A stretch of 64,000 nt of DNA from Alloascoidea hylecoeti (GCA_001600815.1 BCKZ01000003.1:310001-374000); one strand, 5' to 3'. Shown: positions 1-64,000, counted from the first letter of the stretch. Notes: generated by a model from the sequence alone, not told the origin. Made by a program: numbers and translations.

Positions 1-2012
1 TGAGATATCCAAGTGTTACAATTACATCATTAGTCTGTCAATTAGTATCATATCCAATTGGACAAGCTTTTGCATCAATTTTTCCAATGTGGACTTTCAA
101 TTTTGGACGTTTGGGTAAATTTCAATTAAATCCAGATCGAAAATTCAATGTTAAGGAACATACTTTAATCACAATTATGGCTAATATATCTTTCACCTCC
201 GCTTGGGCTACAGATATTATCCAAGCACAGGTAAAATTTTATAATAGACCTGCTCCAACTGGATTACAGGTATTAATGGTTATCACCTGCCAATTATTTG
301 GTTTAGGTGTTGCTGGTCTAGTTGATGATATTTTGGTAAAACCCTCTTCTATGATTTGGCCAAGTACATTGGCTAATGTAGCATTATTTGATTCTATTCA
401 TTCAAAAGAAAATGCTCAAGTAGACGGTTGGAAAATCACCAGAATTAGATTTTTTCTTTATGTATTTATTGGATCATTTATTTACTACTGGCTTCCCGGT
501 TATATTTTCACAGCATTATCAACATTTGCTTTTATTTGCTGGGCTGCTCCTGGAAATATAGTAGTAAATCAAATATTTGGGATGCAACAAGGTCTTGGGT
601 TATCATTAGTAACTTTTGATTGGGCACAAATTGCTTATAATCTATCACCAATTTTAACCCCTGTTTGGGCACAATTAAATGTCGTTGCTGGATGGATAAT
701 CTTTTTTGTTATTCTTCCTCCAATACTTTATTACAAAAATAGTTTTTATTCGGCGTATCTTCCAATGTCATCTTCAACTGTATATGATCATTATGGTAAT
801 GAATATAATGGTTCAAGAATCATTGATGCTAATGGAAAATTTATCCTGGAAAAGTATAAAGAATATTCTCCTGTATTTCTTTCCGTAACATATGCCATTA
901 GTTATGGATGTTCTTTTGCTGTTTTGACTGCTGGTCCTGTTTATGTATATTTACAATACGGTACGGAAATTTGGAGTGCAATTAAAGGTTCCGGGAAAAA
1001 AGATATTCATGTTCGATTAATGGAAAGATATAAAGAAGTTCCGAAATGGTGGTATATTTTGTTAACTTTACTTGTCTACGTTGTTACTATTGTTATAATG
1101 GAAAAATATCATACTCAGTGGCCTGTCTGGGGTATAACTTTAGCGTTAGTAATGGTTCTTATTTTCATTTTACCAATTGGTATTATTTATGCAATCACAA
1201 ATACAAATACTAACTGTATGACTGTTCTTGGTCAAATAATTTCTGGTTATGCCCTTCCTGGATTGCCAATTGTAGCCCTTACATTTAAATTTTATGCGTA
1301 TACTGGCATTTCACAAGCAATGGCTTTTAGTCAAGATATGAAGTTAGGTTATTATATGAAAATCCCCAAAAGAAGTTTATTTTGGGCTCAGTTCATTTCT
1401 TGTGTTCTTGGTGCACTGGTTCAAGTTGGTGTTTTAATCTGGATGTTTGGAAATATTAGTGATTTATGTGATACTGATCAGTCTGATGGGTTTACCTGTC
1501 CCCAAGGACGTACCAATTTTGCAGCTTCGGTTGTTTGGGGTGCTGTTGGACCATCGCGAACATATGGAGTTGGTCAAATCTATTCTGGATTCTTACATTT
1601 ATTTTGGATAGGTGCTTTACTACCTATTATAACATACTTTCTGGCAAAAAGGTACCCAAACAATATTATTTTGAAGAATTTGAATTGGGTTGTTTTATTT
1701 GGTGGTACAGGTAATTATCCACCAGCAACTGGTATCAATTATGCTTCATGGGCTTGCTTTGGTTTATTTTTTAATTACTTTGTAAAAAGAAAATGGGGCG
1801 CTTGGTGGTCTAAATATGTTTTTGTAATGAGTTGTGCTTTAGATGTGGGTGTTGCTCTGGCTGGTATCATAATATTTTTTGCCCTTAGTTATCCAGGTGT
1901 TACCATAAGCTGGTGGGGCAATAATGTTAATAGTAACACAGCTGATGGTTTAGGGACACCTTATAAATCTTTACCTGAGACTGGGTACTTCGGTCCAGAT
2001 AGTTGGAGCTAA
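1..2012 (+). CDS. OPT-family oligopeptide transporter (Opt/Isp4-like), 5' end outside the window
   Basis: Frame is open from base 3 (RYPSVTITSLVCQLVSYPIG) into the 87..2012 ORF. It has the OPT motifs NPxxxFNVKEH, WPSTL, KEVPKWWY and DMKLGYYMKIP, many TM segments and C-terminal WWGN...FGP. Confidence 0.93.
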   Translation, partial: RYPSVTITSLVCQLVSYPIGQAFASIFPMWTFNFGRLGKFQLNPDRKFNVKEHTLITIMANISFTSAWATDIIQAQVKFYNRPAPTGLQVLMVITCQLFGLGVAGLVDDILVKPSSMIWPSTLANVALFDSIHSKENAQVDGWKITRIRFFLYVFIGSFIYYWLPGYIFTALSTFAFICWAAPGNIVVNQIFGMQQGLGLSLVTFDWAQIAYNLSPILTPVWAQLNVVAGWIIFFVILPPILYYKNSFYSAYLPMSSSTVYDHYGNEYNGSRIIDANGKFILEKYKEYSPVFLSVTYAISYGCSFAVLTAGPVYVYLQYGTEIWSAIKGSGKKDIHVRLMERYKEVPKWWYILLTLLVYVVTIVIMEKYHTQWPVWGITLALVMVLIFILPIGIIYAITNTNTNCMTVLGQIISGYALPGLPIVALTFKFYAYTGISQAMAFSQDMKLGYYMKIPKRSLFWAQFISCVLGALVQVGVLIWMFGNISDLCDTDQSDGFTCPQGRTNFAASVVWGAVGPSRTYGVGQIYSGFLHLFWIGALLPIITYFLAKRYPNNIILKNLNWVVLFGGTGNYPPATGINYASWACFGLFFNYFVKRKWGAWWSKYVFVMSCALDVGVALAGIIIFFALSYPGVTISWWGNNVNSNTADGLGTPYKSLPETGYFGPDSWS

Positions 2013-2182
2013 TTAGCTTACCTTTCATCAACCCTATAACTTGCTAATAAGTATAATAATATTGTAAAGACCTGGTATATAATACTTTAAAATTTTACTT
2101 AGATATTTACTTAATTCAGCTTCATAATGATGTGGACTTTTCTTTCAATTTACACACGCATATATAATTAATTTAAATGAAC

Positions 2183-3334
2183 CTAGTTTTCAACACTAGA
2201 AACATATTTTTGATACAACTCTGGATACCAGATCCTACTTACATCTTTATGACTAACAACTCTATTCCTTAGATGTGCTTCGCCTAAACAAGCATATTGT
2301 GGTTGAATAAATTCACTACCAACATCAACCTGTCTCTTTTTTGTGTCAACAGGATCGGGTATTTTATCAACAATGTATTTCAATTGTGTTCGAATATCTT
2401 CGTGTGTTAAATCAAGTCTCACAGAGTTAAAATATGCTATGGAGTACCTGCTTTCATTAGACTCTGGGGAAACGACTTGGTGGGTTGTTGCACCACACCT
2501 TCCACCCGTCAATGCTTCAAATCCTTGAGCAATATTGACTGCAAATGAATCTTTAATTGGTTTCACCGGTATCCAACTGCCATTACAATCTAGTGCTTCC
2601 AATCCACCGACATCATCTTGAAGAACAAAAGTAAATAGTCCGGAACTATCTTTATGGGGTCCTACACCTTGAGATGCTTGACCTGAATGTAAAACTTTAT
2701 TATTATTGTTATTAACTGGAGGATACCTAATCAGCTTTAAACGATTAATCTCACCACTAAATTCACCAATAGACTTGGATGGCAAATTCAAGCATTCAGC
2801 AACAAGAACTAAAAATCTATCAGATAATTCATCCATTGCATCTAAATATTCTTCAACAATGCTTTTAAAACCAGGCAATACATCATCTGGGGGATATAAA
2901 CTTGGTCCTGTCAATCTTTTCCACTGTGATTGTGAGGGATCCCAATCACTATCTTTTTTCCAATTTCCAAAATCATATTGTTCTCTAATATCTACATTTT
3001 TGGCAGTGGTTTCTGAACCCACCTGTGTATAGCCTAAGAAATGTGGACTATTTACCATATTAATTTTTTCCTTCTCCTCTTGCGGTATTGTGAATGCCTT
3101 TGGTGAAAATTCTTGTAAACGTCTTGCAATATCTTCTACTCCATGATTAATAATATAAAGGAATCCAATTTTGAATAATGCATCTCTCAGATGTTCCAAT
3201 AGTTTTGGTTTCGTTGCTGGATCTTTAGCTAGTGATAAATCAATAATATTAATTTCTGTTGGCCTAGGTGTGGGGGAGTCTGAAGATAAGGTATTGATGA
3301 TAGATTTCTGCTCTGAATTTATTGCGATTGGCAT
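2183..3334 (-). CDS. 2-oxoglutarate/Fe(II) dioxygenase, IPNS/Isp7-like (DIOX_N + 2OG-FeII_Oxy)
   Basis: IIDLS...GFLYIINHG N-domain, HKD...H iron triad (GVGPHKD, ATTHQV) and RYS 2OG-binding motif. Confidence 0.92.
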   Translation of the reverse strand: MPIAINSEQKSIINTLSSDSPTPRPTEINIIDLSLAKDPATKPKLLEHLRDALFKIGFLYIINHGVEDIARRLQEFSPKAFTIPQEEKEKINMVNSPHFLGYTQVGSETTAKNVDIREQYDFGNWKKDSDWDPSQSQWKRLTGPSLYPPDDVLPGFKSIVEEYLDAMDELSDRFLVLVAECLNLPSKSIGEFSGEINRLKLIRYPPVNNNNNKVLHSGQASQGVGPHKDSSGLFTFVLQDDVGGLEALDCNGSWIPVKPIKDSFAVNIAQGFEALTGGRCGATTHQVVSPESNESRYSIAYFNSVRLDLTHEDIRTQLKYIVDKIPDPVDTKKRQVDVGSEFIQPQYACLGEAHLRNRVVSHKDVSRIWYPELYQKYVSSVEN

Positions 3335-4834
3335 CCTTGCAATTAAGTTTTATCTTTAATTTCTTAATGAATATTCGAAAGAAAAAGATATCGATGAACC
3401 TGTGAATCTTTAAATATTAATAATTGTAATTTTTAACTGCTGATCTTATATGGTGAATTATAGTTTAAGCATGTTATAATTAATCGTGATAATGTCGGAA
3501 GCCGCTAATAGCCGATCGCAAATTCAAACCGTTCAACACAAAGACGACTCTTCTGAAAAACATGGATATGGAAGAGTTTCGGCACGTAAAAGGACTTTTC
3601 TGGATGATCATGAGAAGAACCAAACGAACAGAACATACGGTCTGGAATTTGAAAAGATGGTCGTACTTCACTTCATACAGTGGTTGTGGATCCTAATAAT
3701 CCATCACTCGTAGATATAACTGTTTATGATGTTAAGACCGCTAACAGTAAACACATTATAATTAATATATCATCTTATAAGTTATGACTTATAGACTAAT
3801 ATAATCTCTAGAATTTACGGAACGTGATGCACTATTTTAACAAATTAAGTTAGTCAGTAGTTATAATATTTTGCCATTTTTATTTAGAGTAATGACCCAA
3901 AGTGTGTGAGCATTTATGCTAAAGATTTTTTTACATGGCCGAAATTAAGTAGAATGACCCTATGTCCATTTCTCATGCTTGGGATCACCCTGCCTTTGAG
4001 TGCTAAGATGTTTGGATGTTAGGAAGTACTTGCTGCAGTAAAGTGAAGACTTTATTCTAATGCATATGCGGATGATTCTTTAATTCTGCTCCTAATAATC
4101 AAATATTGGATGTGAAACCAAGTCAGGATTAAATAGAAATTTCCAATAAAATATTTCGGACTATCCGAGACTTTCTTAGGTATAGGCCCCTACATGACAA
4201 TCGCAAAATCTCCAACAGGTTGAATTCGAATTAAAGTTTCATAGTAATTTTCAAGTTTAGGCATCTGTATCTTTTAGTGAAAGTTTAATTCTTTTTTTTA
4301 GTGACTTCCTTCACATATTTACAGAACTAGATGCCCACCAAGGAAAAGACATCTATTTGATCTGGATCTATTCCCCCTGCGAAAACGTGCTAACAATCGA
4401 TATCTAATTGAAGGAATGGTCAATCAACAATTACAAGTAGGAGTTTTCCAAAAATTTCTAACCAAAGTAAGTAATAGCGGAACAAACTTCCGTATACAGT
4501 CAAACGATAACTATAAATTTATGCAGCTGCAACTTAAAAAGCCTTCCCAAATAATTGCAGCTCCATTACCCTTATCTACGAAATGGCACGGGCCATTATG
4601 CCGAAACCTGTAATAAATTAGCAAAGATTATTATGATGTTCAATGTTCATGAAGATCGTTACAAATGGAATATATATAAAGATGCTGTATATCCTGATGC
4701 TTGATTTCCTTTGATTTAAATCTATAGTTGAATATTTATTTGAAAATAGTCCCAGGACTTGTTTAAACTTAATGAATTAGTTAATTAGACTTATAACTGT
4801 TTTAATATTTTATTTTTCTTTGAGTTGCTTTGTG

Positions 4835-5680
4835 ATGACAAAAAATACACCTAAATCTTCTCCTATAACTATATCCAGCTATAATACTTGTTTAAATATC
4901 AAGCAACCAAGGAAAACTCAAAGGGCTCCAAAATCTTGTACATTTTGTGCTAAGCGGAAAATAAGATGTAGTAAGACAATACCTTGCAATAGTTGTATCA
5001 AAAGAGGAACACCTCATCTATGTACCAGAGAAGTGGTTTTGGTGAAAGGTATTATCAAAAATGCCAATAATGAAAGAAGAATCGAACAACCAAATTTTAA
5101 ACAACATCAAATGAAAAGAACTAGATCTAGAAGGCCTAGGGTTGTTAGGGAGAATTCTTTTAAATCACAATCAAGTTACTCATCGCAGAATCATACTACT
5201 ACTAGTTCTAATGCTACAAGTCCAAACCTAAGTCCAACTGAATCAGATTTCGAGATGTCCAATATTTTTTGCAACTGGGATTCAAATATAAAGGATAAAC
5301 AAAAATACAAATCATTTGATGATCAAATAACGGATACTATTGTTAAAAAAGAACAATTTCAACAATCAATTACAGGCATCAATCTTGATATTATGTCGTC
5401 AATATCATTAGATAATTCCAACATTAATACTTGTTCAAGTTATAGTGAAATACAATCAAATATCAACAACAATTTTATAATATCAAAATCCGAATCTATG
5501 CTAACTTCAAGTTCAACATCAACATCATCATTTAATAGTAGTGATGATTCTTTAATTAATAATGATGCGAAATTTGCTTATTTGCAGGTCCCAAACTCTC
5601 CGAAATCTTTCAATCGTTTATTTCCTTCATTTTTGAACGATATAATTATAAGTTCAGATCATAATATTAATTACATGTAA
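4835..5680 (+). CDS. Zn(II)2Cys6 zinc-cluster protein, short, with no obvious middle homology region
   Basis: CTFCAKRKIRCSKTIPCNSCIKRGTPHLC followed by a Ser/Asn-rich low-complexity tail. First ATG at 4835; the track start 4820 is TTG. Confidence 0.85.
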   Translation: MTKNTPKSSPITISSYNTCLNIKQPRKTQRAPKSCTFCAKRKIRCSKTIPCNSCIKRGTPHLCTREVVLVKGIIKNANNERRIEQPNFKQHQMKRTRSRRPRVVRENSFKSQSSYSSQNHTTTSSNATSPNLSPTESDFEMSNIFCNWDSNIKDKQKYKSFDDQITDTIVKKEQFQQSITGINLDIMSSISLDNSNINTCSSYSEIQSNINNNFIISKSESMLTSSSTSTSSFNSSDDSLINNDAKFAYLQVPNSPKSFNRLFPSFLNDIIISSDHNINYM

Positions 5681-6996
5681 TTGTAATAATAATCATGTTA
5701 ACATCAAAAGATTCAGATGAATAATAATAAGAACAATTATTATAGAGAATCACAACAATTGCAATATCGTTCAAATTTACATGCACATGATCGATATATG
5801 TATCAATAGATTTCTACTCTTGATGGTAGTAAGCATGAGATAGATGAAAAACAAAGAAAAAGATTCTTTAAACTTATTTCTGCTATATTACCTGGATTTA
5901 ATAGCAGATCTAGAGATCAGATTTGTATGGATACTGATTTTAATATAATTTAAAGCGCGCGCTAATGGTAGATAGTAGATAGTAGATAGGGATATAGAAA
6001 GTATTAATGTTTATGAATATAATAATGACCGGCTTCATTTTTTGTTATTTTGATATTTTAATTGAAATTTTTCACAGCGTTAGACTTTATCAGCAGCACT
6101 AGTAGATAATAAAATTAGGAGTATTGTTCAAGGTTCATTCAAACAATTTAAATTTGTTTAGATCAACTTAAAGTCAAGATCTTGAAGTCAAGATCTTGAA
6201 GTGATTCAGTCTGATCGATTGATATTCGAGCATGCAGAAATGTCGCTATTGATTTCCTTATCCGAACTTTTTCCTGATTTTATCGCATCTATAGTAATCT
6301 CATGATGAAAGAACAGCATCTTACGATTAATTCATGTAAATAATATTTTCAAATCAGTCATATTGATATCAATAGATTATAACGGAATTAGTATTATAAT
6401 TGATAGCCAATTTAGCCACACATATGCATCAATAAGGCCGACGGCACTCATATTATTATACAATTGCAACGCCGTGCGGGAAATGGAGGAACAATCAATA
6501 TCATCCATCCCAATTAAATTTAGTATGCAATTAATTATTGATAAGTTGTGCAATGATAATGAACTTGACGTGGGTAAATTTGGCCTTCTAAATCCCACAT
6601 CAATACACCCAAATACCTGCTAAGTGATCCAGGTTTCATAAATATACCATGTTCTATTCTAATGATATAATGATATCGATTATACTAATTAATATTTATA
6701 TTCATTGTGAAACTAGTGGGGGGATATTAATCATAACTCGCAAATGAAAAATTAAATTTACTGTCCCTCCTTAATTAACATAGGATTACAACTACTCAAT
6801 ATTTTCATAAACAAGGAAAGAAGTGATAAATCATAAAACTTTTTAAATTCCCTATATAACATTAACTAACCATTCTTATATAATTGCAAAACGTTAACCA
6901 TAGACATTGAAGACTAAAAAAAAATCATTAATTAAAGATTTGTCCCTAAAATATCGTCTATCTCAAAAATTTCATTAAGATCAAGAAATCCAAATT

Positions 6997-8064
6997 TTAA
7001 AATCCATTTGGATAAAAAACAATTTTTCTTGCTTTATGTTGATCAAACATATCATAGGCCTTCGGAGCATCAGTTAAAGGTAATCTATAATCAATAAAAT
7101 CTTTAAATTGATCAGCAACCTTTGTAAAAACTTCTAAAGCTGGTGGGAATAATGACCATGATGGACAACGACCAAATTGTAATTTCGCATTCTTTAAATA
7201 ACAATCTAATCCATTAAATGGTAAAGCCCCATGTTGATAACCAATTGAAGAAATAAATCCACAAGCTCTAATAACTTTAAATGCCATTCCAATTGCGTCT
7301 TCACTACCAACAACTTCAAAAACAACATCTGCACCTCTACCACCAGTACCCTCCTTTACAATCTTTTCAACATCATCTTTTGTAAAATCTAATGGAATTG
7401 CACCGAATTGTTTAGCCTGTTCTAATCTTGATGGTACAGAATCAACGGCGTAAATTGTCTTAATACCCAATTGTTTTGCAGAAGCGATGGCACAAAGACC
7501 AACTGGACCACAACCGAAGAGTACAGCTACCGCTTCATTAATTTCTTCTTGTGAAGCATTATTTGTATAATTTGAAACACCAAAGTAACCAGTTGTAAAG
7601 ATATCAGCCATTAAAACTAAAACAGAATCATCAACCTCTGCAGGCTTTTTAAATACAGTACCATCGGCGAGTGGAACTCTTGCGTATTCTGCTTGACCAC
7701 CATCTAATTTTGGAGTACCAAACACAAGAGCATCTTTACATTGTGAAGAGAATCCTCTTGAACAGAACCAACATTTACCACATTGACAAGTAAAACAAGA
7801 GACAACTTCATCACCGACCTTAACTGTCTCCACAGCATCTCCTGCAGCAACAACGGTACCAGTAAATTCATGGCCCATAATATGGCCTACACCAGTAGCT
7901 AAATTACCTCTATAAGTATGCAATTCAGATCCACATAGACCGGTGCATTTAACTTTAATGATGATATCTCTTGGATCTTGAATCTGGGGAACGGGTTTAT
8001 CTTCAATGACGATGTTATGTGGGCCTCTGAAAACAGCGGCTTTCATTGTTTCTGGTAAAGACAT
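6997..8064 (-). CDS. Zn-dependent medium-chain alcohol/aldehyde dehydrogenase (FDH-like MDR)
   Basis: CGSELH, GHEFTG, structural Zn CGKCWFCSRGFSSQC and GCGPVG NAD-binding motif. Start at MSLPET (8064) preferred over 8079. Confidence 0.92.
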   Translation of the reverse strand: MSLPETMKAAVFRGPHNIVIEDKPVPQIQDPRDIIIKVKCTGLCGSELHTYRGNLATGVGHIMGHEFTGTVVAAGDAVETVKVGDEVVSCFTCQCGKCWFCSRGFSSQCKDALVFGTPKLDGGQAEYARVPLADGTVFKKPAEVDDSVLVLMADIFTTGYFGVSNYTNNASQEEINEAVAVLFGCGPVGLCAIASAKQLGIKTIYAVDSVPSRLEQAKQFGAIPLDFTKDDVEKIVKEGTGGRGADVVFEVVGSEDAIGMAFKVIRACGFISSIGYQHGALPFNGLDCYLKNAKLQFGRCPSWSLFPPALEVFTKVADQFKDFIDYRLPLTDAPKAYDMFDQHKARKIVFYPNGF

Positions 8065-8332
8065 TTTTATGTTATACAATTCTTGAAAATTCTTGGAAAT
8101 GTAATGGTAATTGGGAAACGAAGGATTATGAAGCGACTTAAATAGTACGGATCAATAATAAGGAAGGTGTGGGTTCGGGATTAATTCAACCCACGCTCCT
8201 ACTTTTACCGCGGCTATTCTCTGATCTAGAGACCCCCGCTAGTAAATGCTTACAACACAATACAGAAAAAATGCGCCCCCACATATTAATCTTCAATTCA
8301 TTACTTAGATTTTTTTTTATTTAAATTTAAAT

Positions 8333-9454
8333 TTAATCCCAATTTTCAGTCGGCTTTTCAGCTTGTGGTGTCAATCTGAAAGCATGTCTTCTTTGTCCCG
8401 TACCCCAATCTAACAAGGCACTATGAGATGCTCTTCTATTATCCCAAACAACAACAGAACCTGGTTCCCATTTAGCCCGTACTTGGAAATCATGACTTTT
8501 ATTTAAAACATCATATAAGAAATTTAAAATTGCATCTGATTCTTCAACTTTTAATCCAACGATATTTCTTGTAAATTGTGGATTAACGTATATTGATTTC
8601 TTCTTGGTAACTGGATGTTGTCTAATAACTGGATGAATGTTACTAACTGGTTCTCTTCTAACAACTCCACCTCTTTGTCTTGAGGCTTCTGCTTGTTCAT
8701 AAGCTGAATGAACAGCCGTTAATCCCGCTAATTTTTCTTGGAACAATGGTGATAATCTTTCGTAAGCTTCCTGTGTATCAACAAAAATTGTATCCCCACC
8801 AGTTGGTGGTCCTTCTAACATGGCTAAAAAGGTTGTACCAGGTGGTTGTTTTTCAAAAGAAACATCTGAATGGTATGCAACTGAAGAAATATGGGTAGCA
8901 AAATAATTTTCAAAAACCTTATCATCTTTTTGCCTATAGACTAGGTGAATTTCCGGAAATCCATTTGGTGAACCAGAAGTTGGATGAACATGACCATGAC
9001 CAAAATATTCACCATAAGCAGCAGCTTCTTGAATAGGCAAATCTTTAAAATCTTGATCTCTGAAAACAACAACACCTCTTTGTGCAACATATAAAGCTAA
9101 TTCATCTTTACCTTTTGATGATAATGAAGATAATTGAATACCTCTAACTTCAGTGCCAAATTTAGGAGTTAAATCATTTTTATAAGCAGCCGCATTTCTT
9201 GGAAATAAATTTGGTAATGTGGGGTCAGCTTTTAATCCAACATCTTTAAATTCAAATTCTTCAAGTGGTGGATATTTTTCATTTGTATCCCAATATGGTA
9301 AATATTGAGGATATTTTGAAAGTTGATGTTCTGTTTTGGTAACAGTTAATTTACCATCTTCAACGTTTGCAGTATTATCTTTTTCTTTCCAATCATTTCT
9401 GAAAGATGAAGCATCAATGGCTTGGATTCTAAAAGCAACACTTGCACTGGCCAT
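8333..9454 (-). CDS. JLP1: TauD/Jlp1 alpha-ketoglutarate-dependent sulfonate dioxygenase
   Basis: LTPKFGTEVRGIQL, QRGVVVFRDQD, HSDVSFE, GGDT and WDNRRASH motifs. Confidence 0.93.
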   Translation of the reverse strand: MASASVAFRIQAIDASSFRNDWKEKDNTANVEDGKLTVTKTEHQLSKYPQYLPYWDTNEKYPPLEEFEFKDVGLKADPTLPNLFPRNAAAYKNDLTPKFGTEVRGIQLSSLSSKGKDELALYVAQRGVVVFRDQDFKDLPIQEAAAYGEYFGHGHVHPTSGSPNGFPEIHLVYRQKDDKVFENYFATHISSVAYHSDVSFEKQPPGTTFLAMLEGPPTGGDTIFVDTQEAYERLSPLFQEKLAGLTAVHSAYEQAEASRQRGGVVRREPVSNIHPVIRQHPVTKKKSIYVNPQFTRNIVGLKVEESDAILNFLYDVLNKSHDFQVRAKWEPGSVVVWDNRRASHSALLDWGTGQRRHAFRLTPQAEKPTENWD

Positions 9455-9547
9455 TATTATTTACTAATTGTGAGAATATAATGAATGTTTTGATAAGAAT
9501 GAGATAAAGGAAAATAGGGTGAATATATAGGCTTCTTGACCGTTGAA

Positions 9548-9557
9548 ATGACACCAT
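9548..9557. promoter_or_regulatory. ATGACACCAT, matching the CYS3/MetR bZIP sulfur-regulon consensus ATGRYRYCAT
   Basis: Exact consensus match ~95 bp upstream of the JLP1 ATG in the JLP1/permease divergent promoter. Function is inferred. Confidence 0.4.
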
Positions 9558-10195
9558 ATCACATGGATTGGCCAAATCCTACAATTAGACTTTTCTGTGA
9601 TATCAACGTTTGAAAATTTAGAGTAGTGGAAGATCTAATTATTAATTTGCTAGATTAACCAACGGATTGGATGAATTATCGGGGGTTTGTCATGATGAAT
9701 CATTGATGATCTATACGATACGCCATATGTACATTACACACTATAATAGTCTACGAATATATGATGATTTCTGTTGAAAAGCCCGGAACTTTAGAAATAG
9801 TGTCGTATATTAAATAGCTGTCGCGGGATTAATTGCTGATATTGACATACGCCCAGACACAGGGCTGATAGCGCCCATATAAGCCACAAATCCCCGATTG
9901 CGTGCTCAGGTGAGTTGATGTTGCGATTTAACTTTGAGATTGCGTGCTAGATTTGTATGCAGCGTTGCAAGATTTTCCCTGCATCAGTCCTTCTTCCGAT
10001 GTTCATCAACATATTTTTATAAGTTTATGGTATCGAGATTAGCTGAAAATTTTCAATGGCTTATAAATATTCATAATATATCAATTAAAACCAATGTTGG
10101 GTCACATATACATAAGACAATTCCATTTCGTTGTACTATAAAAAGAGAGAGATGGAATAGTCCTTGTTTCATTTTTCAGTTCTAGGGTAATTGTG

Positions 10196-11896
10196 ATGTC
10201 TGATCATTCGGATTCTATTGACAAGAAAAACTCAGTTGTGAATACTCAAAGTATTCCCAGCGATAGTGAAAATGAAGGCGCTGAATCAACTCAGAACAAA
10301 CAACATGATAATTTTATTTCAAAAGATGGTCAATTAATTATAACAGAAGATATCGCAAAATTAGATAATGTTTTTAAAGATCCGAATGTTTATTCTTATT
10401 ATAAAAATCTTTATGATGGTTGTAATTACGAATGTAGACATTTATTAGACCCTGATTTTGAATGGGATAAAAAAGAAGAAAAAAAAGTTGTTCGAAAATT
10501 AGAATATTATGTTACTTTTTGGGCATGTATGATGTTTATGGCTTTACAAGTTGACAGAGGAAATTTATCTCAAGCATTATCTGATAATATGTTAGATGAT
10601 CTTAATATGATTACAAATGAATATAATTATGGTAATACTATATTTTTTGCAACTTTTTTAAGTGCTGAATTACCTTCACAATTAATTTCAAAAAAAATTG
10701 GTCCTGATAGATGGATTCCAATGCAAATTACTCTATGGTCAATTGTTGCTACTTGTCAATGTGCTATAACTGGTAAAAAATCTTTTTATGCTACAAGAGC
10801 TTTACTTGGTTTATTAGAAGGTGGTTTTATTCCTGATATTGTTTTATGGTTATCATATTTTTATACAAGTGATGAATTACCTGTCAGATTAAGTATTTTT
10901 TGGAGTTGTCAATTTTTAACTACAATTTTTACTTCATTATTAGCATTTGCAATTTTAAGAATGAGAGATGTTGCTGGATTAGAAGGATGGAGATGGCTTT
11001 TCCTTTTAGAAGGTTTATTTACATTAATTATTGGAATTTTTTCATTTTTTAAAATGCCTCCTTCAGCTGTTCAAACTAAAACAAAATGGAGACCAAAAGG
11101 TTGGTTTACTGATAAAGAAGAAAAAATTGTTGTTAATAGAGTTTTAAGAGATGATCCCTCAAAAGGTGATATGAATAATAGGCAACCCATTACACCACTT
11201 GAATTATGGCATTCATTAACAGATTATGATTTATGGCCATTATATATAATTGGTTTAATTGCTTATATTCCAAGTAAACCTTTAACGAATTATTTAACTT
11301 TGGTTTTAAAACAATTAGGTTTTAGTACTTTTGATACAAATTTATTAACAATTCCTTATAATATACTTCATATTATATTATTGATATTTGTTACTAAATT
11401 ATCAGTTGTACTAAATGAAAGATCTTTAACCTCTATATTTCAACCATTATGGATTTTCCCAACAATGGCTGCATTAAGATGGTGGCCAGGTTCAATGGTT
11501 AAAGTATGGCCAACATATATTATTGCCACATTATTACTTGGTGCTCCTTATATTCATGCAATTCTTGTTAGTTGGTGTTCAAAAAATTCAAATACCGTAA
11601 GAGCAAGAACAGTTTCTGCTTCATTATATAATATGATGGTTCAATTAAGTTCAATTATTTCTTCAAATATTTATCGTACTGATGATAAACCATTATATCA
11701 TAGAGGTAATACACAATTATTTATAATAAATATTGTTGTTATTGTTCTTTTAGTTTTAACTAAAATTTATTATATATGGAGAAATAAAACAAGAGATATT
11801 AAATGGAATAATATGAGTCAAAAAGAAAAAGAAGATTATTTAAAAAATACAACTGATAAAGGAAATAAAAGGTTAGATTTTAGATTTTCTCATTAG
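10196..11896 (+). CDS. SOA1: MFS allantoate-permease (Dal5/ACS) family transporter, Soa1-like sulfonate permease
   Basis: LQVDRGNLSQA, AELPSQLISKKIGPDRWIP, GWRWLFLLEG, RVLRDDPSKGDMNNRQ and C-terminal GNKRLDFRFSH. Divergent from JLP1. ATG at 10196. Confidence 0.8.
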   Translation: MSDHSDSIDKKNSVVNTQSIPSDSENEGAESTQNKQHDNFISKDGQLIITEDIAKLDNVFKDPNVYSYYKNLYDGCNYECRHLLDPDFEWDKKEEKKVVRKLEYYVTFWACMMFMALQVDRGNLSQALSDNMLDDLNMITNEYNYGNTIFFATFLSAELPSQLISKKIGPDRWIPMQITLWSIVATCQCAITGKKSFYATRALLGLLEGGFIPDIVLWLSYFYTSDELPVRLSIFWSCQFLTTIFTSLLAFAILRMRDVAGLEGWRWLFLLEGLFTLIIGIFSFFKMPPSAVQTKTKWRPKGWFTDKEEKIVVNRVLRDDPSKGDMNNRQPITPLELWHSLTDYDLWPLYIIGLIAYIPSKPLTNYLTLVLKQLGFSTFDTNLLTIPYNILHIILLIFVTKLSVVLNERSLTSIFQPLWIFPTMAALRWWPGSMVKVWPTYIIATLLLGAPYIHAILVSWCSKNSNTVRARTVSASLYNMMVQLSSIISSNIYRTDDKPLYHRGNTQLFIINIVVIVLLVLTKIYYIWRNKTRDIKWNNMSQKEKEDYLKNTTDKGNKRLDFRFSH

Positions 11897-11973
11897 AAAC
11901 AACAACTTTCTTTATATGCTTATGTATATGTTTAATTTATTTATATATTTATAACATTTAAATCTATAGTTAT

Positions 11974-12957
11974 TTATGGTTTAAAACATACACGAGCTTC
12001 ATTCCTCCATGTAGAATTCCAAACATTTTCAATATCTTTTAATGGAACTACATCAACATTAAAATCAAAATAACCATCAACAATAAGTTTAAGTAATTCT
12101 TTTGAATATCCATTAATTTCTTCATCTGTAAATGGTCCAATTCCACTCCCACAAATGTATAAATTTTGGGATCTTAATGCAGCAGCAGGAAGATTAACAG
12201 TTGCTCCGCCCATTTGACCAATTTGTATCCAAAATAATCTATGATAAGATTTTGAACGAGTTTTAATTAAACTACCAAGTACTAATTTCATAGCATCGCC
12301 CCAAACATAATCAAGTACAATATCAACATCAGAATCTAATTTTTTCAAGGTGTTAATGATATCGACTTCAGTTGAGTTTTTAATATTAATTTTAACATCA
12401 ATTGGTAATTTATTCAATATTTCTTCATTACGACCAAATCCAATGATCTTTTTAGCACCAAAATGACGTGCCACTTGAATTGCCAATTGACCACTAGCAC
12501 CGGTAACCCCTAGAATAGCTACTGTGAAATTTGGAGGTAAAGCATCTAACGAATTAACCCTGCCTGCTAAAGCAAGATAAGCGGATATTGCCGGATTAGC
12601 CAATGCAGCGATCTTTGTATATTTTTCAATGGTTAATCCCATTGGAAGAGGAGCCAAATCTTGTTTATTAACATTCACGTATTCTGAGTAAGGACCATTG
12701 GGAGAATTGAATGTATTGAAATATACATATGAACCATCTTCTAATTGACCTACACCATCAACACCAGGGATCAGGGGTAATTTTTGGCTGGCAGAATAAT
12801 GTTTGCCTGATGCTCTTCCTTTAACAAGATGGTGCAGACCGGATGCAATAACTTTAATTTGGATTTGTTCTGGAGTAGGGTCTTCTAGCTCAAAAGTATC
12901 ATAAACTGGAGTAGCACCGGTTGTTTTAACAACAGCAGCTTTGATTGTTCTTGTCAT
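11974..12957 (-). CDS. Zn-independent MDR, quinone-oxidoreductase-like
   Basis: KAAVV...PVY, LPLIPGVDGVG, GVTGASG nucleotide-binding motif and DIVLDYVWG. Lacks the Zn-binding cysteines. Confidence 0.88.
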   Translation of the reverse strand: MTRTIKAAVVKTTGATPVYDTFELEDPTPEQIQIKVIASGLHHLVKGRASGKHYSASQKLPLIPGVDGVGQLEDGSYVYFNTFNSPNGPYSEYVNVNKQDLAPLPMGLTIEKYTKIAALANPAISAYLALAGRVNSLDALPPNFTVAILGVTGASGQLAIQVARHFGAKKIIGFGRNEEILNKLPIDVKINIKNSTEVDIINTLKKLDSDVDIVLDYVWGDAMKLVLGSLIKTRSKSYHRLFWIQIGQMGGATVNLPAAALRSQNLYICGSGIGPFTDEEINGYSKELLKLIVDGYFDFNVDVVPLKDIENVWNSTWRNEARVCFKP

Positions 12958-13050
12958 TCTTCCAATAATCAGTTGACAGAACTACAAATCCATTGTACTT
13001 GGAGTAACAAAGGACCTTTATACCCATTCGGACATAACGCTCTATAGTGA

Positions 13051-13106
13051 GTGTGGCAAAACCCGGGTGCTCCCGGGGGTGCTCCCGGGTGCTGGTTTTG
13101 CCACAC
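13051..13106. repeat. 13-bp perfect inverted repeat enclosing three CCCGGG(GG)TGCT units
   Basis: GTGTGGCAAAACC (13051-13063) and GGTTTTGCCACAC (13094-13106) read directly from the sequence. Confidence 0.9.
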
Positions 13107-13187
13107 GTAACACGTGGGCCGCAGTTAAAGTGTGGAGCAATGAAAGGTCTACAAGTATACATCCCAACCCAGGCTTTCATATCGACA

Positions 13188-13752
13188 ATGTCAGAACCTC
13201 CCTCGTCTCCAGGTGCCGTCAGCCCATCTTCCTCAAGCCCCACAGATTATTGGAAGGTGGCTCTTAGTTCAGGAGAAACTCCAATTCCTGCCTGGTTACT
13301 GTCGGGGTCTTGTAAGTATCAATTGCATACCTTACTGTTCGACAAATGACAATCGCAATTAATATAGAAATATGTAATAGTGGTTGGCTTAGCCGCAAAG
13401 ACACCAACTCCAGCGAATAATGTCTTAAAAATACGGCCTTCTAAATACGGTGCTTTTGGCTTCGCTGCTGCTTTTGGATTGGGAGGTAAATTTGATAATT
13501 TAATAAATTAATAATGTCAACTAGCTAATAATAACTGTTCAATTGTTGATTCTAGGATTCATTATATTTGATGGTGACAAAGTAAACGGTGCAGGATTCA
13601 ATTGTGCTTGGTCGATTCTTTATTTAATGGCAGCTAGGAAAGGTACCTTTAAACAACTTCATACTATCTATAGACCCGGGATATTTGGACTTGCTTTATT
13701 TAATTCCTTGGTTTATGGAAATAAATTCTTCCTTATTAATGACTCAGCATAA
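13188..13752 (+). CDS. AIM19: Aim19-like mitochondrial membrane protein, 3 exons
   Basis: join(13188..13311,13381..13485,13556..13752), introns GTAAGT..TAG and GTAAAT..TAG with phases preserved. Product includes FAAAFGLGGFIIFDGDKVNGAGFNCAWSILYL. Confidence 0.75.
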
Positions 13753-13879
13753 ATATATAAGATCTTATACATACTTAAACATATACATCAATATAAAAAA
13801 CAATCGAAATATAAATCAATATTGAAAAATAATAAATTAATATTATTGAAGACAAGCATTTATTTTTAAAAAAAACCAC

Positions 13880-15253
13880 TTAAATCAACAACCAAGCAAT
13901 AGACCCAATGATAAGACATCCAATAATTGCTGTAATAATACCAGCACCTGCAAAATCTTTTGTATGCAATTTTAATTTCTTATCAATATATTTTCCTAAA
14001 TCACCTTGATCATTCAAACCAGCAGAATCATTACTTCTAGAAGCATTAGAATGTGCTTCCGTTAATGGACCTGGTCTTTGACCAACTAATAAGTTTTGAA
14101 CAACTTCTAAAGCACTTATTTCTTCAGGTAATCCCCATTTTCCATCATAATATCCAAGATTCCAATTAACACTACATGTATGACCATCTATTCCACCACT
14201 ACATCCTTTTCCAGCTGCAACTGCTGAAGGTTGTAACCAATCCATGATAAAATTATAGTGTTCTGGCATCATAACGGCTGTAACACCTAACATTCTTGAA
14301 AAGATTGCTTTAAAAGTCATTTGATCATTATTACATCCATTTGTTGTAGTTTCACATGCTGCTTCATACATGATGCTATTATTAAAAAAAACTGCTGAAC
14401 TTTCAAGTAAAGAAGAAGCTCTATCGTGCCATGTTTGATTACCAGTTGCATTATATAAAACAGCTGCTCCTGCTAACATTAATCCTTGATTATATGTCCA
14501 TTGTAATTTCGTAATATTACCACAAGCACGAACATTAAAACCATCATAAATAAACATCCATTTATCGTCAACAACACTAATTAAATGAGTATCTGACATC
14601 CAATTCCAAATTTTATCACACCAATCATAATAAGTTTGATTAGATGTATATCTTGCCAATCTTGCACCTAAATGAAATAAACCACCATTTGCAACTGAAT
14701 TTTTATAATCATAACCATTATTAAATTGAAAAATTTGCCATCTTAATCCACCACCACAAGTTTCATTATCCCAACGGGATGACATGGTATGAAATACAGC
14801 TTGTGCTAATGGTGTCCATTGTGGTTGGCCAGCAGGAGGATTTGGAAATGCTTTTTCTGCGGCTGCAATACAAGCAATCCCCCAAAATACTTGATCATCA
14901 TTACCTTCTGAAGTTGAAAAATTTGCAGGCATGTAATCCCAATATTGACCAACTTGATATAATAAAGCCTGTGATGTTATATTAACATAAGTATCATTAT
15001 TCATATAATACCAATAATCAATCATACTACCCCAGGCAACTCCGGCATGCCACCAATAATAAGGAAATACAAATGTTCCTATTGATTGACCATAATCTAA
15101 ACCACTATAATAATCAAGAGCACCATCAGCAAATAATGAAGCAGCATGATGTATAGAATCAAAATTAGTTGGATCGATATCAACTGATAATACAGGATCT
15201 ACCAGTCGTGATATCACCAAAGGCCCGAGAATGGATAAGAAGGAAAACTTCAT
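13880..15253 (-). CDS. GH76 endo-alpha-1,6-mannanase-like GPI-glycan transglycosylase (Dfg5/Dcw1 family)
   Basis: Signal peptide, PYYWW, SEGNDDQ catalytic DD, CGGGLRWQIF, YKNSVANG and C-terminal AGAGIITA hydrophobic tail. Confidence 0.95.
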   Translation of the reverse strand: MKFSFLSILGPLVISRLVDPVLSVDIDPTNFDSIHHAASLFADGALDYYSGLDYGQSIGTFVFPYYWWHAGVAWGSMIDYWYYMNNDTYVNITSQALLYQVGQYWDYMPANFSTSEGNDDQVFWGIACIAAAEKAFPNPPAGQPQWTPLAQAVFHTMSSRWDNETCGGGLRWQIFQFNNGYDYKNSVANGGLFHLGARLARYTSNQTYYDWCDKIWNWMSDTHLISVVDDKWMFIYDGFNVRACGNITKLQWTYNQGLMLAGAAVLYNATGNQTWHDRASSLLESSAVFFNNSIMYEAACETTTNGCNNDQMTFKAIFSRMLGVTAVMMPEHYNFIMDWLQPSAVAAGKGCSGGIDGHTCSVNWNLGYYDGKWGLPEEISALEVVQNLLVGQRPGPLTEAHSNASRSNDSAGLNDQGDLGKYIDKKLKLHTKDFAGAGIITAIIGCLIIGSIAWLLI

Positions 15254-16559
15254 TTAAATTTCGTTGCTTTTTAATATTTTTTATAAAATTATATGATTTA
15301 TTCTTATTATAAACTTGATGTATTTTTTTAGTCTAAGTTATAATAATAATAATCAATAAAGACATGCAATGTACCGAATTTAGATAACGTTGAAAAGACG
15401 AGAAAAAAAAATATTTTTCTTAATAGATTTTGTAATAAGAAGGAGTGGGAAATATTTAATTTTGACCCCGACATACTGTGCCTCCACGGCCGAATGCGAG
15501 AAGCCAACTCTAGCTATATATAGAAATAAGATTCTTCTAAAATTTAAAATAAACATTTTATAGTTTCAAAATTCACATGTATATTCAATTTGATAGGAAT
15601 CTTTATGATAGTTTTTATTATCTTTTATTATTAAAAGAATAAATCATATTGGATGATCTCTTATAATGAGCAAAAAGCATCAATATGAAGTTATTATGAA
15701 CAATACTGATAATGCGCGTTGGTATTGTTAAAGATACGAGACACGTGTCTCAATTTACGATCACAATGGGTCTTTCTTAGGTAAGTTTCTCTTTAATTTC
15801 ATCCATATGATAATTCAATAAATGTTTTCAATTGAAATAATATATGGTCAATTTTGGGCTCATAAAAATAAATATTTATATGTTTACAATTATTTTTCTA
15901 CTGTGTAACACGACAATAAGGGACATTTATAATTATAAGATGATGCATAAGCGGTACAAGGAAAAGTACTAACCTAGAACTAATGCTAGTCTAGAGTTAC
16001 CGAAGACTTAAATTCCATAAACAAGTAGCTAATAATAGTTATTAGTTATAGATAAATGTAACGTGATCGCGATATATAACATCTTGTCCAACTCTCTGAT
16101 TGACTATTTCTGATTGAAAATTTTCGGGGTATAACAGTCTACTGCGATGCAGACAATGGCAGTCGTGATAATACAAAATGTATTTCGGATCAGGCGGGGT
16201 ATTTTAATCTGATTAGTTGACTAATGAATTTTGAGTAGTGAATGTTGGAATAGGTGCTCCCCGTAGTCCCCGTAGTCCCCGCATCCTATTGGAGCAATAC
16301 TAATAGGTGAAAGAGGCGGACAATTGCAAACTGGATAATCATAGAGTGAACGATGTCAAAGTAGTAAATCCTTTGGAAGATAATCAAAAATAAATTAATG
16401 ATTGCAAGCTAATACACGTTTGTCCTTTAATTTTTCTAATTCTATAATGCTTTAGAACCTAACCTGTAAAGAGAAATATGGGCTCGAATAACAAAAAGTA
16501 GCATATACCCATCTTGATCTATATACACAATTATGTTAAAATAAATAACTATATCAGAT

Positions 16560-17864
16560 TTAACTCCAATCTATATATTTTGCCATTGAATCACCTATCC
16601 ACGATATTATTTTAGAATACTCTCCAGAACTCACTGCATTGGCTCCTTCTTGAATTCGTTGTTCCATTGTTTCATCATCATTCAATCTAGTTCGTTTTAT
16701 GTATCGCTTAACAATTGGCCAAAAATATTCAATAGCATTTAAATCAGAACTTTGTCGTGGTAAATATACACAATTGAACTTATTTGATTCAATAACTGCC
16801 TCTATATTACGTTGATTTTCGATTGGTACGTTTTCTTGATCCAATATTATATAACAACCAGTATATTGTTTATCAGATTTTAATTTATCAATTAATGAAT
16901 GAATGAAATTGAGATAATGGGAAGTTGTACCACTTGGAGAATTATCAATTATAACAGATCCATCAGTTAATCTTCGTCTCTTTGTTGAAGAAGGAGCGGG
17001 CCTTTTATATTTCACTTCAAATTGTAATGGACCATTCCCACTGATCGCACCTAAAACTGTTGTTGATGTTGTTTTTAAAATAGGTGCTTTTCCTGGAGAA
17101 TCATTCACTGATTTAGCCCATCGGAAGGATCTCATTAAACTAACAATATATGTAGCTTCACCAACAAAGATACAATTTTTGGATAAATCTAATACCTCAA
17201 TCCATTCTTTAACCCATTCATATCTCTCGTCAGTGATTTCCGGATTATTAAATTTAATAGCTTTTTCTTCAGAATTCGGCAGTTTCAATGATAAATAACA
17301 ATATTCTTTGACAAATTTACTAATACCAGATTTTGAAACATTTAAATCACTATAAGCACTAGTTAATGTACCAAATAATTCATTAATTGTAATTGAAGTA
17401 TCATTATCAATTTCATTAACTAAAAACTTCTCCTGATCATCTGTTAACTTTGGTATACTAGGATGACGACCAGCTTTTGTTTTTTCTTTAGTAAATGCAA
17501 AATCAGGTTGTTTTTCATCTTCTTTTAACCATCTTCTAACTGTTGATAATGGAATTCCAATTTTTAACGCAGCATCTCTTGCAGTCATTGCTCTATTATG
17601 AACTAAGAAGAAAATATCAGATTTATCTTCTGGTTTATACCGTCGATATATTCCTTTATCTGACAATCTTAAATTTGTTTCTGATTCATCAATATCACCA
17701 TCACCAACTTCTACTTCTTTGTTTGATTCATTGAGCAAAGAATTGTCGATGGGGGGTTCATCTGGGTTGGTGTTGGAAATATCAGGATTGCCTGGAGAAG
17801 TTTGAAAGATATTTTGCCGGAGTGGATCTGGAACAGCGATAGCATCGTGAGATCTTTTAGCCAT
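16560..17864 (-). CDS. IS630/Tc1-type transposase-derived protein, copy 1 (HTH + degenerate DDE domain)
   Basis: HTH AMTARDAALKIGIPLSTVRRW, GRHP linker, CIFVGEAT (canonical FxDE), ENVP (DNAP) and YLPRQSSDLNAIEYFW (LPxYSPxLNPIE). No TIR or TSD seen. Confidence 0.88.
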   Translation of the reverse strand: MAKRSHDAIAVPDPLRQNIFQTSPGNPDISNTNPDEPPIDNSLLNESNKEVEVGDGDIDESETNLRLSDKGIYRRYKPEDKSDIFFLVHNRAMTARDAALKIGIPLSTVRRWLKEDEKQPDFAFTKEKTKAGRHPSIPKLTDDQEKFLVNEIDNDTSITINELFGTLTSAYSDLNVSKSGISKFVKEYCYLSLKLPNSEEKAIKFNNPEITDERYEWVKEWIEVLDLSKNCIFVGEATYIVSLMRSFRWAKSVNDSPGKAPILKTTSTTVLGAISGNGPLQFEVKYKRPAPSSTKRRRLTDGSVIIDNSPSGTTSHYLNFIHSLIDKLKSDKQYTGCYIILDQENVPIENQRNIEAVIESNKFNCVYLPRQSSDLNAIEYFWPIVKRYIKRTRLNDDETMEQRIQEGANAVSSGEYSKIISWIGDSMAKYIDWS

Positions 17865-20272
17865 TATTTATCGTAAATATTGAATAGAAGAATTTAAGAC
17901 AGGTATGAAATATATTTCAACTATGTGTATATTCTTTAAACACAAATTTAATATGTTTTATAGGTGTTTAAATTGGTGGTTAAAGTTGGTCACAAAAAGA
18001 ATATTTTGGTACCTTTTAACCGGGAAGTATGGATTAGCTGGAGCAAAGTAATCGACACACCACCGAAAGGTCTTTATTGGCCCCATAGGAAAAAAAGGGG
18101 TGTCATGTGACATAAAATAAAATGAAAAAATAAAAGAAATCAACCCTAAACATCCCTTTTCTCCTTCAAAATTATCAATTTTCCGATATAAATTTACTTA
18201 TATAATCCTCTCAATTCAATATATCATATATATAATTTTCAGAAACGTCTTACAGAAATTTGTCGAGGAATCCACATTTTAAGAAAAATGTATGGATGTT
18301 TAGCCAACTCATCTTTGTTTTCAACTGAAATATCATTAAAATGTTTTACATACATATGATCCTCTCATCTCAATATTTCTTATTTCCAATTTTAATAGAC
18401 AGTTCATGGAGGAATTTAGAGATATTCATGTTTTAACATAATATTTTCATGTAAGGGATTTACCCGTGAGAATATGCCAAACTTCCGAAGTTGATCTAGG
18501 GTATACTGTCTTATTCAACACAATCCGCCTAAAGTTGCTTACGTCTAATCAAATTTGGTATTCAGTTCAACCTCCCATTAGTCTGTTCCATCTATATCTT
18601 TATCATCGTTGCGTAGAGATTTAGTGTAGGTACTAGATACGTATATGCATACTACAGTACTAGATTATAAGAGAGCCATATATTATTTTGCGGAAGGTTA
18701 AATCAAACCACCGTACGATATAGAGGTATTTAATTAACTGACAATGGATATATGATAGATTATAATGAAGAGCAGATCTACATATTGATTGTTTATGGTT
18801 CTATTGGAAGAAGACATCACAGTTCAATCTGTGATCCTAAATTTCATTCAAAAAATTGAGTTTTTAATTGTAAACGTCGATCACTATATTATATGATGAG
18901 GGAAACAAAAATATTGAAAGATTTTGAGCATAATCTTGATCATGAGCCATTCCAGATTCTACTATTAGCGGTATAATAATTGTAATAAATACCTACATGT
19001 AAGCTTATATATCGACCACTAGTATTTGCTATTCACCCATATGTAGATTAATAATTCGGCCACATGATGTAACAACATTCGACCTGTCACCTCACTTAAT
19101 TTAGTCCATTCAGCTAAAATAAACATGTATGTCCACCAAAACATGGTCTCCGTTTTTCAAAAGGGTGTTAAGAGAAATCTTAGCCTAGTATTTACAGTCT
19201 TCGTTTATTTTGATACAGATCCTTTACTTCCGTTATGCACGAGAATCACAATTGAAATGATGTATTTTGTATAGGCATGACAGGCACCATAAGTTTTACG
19301 GTAGTAGATGTAGCACTGTTATATCAAAGGTTATAATTATTAAGATATCATGCTTTAGAAAAAAATAAGTCAACGGTGATCTGTTTCATTTCACTTATAA
19401 AAGTACAACTAGAAAGCTTAAGAAGTATCAAATACTTCAAAATAATGTGAACCTCTCTCTAAATCTAGAGACAACAGAACTGTGATTGTTTCTATTTTTG
19501 TTTAGCTCTTTGTCCAAATGACACTGTAATAGCCAAAGAGAATATATATTTGCAATCTGATCAAGGAATTAGAACTAAAGAAACACAGAACGATCTCCAC
19601 TGAGTTGTCTCTGGAGAAGGTTCATTTGAAACTTCTTTCTAGATTTGAAGCTTACAACCCAAATGAAACAAATAACCAATGACTCATTCTTTTCTAATGA
19701 CTCATTCTTATCTAATGTATCATATCTTAATAATATAAACAGGTACTGTACTGTAAAACTTATTGTACCTACTATATAATATCTCAGCACACCATTCTTT
19801 TGATTCCTGGTAAACCTTTGTCATCGCTTAGTCCTTATCGTCTATCTGAAGATTAACAAATAGCTTTAAAAAATAAAATGCAACGCTCCGCTATCGATTA
19901 ACTGAACTAGTCAGCTTCCAAAACGTCAATCTTTGTGTAGAACATCTTATTTTCTACCTTTCTTCCTTAGGCCAGTTATCAGCATGGTATCTAATATGGA
20001 TGGCAAAAGGTTCGGTGATGATCTACAGATGGGGTAATGTATTTTTTTTAACTTTACAGGTCAGTTGGGAGGAAATCTTAGTCACGGACGAAGTCTTACA
20101 TAAGTAAGACAACAGTGTGGAGACTCAACCCTGCTGGATAAATCCAGGACCCCGGGCAATACCCACTAAAACCCCCCAGATGTTTTCACCATAAGCACTC
20201 TAGTGATGGCTTCCCAGCCAAATGAAAAACGTCTAATAGTCTATTTGGGTGTGCTAATTCCCAAATCTTTTT

Positions 20273-20335
20273 GTCGTGCATCAGAATCGAACCTGGCAAG
20301 AACGATTAAGAGTGGTTGCTAATCAGTATGCACCT
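20273..20335 (-). other. Possible tRNA relic or solitary Pol III B-box
   Basis: Minus strand reads GTGCA...AACCA-CTCTTAA-TCGTT-CTTG-CCAGGTTCGATTCTGA-TGCAC: B-box, CTT anticodon-like loop and partial acceptor pairing, but no proper D arm. Confidence 0.3.
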
Positions 20336-20396
20336 AGATTATGTAAGAAACTATATTAGTATTACATAAGACAATATAAATATATTACATAATCTC

Positions 20397-20468
20397 GGCC
20401 GTGTGGTCTAGTGGTATGATACTCGCTTTGGGTGCGAGTGGCCCTGGGTTCAATTCCCAGCTCGGCCC
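20397..20468 (+). tRNA. tRNA-Pro(UGG), intronless
   Basis: GGCCGTGTGGTCTAGTGGTATGATACTCGCTTTGGGTGCGAGTGGCCCTGGGTTCAATTCCCAGCTCGGCCC, 72 nt cloverleaf, followed by a T-run terminator. Confidence 0.97.
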
Positions 20469-21232
20469 GTTATTTTTTAAAAGTGGCTTAATTTTTGTTG
20501 TAAAGTTAAAAAGCATCATGTTTTCAATAATCAAACAAAAACGACAAATTTCTTACACTTCTTAGGTTAAGATATAAGTTTGGATGACTTGATATGCCCA
20601 ACGTACAAAGATACTAAAATAATTCAAAATCTAAGCCTAATTTTAGAGATTTTATGGGTAAACAGAAGATTCAACTCGTGATCTCAAAATAGACTCAGAT
20701 GCTATTGTTCATTTAGCAAATATTTAACGACGGAATCTAATTCTTAGATATAAATAAATACAAACCAGACATTGTTGTACCATCAAGGTATAACACTTTT
20801 AAATAATTCTATACGTACATTTTAACCTTTTTATAGATCTTTATAATTTATAATAAAATGATAAAGTAAAAAAAAAAAAAATTCACTTCTAACTTTAATC
20901 ATAATGAAAGAAAAGAATTAATATTAAGAGCGGTAACAGTATTTTTGGTTAGAAAATATTACCAACAGGAGAATAGTATATCAGGATTACAGTGGGCCAA
21001 AATGATTGATATCTATTATTAGTATTGATAGAGTAAAAGGAATGGAGGCAATAATACTATAGAAAGTAACATTACTCAAAAAAGAGTGAACCTATAACAT
21101 TTATAATAGGAATTTTTGCCTAGTATTAGGTCTTTTTATTTTCACAAATTTTTTGGTTGTTATGAAGATAGTATTTAGAGATATAGTAAGTTTAATATAG
21201 AGCCTTAATGGCCACTTGAAGAAAAAAAAATA

Positions 21233-22560
21233 ATGGCTGAATTCAAAGTTATTAAGTTTGGAGCTAATAAAAGAAAATCAACAATATTTTATTCAATGGC
21301 TAATAAACATCCTCCTTTAAAATCACCTTTAAAACATTTTGAAAAAATATTAGAGGATGGATTCTATCATCTAGGTATTTCGATTCTAAGCGCGATCTGT
21401 TTATCAAAGATGTTAAAAAATCAAATAGAACATTTATTAGAGATTTATCATTAAGTGAAAGAGTTATGGCAATTAATTACCATGCCCATTTCTGGCCACT
21501 AAAGAATTCAGAAATACAGGACATTCAAAACGAAATTAAAAAAAGAATTCTTAATACTAAACTCTCAATAAGCACAGAAATATTAGAAACTCCACAATCA
21601 CTAGGAGGCTTTGGTCTTTTAAATATAAAATAACACTTCGAAGGGGTGTATGCATCTTGGATCATTAATTTATTAATTGAAGAAAATACAATTGCAATGA
21701 TTCACCATAGAGCGACTTTACAAGGCTTATGTAAAAATGAAGTTGATAACCATAAACATTTTGAAAAAAGACAATTTCTTCAATACCATTGGTATCATCC
21801 AGTCTGTAAATGTAAAACAGACAATTATCAGACAATTATCAAATTACCAATGTATCCTAGAAGATCACAAGCTAAGTCAAAACAATAAAAGATGGAACGT
21901 ATACTTGAAAGCCTTCAATGACTCAACCATTTATGAAAATGACGGTATATGGGGAAAATGGGTCAACTACCAGATCTTGATAAGATTATAGAATTACCAG
22001 TTCCAGAAGAAATATTAACTCATATAAAAACAAAAAAGAATGGAAAGATAGAAGAAAGATGCCTTCAAAGGGCATCAAAAAAAATACTACTCAAATAACA
22101 ATAAACCAATTATCCCAAAAATGGTCTGATAACATTATTAAACATAGAACTGAATTCGAATGGAAAAACTGGTGGGGAATCCTTCCAAAAATCAACAATA
22201 AAAATCGATTTCCAACATAAACTAAGTTTAAGAAATTATACCCATCACTGGACTCAAGTATTCACTATTGAAGATGAAAATAATCCAAGTTTCAAGGAAA
22301 ATAGAAGAATAAACCAATGCTTATTATGTTGGAAATCAAGTGTAATAATATTTGAACATTTTATGGGAAAAGATTATCAACTAATTGAAATGGTTTGTGA
22401 TTCCACAAGAAACACAAATGAATTAATTCAAATCAACAATATAGGAGAAGCAATTAGAAACTTGAGAAACAGAAGAAGATTCAGAACAACAATCAACAGA
22501 CAAAGAACTTTTAACTGCGGTGAAAGCTGACATTAGAAGAATCAATATTCAGTACTTGTG
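21233..22560 (+). mobile_element. Degenerate non-LTR retrotransposon (L1/Zorro-like) ORF2 3' fragment; boundaries approximate
   Basis: Broken frames give, in the expected order, NKRKS, FYHLGIS (RT end YLG motif), ISTEILETPQSLGGFGLLNIK*HFEGVYASWII (PxxxGGxG) and NQCLLC..EHF (Zn knuckle, ~22318). Confidence 0.72.
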
Positions 22561-22779
22561 ATCATACAAATTTATGACATATTCTTAAATAGTTATTTCA
22601 ATCAACAAAATTAACTTGAAGAGGCGCGTTTCGGAGCACAAAATACACACATATAAAGTTCTTCCAGGAAACATAAGAATTTGTTCGTTATCAGATATGA
22701 AACAAATATAAATTTAAATAAAGAAACTAATCTCAATTACAATATATAATTATATATTTAAATAGTTTATAATAAAATA

Positions 22780-23649
22780 TTTCTTGATCCACTATTATAT
22801 AACAACCAGTATATTGTTTATCATATTTTAATTTTCCGATTAATTAATAAATGAAATTGAGATAATGGGAAGTTATACATATACCACTTGGAGAATTATC
22901 AATTATAACAGATTCATCAGTTAAACTTCGACTCTTTGTTGTAGTAGAAGTAGGTCTCTTATATTTCACTTCAAATTGTAATGGACCATTTCCACTGATC
23001 ACGCCTAGAATTGTTGTTGATTTTTCTGGAGATATATTACCTGTTTTAGCCCATCAGATCTCATTAAGCTAACATATAAGTAGCTTCACCAACAAGGATA
23101 CAATTGGTTGATGGGTCTAATACACCACCCTATTATTTAATCCGTTCAGTTATTTCCTTGGAGATCTGAGGAATAGATATATTTAATTCGCTAGAAGAAT
23201 GTTTAGTTAATTCCAATGCCAAACAACAATATTCCTCAACAAGTTTTTTAATACCTCATTTTGAAACTTTTAAATCATTATATAAATGATTTAATTTTAT
23301 TAGATAATTCATTAATTAAAATTTTGTTTTTGATTATTATTTAATTTTGGTATATCACCACCATTTTATCTTTCTTTTGTAAATGCAAAATCAGTCTGAT
23401 TTTTGTCTTCTTTTAACCATATTCTAACTGTTGACAATGGACTTCCAATTTTTAAAGCAGCATTTCTGGGTGTCATTGCTCTATTATTTTATCTGTTGCT
23501 TCTTTAGATGATGGGCTTAAGCTTGTTTTTGATTCATTATTAACTTCATCAACAGATTCTGTGCCTACTACCACTAGTTTGTTTCCTTCATTGAGTAATG
23601 CATTATCAATTGGAGGTTCTTCTGTGATTAATATAGAGCTTTTGGCCAT
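22780..23649 (-). pseudogene. Pseudogene copy 2 of the transposase-derived family, 3'-truncated and frameshifted
   Basis: Nucleotide similarity to copy 1 (e.g. ttcttgatcc..attatataacaaccagtatattgtttatca, ttatatttcacttcaaattgtaatggaccatt, gtagcttcaccaacaa). ATG GCC AAA start at 23649 with the shared upstream leader. Confidence 0.88.
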
Positions 23650-24263
23650 TATTTACTCTAAAAATTGAATTTTTTTAAAATAGAATATATCTATATATCC
23701 GTGTTTTATAAATATGATTAAATGAGCACCAAAACAAAACTAAATATTTAAAATTTGGTAGGTTTTAAAATATTGATGAAATAGATACCCACAAGTGACG
23801 TTATCATAAGCTAGCCAAAAGATAAGTTGTAAATAGTTAACAATATTAATACTTCATGGACTAAAATTGAAATGACTGACTGAGGTATAATTGACATAAT
23901 GCTTGCGATTAGTTATTTTTAGGTAAACCAAAAAGTACACAATTGTCAAGTATGAGGTTGTAATTAATTGGTGCGTTTTCATCGATAATATTCACCGATT
24001 TGATATATGTCAGTTTCGGTAACCAACTTTATAATTATTCAAAATATTAATTAATAATATATAATATGTGTATTAGTATTTTTTATTAGCGTATTGGGAG
24101 TTTAAAAAGAACCATGAATTTGGCATACTGGGATGTTAAACATTGGCATAAAAGAAAACTAATCTGCAAATTAAAAGCCGTGACAGCACGCAAACCTACC
24201 GCCCCATAATTACCATATTTTCTTTGTGTCTTCTTTCTTTTCTTCTTCAAATTTGGATCATTA

Positions 24264-25746
24264 ATGACGGAAAACACGGTTGTTCCTATTTCTGAGGCCT
24301 CAAGGACCTCAGGAATCATCAATCTTTCTAAAACTATTATTGGTAAGCATAAACAATGAAGATCTTTTTCAAACGTCGATAATCAAGTGGGGTATACTAA
24401 TAATATCTTTAAAAATTTAATATTTTAAAGGTGCTGGTATGCTTGCTATGCCATTTGCAATCAGAGCTGATGGTATTTTCTTTGGAACAATTATAATTAC
24501 ATTTGCAGGATTAACAGCATTTTATGGATTATATCTTCAATCAAGGGTAATTAAATTTATACCATTAGGTGAAGCAAGTTTTTTTTCAATTTGTCAAATT
24601 ACTTATCCATCATTATCTGTTATATTTGATATATCAATTGCAATTAAATGTTTTGGAGTTGGAGTTAGTTATTTAATAATTATTGGTGATTTAATGCCAC
24701 AAATTATAAATTCTTTACCATTTAAACAATTAATTGAAATTGATTTTTTACAAAATAGAATATTTTGGATTAGTTTTTCATTAATTTTTATTTTATCACC
24801 ATTATGTTATTTAAGAAATTTAGATTCTTTAAGATATACAAGTTTTGTTGCATTAATTGCAATTGGTTATCTTGTTATTATGATTATATCACATTTTTTA
24901 ATTAATGATACTGTTCCATTAAGAGGAAATATTAATTATTTTAAAATTTATAATTTATCACAATTATTAACTACATTTCCAATTATTGTTTTTGCTTATA
25001 CTGGTCATCAAAATATGTTTTCAATTATAAATGAATTAAAAGATAAATCATCATCAAATATTGAAAAAATTATAAAAACATCAATGAGTATATCTGGATT
25101 TTTATATTTATTAGTTGGTATATTAGGTTATTTATCATTTGGTGATAATGTTGGAGAAAATGTAATTGCAATGTATGAAAAATCAATTTCTTCAACAATT
25201 GGTAGATGTTCATTTATTTTATTGGTTTTATTATCTTATCCATTAATGTGTCATCCATGTCGATTATCAGTTAATAATATTATTTATTGGATTCAAATTA
25301 AAATTGAATCAAAATTAGAAAAGAAAAAAATTCCAAATGGTTCTATTAATCATCATGATAATGAAAATGTAACAGAAATAACACAATTATTACCATTACA
25401 ATCAACACCAATAACAACAATTAAACCACCATTAGATAAAATTAGATTTATAACATTAACAACATTATTATTATTATCATCATATTTAACAGCAATCTCA
25501 GTAACTTCTTTAAAATTAGTATTATCATTAATTGGTGCAACAGGATCAACAGCAATTTCATTTATATTACCAGGATTATTTGGATATAAATTAATTGGTA
25601 GTAAAGAAGATTTAAGAATTGATGGAATTAATTATAATGGTAAAATTCCAATTAGAAAATTAATTATTAAATATACATCATTAGGTTTAACAATTTGGGG
25701 ATGTCTTGTTAGTATTATTTGTTTAGTTGCAACTATTATTGGATAA
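24264..25746 (+). CDS. Vacuolar amino-acid transporter, Avt5/6/7 (AAAP family), 2 exons
   Basis: join(24264..24342,24431..25746); the GTAAGC..TACTAAT..AAG intron restores INLSKTIIG-AGMLAMP. Also AIKCFGVGVSYL, FAYTGHQN and GATGSTAISFILPG. Confidence 0.92.
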
Positions 25747-25999
25747 GTTTTAGATTTTATAAGATAGTAATAATTGATGATGATCGAAATGAAATGAAAT
25801 AAAATAAACAAATATAAATTAAAAAAATTAAAAAAAAATTTTGATATATAATTAGCTACTATAATATTAGCAAATAATGTAAGATTTTAATAAAAGATAT
25901 GAATAACTCTAAATCTATATCTCTTTTTCAAATTTATATAAACCATAATATAAAATATATTAGCATAATAGAAGAGAATATAATCAATTAATTGATTAA

Positions 26000-27348
26000 T
26001 TAATTATTTGTAGAAAGATCAGAATTTGATAATTCATCTTCATTATCATTATCAGTACTTGAGCTTAATAATGATTCTTTTTCTTCTTTTTCTTTTTCTT
26101 CTTCTTCTTCTTCTTCTTCTTCATCATCACTTCTAACATCATCAGCATTAACACCTCTAACAACTTTTATGAAAACTTTGGCAATCATAAACATCCAAAC
26201 CAGCATAATAACTTGTAACCCGGATAATAAAGCAACAAAAGAATTCATAATTGTATCAGTTGAACATCTTATTTCCCAAGTATCTTTTAAAATATTTGAA
26301 CAATCAGCATTCATTATATTTGAAGCATGTTTATAAATAAACCAAACTAAATAATTATAAACTCCATGTCTTAATATAACCCAAGATATTAAAAACCAAA
26401 TAAAAGTTAAATTACAAATAATTTCCGAACCAATATATTTTAAACATTTTGCAAATGATAACCAAATATCAACAAAATCCATTATAATCAATATAACATG
26501 ACCAATTTTAATAAAATAATAATAATAGGATAAAGAAACCAATAAAATTGTAATAAAATGATGTAATAACATTTGAAGATGATCTTTTCTTTTTTGTTCA
26601 ATATTTAATGTATAAACTTGTTGAACCCATGAAGATAATTGAATTAAATAATAGGATTTTAGAGATGGATTAATTTTATAAAATGGCCAATCATTAAAAA
26701 TATTGTTTAAATTAAAGAAATAATTTGATTTATAATAAATTGAAAAACCAATAGAAAACATTATAAAATAATATATTGTACTCCAACCTTGTTCAGCGAA
26801 TCTTTCAACAGGTACCTGTATAATATTATGATGTTGTTTATAAATATGGCGTGTTTCAGAAAAAATTTGAGAATCAGTATTTCTCTTGTTTATGGATGTA
26901 GCAGTTGGTTTTAAAATGTTTTGCATAACAAAAGCCCTTATGAAAGTAAGAACCCACATCCAAGTGAACACAAAATAGACATCGTTCAGCCCAATTGCGT
27001 ACAAGTTTTCGATTTCATTTGGGAGTTTATACTGAAGATGCAAAAAAAGGGTTGTATAAGGCTTTAGGGGTGATATTTGGTGGCATGTGAACAACAGGAG
27101 TAATACCGATAGGGAGACCTCTGGCAAGACGGAGGTTAGCAAAGAAGAGGGTGATGGGGCAAACAAATAAACATACCGATTTGCCTCAGCTCCAGGAACT
27201 CCAGCCAGGCTTTCCAGGGAGTGGTGGAGGTGACTGGGTGCAGGCTTAGAGGGTGCAGCGAAGGGTGCAGCTTCTCCTCGTCGTTCCCAAGACGCTGCCT
27301 TCTGTGGGGCGCTGAGGGGACGTTCCGTTGTCGTAGCACGCTTCCCAT
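26000..27348 (-). CDS. LAG1: Ceramide synthase (Lag1/Lac1, TLC domain), 2 exons
   Basis: complement(join(26000..27120,27177..27348)), intron GTATGT..GCTAAC..CAG. RFAEQGW, Lag1 motif RKDHLQMLLHH and acidic tail DVRSDDEEE. Confidence 0.9.
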
Positions 27349-27493
27349 TTTTTTGGCAGAAGATGGAAGGAACAAAGGAATAATCGGGGTCGAAAGAGTA
27401 AATATAAATGCAGCACTAAAACATAAATAAATATTATGGCTTGATCCTGTCACGTTGCACATCGGTCTCACCCAAAACAGTCCGTAGCCGCAC

Positions 27494-27570
27494 GCACGGG
27501 GCCACCCTCGCACGGGGCCACCCTCGCACGGGGCCACCCTCGCCCTCGCACGGGGCCACCCTCGCCACCC
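27494..27570. repeat. GC-rich 16-bp tandem repeat GCACGGGGCCACCCTC x4
   Basis: Units at 27494, 27510, 27526 and 27548, with a 6-bp partial unit between the third and fourth. Confidence 0.95.
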
Positions 27571-27575
27571 ATCGA

Positions 27576-28526
27576 TCACCTCTGGAACGACTTCGCCAGC
27601 AACTTCTTGCACCGCACTTCGTCGTAGCTATCCCAAACCTCATATATCGATATCATCTCCTGTATCGTATCGATCATCAACTCCAAATCAACATTGCTCG
27701 TTGCTAAAAACTTCATGAACCTGCTGGACCTATCTTCGTACGGTGTTCCACCGACCACGGACGATCTTCTTCCGCCCACCGCTCCGGTTCCCCCGGTTCC
27801 TCCGGCTCCTGGTGGGGGTCCGAGTTTCCCTGTCTGGCCATTGGCTCCTGACGACCCTGGACCTGTACTGTTCGCGCCGCCTACGCCCGTTATGGCCGAC
27901 GAGCCCCCCGAAGGTGACGACAAAACCAACGTAATGTAAACCGCTGAAAATGCAATTATATGAGGTGGTACTATTAATGGTAGGTCAGAAACGTATGAAT
28001 CGTTAATTATAGACCAACAACTTTGCATTTCTTCCTCATCCTTTAAAAATCCCCCTCCCTCCATTTCTTTTAATTGTATTAATGTTTTGTATGGATGATG
28101 AACAATTAAATAACAATCCATTTCTTCAATAAGATAAAATTCACATTCTGCTATTTTTGTTGCATCATAACTAATTTGCTCAGGCCATAATGATTTAGCT
28201 TCTGATACCAATGTTCTAACATGTAATGGTGATTCTTCAACTTTACATGCAATATATAGTGCTGATGTAACCAATAAATAAACATTTATTTCGTTTATTG
28301 ATACTGATATATAAAATCTTAAACAATATGTTTCTGCTGTTGCTATAATTTTTTGTCTTAATGATAATCTTCTACCTAATTGTGATATTAATGAATGTAA
28401 AAAAATTCGAAAATGCGGTAATTCAAGTCCTGGTATGGTAACAAGTTGACTTCTTTTATTTGCTAATTCATCTTTTGAAAATTGCCATATTCTTCGTTGT
28501 GATGATGTCCAATAATCAGCACTCAT
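27576..28526 (-). CDS. SSN8: Mediator kinase-module cyclin C
   Basis: MSADYWTSSQR, YIACKVEESP, IAECEFYLIEEMDCYLIVHHPY, WSIINDSY and PPHIIA; Gly-rich insert near the C-terminus. Confidence 0.95.
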   Translation of the reverse strand: MSADYWTSSQRRIWQFSKDELANKRSQLVTIPGLELPHFRIFLHSLISQLGRRLSLRQKIIATAETYCLRFYISVSINEINVYLLVTSALYIACKVEESPLHVRTLVSEAKSLWPEQISYDATKIAECEFYLIEEMDCYLIVHHPYKTLIQLKEMEGGGFLKDEEEMQSCWSIINDSYVSDLPLIVPPHIIAFSAVYITLVLSSPSGGSSAITGVGGANSTGPGSSGANGQTGKLGPPPGAGGTGGTGAVGGRRSSVVGGTPYEDRSSRFMKFLATSNVDLELMIDTIQEMISIYEVWDSYDEVRCKKLLAKSFQR

Positions 28527-28724
28527 ATTTCATATTTTTATTTTCTTATCTTTGGTTGACGTTGTTGGTTTTGTGTATTATGACGTGTGTACGGATGTAT
28601 CAGTCCGTCTTTAAAAATTAAGATTTTATCAAGACTATATAAAGACATGATTCTCTAATCTTTTTTTTTTCCCTTTTCTTTTCTCTACAAAACACTTCCA
28701 AATAATTCTTCTTTATCATACATA

Positions 28725-28913
28725 ATGGCCAATACTATCGTTTCAAACAGAAATACTCTTTTATTCTTATTTGTTGTCCTTGTTACACAATTAACAGCCG
28801 TTTCTGCTGCAAACTCAACTTCTTCAAAAAGTTCTGGTGAATCTGTCTCATTATCTTTTTCAAGTGGTTTAATTGGTGCCTTCTTAGCTTCAGTTGTTGC
28901 TCTATTGGTATAA
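28725..28913 (+). CDS. 62-aa secreted/GPI-like stress peptide (Ddr2/Hor7-like architecture)
   Basis: Signal peptide, short NST/Ser-rich core and hydrophobic C-terminus GLIGAFLASVVALLV. TATATAAA ~90 bp upstream and A-rich start context. Confidence 0.7.
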   Translation: MANTIVSNRNTLLFLFVVLVTQLTAVSAANSTSSKSSGESVSLSFSSGLIGAFLASVVALLV

Positions 28914-30796
28914 TTTTACTCAATTTCAATTACAATTGATCCATAAATCAAATGTATAAATTAAACTGTTGTTTTTTCTGTACTGAAGTATTAATATTTC
29001 ATGCTTTTGTATTTCTATATATTTTCTTATAGATTAATTATTAACTAATAAACTTGCTTTTCATAAATAAATAATATCGTGTTTACTTATTTTTTTTTTT
29101 TTTTTTTTTTAAGAATATAAAAGGATTTGAGTTAGTAAATCAGATAGCAATTATAAAATAGAAAGATTATGTTATATTTATGCATAGTTCCATTATTCTA
29201 CATGATTTAATAATTATGCATATGTTTGCAGTATATTTAATCATCTGATCTGTTATAAACTTTCTTAAACTAGTAAAATATTTTGAGTAATTTTCTTTTG
29301 TAGATGATTTGAAAAAAAGTTTCATAAAATCTAAAGTATGTTTATCAACATCAACCAGAGTACGGAGTACATATATATTTATATTGTCTTACAAATCTTG
29401 ATGCCATCATTGTTAAATATTTTCTATATCGAACTATTATACCCCAAGTTTCCAATGGATCTAATAAATGTTATAGCAATTCTTGCCTCAGTTTCATCAA
29501 GATTTTTAATTTTCGTAAGATAATTTTCACCCAAAATTGTCAATTGTAATTAATAGGATATTGGCTATTACATTGACTTTAATTAATTCACTGATTTTAA
29601 ACTTTTAGGTTTTTAATTTTATATTATAGAAAAAAATGGATAAACCAAAGCTCTATCTCTTTAAAAAGAGGAATTGCATGCTGGACAAACTTAAGAAGAT
29701 TATCCGCGCTACAGCATCAAAAGATGTCCAAATATTTACCTTCATTATGGCCGAACTTAAATGGAAATGCTGTATATTTTGAAATTTCTTACGTCCTAGC
29801 TTGGTGAGCAAATATCTAGATACCTTATAACTAACGTATTTATATATCGCATACTGATAACAGATACTTTCTATATAATATTAATGGTAGTATTTATTTT
29901 GAAGATTAGAAAAGATAGAGCTGATGAATTGAGGCTTCAAGTAAACATAAAGTTTGAACAATAAACAATTATACTTTTTTTATGATGCCTCCATTTAAGG
30001 AGTAATTTCAAGTCCTCCACTAACTATATAAATAACAATAACAATTGAAAGATTTAAGTTCCTCGAAGCTCTTGATTGCAATTGATTAACTTAAATTTAC
30101 ATGGTCATCTTTAGCTATAAACATATCAAGTTTAAGAAGCGTGTCATGTTTCTAGCTACTCCCTCCAGATCCTCATTTATATTGATATTAATCTTGAATG
30201 AAATGACGTTATCATATATCAGGCAATGCCACCATGAAATTGATTCTGTACCGGTAGCTATTTTGGTTGATTGTTTAATAATCTGATAGTGAGCTATAAG
30301 TACAAATAAAGTTCAGAAATAATAAATAAAATGAAAACTTTAGTAGATTTTAGATATCGTTAATATATTTCGTATATCTTCTAAGGTAGATCTAGATCCC
30401 TAAAAGAAACTATTGTTTATAACCCATTAGATTTTTATAATAATAAACCAATAAACTGGTGATAAATAATATTTTTAAAATTACTTTACAAATAATCTAT
30501 AATTAAATTTCCCCATAAATGTACATATTTCGTCAAAAGAAATCTGTCAATCTCCAAAAATAGAGATTTCAAAACATCTTATAAATTAAAAAGAAAAAAA
30601 AAATCAAAATACTCTTAATTATAATTAAAACTTGGTTTATGTTGTATTTCAAATATTTCTTCACACATGTTTGAGCATTTAAATTTTCAGGATGATTTTT
30701 TCATTAAATTTTGTTAACTTACGGATTTTCACAGTACTACAAATTTCCTCAGTATGCTTCTGATATACGTATGTTTACGTAACTAGGAATAATTAC

Positions 30797-30981
30797 GAAC
30801 CAAATTACCAGCTGATTTAACTTACAAAGCTCCTAAAATTTATATTTTTTATTTTGTTTGTTTCCACTAGATCAAAGTTAATCATCTTGTGGCCATGAAC
30901 CAAATTACCAGTAGAATAAACCTACATATTTCCTAAGATTCTGTTCACTTGTTTTGATGCCCCAATCAGATCAAAGTTAAG
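30797..30981. repeat. Imperfect 100-bp tandem duplication
   Basis: GAACCAAATTACCAG at 30797 and 30897, each followed ~70 bp later by AGATCAAAGTTAA. Confidence 0.8.
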
Positions 30982-31259
30982 AAAAAGTTATCAATACTGT
31001 ACTAAATTATGATTGTCGACGAACCTCGATTGTCAAATACAGCCAATTTTTTTTTTTTTTTGTTGTTGTTTGTATTTATGCTCGAAATCACTAGCGAAGT
31101 TTAATTCCCACCTATATGATATGGCGGCACACATTTAATTCTCAGTATATAAAAACAAAGTGTATGATGATGATGAATCGTCAGTCTTCCAATAAATGGA
31201 GAATGTAATTACCGTATATGGTACAGCACATATACATAATTACTGTATATGGGTCTCCA

Positions 31260-31720
31260 AGGATGAGGATTTACCATATATGGAATGGATATATCACATT
31301 GCATATACACAAAAACTGGGAATAACTTCCTCTAAGATCTTATTTTCAAAAATTAACTATTAATGATTACCTTCATCATCTGAATATAAATCAATATTAT
31401 TATTAATGATCCGATGCTTTGTAAACTTCAATGTTGTAAAATCTAAAACCTCACGCTCTACTTGTTTTATTCTTTTCTGTTTGACATCTGCTAGCATTTG
31501 TGTTATCTAAATAACTGATATACCATGCTTCGAAAACACAGCTGCAGCATGTTTCATTAATTGGCGGTCGCTTTGCACCCGACTCGCCTGTTGATTTAAC
31601 TTGCTACAAATCCACCATCTGGTATAAGTTTTCGTATAACTATAACATTGCGGCTCGAAATAACCAATCACCGAACGTAAACTTAGGTCTCATTTCCATA
31701 CAAACACGATTTTCACATAC
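31260..31720. repeat. Dispersed degenerate repeat, copy A (homologous to ~48610-48985)
   Basis: Colinear shared blocks: TTACCATAT, CATCATCTGAAT(A/G)TAAAT, GTAAA(C/T)TTCA..GTTG..AAA.CTAAAAC.TCAC and TTCCATA..AACACGATTTTCA. Confidence 0.8.
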
Positions 31721-32457
31721 TTAAAATGTTAAAGGCTAAATGTCTAAACAGGGAGTTAGGGTTGATCTTTTGAAAATTTAGCTTTAGTTTAGCTGAATTC
31801 AGGGCAAGTCTTTCTTGATTACACAACTAATTATAAACACCTTTTTTTTTTCGCTCTCCTTAAATTATTTAGTTTTTAAGTTTACAATTATTTGCTATCC
31901 TTGAGATCGCTTTAGGATAGCCAATCGGCCCCTATTGTTAAATAATACAATCTTAAATTAACACAGTATTACCAATCGGTATACTTGATATCTTCTAACA
32001 CATGTAATATAACTTTTACTTTGCTCTTACTTTTACATTTAAAATATTACAATTACTAGACGTCAAAGCTTCATGAGTACGGTGTGTCGTATCTCCTAAT
32101 TAGGTATTTATGCATCGAATACGTGCATAAATACAGGATATTACAGCATATATGTGGTGTGAATTAATGAAGGTTCCATATTTGTATAGAGTACCCAGCT
32201 AATATAATCAAGAACGATAAAAATTCTATTTTCCATATAATTATTCATATGCATTGGCGTCTTTAAAAAGTCATTTGTTGGAGATTAGTGCCCCGGATTT
32301 CAAAATGTCGAGGAAACAAAGTCCATCTGAACTGACAATTTGGATGTCCGCTACCATAGGAACAATGCGTTATCCATTTATTTTTGGTATTTCGTTACGA
32401 ATTGATCTGGATGACCTTATAAAAACCTTAATTATATATATAATTAGTATTTAATTA

Positions 32458-32680
32458 TACAGCCGTTCCACTAAATTGCGTCCATTCGATGTAATAAAAC
32501 TTTGGCTATGATGATTACAAATCCCCATAACTAATTTTCGCCCGCATTTTTACCGGTTATGAGCCGTTAATATGCAGGGATATGTCACAGTTTCGGGTGC
32601 TCAACCCGGCCGAAATTTTGTTTATGGAGATGGTGGACAATTAATAATTCGAATGGCCAAAATTAAGTGAAGTGACCGTA
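32458..32680. mobile_element. Tc1/mariner-type MITE, 223 bp including flanking TA dinucleotides
   Basis: Left end TACAGCCGTTCCACTAAATTGCGTCCAT and right end ATGGCCAAAATTAAGTGAAGTGACCGTA form an imperfect 28-bp inverted pair, both terminating in TA. Confidence 0.7.
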
Positions 32681-33085
32681 TTTCCTCCTATACAGGATGA
32701 TGGCATGCACATTGAATATTCAAATTAAAATTATCTTAATGAATCGAATTTTAATTTTGTAAACCACTTGAAAGTTGAAATTCTAATTGCATCGCACTAT
32801 TTCATATTCAATCAAATTTCCTAATGCAGCAGTCCGGTTAGACAGACCAATAACAAGTCAAATTATGATAATTATAATCAGAAGGCAATCGTTTCACCCA
32901 TGTTATATTAAATGAAATGGCGCTTACCACCCACTAATTGTAAGAGCGGCTACCAATGTGTTCATATATAAGGTCTATAGAAATAATATATCGTTTGCCT
33001 TTCATTCTATATTTGTTTTCCAACTTGAGGACAGCGATATTAATATATCATTTTTCAACGTCTTGAGTTTTTTTTTAATTTCAAA

Positions 33086-34594
33086 ATGAGTGAAGATCTA
33101 CAGTTACAAAATGTCATAAGATCCCCAAACTCACTTGAATGGAGTCATGTTGTTTTGTCCGATCGCAATATTAGCTGTTCAGTCTGTGTAAGTTCAAGAT
33201 ATGAAAAACCACTATTGAAAACAGACTTATTTAGAGCATTGAGAAAAGTAATTCTCACTCAACCCTGGCTTTTAGCCAACTTATTTTACAAATCTGTAAA
33301 AGATTCTGATCCTTCTCAGATTAAATGGGCTTTAATTGATGAACTTGATTTGACAGATATTGTTGAGTTTAAAACTACAACTAAATCTGCCGAAGATGAT
33401 TCAAAAAGTCCTTTGACTTCCTTCGAAGTATTACAAATGAGTGCAACACGCTTTGCAGAAACTAACAAAAGAGATAAACCTCTATGGAAAATTATTGTTT
33501 ATAATAATATTGAAGTTTGCCTTCTTTTCTCACACGCTATAATGGATGGAATGTCTGCTATGAAGATTCAAAGACTACTGTTACACAACTTAAGATTATT
33601 GGATACCGAAAATGCCAATCTCAGTACAATAGAAAACAACTATACTAAAATAACACCCGCAGATTTCCATGGAAAATTTCAGTTTCCTCCTGACTCGAAT
33701 AATTTAATAACTTATAAACCCTCATTATCATTTTTGTTATTTATGTTGTTGATACATTTTCTTCCTCAATTCTTACTACCTAAATCACAGAAACAGCTGG
33801 GAATAGTTCCTCCACTGTTGAAAATTTCCTCGGAAGAAAAAGAGCTTCCTATTCCCGAAAAAGTTACTTGTCCGTCTCCTCAAGTTGCAATTATCAATTT
33901 ATCTTCGGCTGAAACTGCTAAAATAATGAAGGAATGTAAACTTCATAATGTAACGGTTACATCTTTTTTGAGTATCATAATGGCAGAAGCTGTTTCTCAT
34001 TTTTCAGGACAAAGACATATGCAAATATTTATGGCCGCTAATTCAAGAAAGTGTATTTCAGATTTGGCTCCTGAATTAAATGGGACAAACCCCGACGATG
34101 TATTAGGAGCTGGTTATAGTGCACTTATGGCAAGCATTTATAATAAGGATCATCCAAAAACTCTCTCTGGACAAATAACAAAATTCAATGAAACTCTTAA
34201 AGTAATGAAAACTCCAGAAAATTTAAAAACTAGATCCATGAACTGTTTTTCTCGTTTTGATGGTATGTATAAATATACAGAAGGTTTGTTCACTTCTGAT
34301 AGTCAAACCTCATTATGTGTATCAAATCTTGGCTACCAAAGAACAGAATGTATTCCAAATTCCAGATTCAATGTAGAAAGAATGACATTTTTTAATGGAA
34401 GTCCAGGAAATCCACTTCACTATAATATTATAACAACAAACTCAGTTGATGACCTGCCTCTAATGACCATATCAGTTATGGTTGGGGATAATCTTTTGCG
34501 TGCTTCAAACCAGACTTGTATCACCAGCTTAATAGAAGACATTAAAAGAATGGTAAAAACCCCTGATCTTATTATGAATGGGAGAAAGGATTAA
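33086..34594 (+). CDS. Alcohol acetyltransferase/N-acetyltransferase (Atf/Sli1 AATase family)
   Basis: KPLWKIIV, HAIMDG (HxxxDG catalytic motif), CKLHNVTVTS and VSNLG. Confidence 0.85.
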   Translation: MSEDLQLQNVIRSPNSLEWSHVVLSDRNISCSVCVSSRYEKPLLKTDLFRALRKVILTQPWLLANLFYKSVKDSDPSQIKWALIDELDLTDIVEFKTTTKSAEDDSKSPLTSFEVLQMSATRFAETNKRDKPLWKIIVYNNIEVCLLFSHAIMDGMSAMKIQRLLLHNLRLLDTENANLSTIENNYTKITPADFHGKFQFPPDSNNLITYKPSLSFLLFMLLIHFLPQFLLPKSQKQLGIVPPLLKISSEEKELPIPEKVTCPSPQVAIINLSSAETAKIMKECKLHNVTVTSFLSIIMAEAVSHFSGQRHMQIFMAANSRKCISDLAPELNGTNPDDVLGAGYSALMASIYNKDHPKTLSGQITKFNETLKVMKTPENLKTRSMNCFSRFDGMYKYTEGLFTSDSQTSLCVSNLGYQRTECIPNSRFNVERMTFFNGSPGNPLHYNIITTNSVDDLPLMTISVMVGDNLLRASNQTCITSLIEDIKRMVKTPDLIMNGRKD

Positions 34595-35423
34595 ACCCTA
34601 AAATGAGAGACGTGCAAATCTGAGCTCGATATAACTATAATAATTATATTAATAGGACTAATAATAACTATCGGGATGGCATTATGTTGATATATAAGAA
34701 GGAAGAAGAAATGGATACTATATGTTTAGATTGTTTCATTTTATCTATAGCTGGATTTTACCTTCGATTGCGATTAATAATTTGAATTTTACTCTTCAGA
34801 TTTTTTCCCTTAGCTATATACAGTAGGCTTTATTTCTTTATAATTACTTAACTTCAATGTATATTAATTGTTATCTTAGAATTATAGTTTTACTATGCTT
34901 AGGCGGTAAAAATGCACATGTGGTTATTTCCGCCATTTATTTCTCTTGAGCCGCTATATTTTTTCAAGATTCAATTGTAAGTCCTCCGTCCTCGATCTTA
35001 ATCCAAATAACCATAATTTCAAGCATAGCAAATAATATGGCGGTATAATTCAAAGTATGTTTTATAAGTCAAGTTCATCGGTAGTGAGAAGATTGATGAT
35101 AAGCTCCGAAAAGTTTGTTATGTTAACTTGATATTGCCAGGGCGAAATCTAGTTCTTGCAATTGGGTGTTTTTATCCAGAAAATAAAGCACTTTTTGTAG
35201 ATGAATATTGACGTGGACTTTAATATTCGAAGTGAAATAAGCTAACTTGTCTGAATCTTTACCCTCTTCTTCGCTATGATCGCTGTCAGCAACCGCAAGC
35301 TCATCGAATATATTATTATAAATATGCACAAAAAAATAATATTACTTCTTTTCAGTAATTTAAATTCAAACTTATTCCCTCTGCCTTCTACCTACTTACA
35401 TTATACCAAAACTTAATCCAGAA

Positions 35424-37397
35424 ATGGTATTATCGTTGACAGACCTTCCAGACGAAATCATAAGTTTAATATATTTCTATCTTCCTCTACTTGACAGCTA
35501 TAACTTCAGTCGGATCTGCAAGAGCGTATTCTACAAGAATTATCATAATAATGAAGGTCGGATTCCTAATTTCGATATGCTGTTGATGTATCGATCGGTA
35601 GAAAATAGTGAACTAACCAGTTATGAATTAAGGACAAAATGTCGCAAAATTAGAGAAAACTTATCGAAAGAAAAAGAGATTATTAATATCACTGATTTCA
35701 ATCTTTTCAAATGTCCAGATTTTCATAAGATTAATACTCCAGCGAGCGCAAGTTTAGACAAAATTATCTATGAGCATCCATTCAGAAGAGACTCTAATTT
35801 ATTATCTCTTGTCGGAGCCGGAACCTTTGACCTTAATCTTGTAAATTGGAATTTTGAAATCGAAAATAAAGATTATGATGTTGCTTCCAGAAATGATGCG
35901 GAAACGTCAACACTTGTTCAATTGATATCTTGTAGCAGCGAGGTGAGTTTGGTGAAAGGTCGGAATATGTTTACAATAAAGAAACCTAAGACACTTCTTA
36001 CTAAATTACTCAAAAATACCACCAGATTTTCTCATACGTTAGATCAATACGATTGGAAAAATATCTCACTAGTTGAAAGAATCGAAAAACATTGGAACAT
36101 GAACATAGATTTCGACAAGTGTGAGGTCACCGATTATTTAATTTATAGGAGTAATAATGGAACTGTTGAAGAAAATGAGAACTTGAGTGAAGAAGGAGAA
36201 GACGAAGTTGTTATCTACGACGGAACTATTGCAGTACCTATTACTACTAGCTATAGTGATCGCAACGTTGACAATGAATCATACAATTTTCAAGATGATT
36301 ATAGTAATGTGGAACTTGGAGATAGCCTCAATGAAATTATGGAACCCGAAGGAGTTGAGTTAGAAATAAGTACACTAAAATATTCGAAATTTATTTCTGC
36401 TACGTTTGAATCTTACATAGTTTTATTTACTAGTGTTGGGCCCAAGTCAAATATTATTTCTTGTTATACTTCCAATGATCACAATGAATCTGAATCTGAT
36501 TCTGAATCTGATTCTGAATTAGAAAAAGAATCAAAATTAATCTGGGAGAACAAGTTTATTGATAATCAACAGCTGGAAGTATTTGGATTTACTCCAAACA
36601 TTAAAGTCTCCGGCCATTTTGTCTTTGTGTCTTTTGAAGATAACGACCCACCCGAAACAATTGGTTATTATGTTTTCTCATTAGAAACAGGTAAGCTTTT
36701 AGGATCATTCAAACTCAAACCCGATAATATTGAGTATACTTTTGATAGAAGTGAAATTAATATACTTGGAACTCATATATTCCTCGATAGATTTTTCTAC
36801 CAAGATGCTGGAATGGTAGACTACCCATCATACTACCAGTTGCTTGCTATGCCTATTGAATCATTCATAAGTCAATTGGATACAAAATGTATTGATAGCG
36901 AAATTGTTATTACTACCACCTTCGAAACCCCATCATACACACCTTATAATAGTCATATGACATCATCGACCAAGACGAAAACTAAATACAGGACAGATAA
37001 TTTCGAAGCTCTGGGTTGGAAAATAATATTTCAGACACCTCCAAGTAGAGATTTATGTCCAATATTAGAATATGAAGAAATAAATTTTCTTGATATTATT
37101 CCTTATTTCTGGGGAAGTATAATAGCTCTTTTGATTCTCTATGAAGTGTATGATCCTCGTTATCCCGAAGATGAATTAGTTTTTTTGTTTTTATATGATA
37201 CTGTGACGGGTGAACGTAAATATATCGAATTTGGATATTGGAATCGAAGCATTCATGGAAAAAACATTTTGGTTGATGACAGGATGAATTTTGTGATGTT
37301 AGGCGATGGTTTTGTAGAAGTTCCATTGAACATAGAAGATAATATCGATATGGATATTGACAACATAATAAATGATCGTAGAATTCATATAGCATAA
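35424..37397 (+). CDS. F-box protein with a divergent, beta-rich acidic C-terminal region
   Basis: N-terminal LTDLPDEIISLIYFYLPLLDSYNFSRICK F-box signature; the rest is not recognised. Confidence 0.8.
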   Translation: MVLSLTDLPDEIISLIYFYLPLLDSYNFSRICKSVFYKNYHNNEGRIPNFDMLLMYRSVENSELTSYELRTKCRKIRENLSKEKEIINITDFNLFKCPDFHKINTPASASLDKIIYEHPFRRDSNLLSLVGAGTFDLNLVNWNFEIENKDYDVASRNDAETSTLVQLISCSSEVSLVKGRNMFTIKKPKTLLTKLLKNTTRFSHTLDQYDWKNISLVERIEKHWNMNIDFDKCEVTDYLIYRSNNGTVEENENLSEEGEDEVVIYDGTIAVPITTSYSDRNVDNESYNFQDDYSNVELGDSLNEIMEPEGVELEISTLKYSKFISATFESYIVLFTSVGPKSNIISCYTSNDHNESESDSESDSELEKESKLIWENKFIDNQQLEVFGFTPNIKVSGHFVFVSFEDNDPPETIGYYVFSLETGKLLGSFKLKPDNIEYTFDRSEINILGTHIFLDRFFYQDAGMVDYPSYYQLLAMPIESFISQLDTKCIDSEIVITTTFETPSYTPYNSHMTSSTKTKTKYRTDNFEALGWKIIFQTPPSRDLCPILEYEEINFLDIIPYFWGSIIALLILYEVYDPRYPEDELVFLFLYDTVTGERKYIEFGYWNRSIHGKNILVDDRMNFVMLGDGFVEVPLNIEDNIDMDIDNIINDRRIHIA

Positions 37398-37985
37398 ACG
37401 TTATTTTTATATTTCATCTACTTATTTTTATATTTAAACTATCCCTATTTATGTAGTCATTGGAAGAAGAGGTATATAGACAGCCTTCTACATTATTTGG
37501 AATCCTCTTGGATGATACTGTGGGACTGTAAGACAAATTTTTCATTTTTCTTAAATATGGTTGATCGGTGGAGCCTTCCTTTCCAGGAGATTCTACCAAC
37601 CACAAAAAAAGGATTTCACTACAATATATCAGAAGGCAAGCGCCAAAGTTATAGCTCTTGAATTTTTATATTTTATTTTATATAATAATTTACCTAAATA
37701 ATATAAATCCACTGATTTTGGAAAAAAAGCATACGAAGCGTGGTTGGAAAAATCGAAAATATAAGATCTGTAAGATATTTGATGATGATTACTACATTTG
37801 GAGAAATATCTTCAAGGGATGCAGGAAACTCTATTATCTACATCACAATGTTCGAGGATCCCATAAACCCCATTCGAAGTGGAATTCAGACTTCTAAAGA
37901 GGAAAAGTGCACTAACTACACAATTCTCCCGAGATAACTATCCGTTGGGAGATTGGAGCTAGTGAACTTAATACGCGACGGGACT

Positions 37986-38771
37986 CAGTGCATCGCCGAG
38001 CAAACGAGGCCGAGCAGGACCAATTGGCGAGCAACGAACCGAGCAAGGATAGCATATAAGAGCATCACCTTAATTTCCCGTTTAGGAAGCCGCACGTGTT
38101 CGTGCATATCTATTCCATTTTTGGGAGAAAATGATTGTTTTTTTCCACCTCCAATTGCATTCTTTTCAGATCTTTAGGGTATACATGGCTCATGAGGGTG
38201 AGATGGATGGTGGGGGCTTTTGGGGGGTGTTTGTGATGCATTGTGTGGATTATGTGAGGTTTATGTAATACACATTTGAAGAGGAAAAAAAGGTGTCAGT
38301 TCGTTGGTGCCCTAATTCTAATTATAGTAGACCGTTATGACCATCTTTGTGAAAAATTGGAGAATATATTGAAATTTGTTCTTCGCGAGCTCGAGTCGAA
38401 CATCCAAAAAATTCAAAACAGGAGTAAAAAGAACAATTTTTTTTGACGAGCCAAGAAGGCGAGTATTGACAACTCTCTGAAACGAGCTTGTCGTCCTGGT
38501 CTAGGAGAATTTTGAGCGCTCGCCTCTAGTTCGGCATATATTTTTTCTGTCTTTTTTGCTCGTGTTTTTACTAGAAAGGTAACATATAGATCGCCTGGAT
38601 TGTTTATGAGCTCTACGACTCGCCTAAACGTTCGTCAGCCAAGAAATGTTTTGGGCTCACCTAGTAATCGTCAAAATCCGCTTCGATGCTGGCAATCAGA
38701 AATTTAGCATTGTTCGCCTCGATGTTCGCCAAAATGTGTGTGTTCGGTGTTCGTGTCTCGGCGATGCCCAG
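37986..38771. mobile_element. Non-autonomous TIR element (~786 bp), possibly hAT-like
   Basis: Left CAGTGCATCGCCGAG..ACGA..CCGAGCA versus reverse-complemented right CTGGGCATCGCCGAG..ACGA..CCGAACA. CGAG/CTCG/TTCG-rich subterminal regions, no recognisable coding capacity and no TSD found. Confidence 0.6.
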
Positions 38772-39215
38772 TGTTACAACATAAAATCTTTAACAGCGGG
38801 TAAAAGAATTTAGTGCATATGTTAAGTTTAATGCGCGGCGCAGGTCGATAATTATTGGTAGTAAAATTAGTCTCTGAGACAAAATTCGGTGTGGGCGCTT
38901 TCTAATAATAATTCGCATCATAATTTGTTTCACGCCAAATACTTAATATAAAGCTTTAGAGTATACGGCCGTCAAAATAAATTAAATATTTATAATTTTA
39001 CAGATATAGCACAATAAAATAGTTAAATAATTACATCAGAAGTAGTCCCGGCCTACCCACGAGAATACTCTTGGAAACTGATAGTATTCAAGGTTTCTTG
39101 AATTGGTTTTCCCTTTGTTGAATTATCATTCAGTCTGCTTCATTTAACTCTAAACAATAGCCTAAAAATCTTATATACCAAGTTGTAGCAGAGGATCATT
39201 AAAAGAGTGTTTGAC

Positions 39216-40481
39216 TTAAGCTCTTGCTTTTTCAATGGATTTGCTTACCCACGAGCATATTTTAGAATACTCTTGAGAACTGACAGCGTTTGCTCCTTGT
39301 TGAATTCGATGTTCCATTGTTTCATCATCGTCCAATCTGGTTCGTTTTATGTAACCTTGAACAATTGGCCAAAAATCTTCAATAGCATTCAAATCTGAAC
39401 TTTTTCGCGGTAAATACAAGTATTTGAAGTTTTTAGATTCAATAATTGCTTCTACATTACGTTGATTTTGAAGTGGAACATTCTCCAATAAAATATAACA
39501 GCCATCATATTGACTATCCGATTTCAATTTTTCAACTAAAGAATGAATGAAATTAAGATAATGAGAAGCAGAACCACCATCAACTACAATAGACCCATCT
39601 GTTAATTTTCGTCTTTTCAGGGAAGGAGCAGGTCTCTTATATTTCACTTCGAAGTGTAATGAGCCTTTCCCACTGATTGCACCCAGAACTGTTGTCGTTG
39701 TTGTTTTAATCGTAGGTGGGAGTTTTTTTCCTGTTTTATTCCGTAGGAAGGATTTCATTAAACTAACAGTGAAAGTAGCTTCACCAACAAAGATACAATT
39801 GTTTAATGGATTTAATACTTCAGGCAATTGACTGACCCATTGAGATCGTTCCTTGATAATTTGATGATTAGATACAGTTTTATCTTCAGGACAATTTTTT
39901 GAGAGTTTTAATGCCAAATAACAATTTTCCTTAACAAATTTTCCAATACCTGCTTTAGAAACTTTAACACCATTATACGCATTTGTAAACTTATCAAATA
40001 ATTCAATAATTGTAATTGAAGTATCATTATCAACTTCATTAACTAGAAATCTTGTTTGCTCATCAGTTAATTTTGGTATATCTGGACAAGGACCACACTT
40101 TGCTTTTTCCTTTGTGAAAGAATAATCAGGCAGTTGCTCATCTTTTTTTAACCATCCTTTGACAGTAGATAATGGGATTCCAATTTTTAAAGCAGCATCA
40201 CTAGGTGACATTGCCTTATTATGAACCAAGAAAAAGACATTAGATTTATCTTCTTGTGTATAACGACGATATTTTGCTCTATCTGACAATCTTCTCTTGC
40301 TGCTTAGACTTGTTTCTGATTCTTCGATACTTCTATCAACTTCTGCGTTCTCTTCAGGAACTAGTGGATCTTCCAGATCGTTTGATGTTTCCGGTACATT
40401 TTTGGTGGAGGGAGCGAGTTTTTCAGAGATATGTTGCTCCTGCTCAACAAGACCATCAGTAGAACGAGTCTTTCTAGCCAT
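39216..40481 (-). CDS. IS630/Tc1-type transposase-derived protein, copy 3
   Basis: Paralog of 16560..17864: AALKIGIPLSTVKGW, CIFVGEAT, LLENVP and YLPRKSSDLNAIEDFW. Confidence 0.88.
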   Translation of the reverse strand: MARKTRSTDGLVEQEQHISEKLAPSTKNVPETSNDLEDPLVPEENAEVDRSIEESETSLSSKRRLSDRAKYRRYTQEDKSNVFFLVHNKAMSPSDAALKIGIPLSTVKGWLKKDEQLPDYSFTKEKAKCGPCPDIPKLTDEQTRFLVNEVDNDTSITIIELFDKFTNAYNGVKVSKAGIGKFVKENCYLALKLSKNCPEDKTVSNHQIIKERSQWVSQLPEVLNPLNNCIFVGEATFTVSLMKSFLRNKTGKKLPPTIKTTTTTVLGAISGKGSLHFEVKYKRPAPSLKRRKLTDGSIVVDGGSASHYLNFIHSLVEKLKSDSQYDGCYILLENVPLQNQRNVEAIIESKNFKYLYLPRKSSDLNAIEDFWPIVQGYIKRTRLDDDETMEHRIQQGANAVSSQEYSKICSWVSKSIEKARA

Positions 40482-41659
40482 TATTTTATCTTCAGAATTA
40501 AGTAGAAAAAGAGCAGTATGAATGAAATTCGTTACAATTATATATTTATGTACCTAAATTCGTGTTTTTTGTGTAGGTATTTGATTTAAATTTGTAGTTC
40601 GTCACGAACAAAACGGGAGATTTGGTGAATTTTAACCAGAAGGATAGATGGATGGAAGAAAAGTAATTCACACGTTTCTTCAATTTCTATTGGATATATT
40701 AATTCACGTGATGTAGATAATTAATGACACCTGAAGTGAGAGATGATTGGTTGCTTGCAGATACCAATTTAATGGTCGCCCACCTGAATTAGATCTCCAA
40801 ATTTAACTGGATCAAATTAGATATTGTAATTAGAAAAAAGAAAAATATTAAATAAATATCATCGGCCTGATTGTGATCATGATATTAATCTGAAGTACAG
40901 TGTTTTCTCCTAGTCTTCCTGCGTAATTTTCGGGCAGTTAACGAAAACTTTGGTTAATTAGCACTAAAAGTAGCAACCAGCTTTAGTTTATAATTTCATA
41001 ACTTAAATATCATAGCTCTTTGAGAATTTAATGATTAAGTATACGTATAAAATGAAGTTGGAAATCATTTAAAAATTAATTAGCGTCACTTAGGTAACAC
41101 TTGGAATATTGGTACGGCTTCGTAAATATTATTGGTTAACCTTTAGGCCCAGAACTTGGCGCTTGTGTTGAGAATTATCTTTCCCAAAGGCGTTAAATTT
41201 ATATTAAAGTTAAACCAAAAAGAGGTGAATTCTTTACGAAACAATTTAACTCGTATATTTTGGAAATTTCTCATAATCAGAATATTCGCTACCAATTCAC
41301 TGGTAAATTTCTGCAATAATCGCTTTATAATGCCATGTACTAATTTTAGCTTCGCATTCATATTAAATAATTCCAACCAAATTTCTGGTCTAAAGACTGG
41401 CCATTAAATTACCCCACGAATCACCATCCTTATTATCTGGGAAACGCCAACTATAACGTTAAAAATTAGCCAAAAATTAGCCAATTGACTAATACTTATA
41501 TAGTTTGTTAATCACCAAATCTTTCGCTAACATCAATGAGAATTATGTTACGTAAAAAGAAATCATGTATTAGTATGAGAACAACAACAGCATATAACCG
41601 TTATATTAAATATCTACATAAAACACAATAATAAGAAGAGAAAAAGTGATTAATTATAA

Positions 41660-42961
41660 CTAAGCTTTTGCCATGGATTTACTTACCCATGAGCAAATTT
41701 TGGAATATTCTTGAGAACTAACTCTATTTGCTCCTTCTTGAATTCGTTGTTCCATCGTCTCATTATCCTCTAATCTAGTTCGTTTAATATGACTCCTAAC
41801 AATTGGCCAAAAATCTTCAATAGCATTAAAATCGGAACTTTGTTGTGGTAAAAATAAACAATTGAATTTATTTGATTCAATAACTGCTTCTATATTACGT
41901 TGATTTTCAAGAGGAACATTCTCCAACAAAATATAAGAACCTTCATATTGACCATCAGCTTTTAATTTTTCAATTAATGATTGAACGAAATTGAGATAAT
42001 GGGATGCAGAACCCCCATCAACTACAATAGACCCATCTGTTAATCTTCTTCTCTTAGTTGAAGAAGGAGCAGGTCTTTTATATTTCACTTCAAAGTTTAA
42101 TGGGCCTTTCCCACTAATTGCACCTATAACTGTTGTTGTTGTAGTTTTAAAAGCAGGTAATTTTCCTGGTGATTCATTCCCTGTTTTAGCCCATCGGATG
42201 GATCTCATTAAACTAACTGTAAAAGTAGCTTCACCAACAAAGACACAATTGTTTATTGGGTTTAATACTGCAGGCAATTCACTAACCCATTTAGATCTTT
42301 GTTTAGAAACTTGAGGAGAAATTTTTTCTCCAGAATGAGGTTTTAATAATTGTAATGCCAAATAACAATATTCTTTAACAAACTTACTAACACCTGATTT
42401 TGAAACTTTTAAATCATTATATGAATTAGTTAATTTATCAGTTAATTCAGTAATTGTAATTGAAATATCATTATCAATTTCATTAATTAAAAATTTTGTT
42501 TGTTCATCAGTTAATTTTGGAATATCTGGACGTCGACCACTTCTGGATTTTTCCTTCGTAAAAGCATAATCGGTTTCTACTTCATCTTCTTTTAGCCATC
42601 CTCTAACCGTAGATAATGGGATACCAGTTTTCAAAGAAGCATCACTGGCGGTCATTGCCCTATTATGTACCAAGAAATAAACATCAGATTTATCTTCTGG
42701 TGTATAACGACGATATGATACTCTCCCTGATGATTTTAATGGGGTTAGACTTATATTTGTGTCTAGTGTTATGTCTTTTCCGCCATTGACTTCAGCTTCC
42801 ACTTGCTCGTTTCCATCACTGATTGCTGGATCCTCCATCGGGGCACTATCTTGTGCGTCAATGAAAGTATCGCCATTTTCCGGGGATGGGGAGATTCTTG
42901 GAGGGAGAATTTGATCCTGTTCAGCGACACGAGGTTTCGTAGTACGAGTTCTTTTGGCCAT
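41660..42961 (-). CDS. IS630/Tc1-type transposase-derived protein, copy 4
   Basis: Tandem paralog: ASLKTGIPLSTVRGW, SGRRP, CVFVGEAT, LLENVP and FLPQQSSDFNAIEDFW. Confidence 0.88.
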   Translation of the reverse strand: MAKRTRTTKPRVAEQDQILPPRISPSPENGDTFIDAQDSAPMEDPAISDGNEQVEAEVNGGKDITLDTNISLTPLKSSGRVSYRRYTPEDKSDVYFLVHNRAMTASDASLKTGIPLSTVRGWLKEDEVETDYAFTKEKSRSGRRPDIPKLTDEQTKFLINEIDNDISITITELTDKLTNSYNDLKVSKSGVSKFVKEYCYLALQLLKPHSGEKISPQVSKQRSKWVSELPAVLNPINNCVFVGEATFTVSLMRSIRWAKTGNESPGKLPAFKTTTTTVIGAISGKGPLNFEVKYKRPAPSSTKRRRLTDGSIVVDGGSASHYLNFVQSLIEKLKADGQYEGSYILLENVPLENQRNIEAVIESNKFNCLFLPQQSSDFNAIEDFWPIVRSHIKRTRLEDNETMEQRIQEGANRVSSQEYSKICSWVSKSMAKA

Positions 42962-44801
42962 TATTTACCGTAAAAATTGAATAGAATAATTTAACGGGTG
43001 TCCCTTGTGATTATATATATATATTCGAGTTTGATATATATAAATATTTCTGTAGTTGCTTGAAATTTTAGTTCGTCGCAAATAAAACAGGAAGTTTTCG
43101 TAGTTTTCAACTGGGAGTTATCGACGAGTGGGAGAAAGTTTAAAGTAAAAAGGGGAAGTAAATTGACATACTCCTGAGATTTTCCATTGGCTTCAGGAAA
43201 GATAATAATTGGCACGTGACAGAATATATTAGATTGCTACCAAATGAAAGATGATTGGCCAGTAGGAGATAGCGATTAAATGACTTCTGCATGTAGCCAA
43301 GCATATGTTCTGCAGAAGAAGCATATTTGGTCTAAATGGGGATTATAATCTGCACAATAACCGGTTTCTATTGGAAGAAAATAAATATATTAGTTAATGA
43401 TATGCAGGCTGCTTAATTAGTGAGATATTCGACTTATTTCATAATATTGTAGAGTGATTGTTCGGCAGAAGCATGAAAATCATTCGGTAAAAGCCGGATC
43501 GGCAATCTGCCATTTTTCCACAATGCCGCTGATTATTGTTTGTAAAATGCACCAAATCCTTTCCATCACCGTACCGAACATTTATATTATATTTAGCTCT
43601 GAATAATTATAACACCACTTGTACCCCTATCTAGCTACTGGTTTCAATATATTTTTTTCCTTTTCCGTAAAATATTTGTATAATTAATCTGGCGATAAAA
43701 ACTATTTATTGGTATATTTATTCTTTAAAAGGGCTTCGTATTCTGTTTACAATTGTTTACCTGTAAGAATGAAACGTGAATATTACGATTAATATCAATT
43801 ATCGATAAGCAAGGATTTCATTCGATATACAAATTTTTAAAGCTATTTTAATTGATCATGATTCACGAAACACGTACCATACATTTTTAGCTATTATAGT
43901 ATTTCCACTTTAGATTCGGTACTTAGGTGTGCTTCAGCACTATAGGTGAATATGAAAAGTTTGGTAGCAAAGGGAGGAATATTTTGGTACTTATCTCAGT
44001 TTATATTTTGTAACTTTTTTGAGTTACAATCGGTGAGAAATTCCTTAGCTTTTACACCTACTGAATGCTTCCCTCCAAGGTACGGTTACCGAATTAACAG
44101 TGGAATCAACATATAACAATTACAGCTCTACAAGTATAATTTATAATTAAGTGATCCTACGTATATTAAAAGTTATAGTAAATATTCTAAAGTCAATGAT
44201 GTCAGTCATTTATTTATAATTAACATATATGAAATAGAAGTTACACCACGTATACTTATAAACATCAAAGGTTTCAAGTTTTAGCTTAATTAATCTGAGT
44301 CGTTTAATTGGGTACGCTTGCAGCAATATTCTAGAATACTACGATCTAGTTCTATCTATTCAAAAAATCTAAGAATAAAAAATCATGATCGACAATCGTT
44401 ATGATATTCCTGAATATTATTATACAAGCTTAAACATTAGCTATGCACGTGAAATGCTATAAATCAATTTGCCAGTTATCAAATCCGATTACATATGTGA
44501 TTATGAGCTAAATCTCTGTATGAAACTAGATATCACAATAAAGCTTATTTATAATATTAATATTTAAAATATAGATTATAGTTATTATATTTACTTTATA
44601 ACCTAAAAACTAATTATATTATATGTAATAAGAAATTATATTGATATCATAAAATCATTAATTAAATTAAAACGAGTATTTGACACTCTTACCGATTAGA
44701 AAAACAAAAACAATACCAACGTAATTATTATTTAAGACACGAAGAATTAATAAGTCTGAAACCAAAAAATTATCAATCAAGCAAAAACAAAATCATGTGC
44801 T

Positions 44802-45728
44802 CTAAACTTGTTGTTCTGGTGTATCAGCAACAACAGCTGTTTCACCGGAAGCACGACCTTCATCTTCTGGGAATGGAGCAGTCTTTTCTTCTGAAGGCTT
44901 AACAGATCTCTTCTTTAATCCTAATCTATCGAAAGAAACATTGGAGGATGTAAATAAGAAAATTGCTGGGTAAATAATGAATAGGAAGAAATCCAAGACA
45001 CCATAAAAGATCTGTTCAGAATCTGGTTGAATAACATTACCACCTTCAGAGAGACCAAAACTAATTGGATAAATAAACCAGAAAAAGACAACAAGTGAGG
45101 CGTTAATAGTAAAGTACTTTCTAACATCACTACCAACATCGGAAGCAGACCTTCTTGTAAATGTAAATAAATTAAAAGCAGTCAAGAGATAAGAAGCAAC
45201 AGCGAAAGAGAAGTAACCCCATTTGTATGTTGACTTAATAAGAGAAGCAATCAATAAACCAACAATGTAAACTTCAGTCGTAATGATATTAAGAATAATA
45301 TGAGGCCAATCTAATCTTGCAAGTAATGATAAATTTGTAATAATGAATGGCCATGATAAAAACCAACCAACATATCTTGCGTAAAAGATTTGTCTAACAC
45401 CTGGAGTTTCACCTGTAATGGAGTCATTAACTGTAACATGATTGAATTCTGCTTGAATACCTGTCCAACCTAAATTAGAAGCAAGAGTAAAGTAAGTAAA
45501 TGCTAAAATAGCGGTAAGACCCAGAGTATTGTAATGGAAAGTTCTCTCAACTGGTTGACGAATGTATGTCAAAACAAGGTAAATCAATGTTGCTAAAGCA
45601 AATAACGAAAACAAAGTCCATAACCAATCGGAACCATGTTCTGTGATGTGAAAATCAATATCCGTTGTAGGATTAATTTTGACGGCTTCATTGCCAGCAC
45701 GCTTTAAAAGTTCCTGAATAGCTACCAT
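44802..45728 (-). CDS. Opsin-related 7-TM protein (Hsp30/Yro2/Mrh1 family)
   Basis: ITEHGSDWLW, ASNLGWTGIQAEFNH, RQIFYARY, STYKWGYF and LSEGGNVIQPDSEQIFYGVLD. Helix G reads DFFLF, so there is no retinal-binding Lys. Confidence 0.93.
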   Translation of the reverse strand: MVAIQELLKRAGNEAVKINPTTDIDFHITEHGSDWLWTLFSLFALATLIYLVLTYIRQPVERTFHYNTLGLTAILAFTYFTLASNLGWTGIQAEFNHVTVNDSITGETPGVRQIFYARYVGWFLSWPFIITNLSLLARLDWPHIILNIITTEVYIVGLLIASLIKSTYKWGYFSFAVASYLLTAFNLFTFTRRSASDVGSDVRKYFTINASLVVFFWFIYPISFGLSEGGNVIQPDSEQIFYGVLDFFLFIIYPAIFLFTSSNVSFDRLGLKKRSVKPSEEKTAPFPEDEGRASGETAVVADTPEQQV

Positions 45729-48609
45729 TGAAGTTCAATGTAATATTAAGATTGAGTAAGTGATATTAGTACTAATTGAAGTATGAAATAAAGGATTCAT
45801 GGGGAATCGAGGACTAATTTATACATTTTTGTTGTACTCAAATTAACTTCTCATCTCGTTAAGGAGAAAATTAAATTTGTTCCTAATCTAGAATCATAAT
45901 TGATGATCAAAAAGTAAAAGTATTTCCAAGAAACCAATAGAAATTTCGAGTCTACCTGGGGGTTGAGAGTGATCTCGATGGTTCTAGATTTCAAATACCA
46001 AATTGCTCCACACTAAATATGATGAAAATGTTTATGACCTTTCGGAATATGCGGGAGATCCAAATGCAGTAGTAAAGGTCATCGTCACATTATGCAACAA
46101 ATCTTAAATAGCCGTGCTCGAATATAATTCAGCAATTTGTAATATTTTGTATTATTTTGTATGTGAAGTGATGCTCTAAATGAGAATAATTATTCAATTG
46201 GAGACGTTAATTAATACGGCTTAAACGGCTTATGCTCTTAAATCTTTATGATTACAACCGATAAGTGCCGAGTTATTTAGTTACTTAGTAATATATATCG
46301 TTCCCTCATGACTTCATTATACGAGGACAAGGTATATTAGTTATTATTATGCCATAATTTGTATAAATCTATAATATCCCCTGCATACCAATTGGAAGCA
46401 ATATGAACATAAAACACTATAGCGCCAATTACTATTACGGGTACAACATCTCATTTAATTGACATCAACAATTAATTTTACAAATCGGTGTTCCAACACC
46501 GGTTCCGAAGTCAGTTAGCGTGTTTTCCTTTCTGTATTATTTGAGATCCCACCGGCGCAAGCGGAATAAAAAGAATTGCAACTGTGGATACATCATCACA
46601 AAAATAAATGGCTCTATATTTTAAACTTCAAAAGTAGGATAATATTCAGGGATAATTGCATAAGCTTAACCTTATGTAGATATGAATTGTGTATGTCGGA
46701 ATTTGCGTAATTTCGAACCTTACTGACGACGATATTGATATTGCGATAATCTGGCTGAAATTTTATAATTATAGGCCAGGAGTTTAATAATACTACCTGA
46801 TTTTATTTTTCAAATATAGTTGTAATAATGGATAATATTCAGGTGATACAATTGTGATTTAATCAAGATCATTGATCTTCATGACCAATATTATTATATA
46901 AACTTAACTTATATTAATATATTTGATAAACGTGTATACGCGTTTATATACCGGTATAATTCTATTCTAAATCAAAAACATTTCTAGATGAGCTAATTAT
47001 ATTAGTAAATTTGTAAATTTGAGATTGCAATTGATTCACAATCTTGACCAATATTAATATTAATATTAGCTATCTATTTGGTACAACTTGAATTCGGGAT
47101 CAGGAAAACTATTTCTACTTTTAGTTGTGATTTTAGGGAGTCTAGGGACATATAAATAATGCATATTGAGTACAATTAGATCTAACGCATCAACTGTTAT
47201 AAAATTTTAGCACTATCTATCAGGAAGTGCCTGTATATATTCAGATTCCCTATCTATAGGTATGGAACTATCATGCATACATTTTAAGACATTTAAATTT
47301 AAAGAGATTAATATTATATAGTTGAATCGATATTAATTTAATCACAATATTGAAAAATACTTTCATGATCATGATCAATCATATATAATTAGTAAACCAA
47401 CATATTAGTAATATCAATATTAATTTAAAACCGGTACCCAGGCTTAAATCTACTCTAGAATGTCCGATAGTTGAACTTACATTGGTTAATTACAACAAAT
47501 ATGATTACACCTCGAGCTCACTATGCAACTAATTTAATAAACAATGTTTTAGATTAGATTTAAAAAAATGGAACTAATAATAACTTAAAGCTTTCATTCT
47601 TAATGCTTATAATTAGTTTGTCCAGGAGTTATTAGGTAAATATTAATATGCAAATGTATTGTTAATATTAACTTATATAAGCTTATAATGATAATAACTA
47701 CCCACAATCACACAGCTGCAGAGGAATTATACCAATTATAGTCAACATGTACACACATACTACGTTATAAACATTATATACACGTATATAAAAAGTAATA
47801 TGCCACATGTCAAATAACAAATTTAAATGCTATATAGCAATTCTTATTGATTATACACACTATTACACAGCTGCAGCTGATCATATAACTGAACTGAAGG
47901 TTGATGAGTTCTATTTTGAAGAATCCTAGTTGAAAAAAACTGATAGATACAAATTTAAGGTACTGCTGCATTATTAGACTTGAAATTGAGACTAACATAT
48001 TGCAACTGAGTTAATTAGTACTGAAAATTTGCAAATTGCACAATAAATCTAACCAAGTAAATTTTATCAAACCTAATAAATTATAATCAATTTCGGGGTT
48101 TCCCCTTAGAATCAATTAATTATAATTAATATTATATGACTTATTAAGCGCTAGTAACGCAATTGCAATCGATGATTCGATATCAGTTCACATGTGTAAC
48201 CAATCTTCATGATTAGTAATTGCAATTATTAACCACACATTTATGTGTAGCTATTATTGTGTATAAGGCAATTACATGCTATCTTGAAAGTTCTAGTCGA
48301 GGGGGAGTTACAAGGTACGTAATTCCTTGAAGGTTTATTGATTGATTGTGAGTTGCAATTTTTTTCAATATTAATTCCAGATATTTGATCATGATGTTAT
48401 TGGAATCGATCATGCATATGGAGCGATGTAAGAAATGAAAAATATATTCATGGAATAATTCCTAATTAAGAAGTTCATTATAAACGAGATTTGTACTGTA
48501 ATTATAATGTATTAAACGCGTACCTGATCATGTGGAGGCGGTTCCGGGGGCATACAAACAAAGTGAGAATCTGATCATAGTAAGGTAACTACCAGGTTTG
48601 GATTAATAC

Positions 48610-48985
48610 ATATACAAAATTACCATATGTGGGATGGGCAAGAATGCTAAATTACTGTGAAAGGTAATTAATCAACTGCATTGCACCAAGAAACTGAGAG
48701 TAACTTTTTCAATACTCCAGAAATTAGCTTTCGATTATAAATTACATCATCTGAATGTAAATTATTATTATCATTAATGCTGCGATCCCTAGTAAATTTC
48801 ATTGTTGAAAACCTAAAACTTCACCACTTCAATAAAGACACGAATTTCATATCGTTTGATTCCACCCGGCTGCCAGTTCAATCGATTTGCTACCAAACTA
48901 TCCCCAAGTCTAGCATTGTGATTAAAGATAACTGATCACTTGAAATAACCTGTCACTTCCATAGGAACACGATTTTCATAATATA
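48610..48985. repeat. Dispersed degenerate repeat, copy B (homologous to ~31260-31720)
   Basis: Same colinear blocks as copy A, same orientation, with internal deletions. Confidence 0.8.
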
Positions 48986-49780
48986 TTATTATTTATTTAT
49001 TTAATAGACCTAGAAAGCAAATCACGACAATAACAGAAGTTTCAAAATACGGTAATTGAGCACTATATGAGTGACAGATGGTTCCATCTTTAAGACTTGA
49101 CATCCTCGAGAATATTTGATTTCTGATGAGAAGGTTGCTCATCAGATCTACTGCATATGTTTAATTTGAGCTCTATCGGCGCTAGTTCAAAGATGTGCCA
49201 GAGTTATGCAAGCAATTCACTGGAAAACTTGAATTGGTGATGTGATGGAGTTAATTCAGGTGTGAGGGTATCGTTAATAATCTATCTATTCTAAAAATTG
49301 GTGAAATAATGGCTCTATTCAACCCGCAGAACAACACCAAATACTTGTAAAATTTATAAAAAAAATTTATTAGGTTCTCCTGACTCTCACCTACAATAAG
49401 ATAAGTACCTTTTATAAATCATGAATAACTTTGTTAAATTTGAAAAAAAAAGTTCTATGATGCAAGTGTACTCGCGGTTGTTAAGCAACTTAATCTATAA
49501 GTTATTAGTATAGCGATATCTGTATCTACATAAATTTAAATACTTATACTATATACAGAATAATTAGGAAGAGAGCTTTTATTAGTGGTATATATATCTA
49601 TATATAGTATCATTAATATAAATGTTTTACGCTTCTAGTTAATATTAGTAGTAAAATAGATTTCAATTGGTTGATTGAAGTATTTGTGATGTTGGCAATT
49701 GGGGCAATGCCAAAATAAAATAAAAATTTGAATACTATATAACAGGGACAAAATCTAGTTTCATATTTTCAGATTATACA

Positions 49781-50265
49781 ATGGCTCCCACACTACAATT
49801 CTATGAAACTCTTGTTAAGAGAGGTAAGTTATATGGTATTATCTATGATAAGCAGGAAGTTAATGATATTAGATCATCACCATCATAATACATGGGATAC
49901 GTACTGTGAACATCATCATCATTGGAGATGTTCATCTGCTTGGCATAGATGGTAAGTAATCATCATATTAATGTAAAGATAACCATATAAATGTTAACCA
50001 TGAATATAAAAGGGGACGATGGGTTTTAATGACAGTTATATTATTCATTGCTTTAGTACTATTACTAAGTATATTTCTGATCAACCGCAGAAGAAGACAA
50101 AGAGGGTTGGAGCCACTAAGGGGGACAGCATGGGGTAAGAAGAGAAAAGAATATCAGCCAGCTGAGCCAGCTGAGTCAGCTAAGTATCACACCAGCGGAC
50201 CCAATGTTAAGTACACCCCAGTACAGGGTAATTATCCGCTGGCACATGGAAAAACTAATTTATGA
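49781..50265 (+). CDS. Rcr-family (Congo-red resistance) single-pass membrane protein with a His-rich N-terminus, 3 exons
   Basis: join(49781..49823,49873..49951,50013..50265), two GTAAGT..AG introns with phases preserved. Product has SAWHRWGRWVL-TM-NRRRRQRGLEPLRGTAW. Confidence 0.75.
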
Positions 50266-51063
50266 AACAATAAATTAATTTCTCAGTTCCCCTGCTCACC
50301 TACTTCGAATTCATTTGTTCCACGATTGTAATGATCATCGATATAAATATACTTTGTTTCAGGTAGTTTCTTCTCAATTGCCATTATATTTATTTTGCTG
50401 TGTTTGATTACTTGCCAATGCTGACATGTCTTATCAAATACTTTGTAAACTTATATCTCTACATGCCCCAATATTTAATCCAAGACATGCACTAGGCCTC
50501 TGATCAGTACATGCATTTTTGATAATTGGAACATATATTTACCTCTGTAGCTAGTGTTAAATATATAAATTTTGAATAGTGGTGAGCGCTAAACAAATGA
50601 ATTGGTCGTACGAGAGCAAATTGCGGAGGCTCAGCCAACACAATGGAATATTAGAATACTAGAAATGAGCCAGCATACAATGGGTATGCAGAATTATATG
50701 TCATGATCAAGTCTATTTAACTTGTATATTGTATATGGCTAGATTACGAAAAAAAAACGGATGTAGTAATGCATGTAATTCTCATGATGATAATTACCCG
50801 GTAGGGGATTTACTCACTAGGACCTATACTTAGAAGAAAAGAATCTATTCTTCTGCTATTAATTTGATATTTAGATCACAATCAATAGGTCTAATGGCTC
50901 AAAGCTTATGGAATGGAATTTTGCACCAATTGTTTAGTGTTCAACACCATCCAATTAATAATTCAGGTATGTGGAAAGGCATTATGGATTAATAGCGTCA
51001 CGTGAAGTATCAAGGGCATTTTTAGATCTAACACGGTTGATGGTCTTCCATAAATATACAAAA

Positions 51064-51443
51064 ATGTCAGAAGCTAAAGTATGGTCTTTTAACACTTTAA
51101 TATTAAATCTTTAATCTTTTATTATTATTATTACTCCAATACATTATATTGACTTTAATTTTCTTTGTTGTGGTAGAAAGAAGTTGAACAATTAAGAGGA
51201 TTACGTGCTGTTTTAGAAGTCGTTCAACAGTTTTCATCCAAATTATATGAAGATTTAGAATCCGCGGCTAATAATCATAAAATCATTTCAAGTAAGTTAA
51301 TTTTTTATTACTAGTACTATAATAACCTTTAAATGAATCATATCTTTTGTGAAGCTAATTGTTTATTTTTAATAACAATAGAAAATGCATTGGAATTGCA
51401 AAGTGTTGTCGAAACAGCTAAACGGGTTGATTTAGATAATTAA
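51064..51443 (+). CDS. Small 63-aa predicted coiled-coil protein, 3 exons, unidentified
   Basis: join(51064..51078,51177..51291,51382..51443), introns GTATGG..TAG and GTAAGT..GCTAAT..TAG. The joined frame is open from an AAAATG start to TAA. Confidence 0.65.
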
Positions 51444-53899
51444 GGTTAACGATTGTTTTTTATGATAATATTTATATATTACAATCCAGTATATGAACCT
51501 GAAAACTATAGAAATACACGATATAAATTTAAAGGCAATGTGATATGACCGGATATGACCCTCCAAAATAAATCAAAATTTCTTAAAACACCTAAAACTA
51601 TAACCAGATTTATCTTAAGGTTCTGCTTTATGGATATGTATCCATCTAGTTTTGCCTTGTGTGCTTAATCATCTTCATTCATCCCCCCCTTTTATTTAAC
51701 TTTTCGACTACAACCTCCTTACCACGTCAATGGAGGATTCTGTACTAGCTGAGTATATTTTATTTCTTTTACCGGTCTTCTCATACTTTTTCTATCACTC
51801 TTAATGAATTGTTGACCTTTGTTGTAGCGTTGAGGAAAAGGAATACTCCTCTAATACGAAACTAGTACTTCATTTACAGCTCATTATATTTAAATGGTAA
51901 TTGATGATGTCCCTCATACCAAGTAGCAACAAGTTTATAGTAGTCAATTGCGAGAAGAACCCTCACCTACTACACAAGCTGAGTTGTTTATTTCTATGGG
52001 CTAAGTATTAATATTAGATGAATTTATCGGTTTACAAATAATCAAAAGATAAGATGAACAATACTATTAAAACATCAAAACATCACAAAAAAGCAAAAAT
52101 CTCACTCTTATTTCTTCCAGTTCAATCTAAGTTTTTGGTTTGATAAACAATCCGGAGCTTCAATTGATTTCCTAAATATAGCTATAATGTTTAATGTAGA
52201 GGGTCCTTTTAAATTTTCTGTTGGAATATCCATTTTTGCAATTGCAACTGAATTGTAAAGTGAGTCATGGTGTCAATGCCTATATAGTAAAGAAATTTTT
52301 TGACTTAGCTCACCAATTTCAAGTCTAGAGGGAAATTTCAAAGAAGAGTCATCATATTATATTATGATGATCATAAGGTTAATTCCGCACAAAATAAGGT
52401 TATTAAAGAACAAGAAAACGAAAAAGAATGTTTTTGTTCAAATTTATGGCTTAATCTTTAAGTTTTAATTCCTCATGAACATTTGAAATTACATTTATTT
52501 CTAGTTATAGGGAGTATGGAGTTCATTAGGTACACTTGACTGTGAATGTTTTTAAAAAAACAATTATAAAGAGTTGAGTAAAGCTAGATAAACTTATAAT
52601 TTTATCAAGATTAGAAAATTTGTGTCCATTTTATTAAGGGTCATGTCGTAGATATTTTCATTCCGAAATAAGAATAATTTAAGAATTTCGCAAGAAAATG
52701 GAATTATCGCAAGAAAATGTATCTAGATCTAGACCTAGCGAGTAACTTTGAATTCTATATAAATAACAATTGTACCACTTCGTGATGGATAATATATTCG
52801 AACACGTTGATGAAGATGATCAAGGAAAACATCTTCTCCTAGAGTTAACGACAAATACTCTGCTTCTAAGTGAATTTGCTTGTTTAAATACAGAGTATTT
52901 AAATTTATCTCTTCCCTTATGAGAATATGGTTTCGTTAATTTATGAAGCTCACACAGTAGATTTTTGTCAAGATCCAATCGGTATATATGCAAGATTAAA
53001 GCGATATTCCACTTCAGGTATGATCTCTTTCAAATTCATATGCATATTCAAAAGTCTAACTAAAAGACTATTGATATCTTGTAAGCATATGAAAGAAATA
53101 ATGGAATTTCAAAGTTGTGTCTTAAAAGCTATTTTTGCAGCTGAATATTTATCTTAAAAAATTATAAATAATCCATTTAAAGTGATTTCGTATTTATGAT
53201 CTGGAATTAAGATAAAGCAAAATTCATATACATGTATGTAATGGTTCGCTATCTAATTCTGTTTCGTTTCTCTTTAATAAGCGCGCGTAAATAAACACTT
53301 GCGACCAAAAACGATTCGTTCATATTTTTTTTTTACACGGTAAATCGCTGTGTAATCTATTTTCTGTTAAATAAGATAATAGCTCATATCCATAGTCAAT
53401 TACATCAATGACATTTTATTTTATATTTTGGTTGACAATCCGTGTATATAACGGATAATACTTGTAATATTTTCCGAAATTTAGCAGTCAACATGGCCTA
53501 AATTAAGTGTATTGACAGTAATATACGACTTAAATTTAATCACAAAAATAATCTTGAAATAGACCGTATGTGTATAAAACCTTGGACTCAAACTACTCGA
53601 TTACAAGCAAAAAATTGAAATTGCAAGTGTATCCCATGTCAATATTTCAAATCATAACGTTACCATTCCCATTAACATGATAAAGCAAATATAAAAACAA
53701 TAACAAATAGTAGCAGTAAGAATATAAATAAACAACAAAGATAAAGAAAAAAAAACAAAAAAACAATCATAAACGAGTAATGGAAATCTCCATCTCAAAC
53801 AAATGTATAAAAATAACATAATAATTTCAACACTGATTTCAATTTCATGATCACTTTCACAAGACAATTTCTATAATTAATCTTATATTTTATAGGGTA

Positions 53900-55207
53900 T
53901 TAACTTGTCGAACTTGTCGAACTTGTAGAATTAAATAAAAATCTCCACATTCGATTATACCAAAGATCATGTTGTTCATGAATAACATTAATAGCAACAC
54001 CATTTTCCAAATCTTCATCTCTTAACAATAAAGGAGTTGTATCATTAATTATAGAACCACTACCATTAAAATCTTCGTTATTAATATCATTTCTTCTAAC
54101 TCCAAGAATATTATTACATCGTGATTTTTTGGAATCAAAAGCGGTAACATCTCTTTTACATAAAGGACAAGTTTTTTTCTCTTGAATTAACCATTTTTTA
54201 ATACATTTCGCATGATAAAAATGATTACATGGTAATTTAATTAATTCTGATGTACCATTGATATAATTATCTAAACAAATTATACAATGATTTATTGTAC
54301 CATTTGAAATTGATCCATGATTAAAAATTGAGTCATTAACTTGTTCTTTTGAATAGATTATAATTGGTAAATTATTAACAAATTTAATTGGAGCTCTCAT
54401 TTTATAATTTTCATATTGTTGATGCCAAATAACAATTAAATAAATTAATCCTAAACCAACTAGTGGTAAGATTAATAAAAAAATAAAAGTATTCCATATA
54501 ACTGAATCATAATATTCATCATTTCCATTTTCATCATTTAAATCGGGTATTAAATTAATTTCTTTAATTTCATTTAAAATTAATATATTATATGAAGTTT
54601 GAGATATAAAGATTGATGGGATATGAATTTCATTTGGGATAAGTGATGATAATGGTGAATACATTGTAATTAAAGATGGAGAAATTTCATTATTTGCAAT
54701 AATTATAGCTTTATAACCTTGTGATTGCAAATATAAAACTTTTTGATAAAATGTACAACCACCGCGTTTAACTAAAGCAATATATTTTGAATTATCATTT
54801 ATAATTGTTGAATTGATTTCAAGATTTGAAGTATGTAAATGTGCATTAGGACAGGCTAAATCATCGATCTTTTTTAAAACTCCATTAAAAGCATGGCATT
54901 CAGAATCAGGATCATTGTTAATTTGGAATAAATCCCATGGATATTTATTCCCACTTTCTTGTAAATCATTTCTATATTTTCTGGAATCTATTTTATCAAG
55001 CCTGCAATCACCTTCACTTTTAGGCACGGGAGTGCCAAACATGGCTTGTCTTCCAAGTATTGCAAATGGTTCATCTGGATTGATTGGCCTGATTAGTATT
55101 GAAGTTGGCAGTATGGAGCTGAATGGCGAATCTCCGTTTCGATTATTGTAGATTGAGAATAGGGATAAAAACAGGAGGATGGGCAGGAAGAAGGAGCCTG
55201 TGTTCAT
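53900..55207 (-). CDS. PA-TM-RING E3 ubiquitin ligase (RNF13/RMR-like architecture)
   Basis: Signal peptide from MNTGSFF (55207), PA domain IALVKRGGCTFYQKV, a TM helix and RING-H2 CIIC..LPCNHFYHAKC..CPLC. Confidence 0.88.
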   Translation of the reverse strand: MNTGSFFLPILLFLSLFSIYNNRNGDSPFSSILPTSILIRPINPDEPFAILGRQAMFGTPVPKSEGDCRLDKIDSRKYRNDLQESGNKYPWDLFQINNDPDSECHAFNGVLKKIDDLACPNAHLHTSNLEINSTIINDNSKYIALVKRGGCTFYQKVLYLQSQGYKAIIIANNEISPSLITMYSPLSSLIPNEIHIPSIFISQTSYNILILNEIKEINLIPDLNDENGNDEYYDSVIWNTFIFLLILPLVGLGLIYLIVIWHQQYENYKMRAPIKFVNNLPIIIYSKEQVNDSIFNHGSISNGTINHCIICLDNYINGTSELIKLPCNHFYHAKCIKKWLIQEKKTCPLCKRDVTAFDSKKSRCNNILGVRRNDINNEDFNGSGSIINDTTPLLLRDEDLENGVAINVIHEQHDLWYNRMWRFLFNSTSSTSSTS

Positions 55208-55272
55208 GTTTGTGTCTGCTGCTACGTACAAGGAAAGTCGAGGGTGGCAGATAAGACTCTGCATGCGCCCAC

Positions 55273-55367
55273 CACGTGATTTCCGCATCACGTGCCTAGG
55301 ATCGCCTTGAATCGACCCTCGTCACCTGACCCGCTCAGGTGACCTCTGAGGGCGTCTACAGCACGTG
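55273..55367. promoter_or_regulatory. E-box cluster in the RING-ligase/UGP1 divergent promoter
   Basis: CACGTGAT-n6-ATCACGTG (55273-55294), GTCACCTGA-n5-TCAGGTGAC (55321-55343) and CACGTG (55362). Confidence 0.55.
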
Positions 55368-55559
55368 GCCACTTTTAATTTCAGTTCTAGTTAAGGCGAC
55401 GTTGTTGCATTTCCAGCCTGCCTGGCATTATCCAATTCACTGTAATTTCGCATATAAGCTGGCATTTCCCCCTTCTCCTTCTTTTTTTTCCTTCTTTTCT
55501 TCCACAAACACCTTTTTCCCTTTGTCCGTGCATCAATTGATCTTCACGACCTTACTAAA

Positions 55560-57140
55560 ATGCTCGGTGCCCCTTCCAGAAAACACCCAAGAACTCAAAG
55601 CTCCTATGTATGTCTTCTTGTCTTGTTCGTTACTCTACTTCTGTCCATAAACTAACCTTAACTTTAAACTACAAAACAGGCCTTTGAAAGTACTTCTACT
55701 AGCATCGCTGCTTCTCAAATGAGAAACTCTTTAAATAGACTAGCGGATGCAATTGAATCTCCATTATTAAAAATGAAATTTGAAAATGAAATGGACAGCT
55801 TTTTTCAATTGTTCAGAAGATATCTTCATGACAAGGCCAGTGGTAATGCTGTTAAATGGCAAAATATTCAACCACCAAATCCCGAACAAGTGGTTGATTA
55901 TAAGTCTTTAGAACAAGGTGAAGAAGTTGGAAAAGAATTCCTTAGTAAATTGGCCGTTTTGAAATTAAATGGTGGTCTCGGTACATCAATGGGATGTGTT
56001 GGTCCAAAATCAGTTATTGAGGTACGTGACGGTAACACGTTTTTAGATTTGTCAGTTCGACAGGTTGAATATTTAAATAAAAAATATGATGTTGATGTAC
56101 CTTTCATTTTAATGAATAGTTTTAATACTGATGATGATACTCAATTATTAATTAAAAAATATGAAAGTCATCGTGTTAGAATTATTACTTTTAATCAATC
56201 TCGTTATCCAAGAATTTTTAAAGATTCTTTATTACCTGTTCCAAAAGATTATAATGCAAAAGTTGATTCTTGGTATCCTCCTGGTCATGGTGATTTATTT
56301 GAATCTATAAAGGCTTCTGGTGTTTTAGAAAGATTAATACAAGATGGTAAAGAAATTTTATTTGTTTCAAATATTGATAATTTAGGGGCTGTTGTTGATT
56401 TATCAATTTTAAATCATATGATTAAATCTGAATCTGAATATATTATGGAATTAACAAATAAAACAAGAGCTGATGTTAAAGGTGGTACAATTATTGATTA
56501 TGATGGTTCTGTTAGATTATTAGAAATTGCTCAAGTTCAAAAAGATCATATTGAAGAATTTAAATCAATTAAAAAATTCCGCTATTTTAATACAAATAAT
56601 TTATGGATTAATTTAAAAGCAATTAAAAAATTAGTTGAAAGTGATGAATTAGCTTTAGAAATTATTCCAAATGTTAAAACCATTTCAGTTGGTTCATCAG
56701 ATGTTTCTGTTCTACAATTGGAAACTGCTGTTGGTGCAGCAATTAAATATTTTAAAGGATGTCATGGTGTTAATGTACCAAGATCTCGTTTCTTACCTGT
56801 TAAAACATGTTCTGATTTATTATTAGTTAAATCAGATTTATATGATATAATTCATGGTTCTTTACAAATTGATCCTGGTAGATTTGGTCCACAACCTTTA
56901 ATTAAATTAGGTTCTCATTATAAAAAAGTCTCAGATTTTCAAAAAAGAATCCCTCATATACCAAAAATCTTAGAATTAGATCATTTAACAATTACTGGTA
57001 ATGTTACATTAGGTAGAGATATTCAATTAAAAGGTACAGTTATTATTGTCTGCACTGATGGTCAAAAAATTGATATCCCAAATGGTAGTGTTTTGGAAAA
57101 TGTTGTTATTACTGGTTCTTTGTCTATTTTGGAACATTAA
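55560..57140 (+). CDS. UGP1: UTP--glucose-1-phosphate uridylyltransferase, 2 exons
   Basis: join(55560..55607,55680..57140), intron [39 protein letters not shown] and RFLPVK motifs. Confidence 0.97.
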
Positions 57141-57373
57141 AGAGATTCTCATTTAAAAGAGAGAAACAAGCTTTAAATAAGATTTTTAGGTGAATTAAAC
57201 ATTATTGGAATAAATAGATATCAAACTAGTATAGAGATGTGATTGATGTGAAGTATAAATTGAAAAGCATAGATTAGCTGGTACATATAATGAACATAAA
57301 AGAATAAATAATTAATTATTAGCACATAACTTATAAATTTTAAAGAATACTTAATGTAGATAATTGTACCGGT

Positions 57374-57470
57374 GTAATTCATTCCACTTCATTAAGTTCA
57401 AAATATCGTTGAATGGCACATGGGCGGCTAATTAGTTAAATAGTAGACGAAATTAAGTGGATTGTGGTTA
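57374..57470. mobile_element. Degenerate ~96-bp mini-MITE of the same TIR family as 32458-32680
   Basis: TAATTCATTCCACTTCATTAAG on the left and GTAGACGAAATTAAGTGGATTGTGGTTA on the right. Confidence 0.45.
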
Positions 57471-59044
57471 ATGAAATTCGGACTCGGTAAAATCTATTCG
57501 GAATAATTAATCATTTGAATATTCTCCTTGAAATTGTTTGAATTACAGATATTGATGTCGTAAGTCTTTTACGAATGACACGATTCAATTGATGGAAATT
57601 TAAATTTCTCCATACAACAATTTTGCGCCTTAAGCTTACCTATTAGGCTATAGCTAGCTACGTGAGGATTATTGGGAAAGCTAATTAAGTTTTCATCATA
57701 ATAATTCTATCATAATTATTATTAATTGGAACACACGTTCTTTTATACATTCTTATTCGAATTCATCCTTTTTTCCTTTCTCCTTTTGTTAATTTAGCCG
57801 TTTATCTATACCAATCACCTATAGATCTACATTTATAAGTTTATATGTTTGAGGTTATAGACACTAAGGATACTAAGGAGTGAGGACGGTATCAATTAGA
57901 ATGTGAAAATGATGAACTACAATGTTATTACGATTGTTATGATCAGTCTTAGATTTCCGTTTTTGGAGAGCTTAGTAAATTTAAAGATAATTTACCACTA
58001 TCCTTTCAATTATAGTTAGTACTTTATTTTGACTTGGGACGTCAATTGCAAGATTACAACCAATTGCAACATCTAAAATGTCAAATAATTACAATTGCAA
58101 ATCAAACTTCTCAGAAAGTTGAAAATCATAATATTTTTCTGTAATTAGGATTAGAATGGGTGACAGAATGAATAGTTTGTTTCCTATCTAAGACCCAATA
58201 AGATCTTATAATACGTTAACGCTAACCTTTCGTATATGATAATTCACTAACAATTGCGAATACACATTGTCGTAATGATTGTACCATGACCATATAAGAA
58301 ACACAAAAACTAAAACATTTTTTAAATTTTAACAATATTACTTATTGGTTTATATAAGTTGTATTCATTATTAGAAAGTCACAAGAGAATTTTGTAGTTA
58401 TTTTTCATTGGTTTTAGAGGTTTTTGGTGACCCACAAGGGCGAGAGACGTCCTAAAGATGCATAATTCACCCTTTCCACAATTTCTTCAATCTTGAAAAG
58501 CCCCCTCACACCTTAAATTAACTCTAGAAGATGGCGAATTCAAGATTTCCAGTGGATTACGTGTTTGTGTATCTTTATGAACGATAGGACTCAAACATAT
58601 GCAGCATACATATATAATACATGTACTTTGAGCTCACGTTCGAATCCTATCGAAGAATACCAAGTTGTAGCACACCAAGTGGCTTAAATTAAGTGGAAAT
58701 ACAGTATATTCTTACATTAATTATGTAACATTTCTTTTATAAGGAGAATAAAATCAAAAATGATAGATATGTTTATATTTAAATTGCCAATTCATTTGCA
58801 AACAAAAATGCTATTTATATTATAACTTATAAGTATTACTCATAAAATTCAATTATGTTGATACTTTTTTTGATTCTTTTTTTTCTAATACCAAAATATT
58901 AGTTGTAATACAAATCAAAAAAATGCAATATGCATATGCTCTATATCATAATAGATATATTCCTTCTCTTCTCATTATCGGTAAATGATAGTTTTACTTA
59001 AGCGCCTATTTTCTTCTTTTTTTTATGAAAGATACAATTAATGA

Positions 59045-60854
59045 TTAACCAATTAATGCTTCATGTTTTAACTGTAGAATTAAATCATCAATTTTCCTAA
59101 AATTAGAGTCATTTAAAGCAAACTTTTTATGTTTTTTACTATTAATGTGTGTTTCAAAATCTTTATATTGTTCATGACAATTTTCACAAAACCCACTTCT
59201 ATCTTCTTTTTGTTTTGCTTTTGATACTGGAGTACCAGATTTTGGTTTGATTTGTTGTTTCTTTTTGATTGTTTTTGAAGTTTTCCTTCTTTCAAATACT
59301 TTACGTTTTAAGTTATTAACTTCTTTTGAGGGAACTTGAGCTACAGTAGCAGCTAATCCATTACCTTTCACATTGTTATTGCCATTGTCTGCAGAATAAT
59401 TTAGAGATTTCCCATTCGAAGTGAAGTTAGAAGCATTAACACCCGACGCAGCAATTGAATAAAACTTTTGATTGTTAAAAACTTGTTGTGAAGCTGTATT
59501 TGTGGCTGAAGGTTTGGAAACAAAAGCGCTTTCTCTTGAAGTTTCACCGCTTGTTGTGACTGGAGTGACTGTTGCAGTTATCATTTCTTTACTTCTTAGT
59601 TCAACAGCAGTTGTAGGACAATATTGATCAGCATCAATAATTTCTTCTTCTTGTCGCTGTTGTTGTGGTTGTTTTTGTTCATCATTCGTAGGTTCGATTA
59701 CAACTACTTTTTTGGTAATAGCTTCTGTTTGTGTTTTTCGAATCGAGCGGAAAGTATCACAAAGAAAAGGGCAGCGACCATTAGTTGAAGCTCTAAATTG
59801 AGGCCAATCACCGCATTCTGGTTCATCAACCTTTTCATATTCACGTGTCATTATAGGTCTATATTCGTTATAGACATCATAAATTAATATATAAGGGCCT
59901 TTAAAGTAATGAAAATCATCTCTTCTGGCGTTTGGATCCCGATCATTTGGACCATAAAGTTTTTCTTCTTTTAATAAATGAGATAATTTCTCATTTTCTT
60001 TTAAGTGTTGATGTTGTATTTGTAATTGTTGTTGTTGTTGTTGATCATTTGGTGAAACTAAAGGATTACTTAATAAATTTCCTAAGAATCTGAAGAGCTT
60101 TTCATAAGTCCAAACTTTTCTGTTCATACTTAATGCTTTATACATGATATCATTAGAATTAAGATTTTCCATTGGTTTGATTTGACGGCCTGTAACAACA
60201 AGAGTAATGTGTGAATCAAAAAATGGTTCAATCACCTAAAACGTAAAAAGAAAAAAAAAACATTCTGATTAATAACTGATATGAAACATCAATATTTAAT
60301 GTAATACTTACAGCACCTAAAGAGATTAGATATTCTTTTGCTCTATCTTTTTTATGTTCAGATTCAAAAGAATCAAAATAAACAACTGAATTGGCCATTA
60401 TAACCCTCCATTGCCTTTGCCATCTTCTTAAATCACGATATTTCTTTTCCCTTGTTAAGGTTTCAGTTTCTTCAGCTGTTGCATCAATTTGAGCTTTTAA
60501 TCGTTCTTTTGTACTTTCAGTAGTATTTTTTTTGCGATTTTTTTTCACATTTATATTTGTTGTTGTTGATGCAGTAACATTGGATTTATGTTGTTTACTC
60601 ACGGAAACCGTGGAAGTATTATTATTGATCGCGTTTACTTTTGAAGGTTTTAAGATCGATTTTGCAGGATTTCCTCTAAGCCTTCTTATTAATTGAGAAT
60701 TGTTGACATTTGCAGAGGTTTCTCTTAAAGGGATTCGGGAGTTTTTGGAAACTTTTGGAACACACCATGACGATGCAGAAGTGGTGGTCCCAGCGGTTGA
60801 AGTGTTAACATCAACTTCAACACCAACAGAGTTATTAACTGTAGCTTCCGCCAT
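59045..60854 (-). CDS. DBF4: DDK regulatory subunit Dbf4/Dfp1, 2 exons
   Basis: complement(join(59045..60235,60312..60854)). Motif N (LGA-VIEPFFD...KVWTYEKL), motif M (EKLYGPNDRDP, FKGPYILIYD, GRCPF) and motif C (GFCENC..HINSKKH). Confidence 0.93.
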
Positions 60855-61234
60855 GATTTGGGGAAATCAGGATGATTTATGTGATTTTTTGTAAAATGAT
60901 GGTGTTTATGTATTTTTTTATATGATGATGTTGATAAGATTCAAGTCGTGACGGGAAGTAAATGAACACAACAAGTATAAAAATTTGAAATCTGATAAAA
61001 AAAAAATAAGACAAAACTCCTCCCAGTAAGGCAATATTCCTTTTCTGACAAGAATTAAAAAGATTTTTATTTCTTAAATCGAAGTGGAAAGATTTTTAAC
61101 AGAAGGGCCCAGGTGTGTAATTCTTTTTAAGACGATGGATGGTTGGCAACCAAAATCTAATATGGAAGTTACCCGGGGTTCCTAACCTCCTTCATCACTG
61201 TGATCCTACAAATATAGAGAGTGTAATTGAAACA

Positions 61235-61774
61235 ATGCTAAAGGCTCGAAATATTTCAGCCGCCTTGTCAAATTCATTCATCTCTCCGTTATCCAATGGA
61301 AATTATCCAACAACGACCCCGATATATGCTTCAGCTCTAATAACAACTTCTGGTCTTCCTATTGTGTCTTCCTTATCTGAAAATCCATTATCACCAAGTA
61401 TTTCACCGAAACTTAAGATATATTCTTTGTTTGCAGCTTCCGCATGGTCAGAATATACGAAAGCACTATTGTTTTCTTCTGTACAGCCTGATATAACTGA
61501 TGAACATCGAATTGAAAATGGGAATAGGAATGGAAATGGAAATGGAAATGCGGATGATATAGATAGTAATAGTAATATTGATTTAAACTGGTTATCAATT
61601 GATGTTGATTCTATTAACATTATAGTTCATTCTATTCCAACTACAGATTCTCTATTATTGGTACTAATATCTGAAAGGGATTGTCCTAGTGGTCTTACAC
61701 ATATTGCAGCAAGTAATGTTGTTGGAGTATTATCTGATGGTTTAAAAAATTATACAATGGCTGATGATGAATAA
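61235..61774 (+). CDS. SLM4: EGO/Ragulator roadblock subunit, Slm4/Ego3-like
   Basis: MLKARNI start, LKIYSLF...WSE and IP..DSLLLVLISERDCPSGL resemble Slm4 as recalled. An upstream in-frame ATG at 61139 is also possible. Confidence 0.65.
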   Translation: MLKARNISAALSNSFISPLSNGNYPTTTPIYASALITTSGLPIVSSLSENPLSPSISPKLKIYSLFAASAWSEYTKALLFSSVQPDITDEHRIENGNRNGNGNGNADDIDSNSNIDLNWLSIDVDSINIIVHSIPTTDSLLLVLISERDCPSGLTHIAASNVVGVLSDGLKNYTMADDE

Positions 61775-62331
61775 CGATAAGTATGATTTATGCCTCAATT
61801 TAGTATTAAATATCATAACTATTAATTGAAACTGCAACATACTTATGATAAGAAAAGAAAGAATTAATTAATTATTATATATTTTTTCATGATTGTTAGT
61901 ATACCTTAATATAATGTGAATAAATAGAAATAATAATAATAATGTTTATGTGTTAGTGAATTAATTTGTTTTAATATATAGGCCTATATGATAGGAAAAA
62001 AAATGCAGAAAAGGAGAAATCAATTGGAATACAATAATAACATAAGTTCAAAATAATAATGGTCACATTATGAACTTTTTCAAAAAAAGACAAATAAATA
62101 ATATGATTAAATGATTAAATGATTAAAGGACCTAGAGAAAGTTCAAGAGAATACGGATTTAAATGTGTGCCGTAGATTAGACTGATTAATTAAGTTAATT
62201 TGTTATTATCATTATGATAAAATGGGCTTCTCATTTTTATGTTATACTCTTCTAAAGTGATTTTTGTGGAATGATTATTAAAAAGTTCTGATAGTATTAA
62301 TACTAGTTAAGAGGAAAAAAAATGAAATACT

Positions 62332-62398
62332 TCATTTACTTGACATGTTAAAGTCTTCTTCTTCTTCTTCTTCTTCTTCTTCCTCCTCCTCCTCCTCC

Positions 62399-62442
<44 letters not shown>

Positions 62443-63484
62443 TTGATCCATTAAACTTTCTTCCATAGTATCGCTTTCACACCAAAAGTCATCAGAAACT
62501 TCATCATATGTTTTAATTTTTTCAGAAAAGGCAGCTTTTGAAGATGGCATGACGAAACCCTCAGGTATGTCTTGTTTTGAACGTTCGACATTAAGTTTGA
62601 TTGTTTTCCCGTATGCTGTACGATCCTTTCTCCATTCAATTGCTGCATCGACATTTGCAGGTGATGAGACGTTTGGATCCTCTAATAGTGATATGATACT
62701 TAATAGGACCGATTCAACTGACTGCACTGGGCTCCATGTTTCCTAGGAAAGAATGAAACTAGTTAGAATTAACAAATTTTAAAATAAATAGGGTAGAAAC
62801 ATAAACATACACCATCGAGGTCATTACTCATTGGATCACCAGAGGTATGTAGTATGGAAATACATAATCTACCATCTTTATAAATATTAGGATGATATAT
62901 AGGAGGAATAAAACGAAACGTTGGTGGAGAGAATGGATAATCATGGGGGAAGGTCATTTGTGACTATACGCACAGTTAGGAATCAAAACACTCAAATTTC
63001 AAAAATATAAATAAGTTCATACTTTGAAATAACCACCATGATAAATCGATTCTTCATCAAGGACCATAACACCTATATCCCTAAATGATGAAATGGCATG
63101 TCAGTTATATTTTCATTATATCATCATCATTTTATTATCATGTGATATGAAGATATGGGGTTGACTTATGGCTATAAAAGCAACCAAGAACCAAAAGCTG
63201 AAAATCAACAAAGATTGAACACAAAATAAAGAAAGTGTCAGTAAAAGGCATACCATATGTATATATTATCTTCATCAAGCTATAATTGAATATTAGTAAT
63301 AAGATCATAATGAATAGTTATGTTAAGAAAAAAGAGGTGAGACCACAAATAGAGGAATAACCAAACATACGGTAATATGAAAAGAAGAAAGCCCTTTTGT
63401 AGGATCTGTTAATTCTCTGTACTGTCTTAGTAAAAGATGAGAAGAACTAGAGTGAACAGACTGTCTATTATGAACTGGAGGCAT
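62332..63484 (-). CDS. CDC34: Ubiquitin-conjugating enzyme E2, Cdc34/Ubc3 type, 5 exons
   Basis: complement(join(62332..62742,62811..62963,63023..63080,63254..63279,63371..63484)), all GT-AG with consistent phases. YHPNIYKDGRLCISILH, acidic loop insertion, ETWSPVQSVESVL and poly-D/E tail. Confidence 0.9.
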
Positions 63485-63806
63485 TATTGGTTTTGTGCAA
63501 CTTAGAAGGAGACAAGAAGAAGCATATAAGGTTATCGAGGTGCTTTATACCAGTGCACGTGACACACCCGTCACTGTTCTTTCCGCAATCCAACATATTC
63601 TGGTTTCATAAATTTACTTGATTGTTCCATTGGTAGTATATGTATCAATATATATATATTAATATTCATAAGTATTCGTTCTTTTGGTAGAAAAGTAACC
63701 AAGTAAATATTTATAACACACATTACAGATAGTTTTTTTGGATATTGACAGTTACCCGACTTTCCATCTCATAAAAACAACTTTTCAGACTCCACAATCA
63801 ATTAAG

Positions 63807-64000
63807 ATGCTTCGGAGTCAGAAATTCCTTTCAAAACAGCCTTTTATATCGAGGGTCTACTATAGCACGGGTCCAAAAAGACTGGAGAATGGATTTTTGC
63901 ACAGATTGCCTCTAAAATCTGGTTATGGAATTTCAAAGTTTGCTCCGAAACAAGACCCTCCGAAGCAGGATGTTCCGGTCCAATCATCTTCTCTAAAAGA
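63807..64000 (+). CDS. 5' part of an unidentified, probably mitochondrially targeted protein
   Basis: Frame is open to the window end: MLRSQKFLSKQPFISRVYYSTGPKRL..., basic and acid-free N-terminus. Confidence 0.55.
   Translation, partial: MLRSQKFLSKQPFISRVYYSTGPKRLENGFLHRLPLKSGYGISKFAPKQDPPKQDVPVQSSSLK

Follow-up and report, generated by a model that had tools for sequence, protein, structure and literature searches.

The window, i.e. the whole 64-kb stretch of DNA that was analysed, contains three intact Tc1-like transposase-derived open reading frames (ORFs), here called c1, c2 and c3, as well as two relics, a pseudogene and a C-terminal fragment (Table 1). An earlier note on this DNA had described three full-length minus-strand ORFs, and all three were recovered. 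The identity among them is 59-64% (59% and 64% relative to c1), and a fourth intact member of 431 aa, P0004, lies outside the window. The GC3 of the copies is 0.17-0.22, and the host mean for 15 neighbouring genes is 0.18 +/- 0.07.

Table 1. Features of the transposase-derived gene family; positions are counted from the first letter of the window.
Feature	Position	Strand	Remarks
c1, intact 434-aa Tc1-like transposase-derived ORF	16560..17864	-	G235/E344/E379; 'DQ' insertion before E344
c1 5' flank	17865..18200	-	alignable with c2 and c3 flanks at approximately neutral identity; CACATG and CCAAT islands
Pseudogene, c1 lineage	~22751..23652	-	stops and frameshifts; truncated at second catalytic position
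Relic of a further copy	39062..39180	-	~40 C-terminal codons with in-frame stop; 36 bp downstream of c2 stop codon
c2, intact 421-aa ORF	39216..40481	-	G233/E333/E368; linker GPCP, not GRxP
c2 5' flank	40482..40820	-	alignable with c3 and c1 flanks; CACGTG and CCAAT
c3, intact 433-aa ORF	41660..42961	-	G243/E347/E382
c3 5' flank	42962..43300	-	alignable with c1 and c2 flanks; CACGTG and CCAAT

The pseudogene is decayed, as had been claimed: three reading frames are needed to follow it, it contains many in-frame stops, and it ends just after 'DQE'. Aligned with c1, it shows 74% identity over 780 columns and 84 gap positions; the two have the IIDNSPSG and DQE indels in common, the latter corresponding to a two-residue 'DQ' insertion immediately before the Glu. 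Moreover, the pseudogene retains the Gly codon GGT (LVGEAT). One pseudogene and one relic within 27 kb indicate turnover in the family. Beside the truncated end of the pseudogene, broken ORFs at 21.2-22.5 kb were considered as a LINE relic; this assignment was unsupported, as none of the six fragments had a Pfam reverse-transcriptase match and neither of the two compared with the PDB had a sequence match.

All three proteins match Pfam DDE_3 (PF13358) with 44.4, 45.0 and 44.6 bits for c1, c2 and c3, respectively (cut-off 28.6 bits), while their matches to Pfam HTH families all fall under the cut-offs. The helix-turn-helix (HTH) region said to be retained is nevertheless present in an AF2 model of c3 (pLDDT 75.2), which predicts two HTH units (residues 88-128 and 152-198), an RNase H-like domain from residue 239 and a disordered N terminus (residues 1-73). 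The earlier note had suggested structure prediction as a check of the RNase H fold; in Foldseek, the model matches Mos1 (E 1.7e-10), Sleeping Beauty (5.4e-7) and SETMAR (1.9e-5), and the chains of the Mos1 transpososome are matched over their full length. The KRRR/KRRK motif, a putative nuclear localisation signal, is found in 3/3 copies. By contrast, the GRxP-like linker holds for two of the three copies, i.e. c1 (GRHP) and c3 (GRRP), whereas c2 has GPCP. The alignment of the copies also bears out the N-terminal extensions with in-frame indels and the TCT/TCA/TCC variation of the Ser codon ahead of D-L/F-NAIE. Around the former active site, NC[IV]FVGEAT, ENVP and SSD[LF]NAIE are invariant in the family.

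The altered catalytic triad described earlier is shared by c1, c2 and c3, which carry FVGEAT, ENVP and NAIE at the three positions. G/E/E is found in 4/4 intact members (c1, c2, c3 and P0004), none of which has the canonical D/D/E triad, and the G and the first E are also present in the pseudogene. Among 40 relatives, the catalytic columns contain D in 36/40, D in 37/40 and E in 35/40, and when the family profile is aligned with Sleeping Beauty SB100X, these columns coincide with its DN..H and LNPIE motifs. The 34-residue spacing that separates the second acidic position from the third was likewise verified in all three copies (Table 1); MAFFT with the 40 relatives placed the inserted Asp of c1 in the D column, a reading that gives a spacing of 36. 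The first-position Gly codon is GGT in c1, c2, c3 and the pseudogene. The second-position Glu is encoded by GAA in c1 and in the pseudogene, and by GAG in the other two copies, c2 and c3; this synonymous variation suggests that the Glu has been held through change. From the residues at these positions, we infer that the G/E/E proteins have lost catalysis.

The family is small. In a collection of ~15 billion proteins (5.8 billion clusters), it comprises only four proteins (c1, c2, c3 and P0004), all from NCBI assemblies. Many near-identical copies had been named as the mark of a mobilised element; instead, each of the four members forms a singleton cluster, with 61-66% mutual identity. The next relative is 33% identical and belongs to the fungal Tc1/"Dici"-type DD34E transposases, and this collection yielded nothing related at intermediate identity, from 33% to 61%. 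Among the nearest database relatives are proteins of Rhizopus and Neoconidiobolus and one protein of 434 aa. Within the 64-kb window, tblastn (E up to 5) detected no DDE-intact copies and no further relics. A metagenome scan with the four-protein alignment gave 219 pattern-matching stretches, one of which, L001, was confirmed, and no close family relative; the ESM Atlas returned generic DDE_3 clusters only. The host genes UGP1 and GH76 have one homologue each (80% and 79% identical, respectively), on contigs other than that of P0004. In a quick IQ-TREE search, the group is monophyletic (SH-aLRT 100) and sits on a long stem (1.22 changes per site). This monophyly, the Gly common to four intact proteins and the pseudogene, and the Glu at the second position all agree with the earlier proposal, and they support that inactivation probably preceded duplication.

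For each copy, we compared the highest upstream-downstream flank complementarity with 200 shuffles. In agreement with the reported absence of terminal inverted repeats (TIRs) at the intact copies, 38, 97 and 188 of the 200 shuffles reached the observed value for c1, c2 and c3, respectively. As a positive control, L001, a DDE-intact relative with 32% identity, scored 36.5 for flank complementarity, where its shuffles reached 20 at most, and had 97-nt inverted-repeat arms by the same tests. No TIRs were found around the c3-c2 pair, and none of the copies had recognisable TA-flanked element ends. Similarity between the copies stops at the stop codon with no shared 3' flanks, while the 5' flanks can still be aligned at about the identity level of 4-fold sites (58-68%). 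Because similarity ends at the stop codon while the 5' flank aligns, a TIR-to-TIR unit was not what was copied. The copies are discrete units of ~1.65 kb between unrelated sequences; these discrete units and the one member elsewhere form a pattern that resembles mobile-unit dispersal. That the copies spread as host genes, as the earlier note had it, would be one way to account for them.

A dN/dS analysis had been put forward as a check of domestication, and the core ω was well under 1 by every method used. A star-tree codon model (ML, 355 codons) gave a core ω of 0.161 (LRT 187.3, p 1.3e-42), and pairwise ML estimates in Biopython were 0.145-0.172. Counting methods gave 0.30-0.43 overall (NG86 0.31-0.34; LWL85 0.36-0.43), i.e. 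only moderate constraint. The ω is 0.126 for the DNA-binding part and 0.173 for the RNase H-like part, whereas the disordered N terminus (70-80 residues) is near-neutral (0.525, p 0.018). The copies differ from each other by an ML dS of 0.8-1.25 in the core. In neutral simulations starting from c3, 3/300 ORFs were stop-free at d=0.05 and 0/300 at each of d=0.1, 0.2 and 0.3; the decayed pseudogene serves as an internal control. We conclude that both domains are under purifying selection. Transposase ORFs of live elements likewise show ω < 1, and the argument for domestication therefore hinges on the predicted inactivity of G/E/E. The turnover of copies and the GPCP linker of c2 also weigh against domestication.

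In total, the shared triad, purifying selection, absence of TIRs, low copy number and retained fold suggest that these genes are probably a lineage-restricted, domesticated family of catalytically dead transposases acting as nuclear DNA-binding proteins. The ancestor would have been a fungal Tc1-type transposase (DD34E, 'Dici'/Tc1-MP1-like), one copy of which may have lost the first catalytic Asp by a GAT to GGT change (Gly), acquired Glu at the second position and lost its TIRs. Local multiplication would then have produced four or more intact genes; a later duplicate may have decayed and another copy may have been mostly deleted. We infer DNA binding, nuclear location and a benefit to the host: the proteins would most likely be nuclear, sequence-specific DNA-binding factors in which the bipartite HTH domain and the GRxP-type linker bind DNA, the KRRR/KRRK motif could confer nuclear entry, and the RNase H-like domain, no longer cutting, might provide a structural or oligomerisation scaffold. 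By analogy with known domesticated transposases, we propose that they may have a role in chromatin, transcription or silencing.

Alternatively, the genes could be components of a transposon family, either a dead DNA-binding derivative kept to help or regulate active elements or copies mobilised in trans whose ends have decayed. We consider this fairly unlikely. A selected, DDE-less parallel is offered by CDS3 of Dici in Diutina catenulata (PMC13469147), and gene-sized units without a shared 3' flank, scattered between unrelated genes, would fit as well, as would the location of P0004 outside the window. However, the window holds no DDE-intact copy (tblastn, E up to 5), TIRs are absent from the single copies and the c3-c2 pair, the base composition matches that of the host, and the protein collection that holds the four family proteins from NCBI assemblies lacks any 33%-61% relative. 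It is very doubtful that the proteins are still nucleases or recombinases, with a non-canonical acidic set and programmed DNA cleavage of the kind carried out by Kat1 in Kluyveromyces lactis. The acidic set would consist of the Glu at the second and third positions plus an acidic residue nearby, such as the conserved Glu that follows the Gly or, in c1, the Asp of 'DQE'. Constraint on the RNase H-like domain is as strong as that on the DNA-binding domain, the surroundings of the former active site are invariant and the 34-residue spacing is preserved, all of which would fit a nuclease; yet Gly is unable to coordinate a metal ion, and no TIR-like target lies near the genes. On the β strand of the AF2 model (E239-248), the neighbouring Glu is predicted to face the other side. 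Moreover, mariner-type transposases are inactivated by conservative D/E swaps at catalytic positions, which also counts against retained nuclease activity.

It is highly improbable that the copies are non-functional relics of an extinct transposon with decay still pending. One copy is indeed a pseudogene and another a fragment, and the N-terminal 70-80 residues are near-neutral; however, ω = 1 is rejected for the core (p ~1e-42), no simulated ORF remained open at d >= 0.1 compared with the core dS of 0.8-1.25, and three full-length ORFs persist alongside a decayed sibling. A more specific and unlikely role is transposon immunity, in which the dead transposases would still recognise Dici/Tc1-type element ends and either block or silence these elements, through dominant-negative binding or recruited repression. 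The host would then amplify and turn over the genes locally as new element variants arrive, and the fast-evolving N-terminal tails might be the adaptable part. A bolder alternative is that, in this deep-branching lineage of yeasts, the proteins would guide or scaffold a programmed rearrangement of DNA.

The domesticated family invites comparison with several known systems. Dici/Tc1-MP1 belong to the IS630-Tc1-mariner superfamily and are DD34E transposons of fungi (PMC13469147, PMC9977792), with members mostly from Mucoromycota (PMC13469147). Their proteins have 432-478 aa (here 421-434 aa) and, as in the present family, a PAIRED-like double HTH, a GR(P/K)(P/A)-type linker, a basic KKRK-like motif within the catalytic core and a 34-residue spacing of the last two catalytic positions (PMC13469147). 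Dici/Tc1-MP1 have a D/D/E triad and many near-identical copies; by contrast, the present family has G/E/E and four diverged copies without TIRs. The link to Dici rests on the shared features and the Mucorales relatives, the nearest such transposase being just 33% identical. Like the genes described here, CDS3 of Dici1/Dici2 is a transposase-derived ORF without the DDE triad that retains a DNA-binding (homeodomain-like) fold, with purifying selection acting on sites within it; it has 347-398 aa and lies inside a TIR-bounded 4-kb element beside an active transposase (PMC13469147), whereas the present genes are solitary, with neither TIRs nor an active partner present in the window.

SETMAR, CENP-B/Abp1/Cbh (pogo) and Drosophila CG4570, CG14478 and cag are, like the present family, ITm-derived, have lost their TIRs, and keep a DNA-binding module and an ORF under purifying selection; they have cross-species orthologues and known expression (PMC13548663, PMC10799480). 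The transposase domain of SETMAR is matched by the predicted c3 model. The present family differs in its source, a Tc1/Dici-like DD34E lineage in a budding yeast rather than pogo or mariner, and in having both modules at full length, no fusion partner and local multiplication. Host-kept genes of transposase origin in budding yeast include Kluyveromyces lactis Kat1 (hAT) and alpha3 (MULE), as mentioned in the Dici study (PMC13469147). Both belong to other superfamilies than the present family. Kat1 and alpha3 keep catalysis for mating-type switching, whereas in the present family the first catalytic Asp is gone.

Budding yeasts contain few DNA transposons and, to our knowledge, yeast genes of transposase origin derive from hAT, MULE and pogo elements. 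A full-text literature search found no paper on such a family in Saccharomycotina; the closest is the 2026 Dici study, in which the DDE-less CDS3 lies within the mobile element itself (PMC13469147). If our reading is correct, the family would be an independent case in which a Tc1/Dici-type DD34E transposase was kept as a small multigene family, both domains being selected after loss of the active site. It would also be a tractable case: a dead, full-length RNase H-like domain raises the question of its job without DNA cutting.

Upstream of the genes, conserved promoter elements (CACGTG, CCAAT and other islands) were considered and rejected: identity in the first 200 bp is ~35-65% per 50-bp bin and no higher than at 4-fold sites (58-68%), and the placement of CACGTG in c2 shifted between MAFFT runs. 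The CACGTG/CCAAT motifs are leads only, as candidate sites seen in the sequence. In c2, the 33 nt before the ATG are not above neutral without a gap. Between c1 and c3, 30/33 of these nucleotides are identical (p 2e-4), the sole stretch clearly above neutral.

The three intact, minus-strand, Tc1-like transposase-derived ORFs claimed in the earlier note (c1, c2 and c3) were recovered exactly in position and length, and each matched Pfam DDE_3 with 44-45 bits (cut-off 28.6). The pseudogene that it had also reported was located by tblastn as a decayed copy; it contains indels specific to the c1 lineage and retains LVGEAT with a GGT Gly codon. Moreover, a C-terminal relic was detected that lies 36 bp past the c2 stop codon, suggesting that a third tandem copy once existed here and was largely lost by deletion. 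The five pieces share one strand, and permissive tblastn (E up to 5) detected no further copies in the window. A fourth intact member, P0004 (431 aa, NCBI assembly), is encoded outside the window.

Features located in the window, in order of position
Feature	Coordinates	Strand	Description
c1	16560-17864	-	intact ORF, 434 aa
33 nt directly 5' of c1 ATG	17865-17897	-	
MITE-like unit	19336-19734		~400 bp; 37-nt inverted ends, 84% complementary
tRNA-Pro (UGG)	20397-20468	+	sole tRNA gene of the window
broken ORFs	21200-22530	+	short, clustered
pseudogene	~22751-23652	-	tblastn; three frames, full of stops, ends just past DQE
ORF-poor stretch	28526-33086		4.5 kb
108-bp repeat	31347-31454		78% identical to 48718-48824
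C-terminal relic	39062-39180	-	repeat search and blastn; ~40 codons, in-frame stop
c2	39216-40481	-	intact ORF, 421 aa; 59% identity to c1
c3	41660-42961	-	intact ORF, 433 aa; 64% identity to c1
33 nt directly 5' of c3 ATG	42962-42994	-	
ORF-poor stretch	45728-53900		8 kb
108-bp repeat	48718-48824		
RCR-domain ORF	49972-50265		small

The catalytic columns were scored in an alignment of the family with 40 relatives drawn from an exhaustive HMMER search of the protein collection, which gave 634 matches at E up to 1e-3. The best match outside the family was 33% identical, and no relatives between 33% and 61% identity were found in this search; those with names comprise Rhizopus proteins annotated 'Tc1-like transposase DDE domain', one Neoconidiobolus protein and JGI 'transposase' calls. 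The claimed Gly/Glu/Glu triad was present in c1, c2 and c3 and also in P0004, while the relatives mostly have D/D/E, i.e. D in 36/40 at the first column (G in 3, S in 1), D in 37/40 at the second (N in 2, E in 1) and E in 35/40 at the third. The alignment profile matched Sleeping Beauty SB100X (E 6.3e-11), the catalytic columns landing on its DN..H and LNPIE motifs. The proposed spacing of 34 residues between the two Glu was found in all three ORFs, with the qualification that MAFFT puts the inserted Asp of c1 in the D column, under which reading the spacing is 36; this 'DQ' insertion directly before Glu is common to c1 and the pseudogene. Gly is encoded by GGT in c1, c2, c3 and the pseudogene; for Glu, c1 and the pseudogene use GAA, and c2 and c3 use GAG. 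Among the relatives, P0092 and P0114 form a well-supported pair (SH-aLRT 100) in which G and S occupy the first catalytic position and DD/DT stands instead of DN after the second; the pair may represent an independent inactivation in other organisms.

The ORFs were compared in a 3-taxon codon model (GY94, F3x4) tested against omega = 1.

Codon-model estimates for c1, c2 and c3
Region	Codons	Omega	LRT	p
all	432	0.208	181.8	
ordered core	355	0.161	187.3	1.3e-42
N-terminus	77	0.525		0.018
DNA-binding part	150	0.126	102.5	4.3e-24
RNase H-like part	203	0.173	93.2	4.8e-22

Pairwise dN/dS, which the earlier note had proposed as a check, gave a core omega below 1 by every method (0.145-0.172 by Biopython ML, 0.31-0.34 by NG86 and 0.36-0.43 by LWL85), the spread arising because of the strong AT bias at third positions. 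In neutral simulations from c3, which modelled substitutions and ignored indels, 3/300 ORFs were stop-free at 0.05 substitutions per site and 0/300 at 0.1, 0.2 and 0.3. That the intact copies are plain relics is effectively excluded. In a quick tree, the family was monophyletic (SH-aLRT 100, stem 1.22 changes per site). Because all copies have G/E/E and the family is monophyletic, the measured constraint acted on proteins already without the canonical triad.

A structure prediction, also suggested in the earlier note, was run as an AF2 model of c3 built from 44 sequences (mean pLDDT 75.2, pTM 0.66). The model has disorder at 1-73, three-helix units at 88-128 and 152-198 and an alpha/beta domain from 239. 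Its top Foldseek matches were Mos1 transpososome chains (E 1.7e-10), the catalytic domain of Sleeping Beauty (5.4e-7) and the transposase domain of SETMAR (1.9e-5).

Consistent with the claim that the intact copies lack TIRs, only chance-level inverted repeat pairs surrounded each copy. When 600 nt upstream were locally aligned with the reverse-complemented 400 nt downstream, the observed score was equalled in 38 (c1), 97 (c2) and 188 (c3) of 200 shuffles; the control L001, a DDE-intact metagenomic relative with TIRs, scored 36.5 vs a shuffle maximum of 20, with 97-nt arms. Similarity between copies comprises the ORF and the 5' flank (~130 bp at most by BLAST, ~330 bp by MAFFT) and ends 3' at the stop codon. 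Within the first 200 bp, the 5' flanks are ~35-65% identical in bins of 50 bp, which is not above 4-fold sites (58-68%). Neutral flanks are still recognisable at this age and, therefore, a copied 3' TIR would have shown. The c3-c2-relic layout suggests tandem duplication followed by deletion. At 0.17-0.22, GC3 of the three ORFs is the same as in 15 host genes (0.18 +/- 0.07). The 33 nt directly 5' of the ATG are 30/33 identical between c1 and c3, exceeding the neutral level (p 2e-4), and c2 has an indel and more changes; the match between c1 and c3 suggests that this stretch is under constraint as a leader or core promoter.

The strongest competing reading is that of a transposon-borne regulator, or of copies mobilised in trans. 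The accessible part of PMC13469147 defines the fungal Dici family, most members of which are in Mucoromycota, with transposases of 432-478 aa (PAIRED domain, GRPR-like linker, KKRK inside the DD34E core) in elements of mean length ~1.75 kb with TIRs of 50-187 bp; D. catenulata elements additionally carry CDS3, a DDE-less, constrained ORF that would be the model for such a regulator. Apart from the triad, c1, c2 and c3 match this protein description but are without the element features. Four family proteins, every one a singleton cluster, came out of a word-indexed search across 5.8 billion clusters, and not the many near-identical copies that the earlier note had named as speaking against its claim. 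We consider this rival rather unlikely, and a non-canonical nuclease, which ranks behind it, improbable. In total, the earlier observation is confirmed and slightly extended: c1-c3 and P0004 probably form a lineage-restricted family of transposase-derived proteins that selection has kept and that are predicted to be catalytically dead and to bind DNA in the nucleus.

The literature searched yielded no report of a domesticated Tc1-type family in budding yeasts. The accessible part of PMC9977792 describes the DD34E element Tc1-MP1 from Mucorales and, in Ogataea, Tc1-OP1; that of PMC13548663 gives criteria and cases for Tc1/mariner domestication in Drosophila; and that of PMC10799480, a fungal host-TE fusion screen, does not mention the family.

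The window combines AT-rich sequence (GC 0.23-0.39 per 2 kb) with a high gene density and an ordinary budding-yeast gene set (OPT transporter, dioxygenases, GH76 mannosidase, amino-acid transporter, TLC/Lag1 protein, cyclin, AATase, rhodopsin-like protein, UGP1, Dbf4 and Slm4). In the protein collection, the best named homologues are <=76% identical for UGP1 (Lipomyces, Dipodascopsis, Yarrowia, Nadsonia) and <=57% for GH76 (Ascoidea, Wickerhamomyces) and, therefore, the host yeast is without a close named relative there. Single closer NCBI homologues exist for UGP1 (P0187, 80%), barely above its best named species, and for GH76 (P0307, 79%), far above; these may belong to a sister genome or to a second set of genes. 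Between c1 and the pseudogene lies the MITE-like unit; the broken ORFs adjoin the pseudogene at its truncated 3' end, and a LINE relic as their source had no support from Pfam or PDB sequence searches. The two ORF-poor stretches, unusual for a compact yeast genome, have the 108-bp repeat in common, and the longer one contains the RCR-domain ORF.
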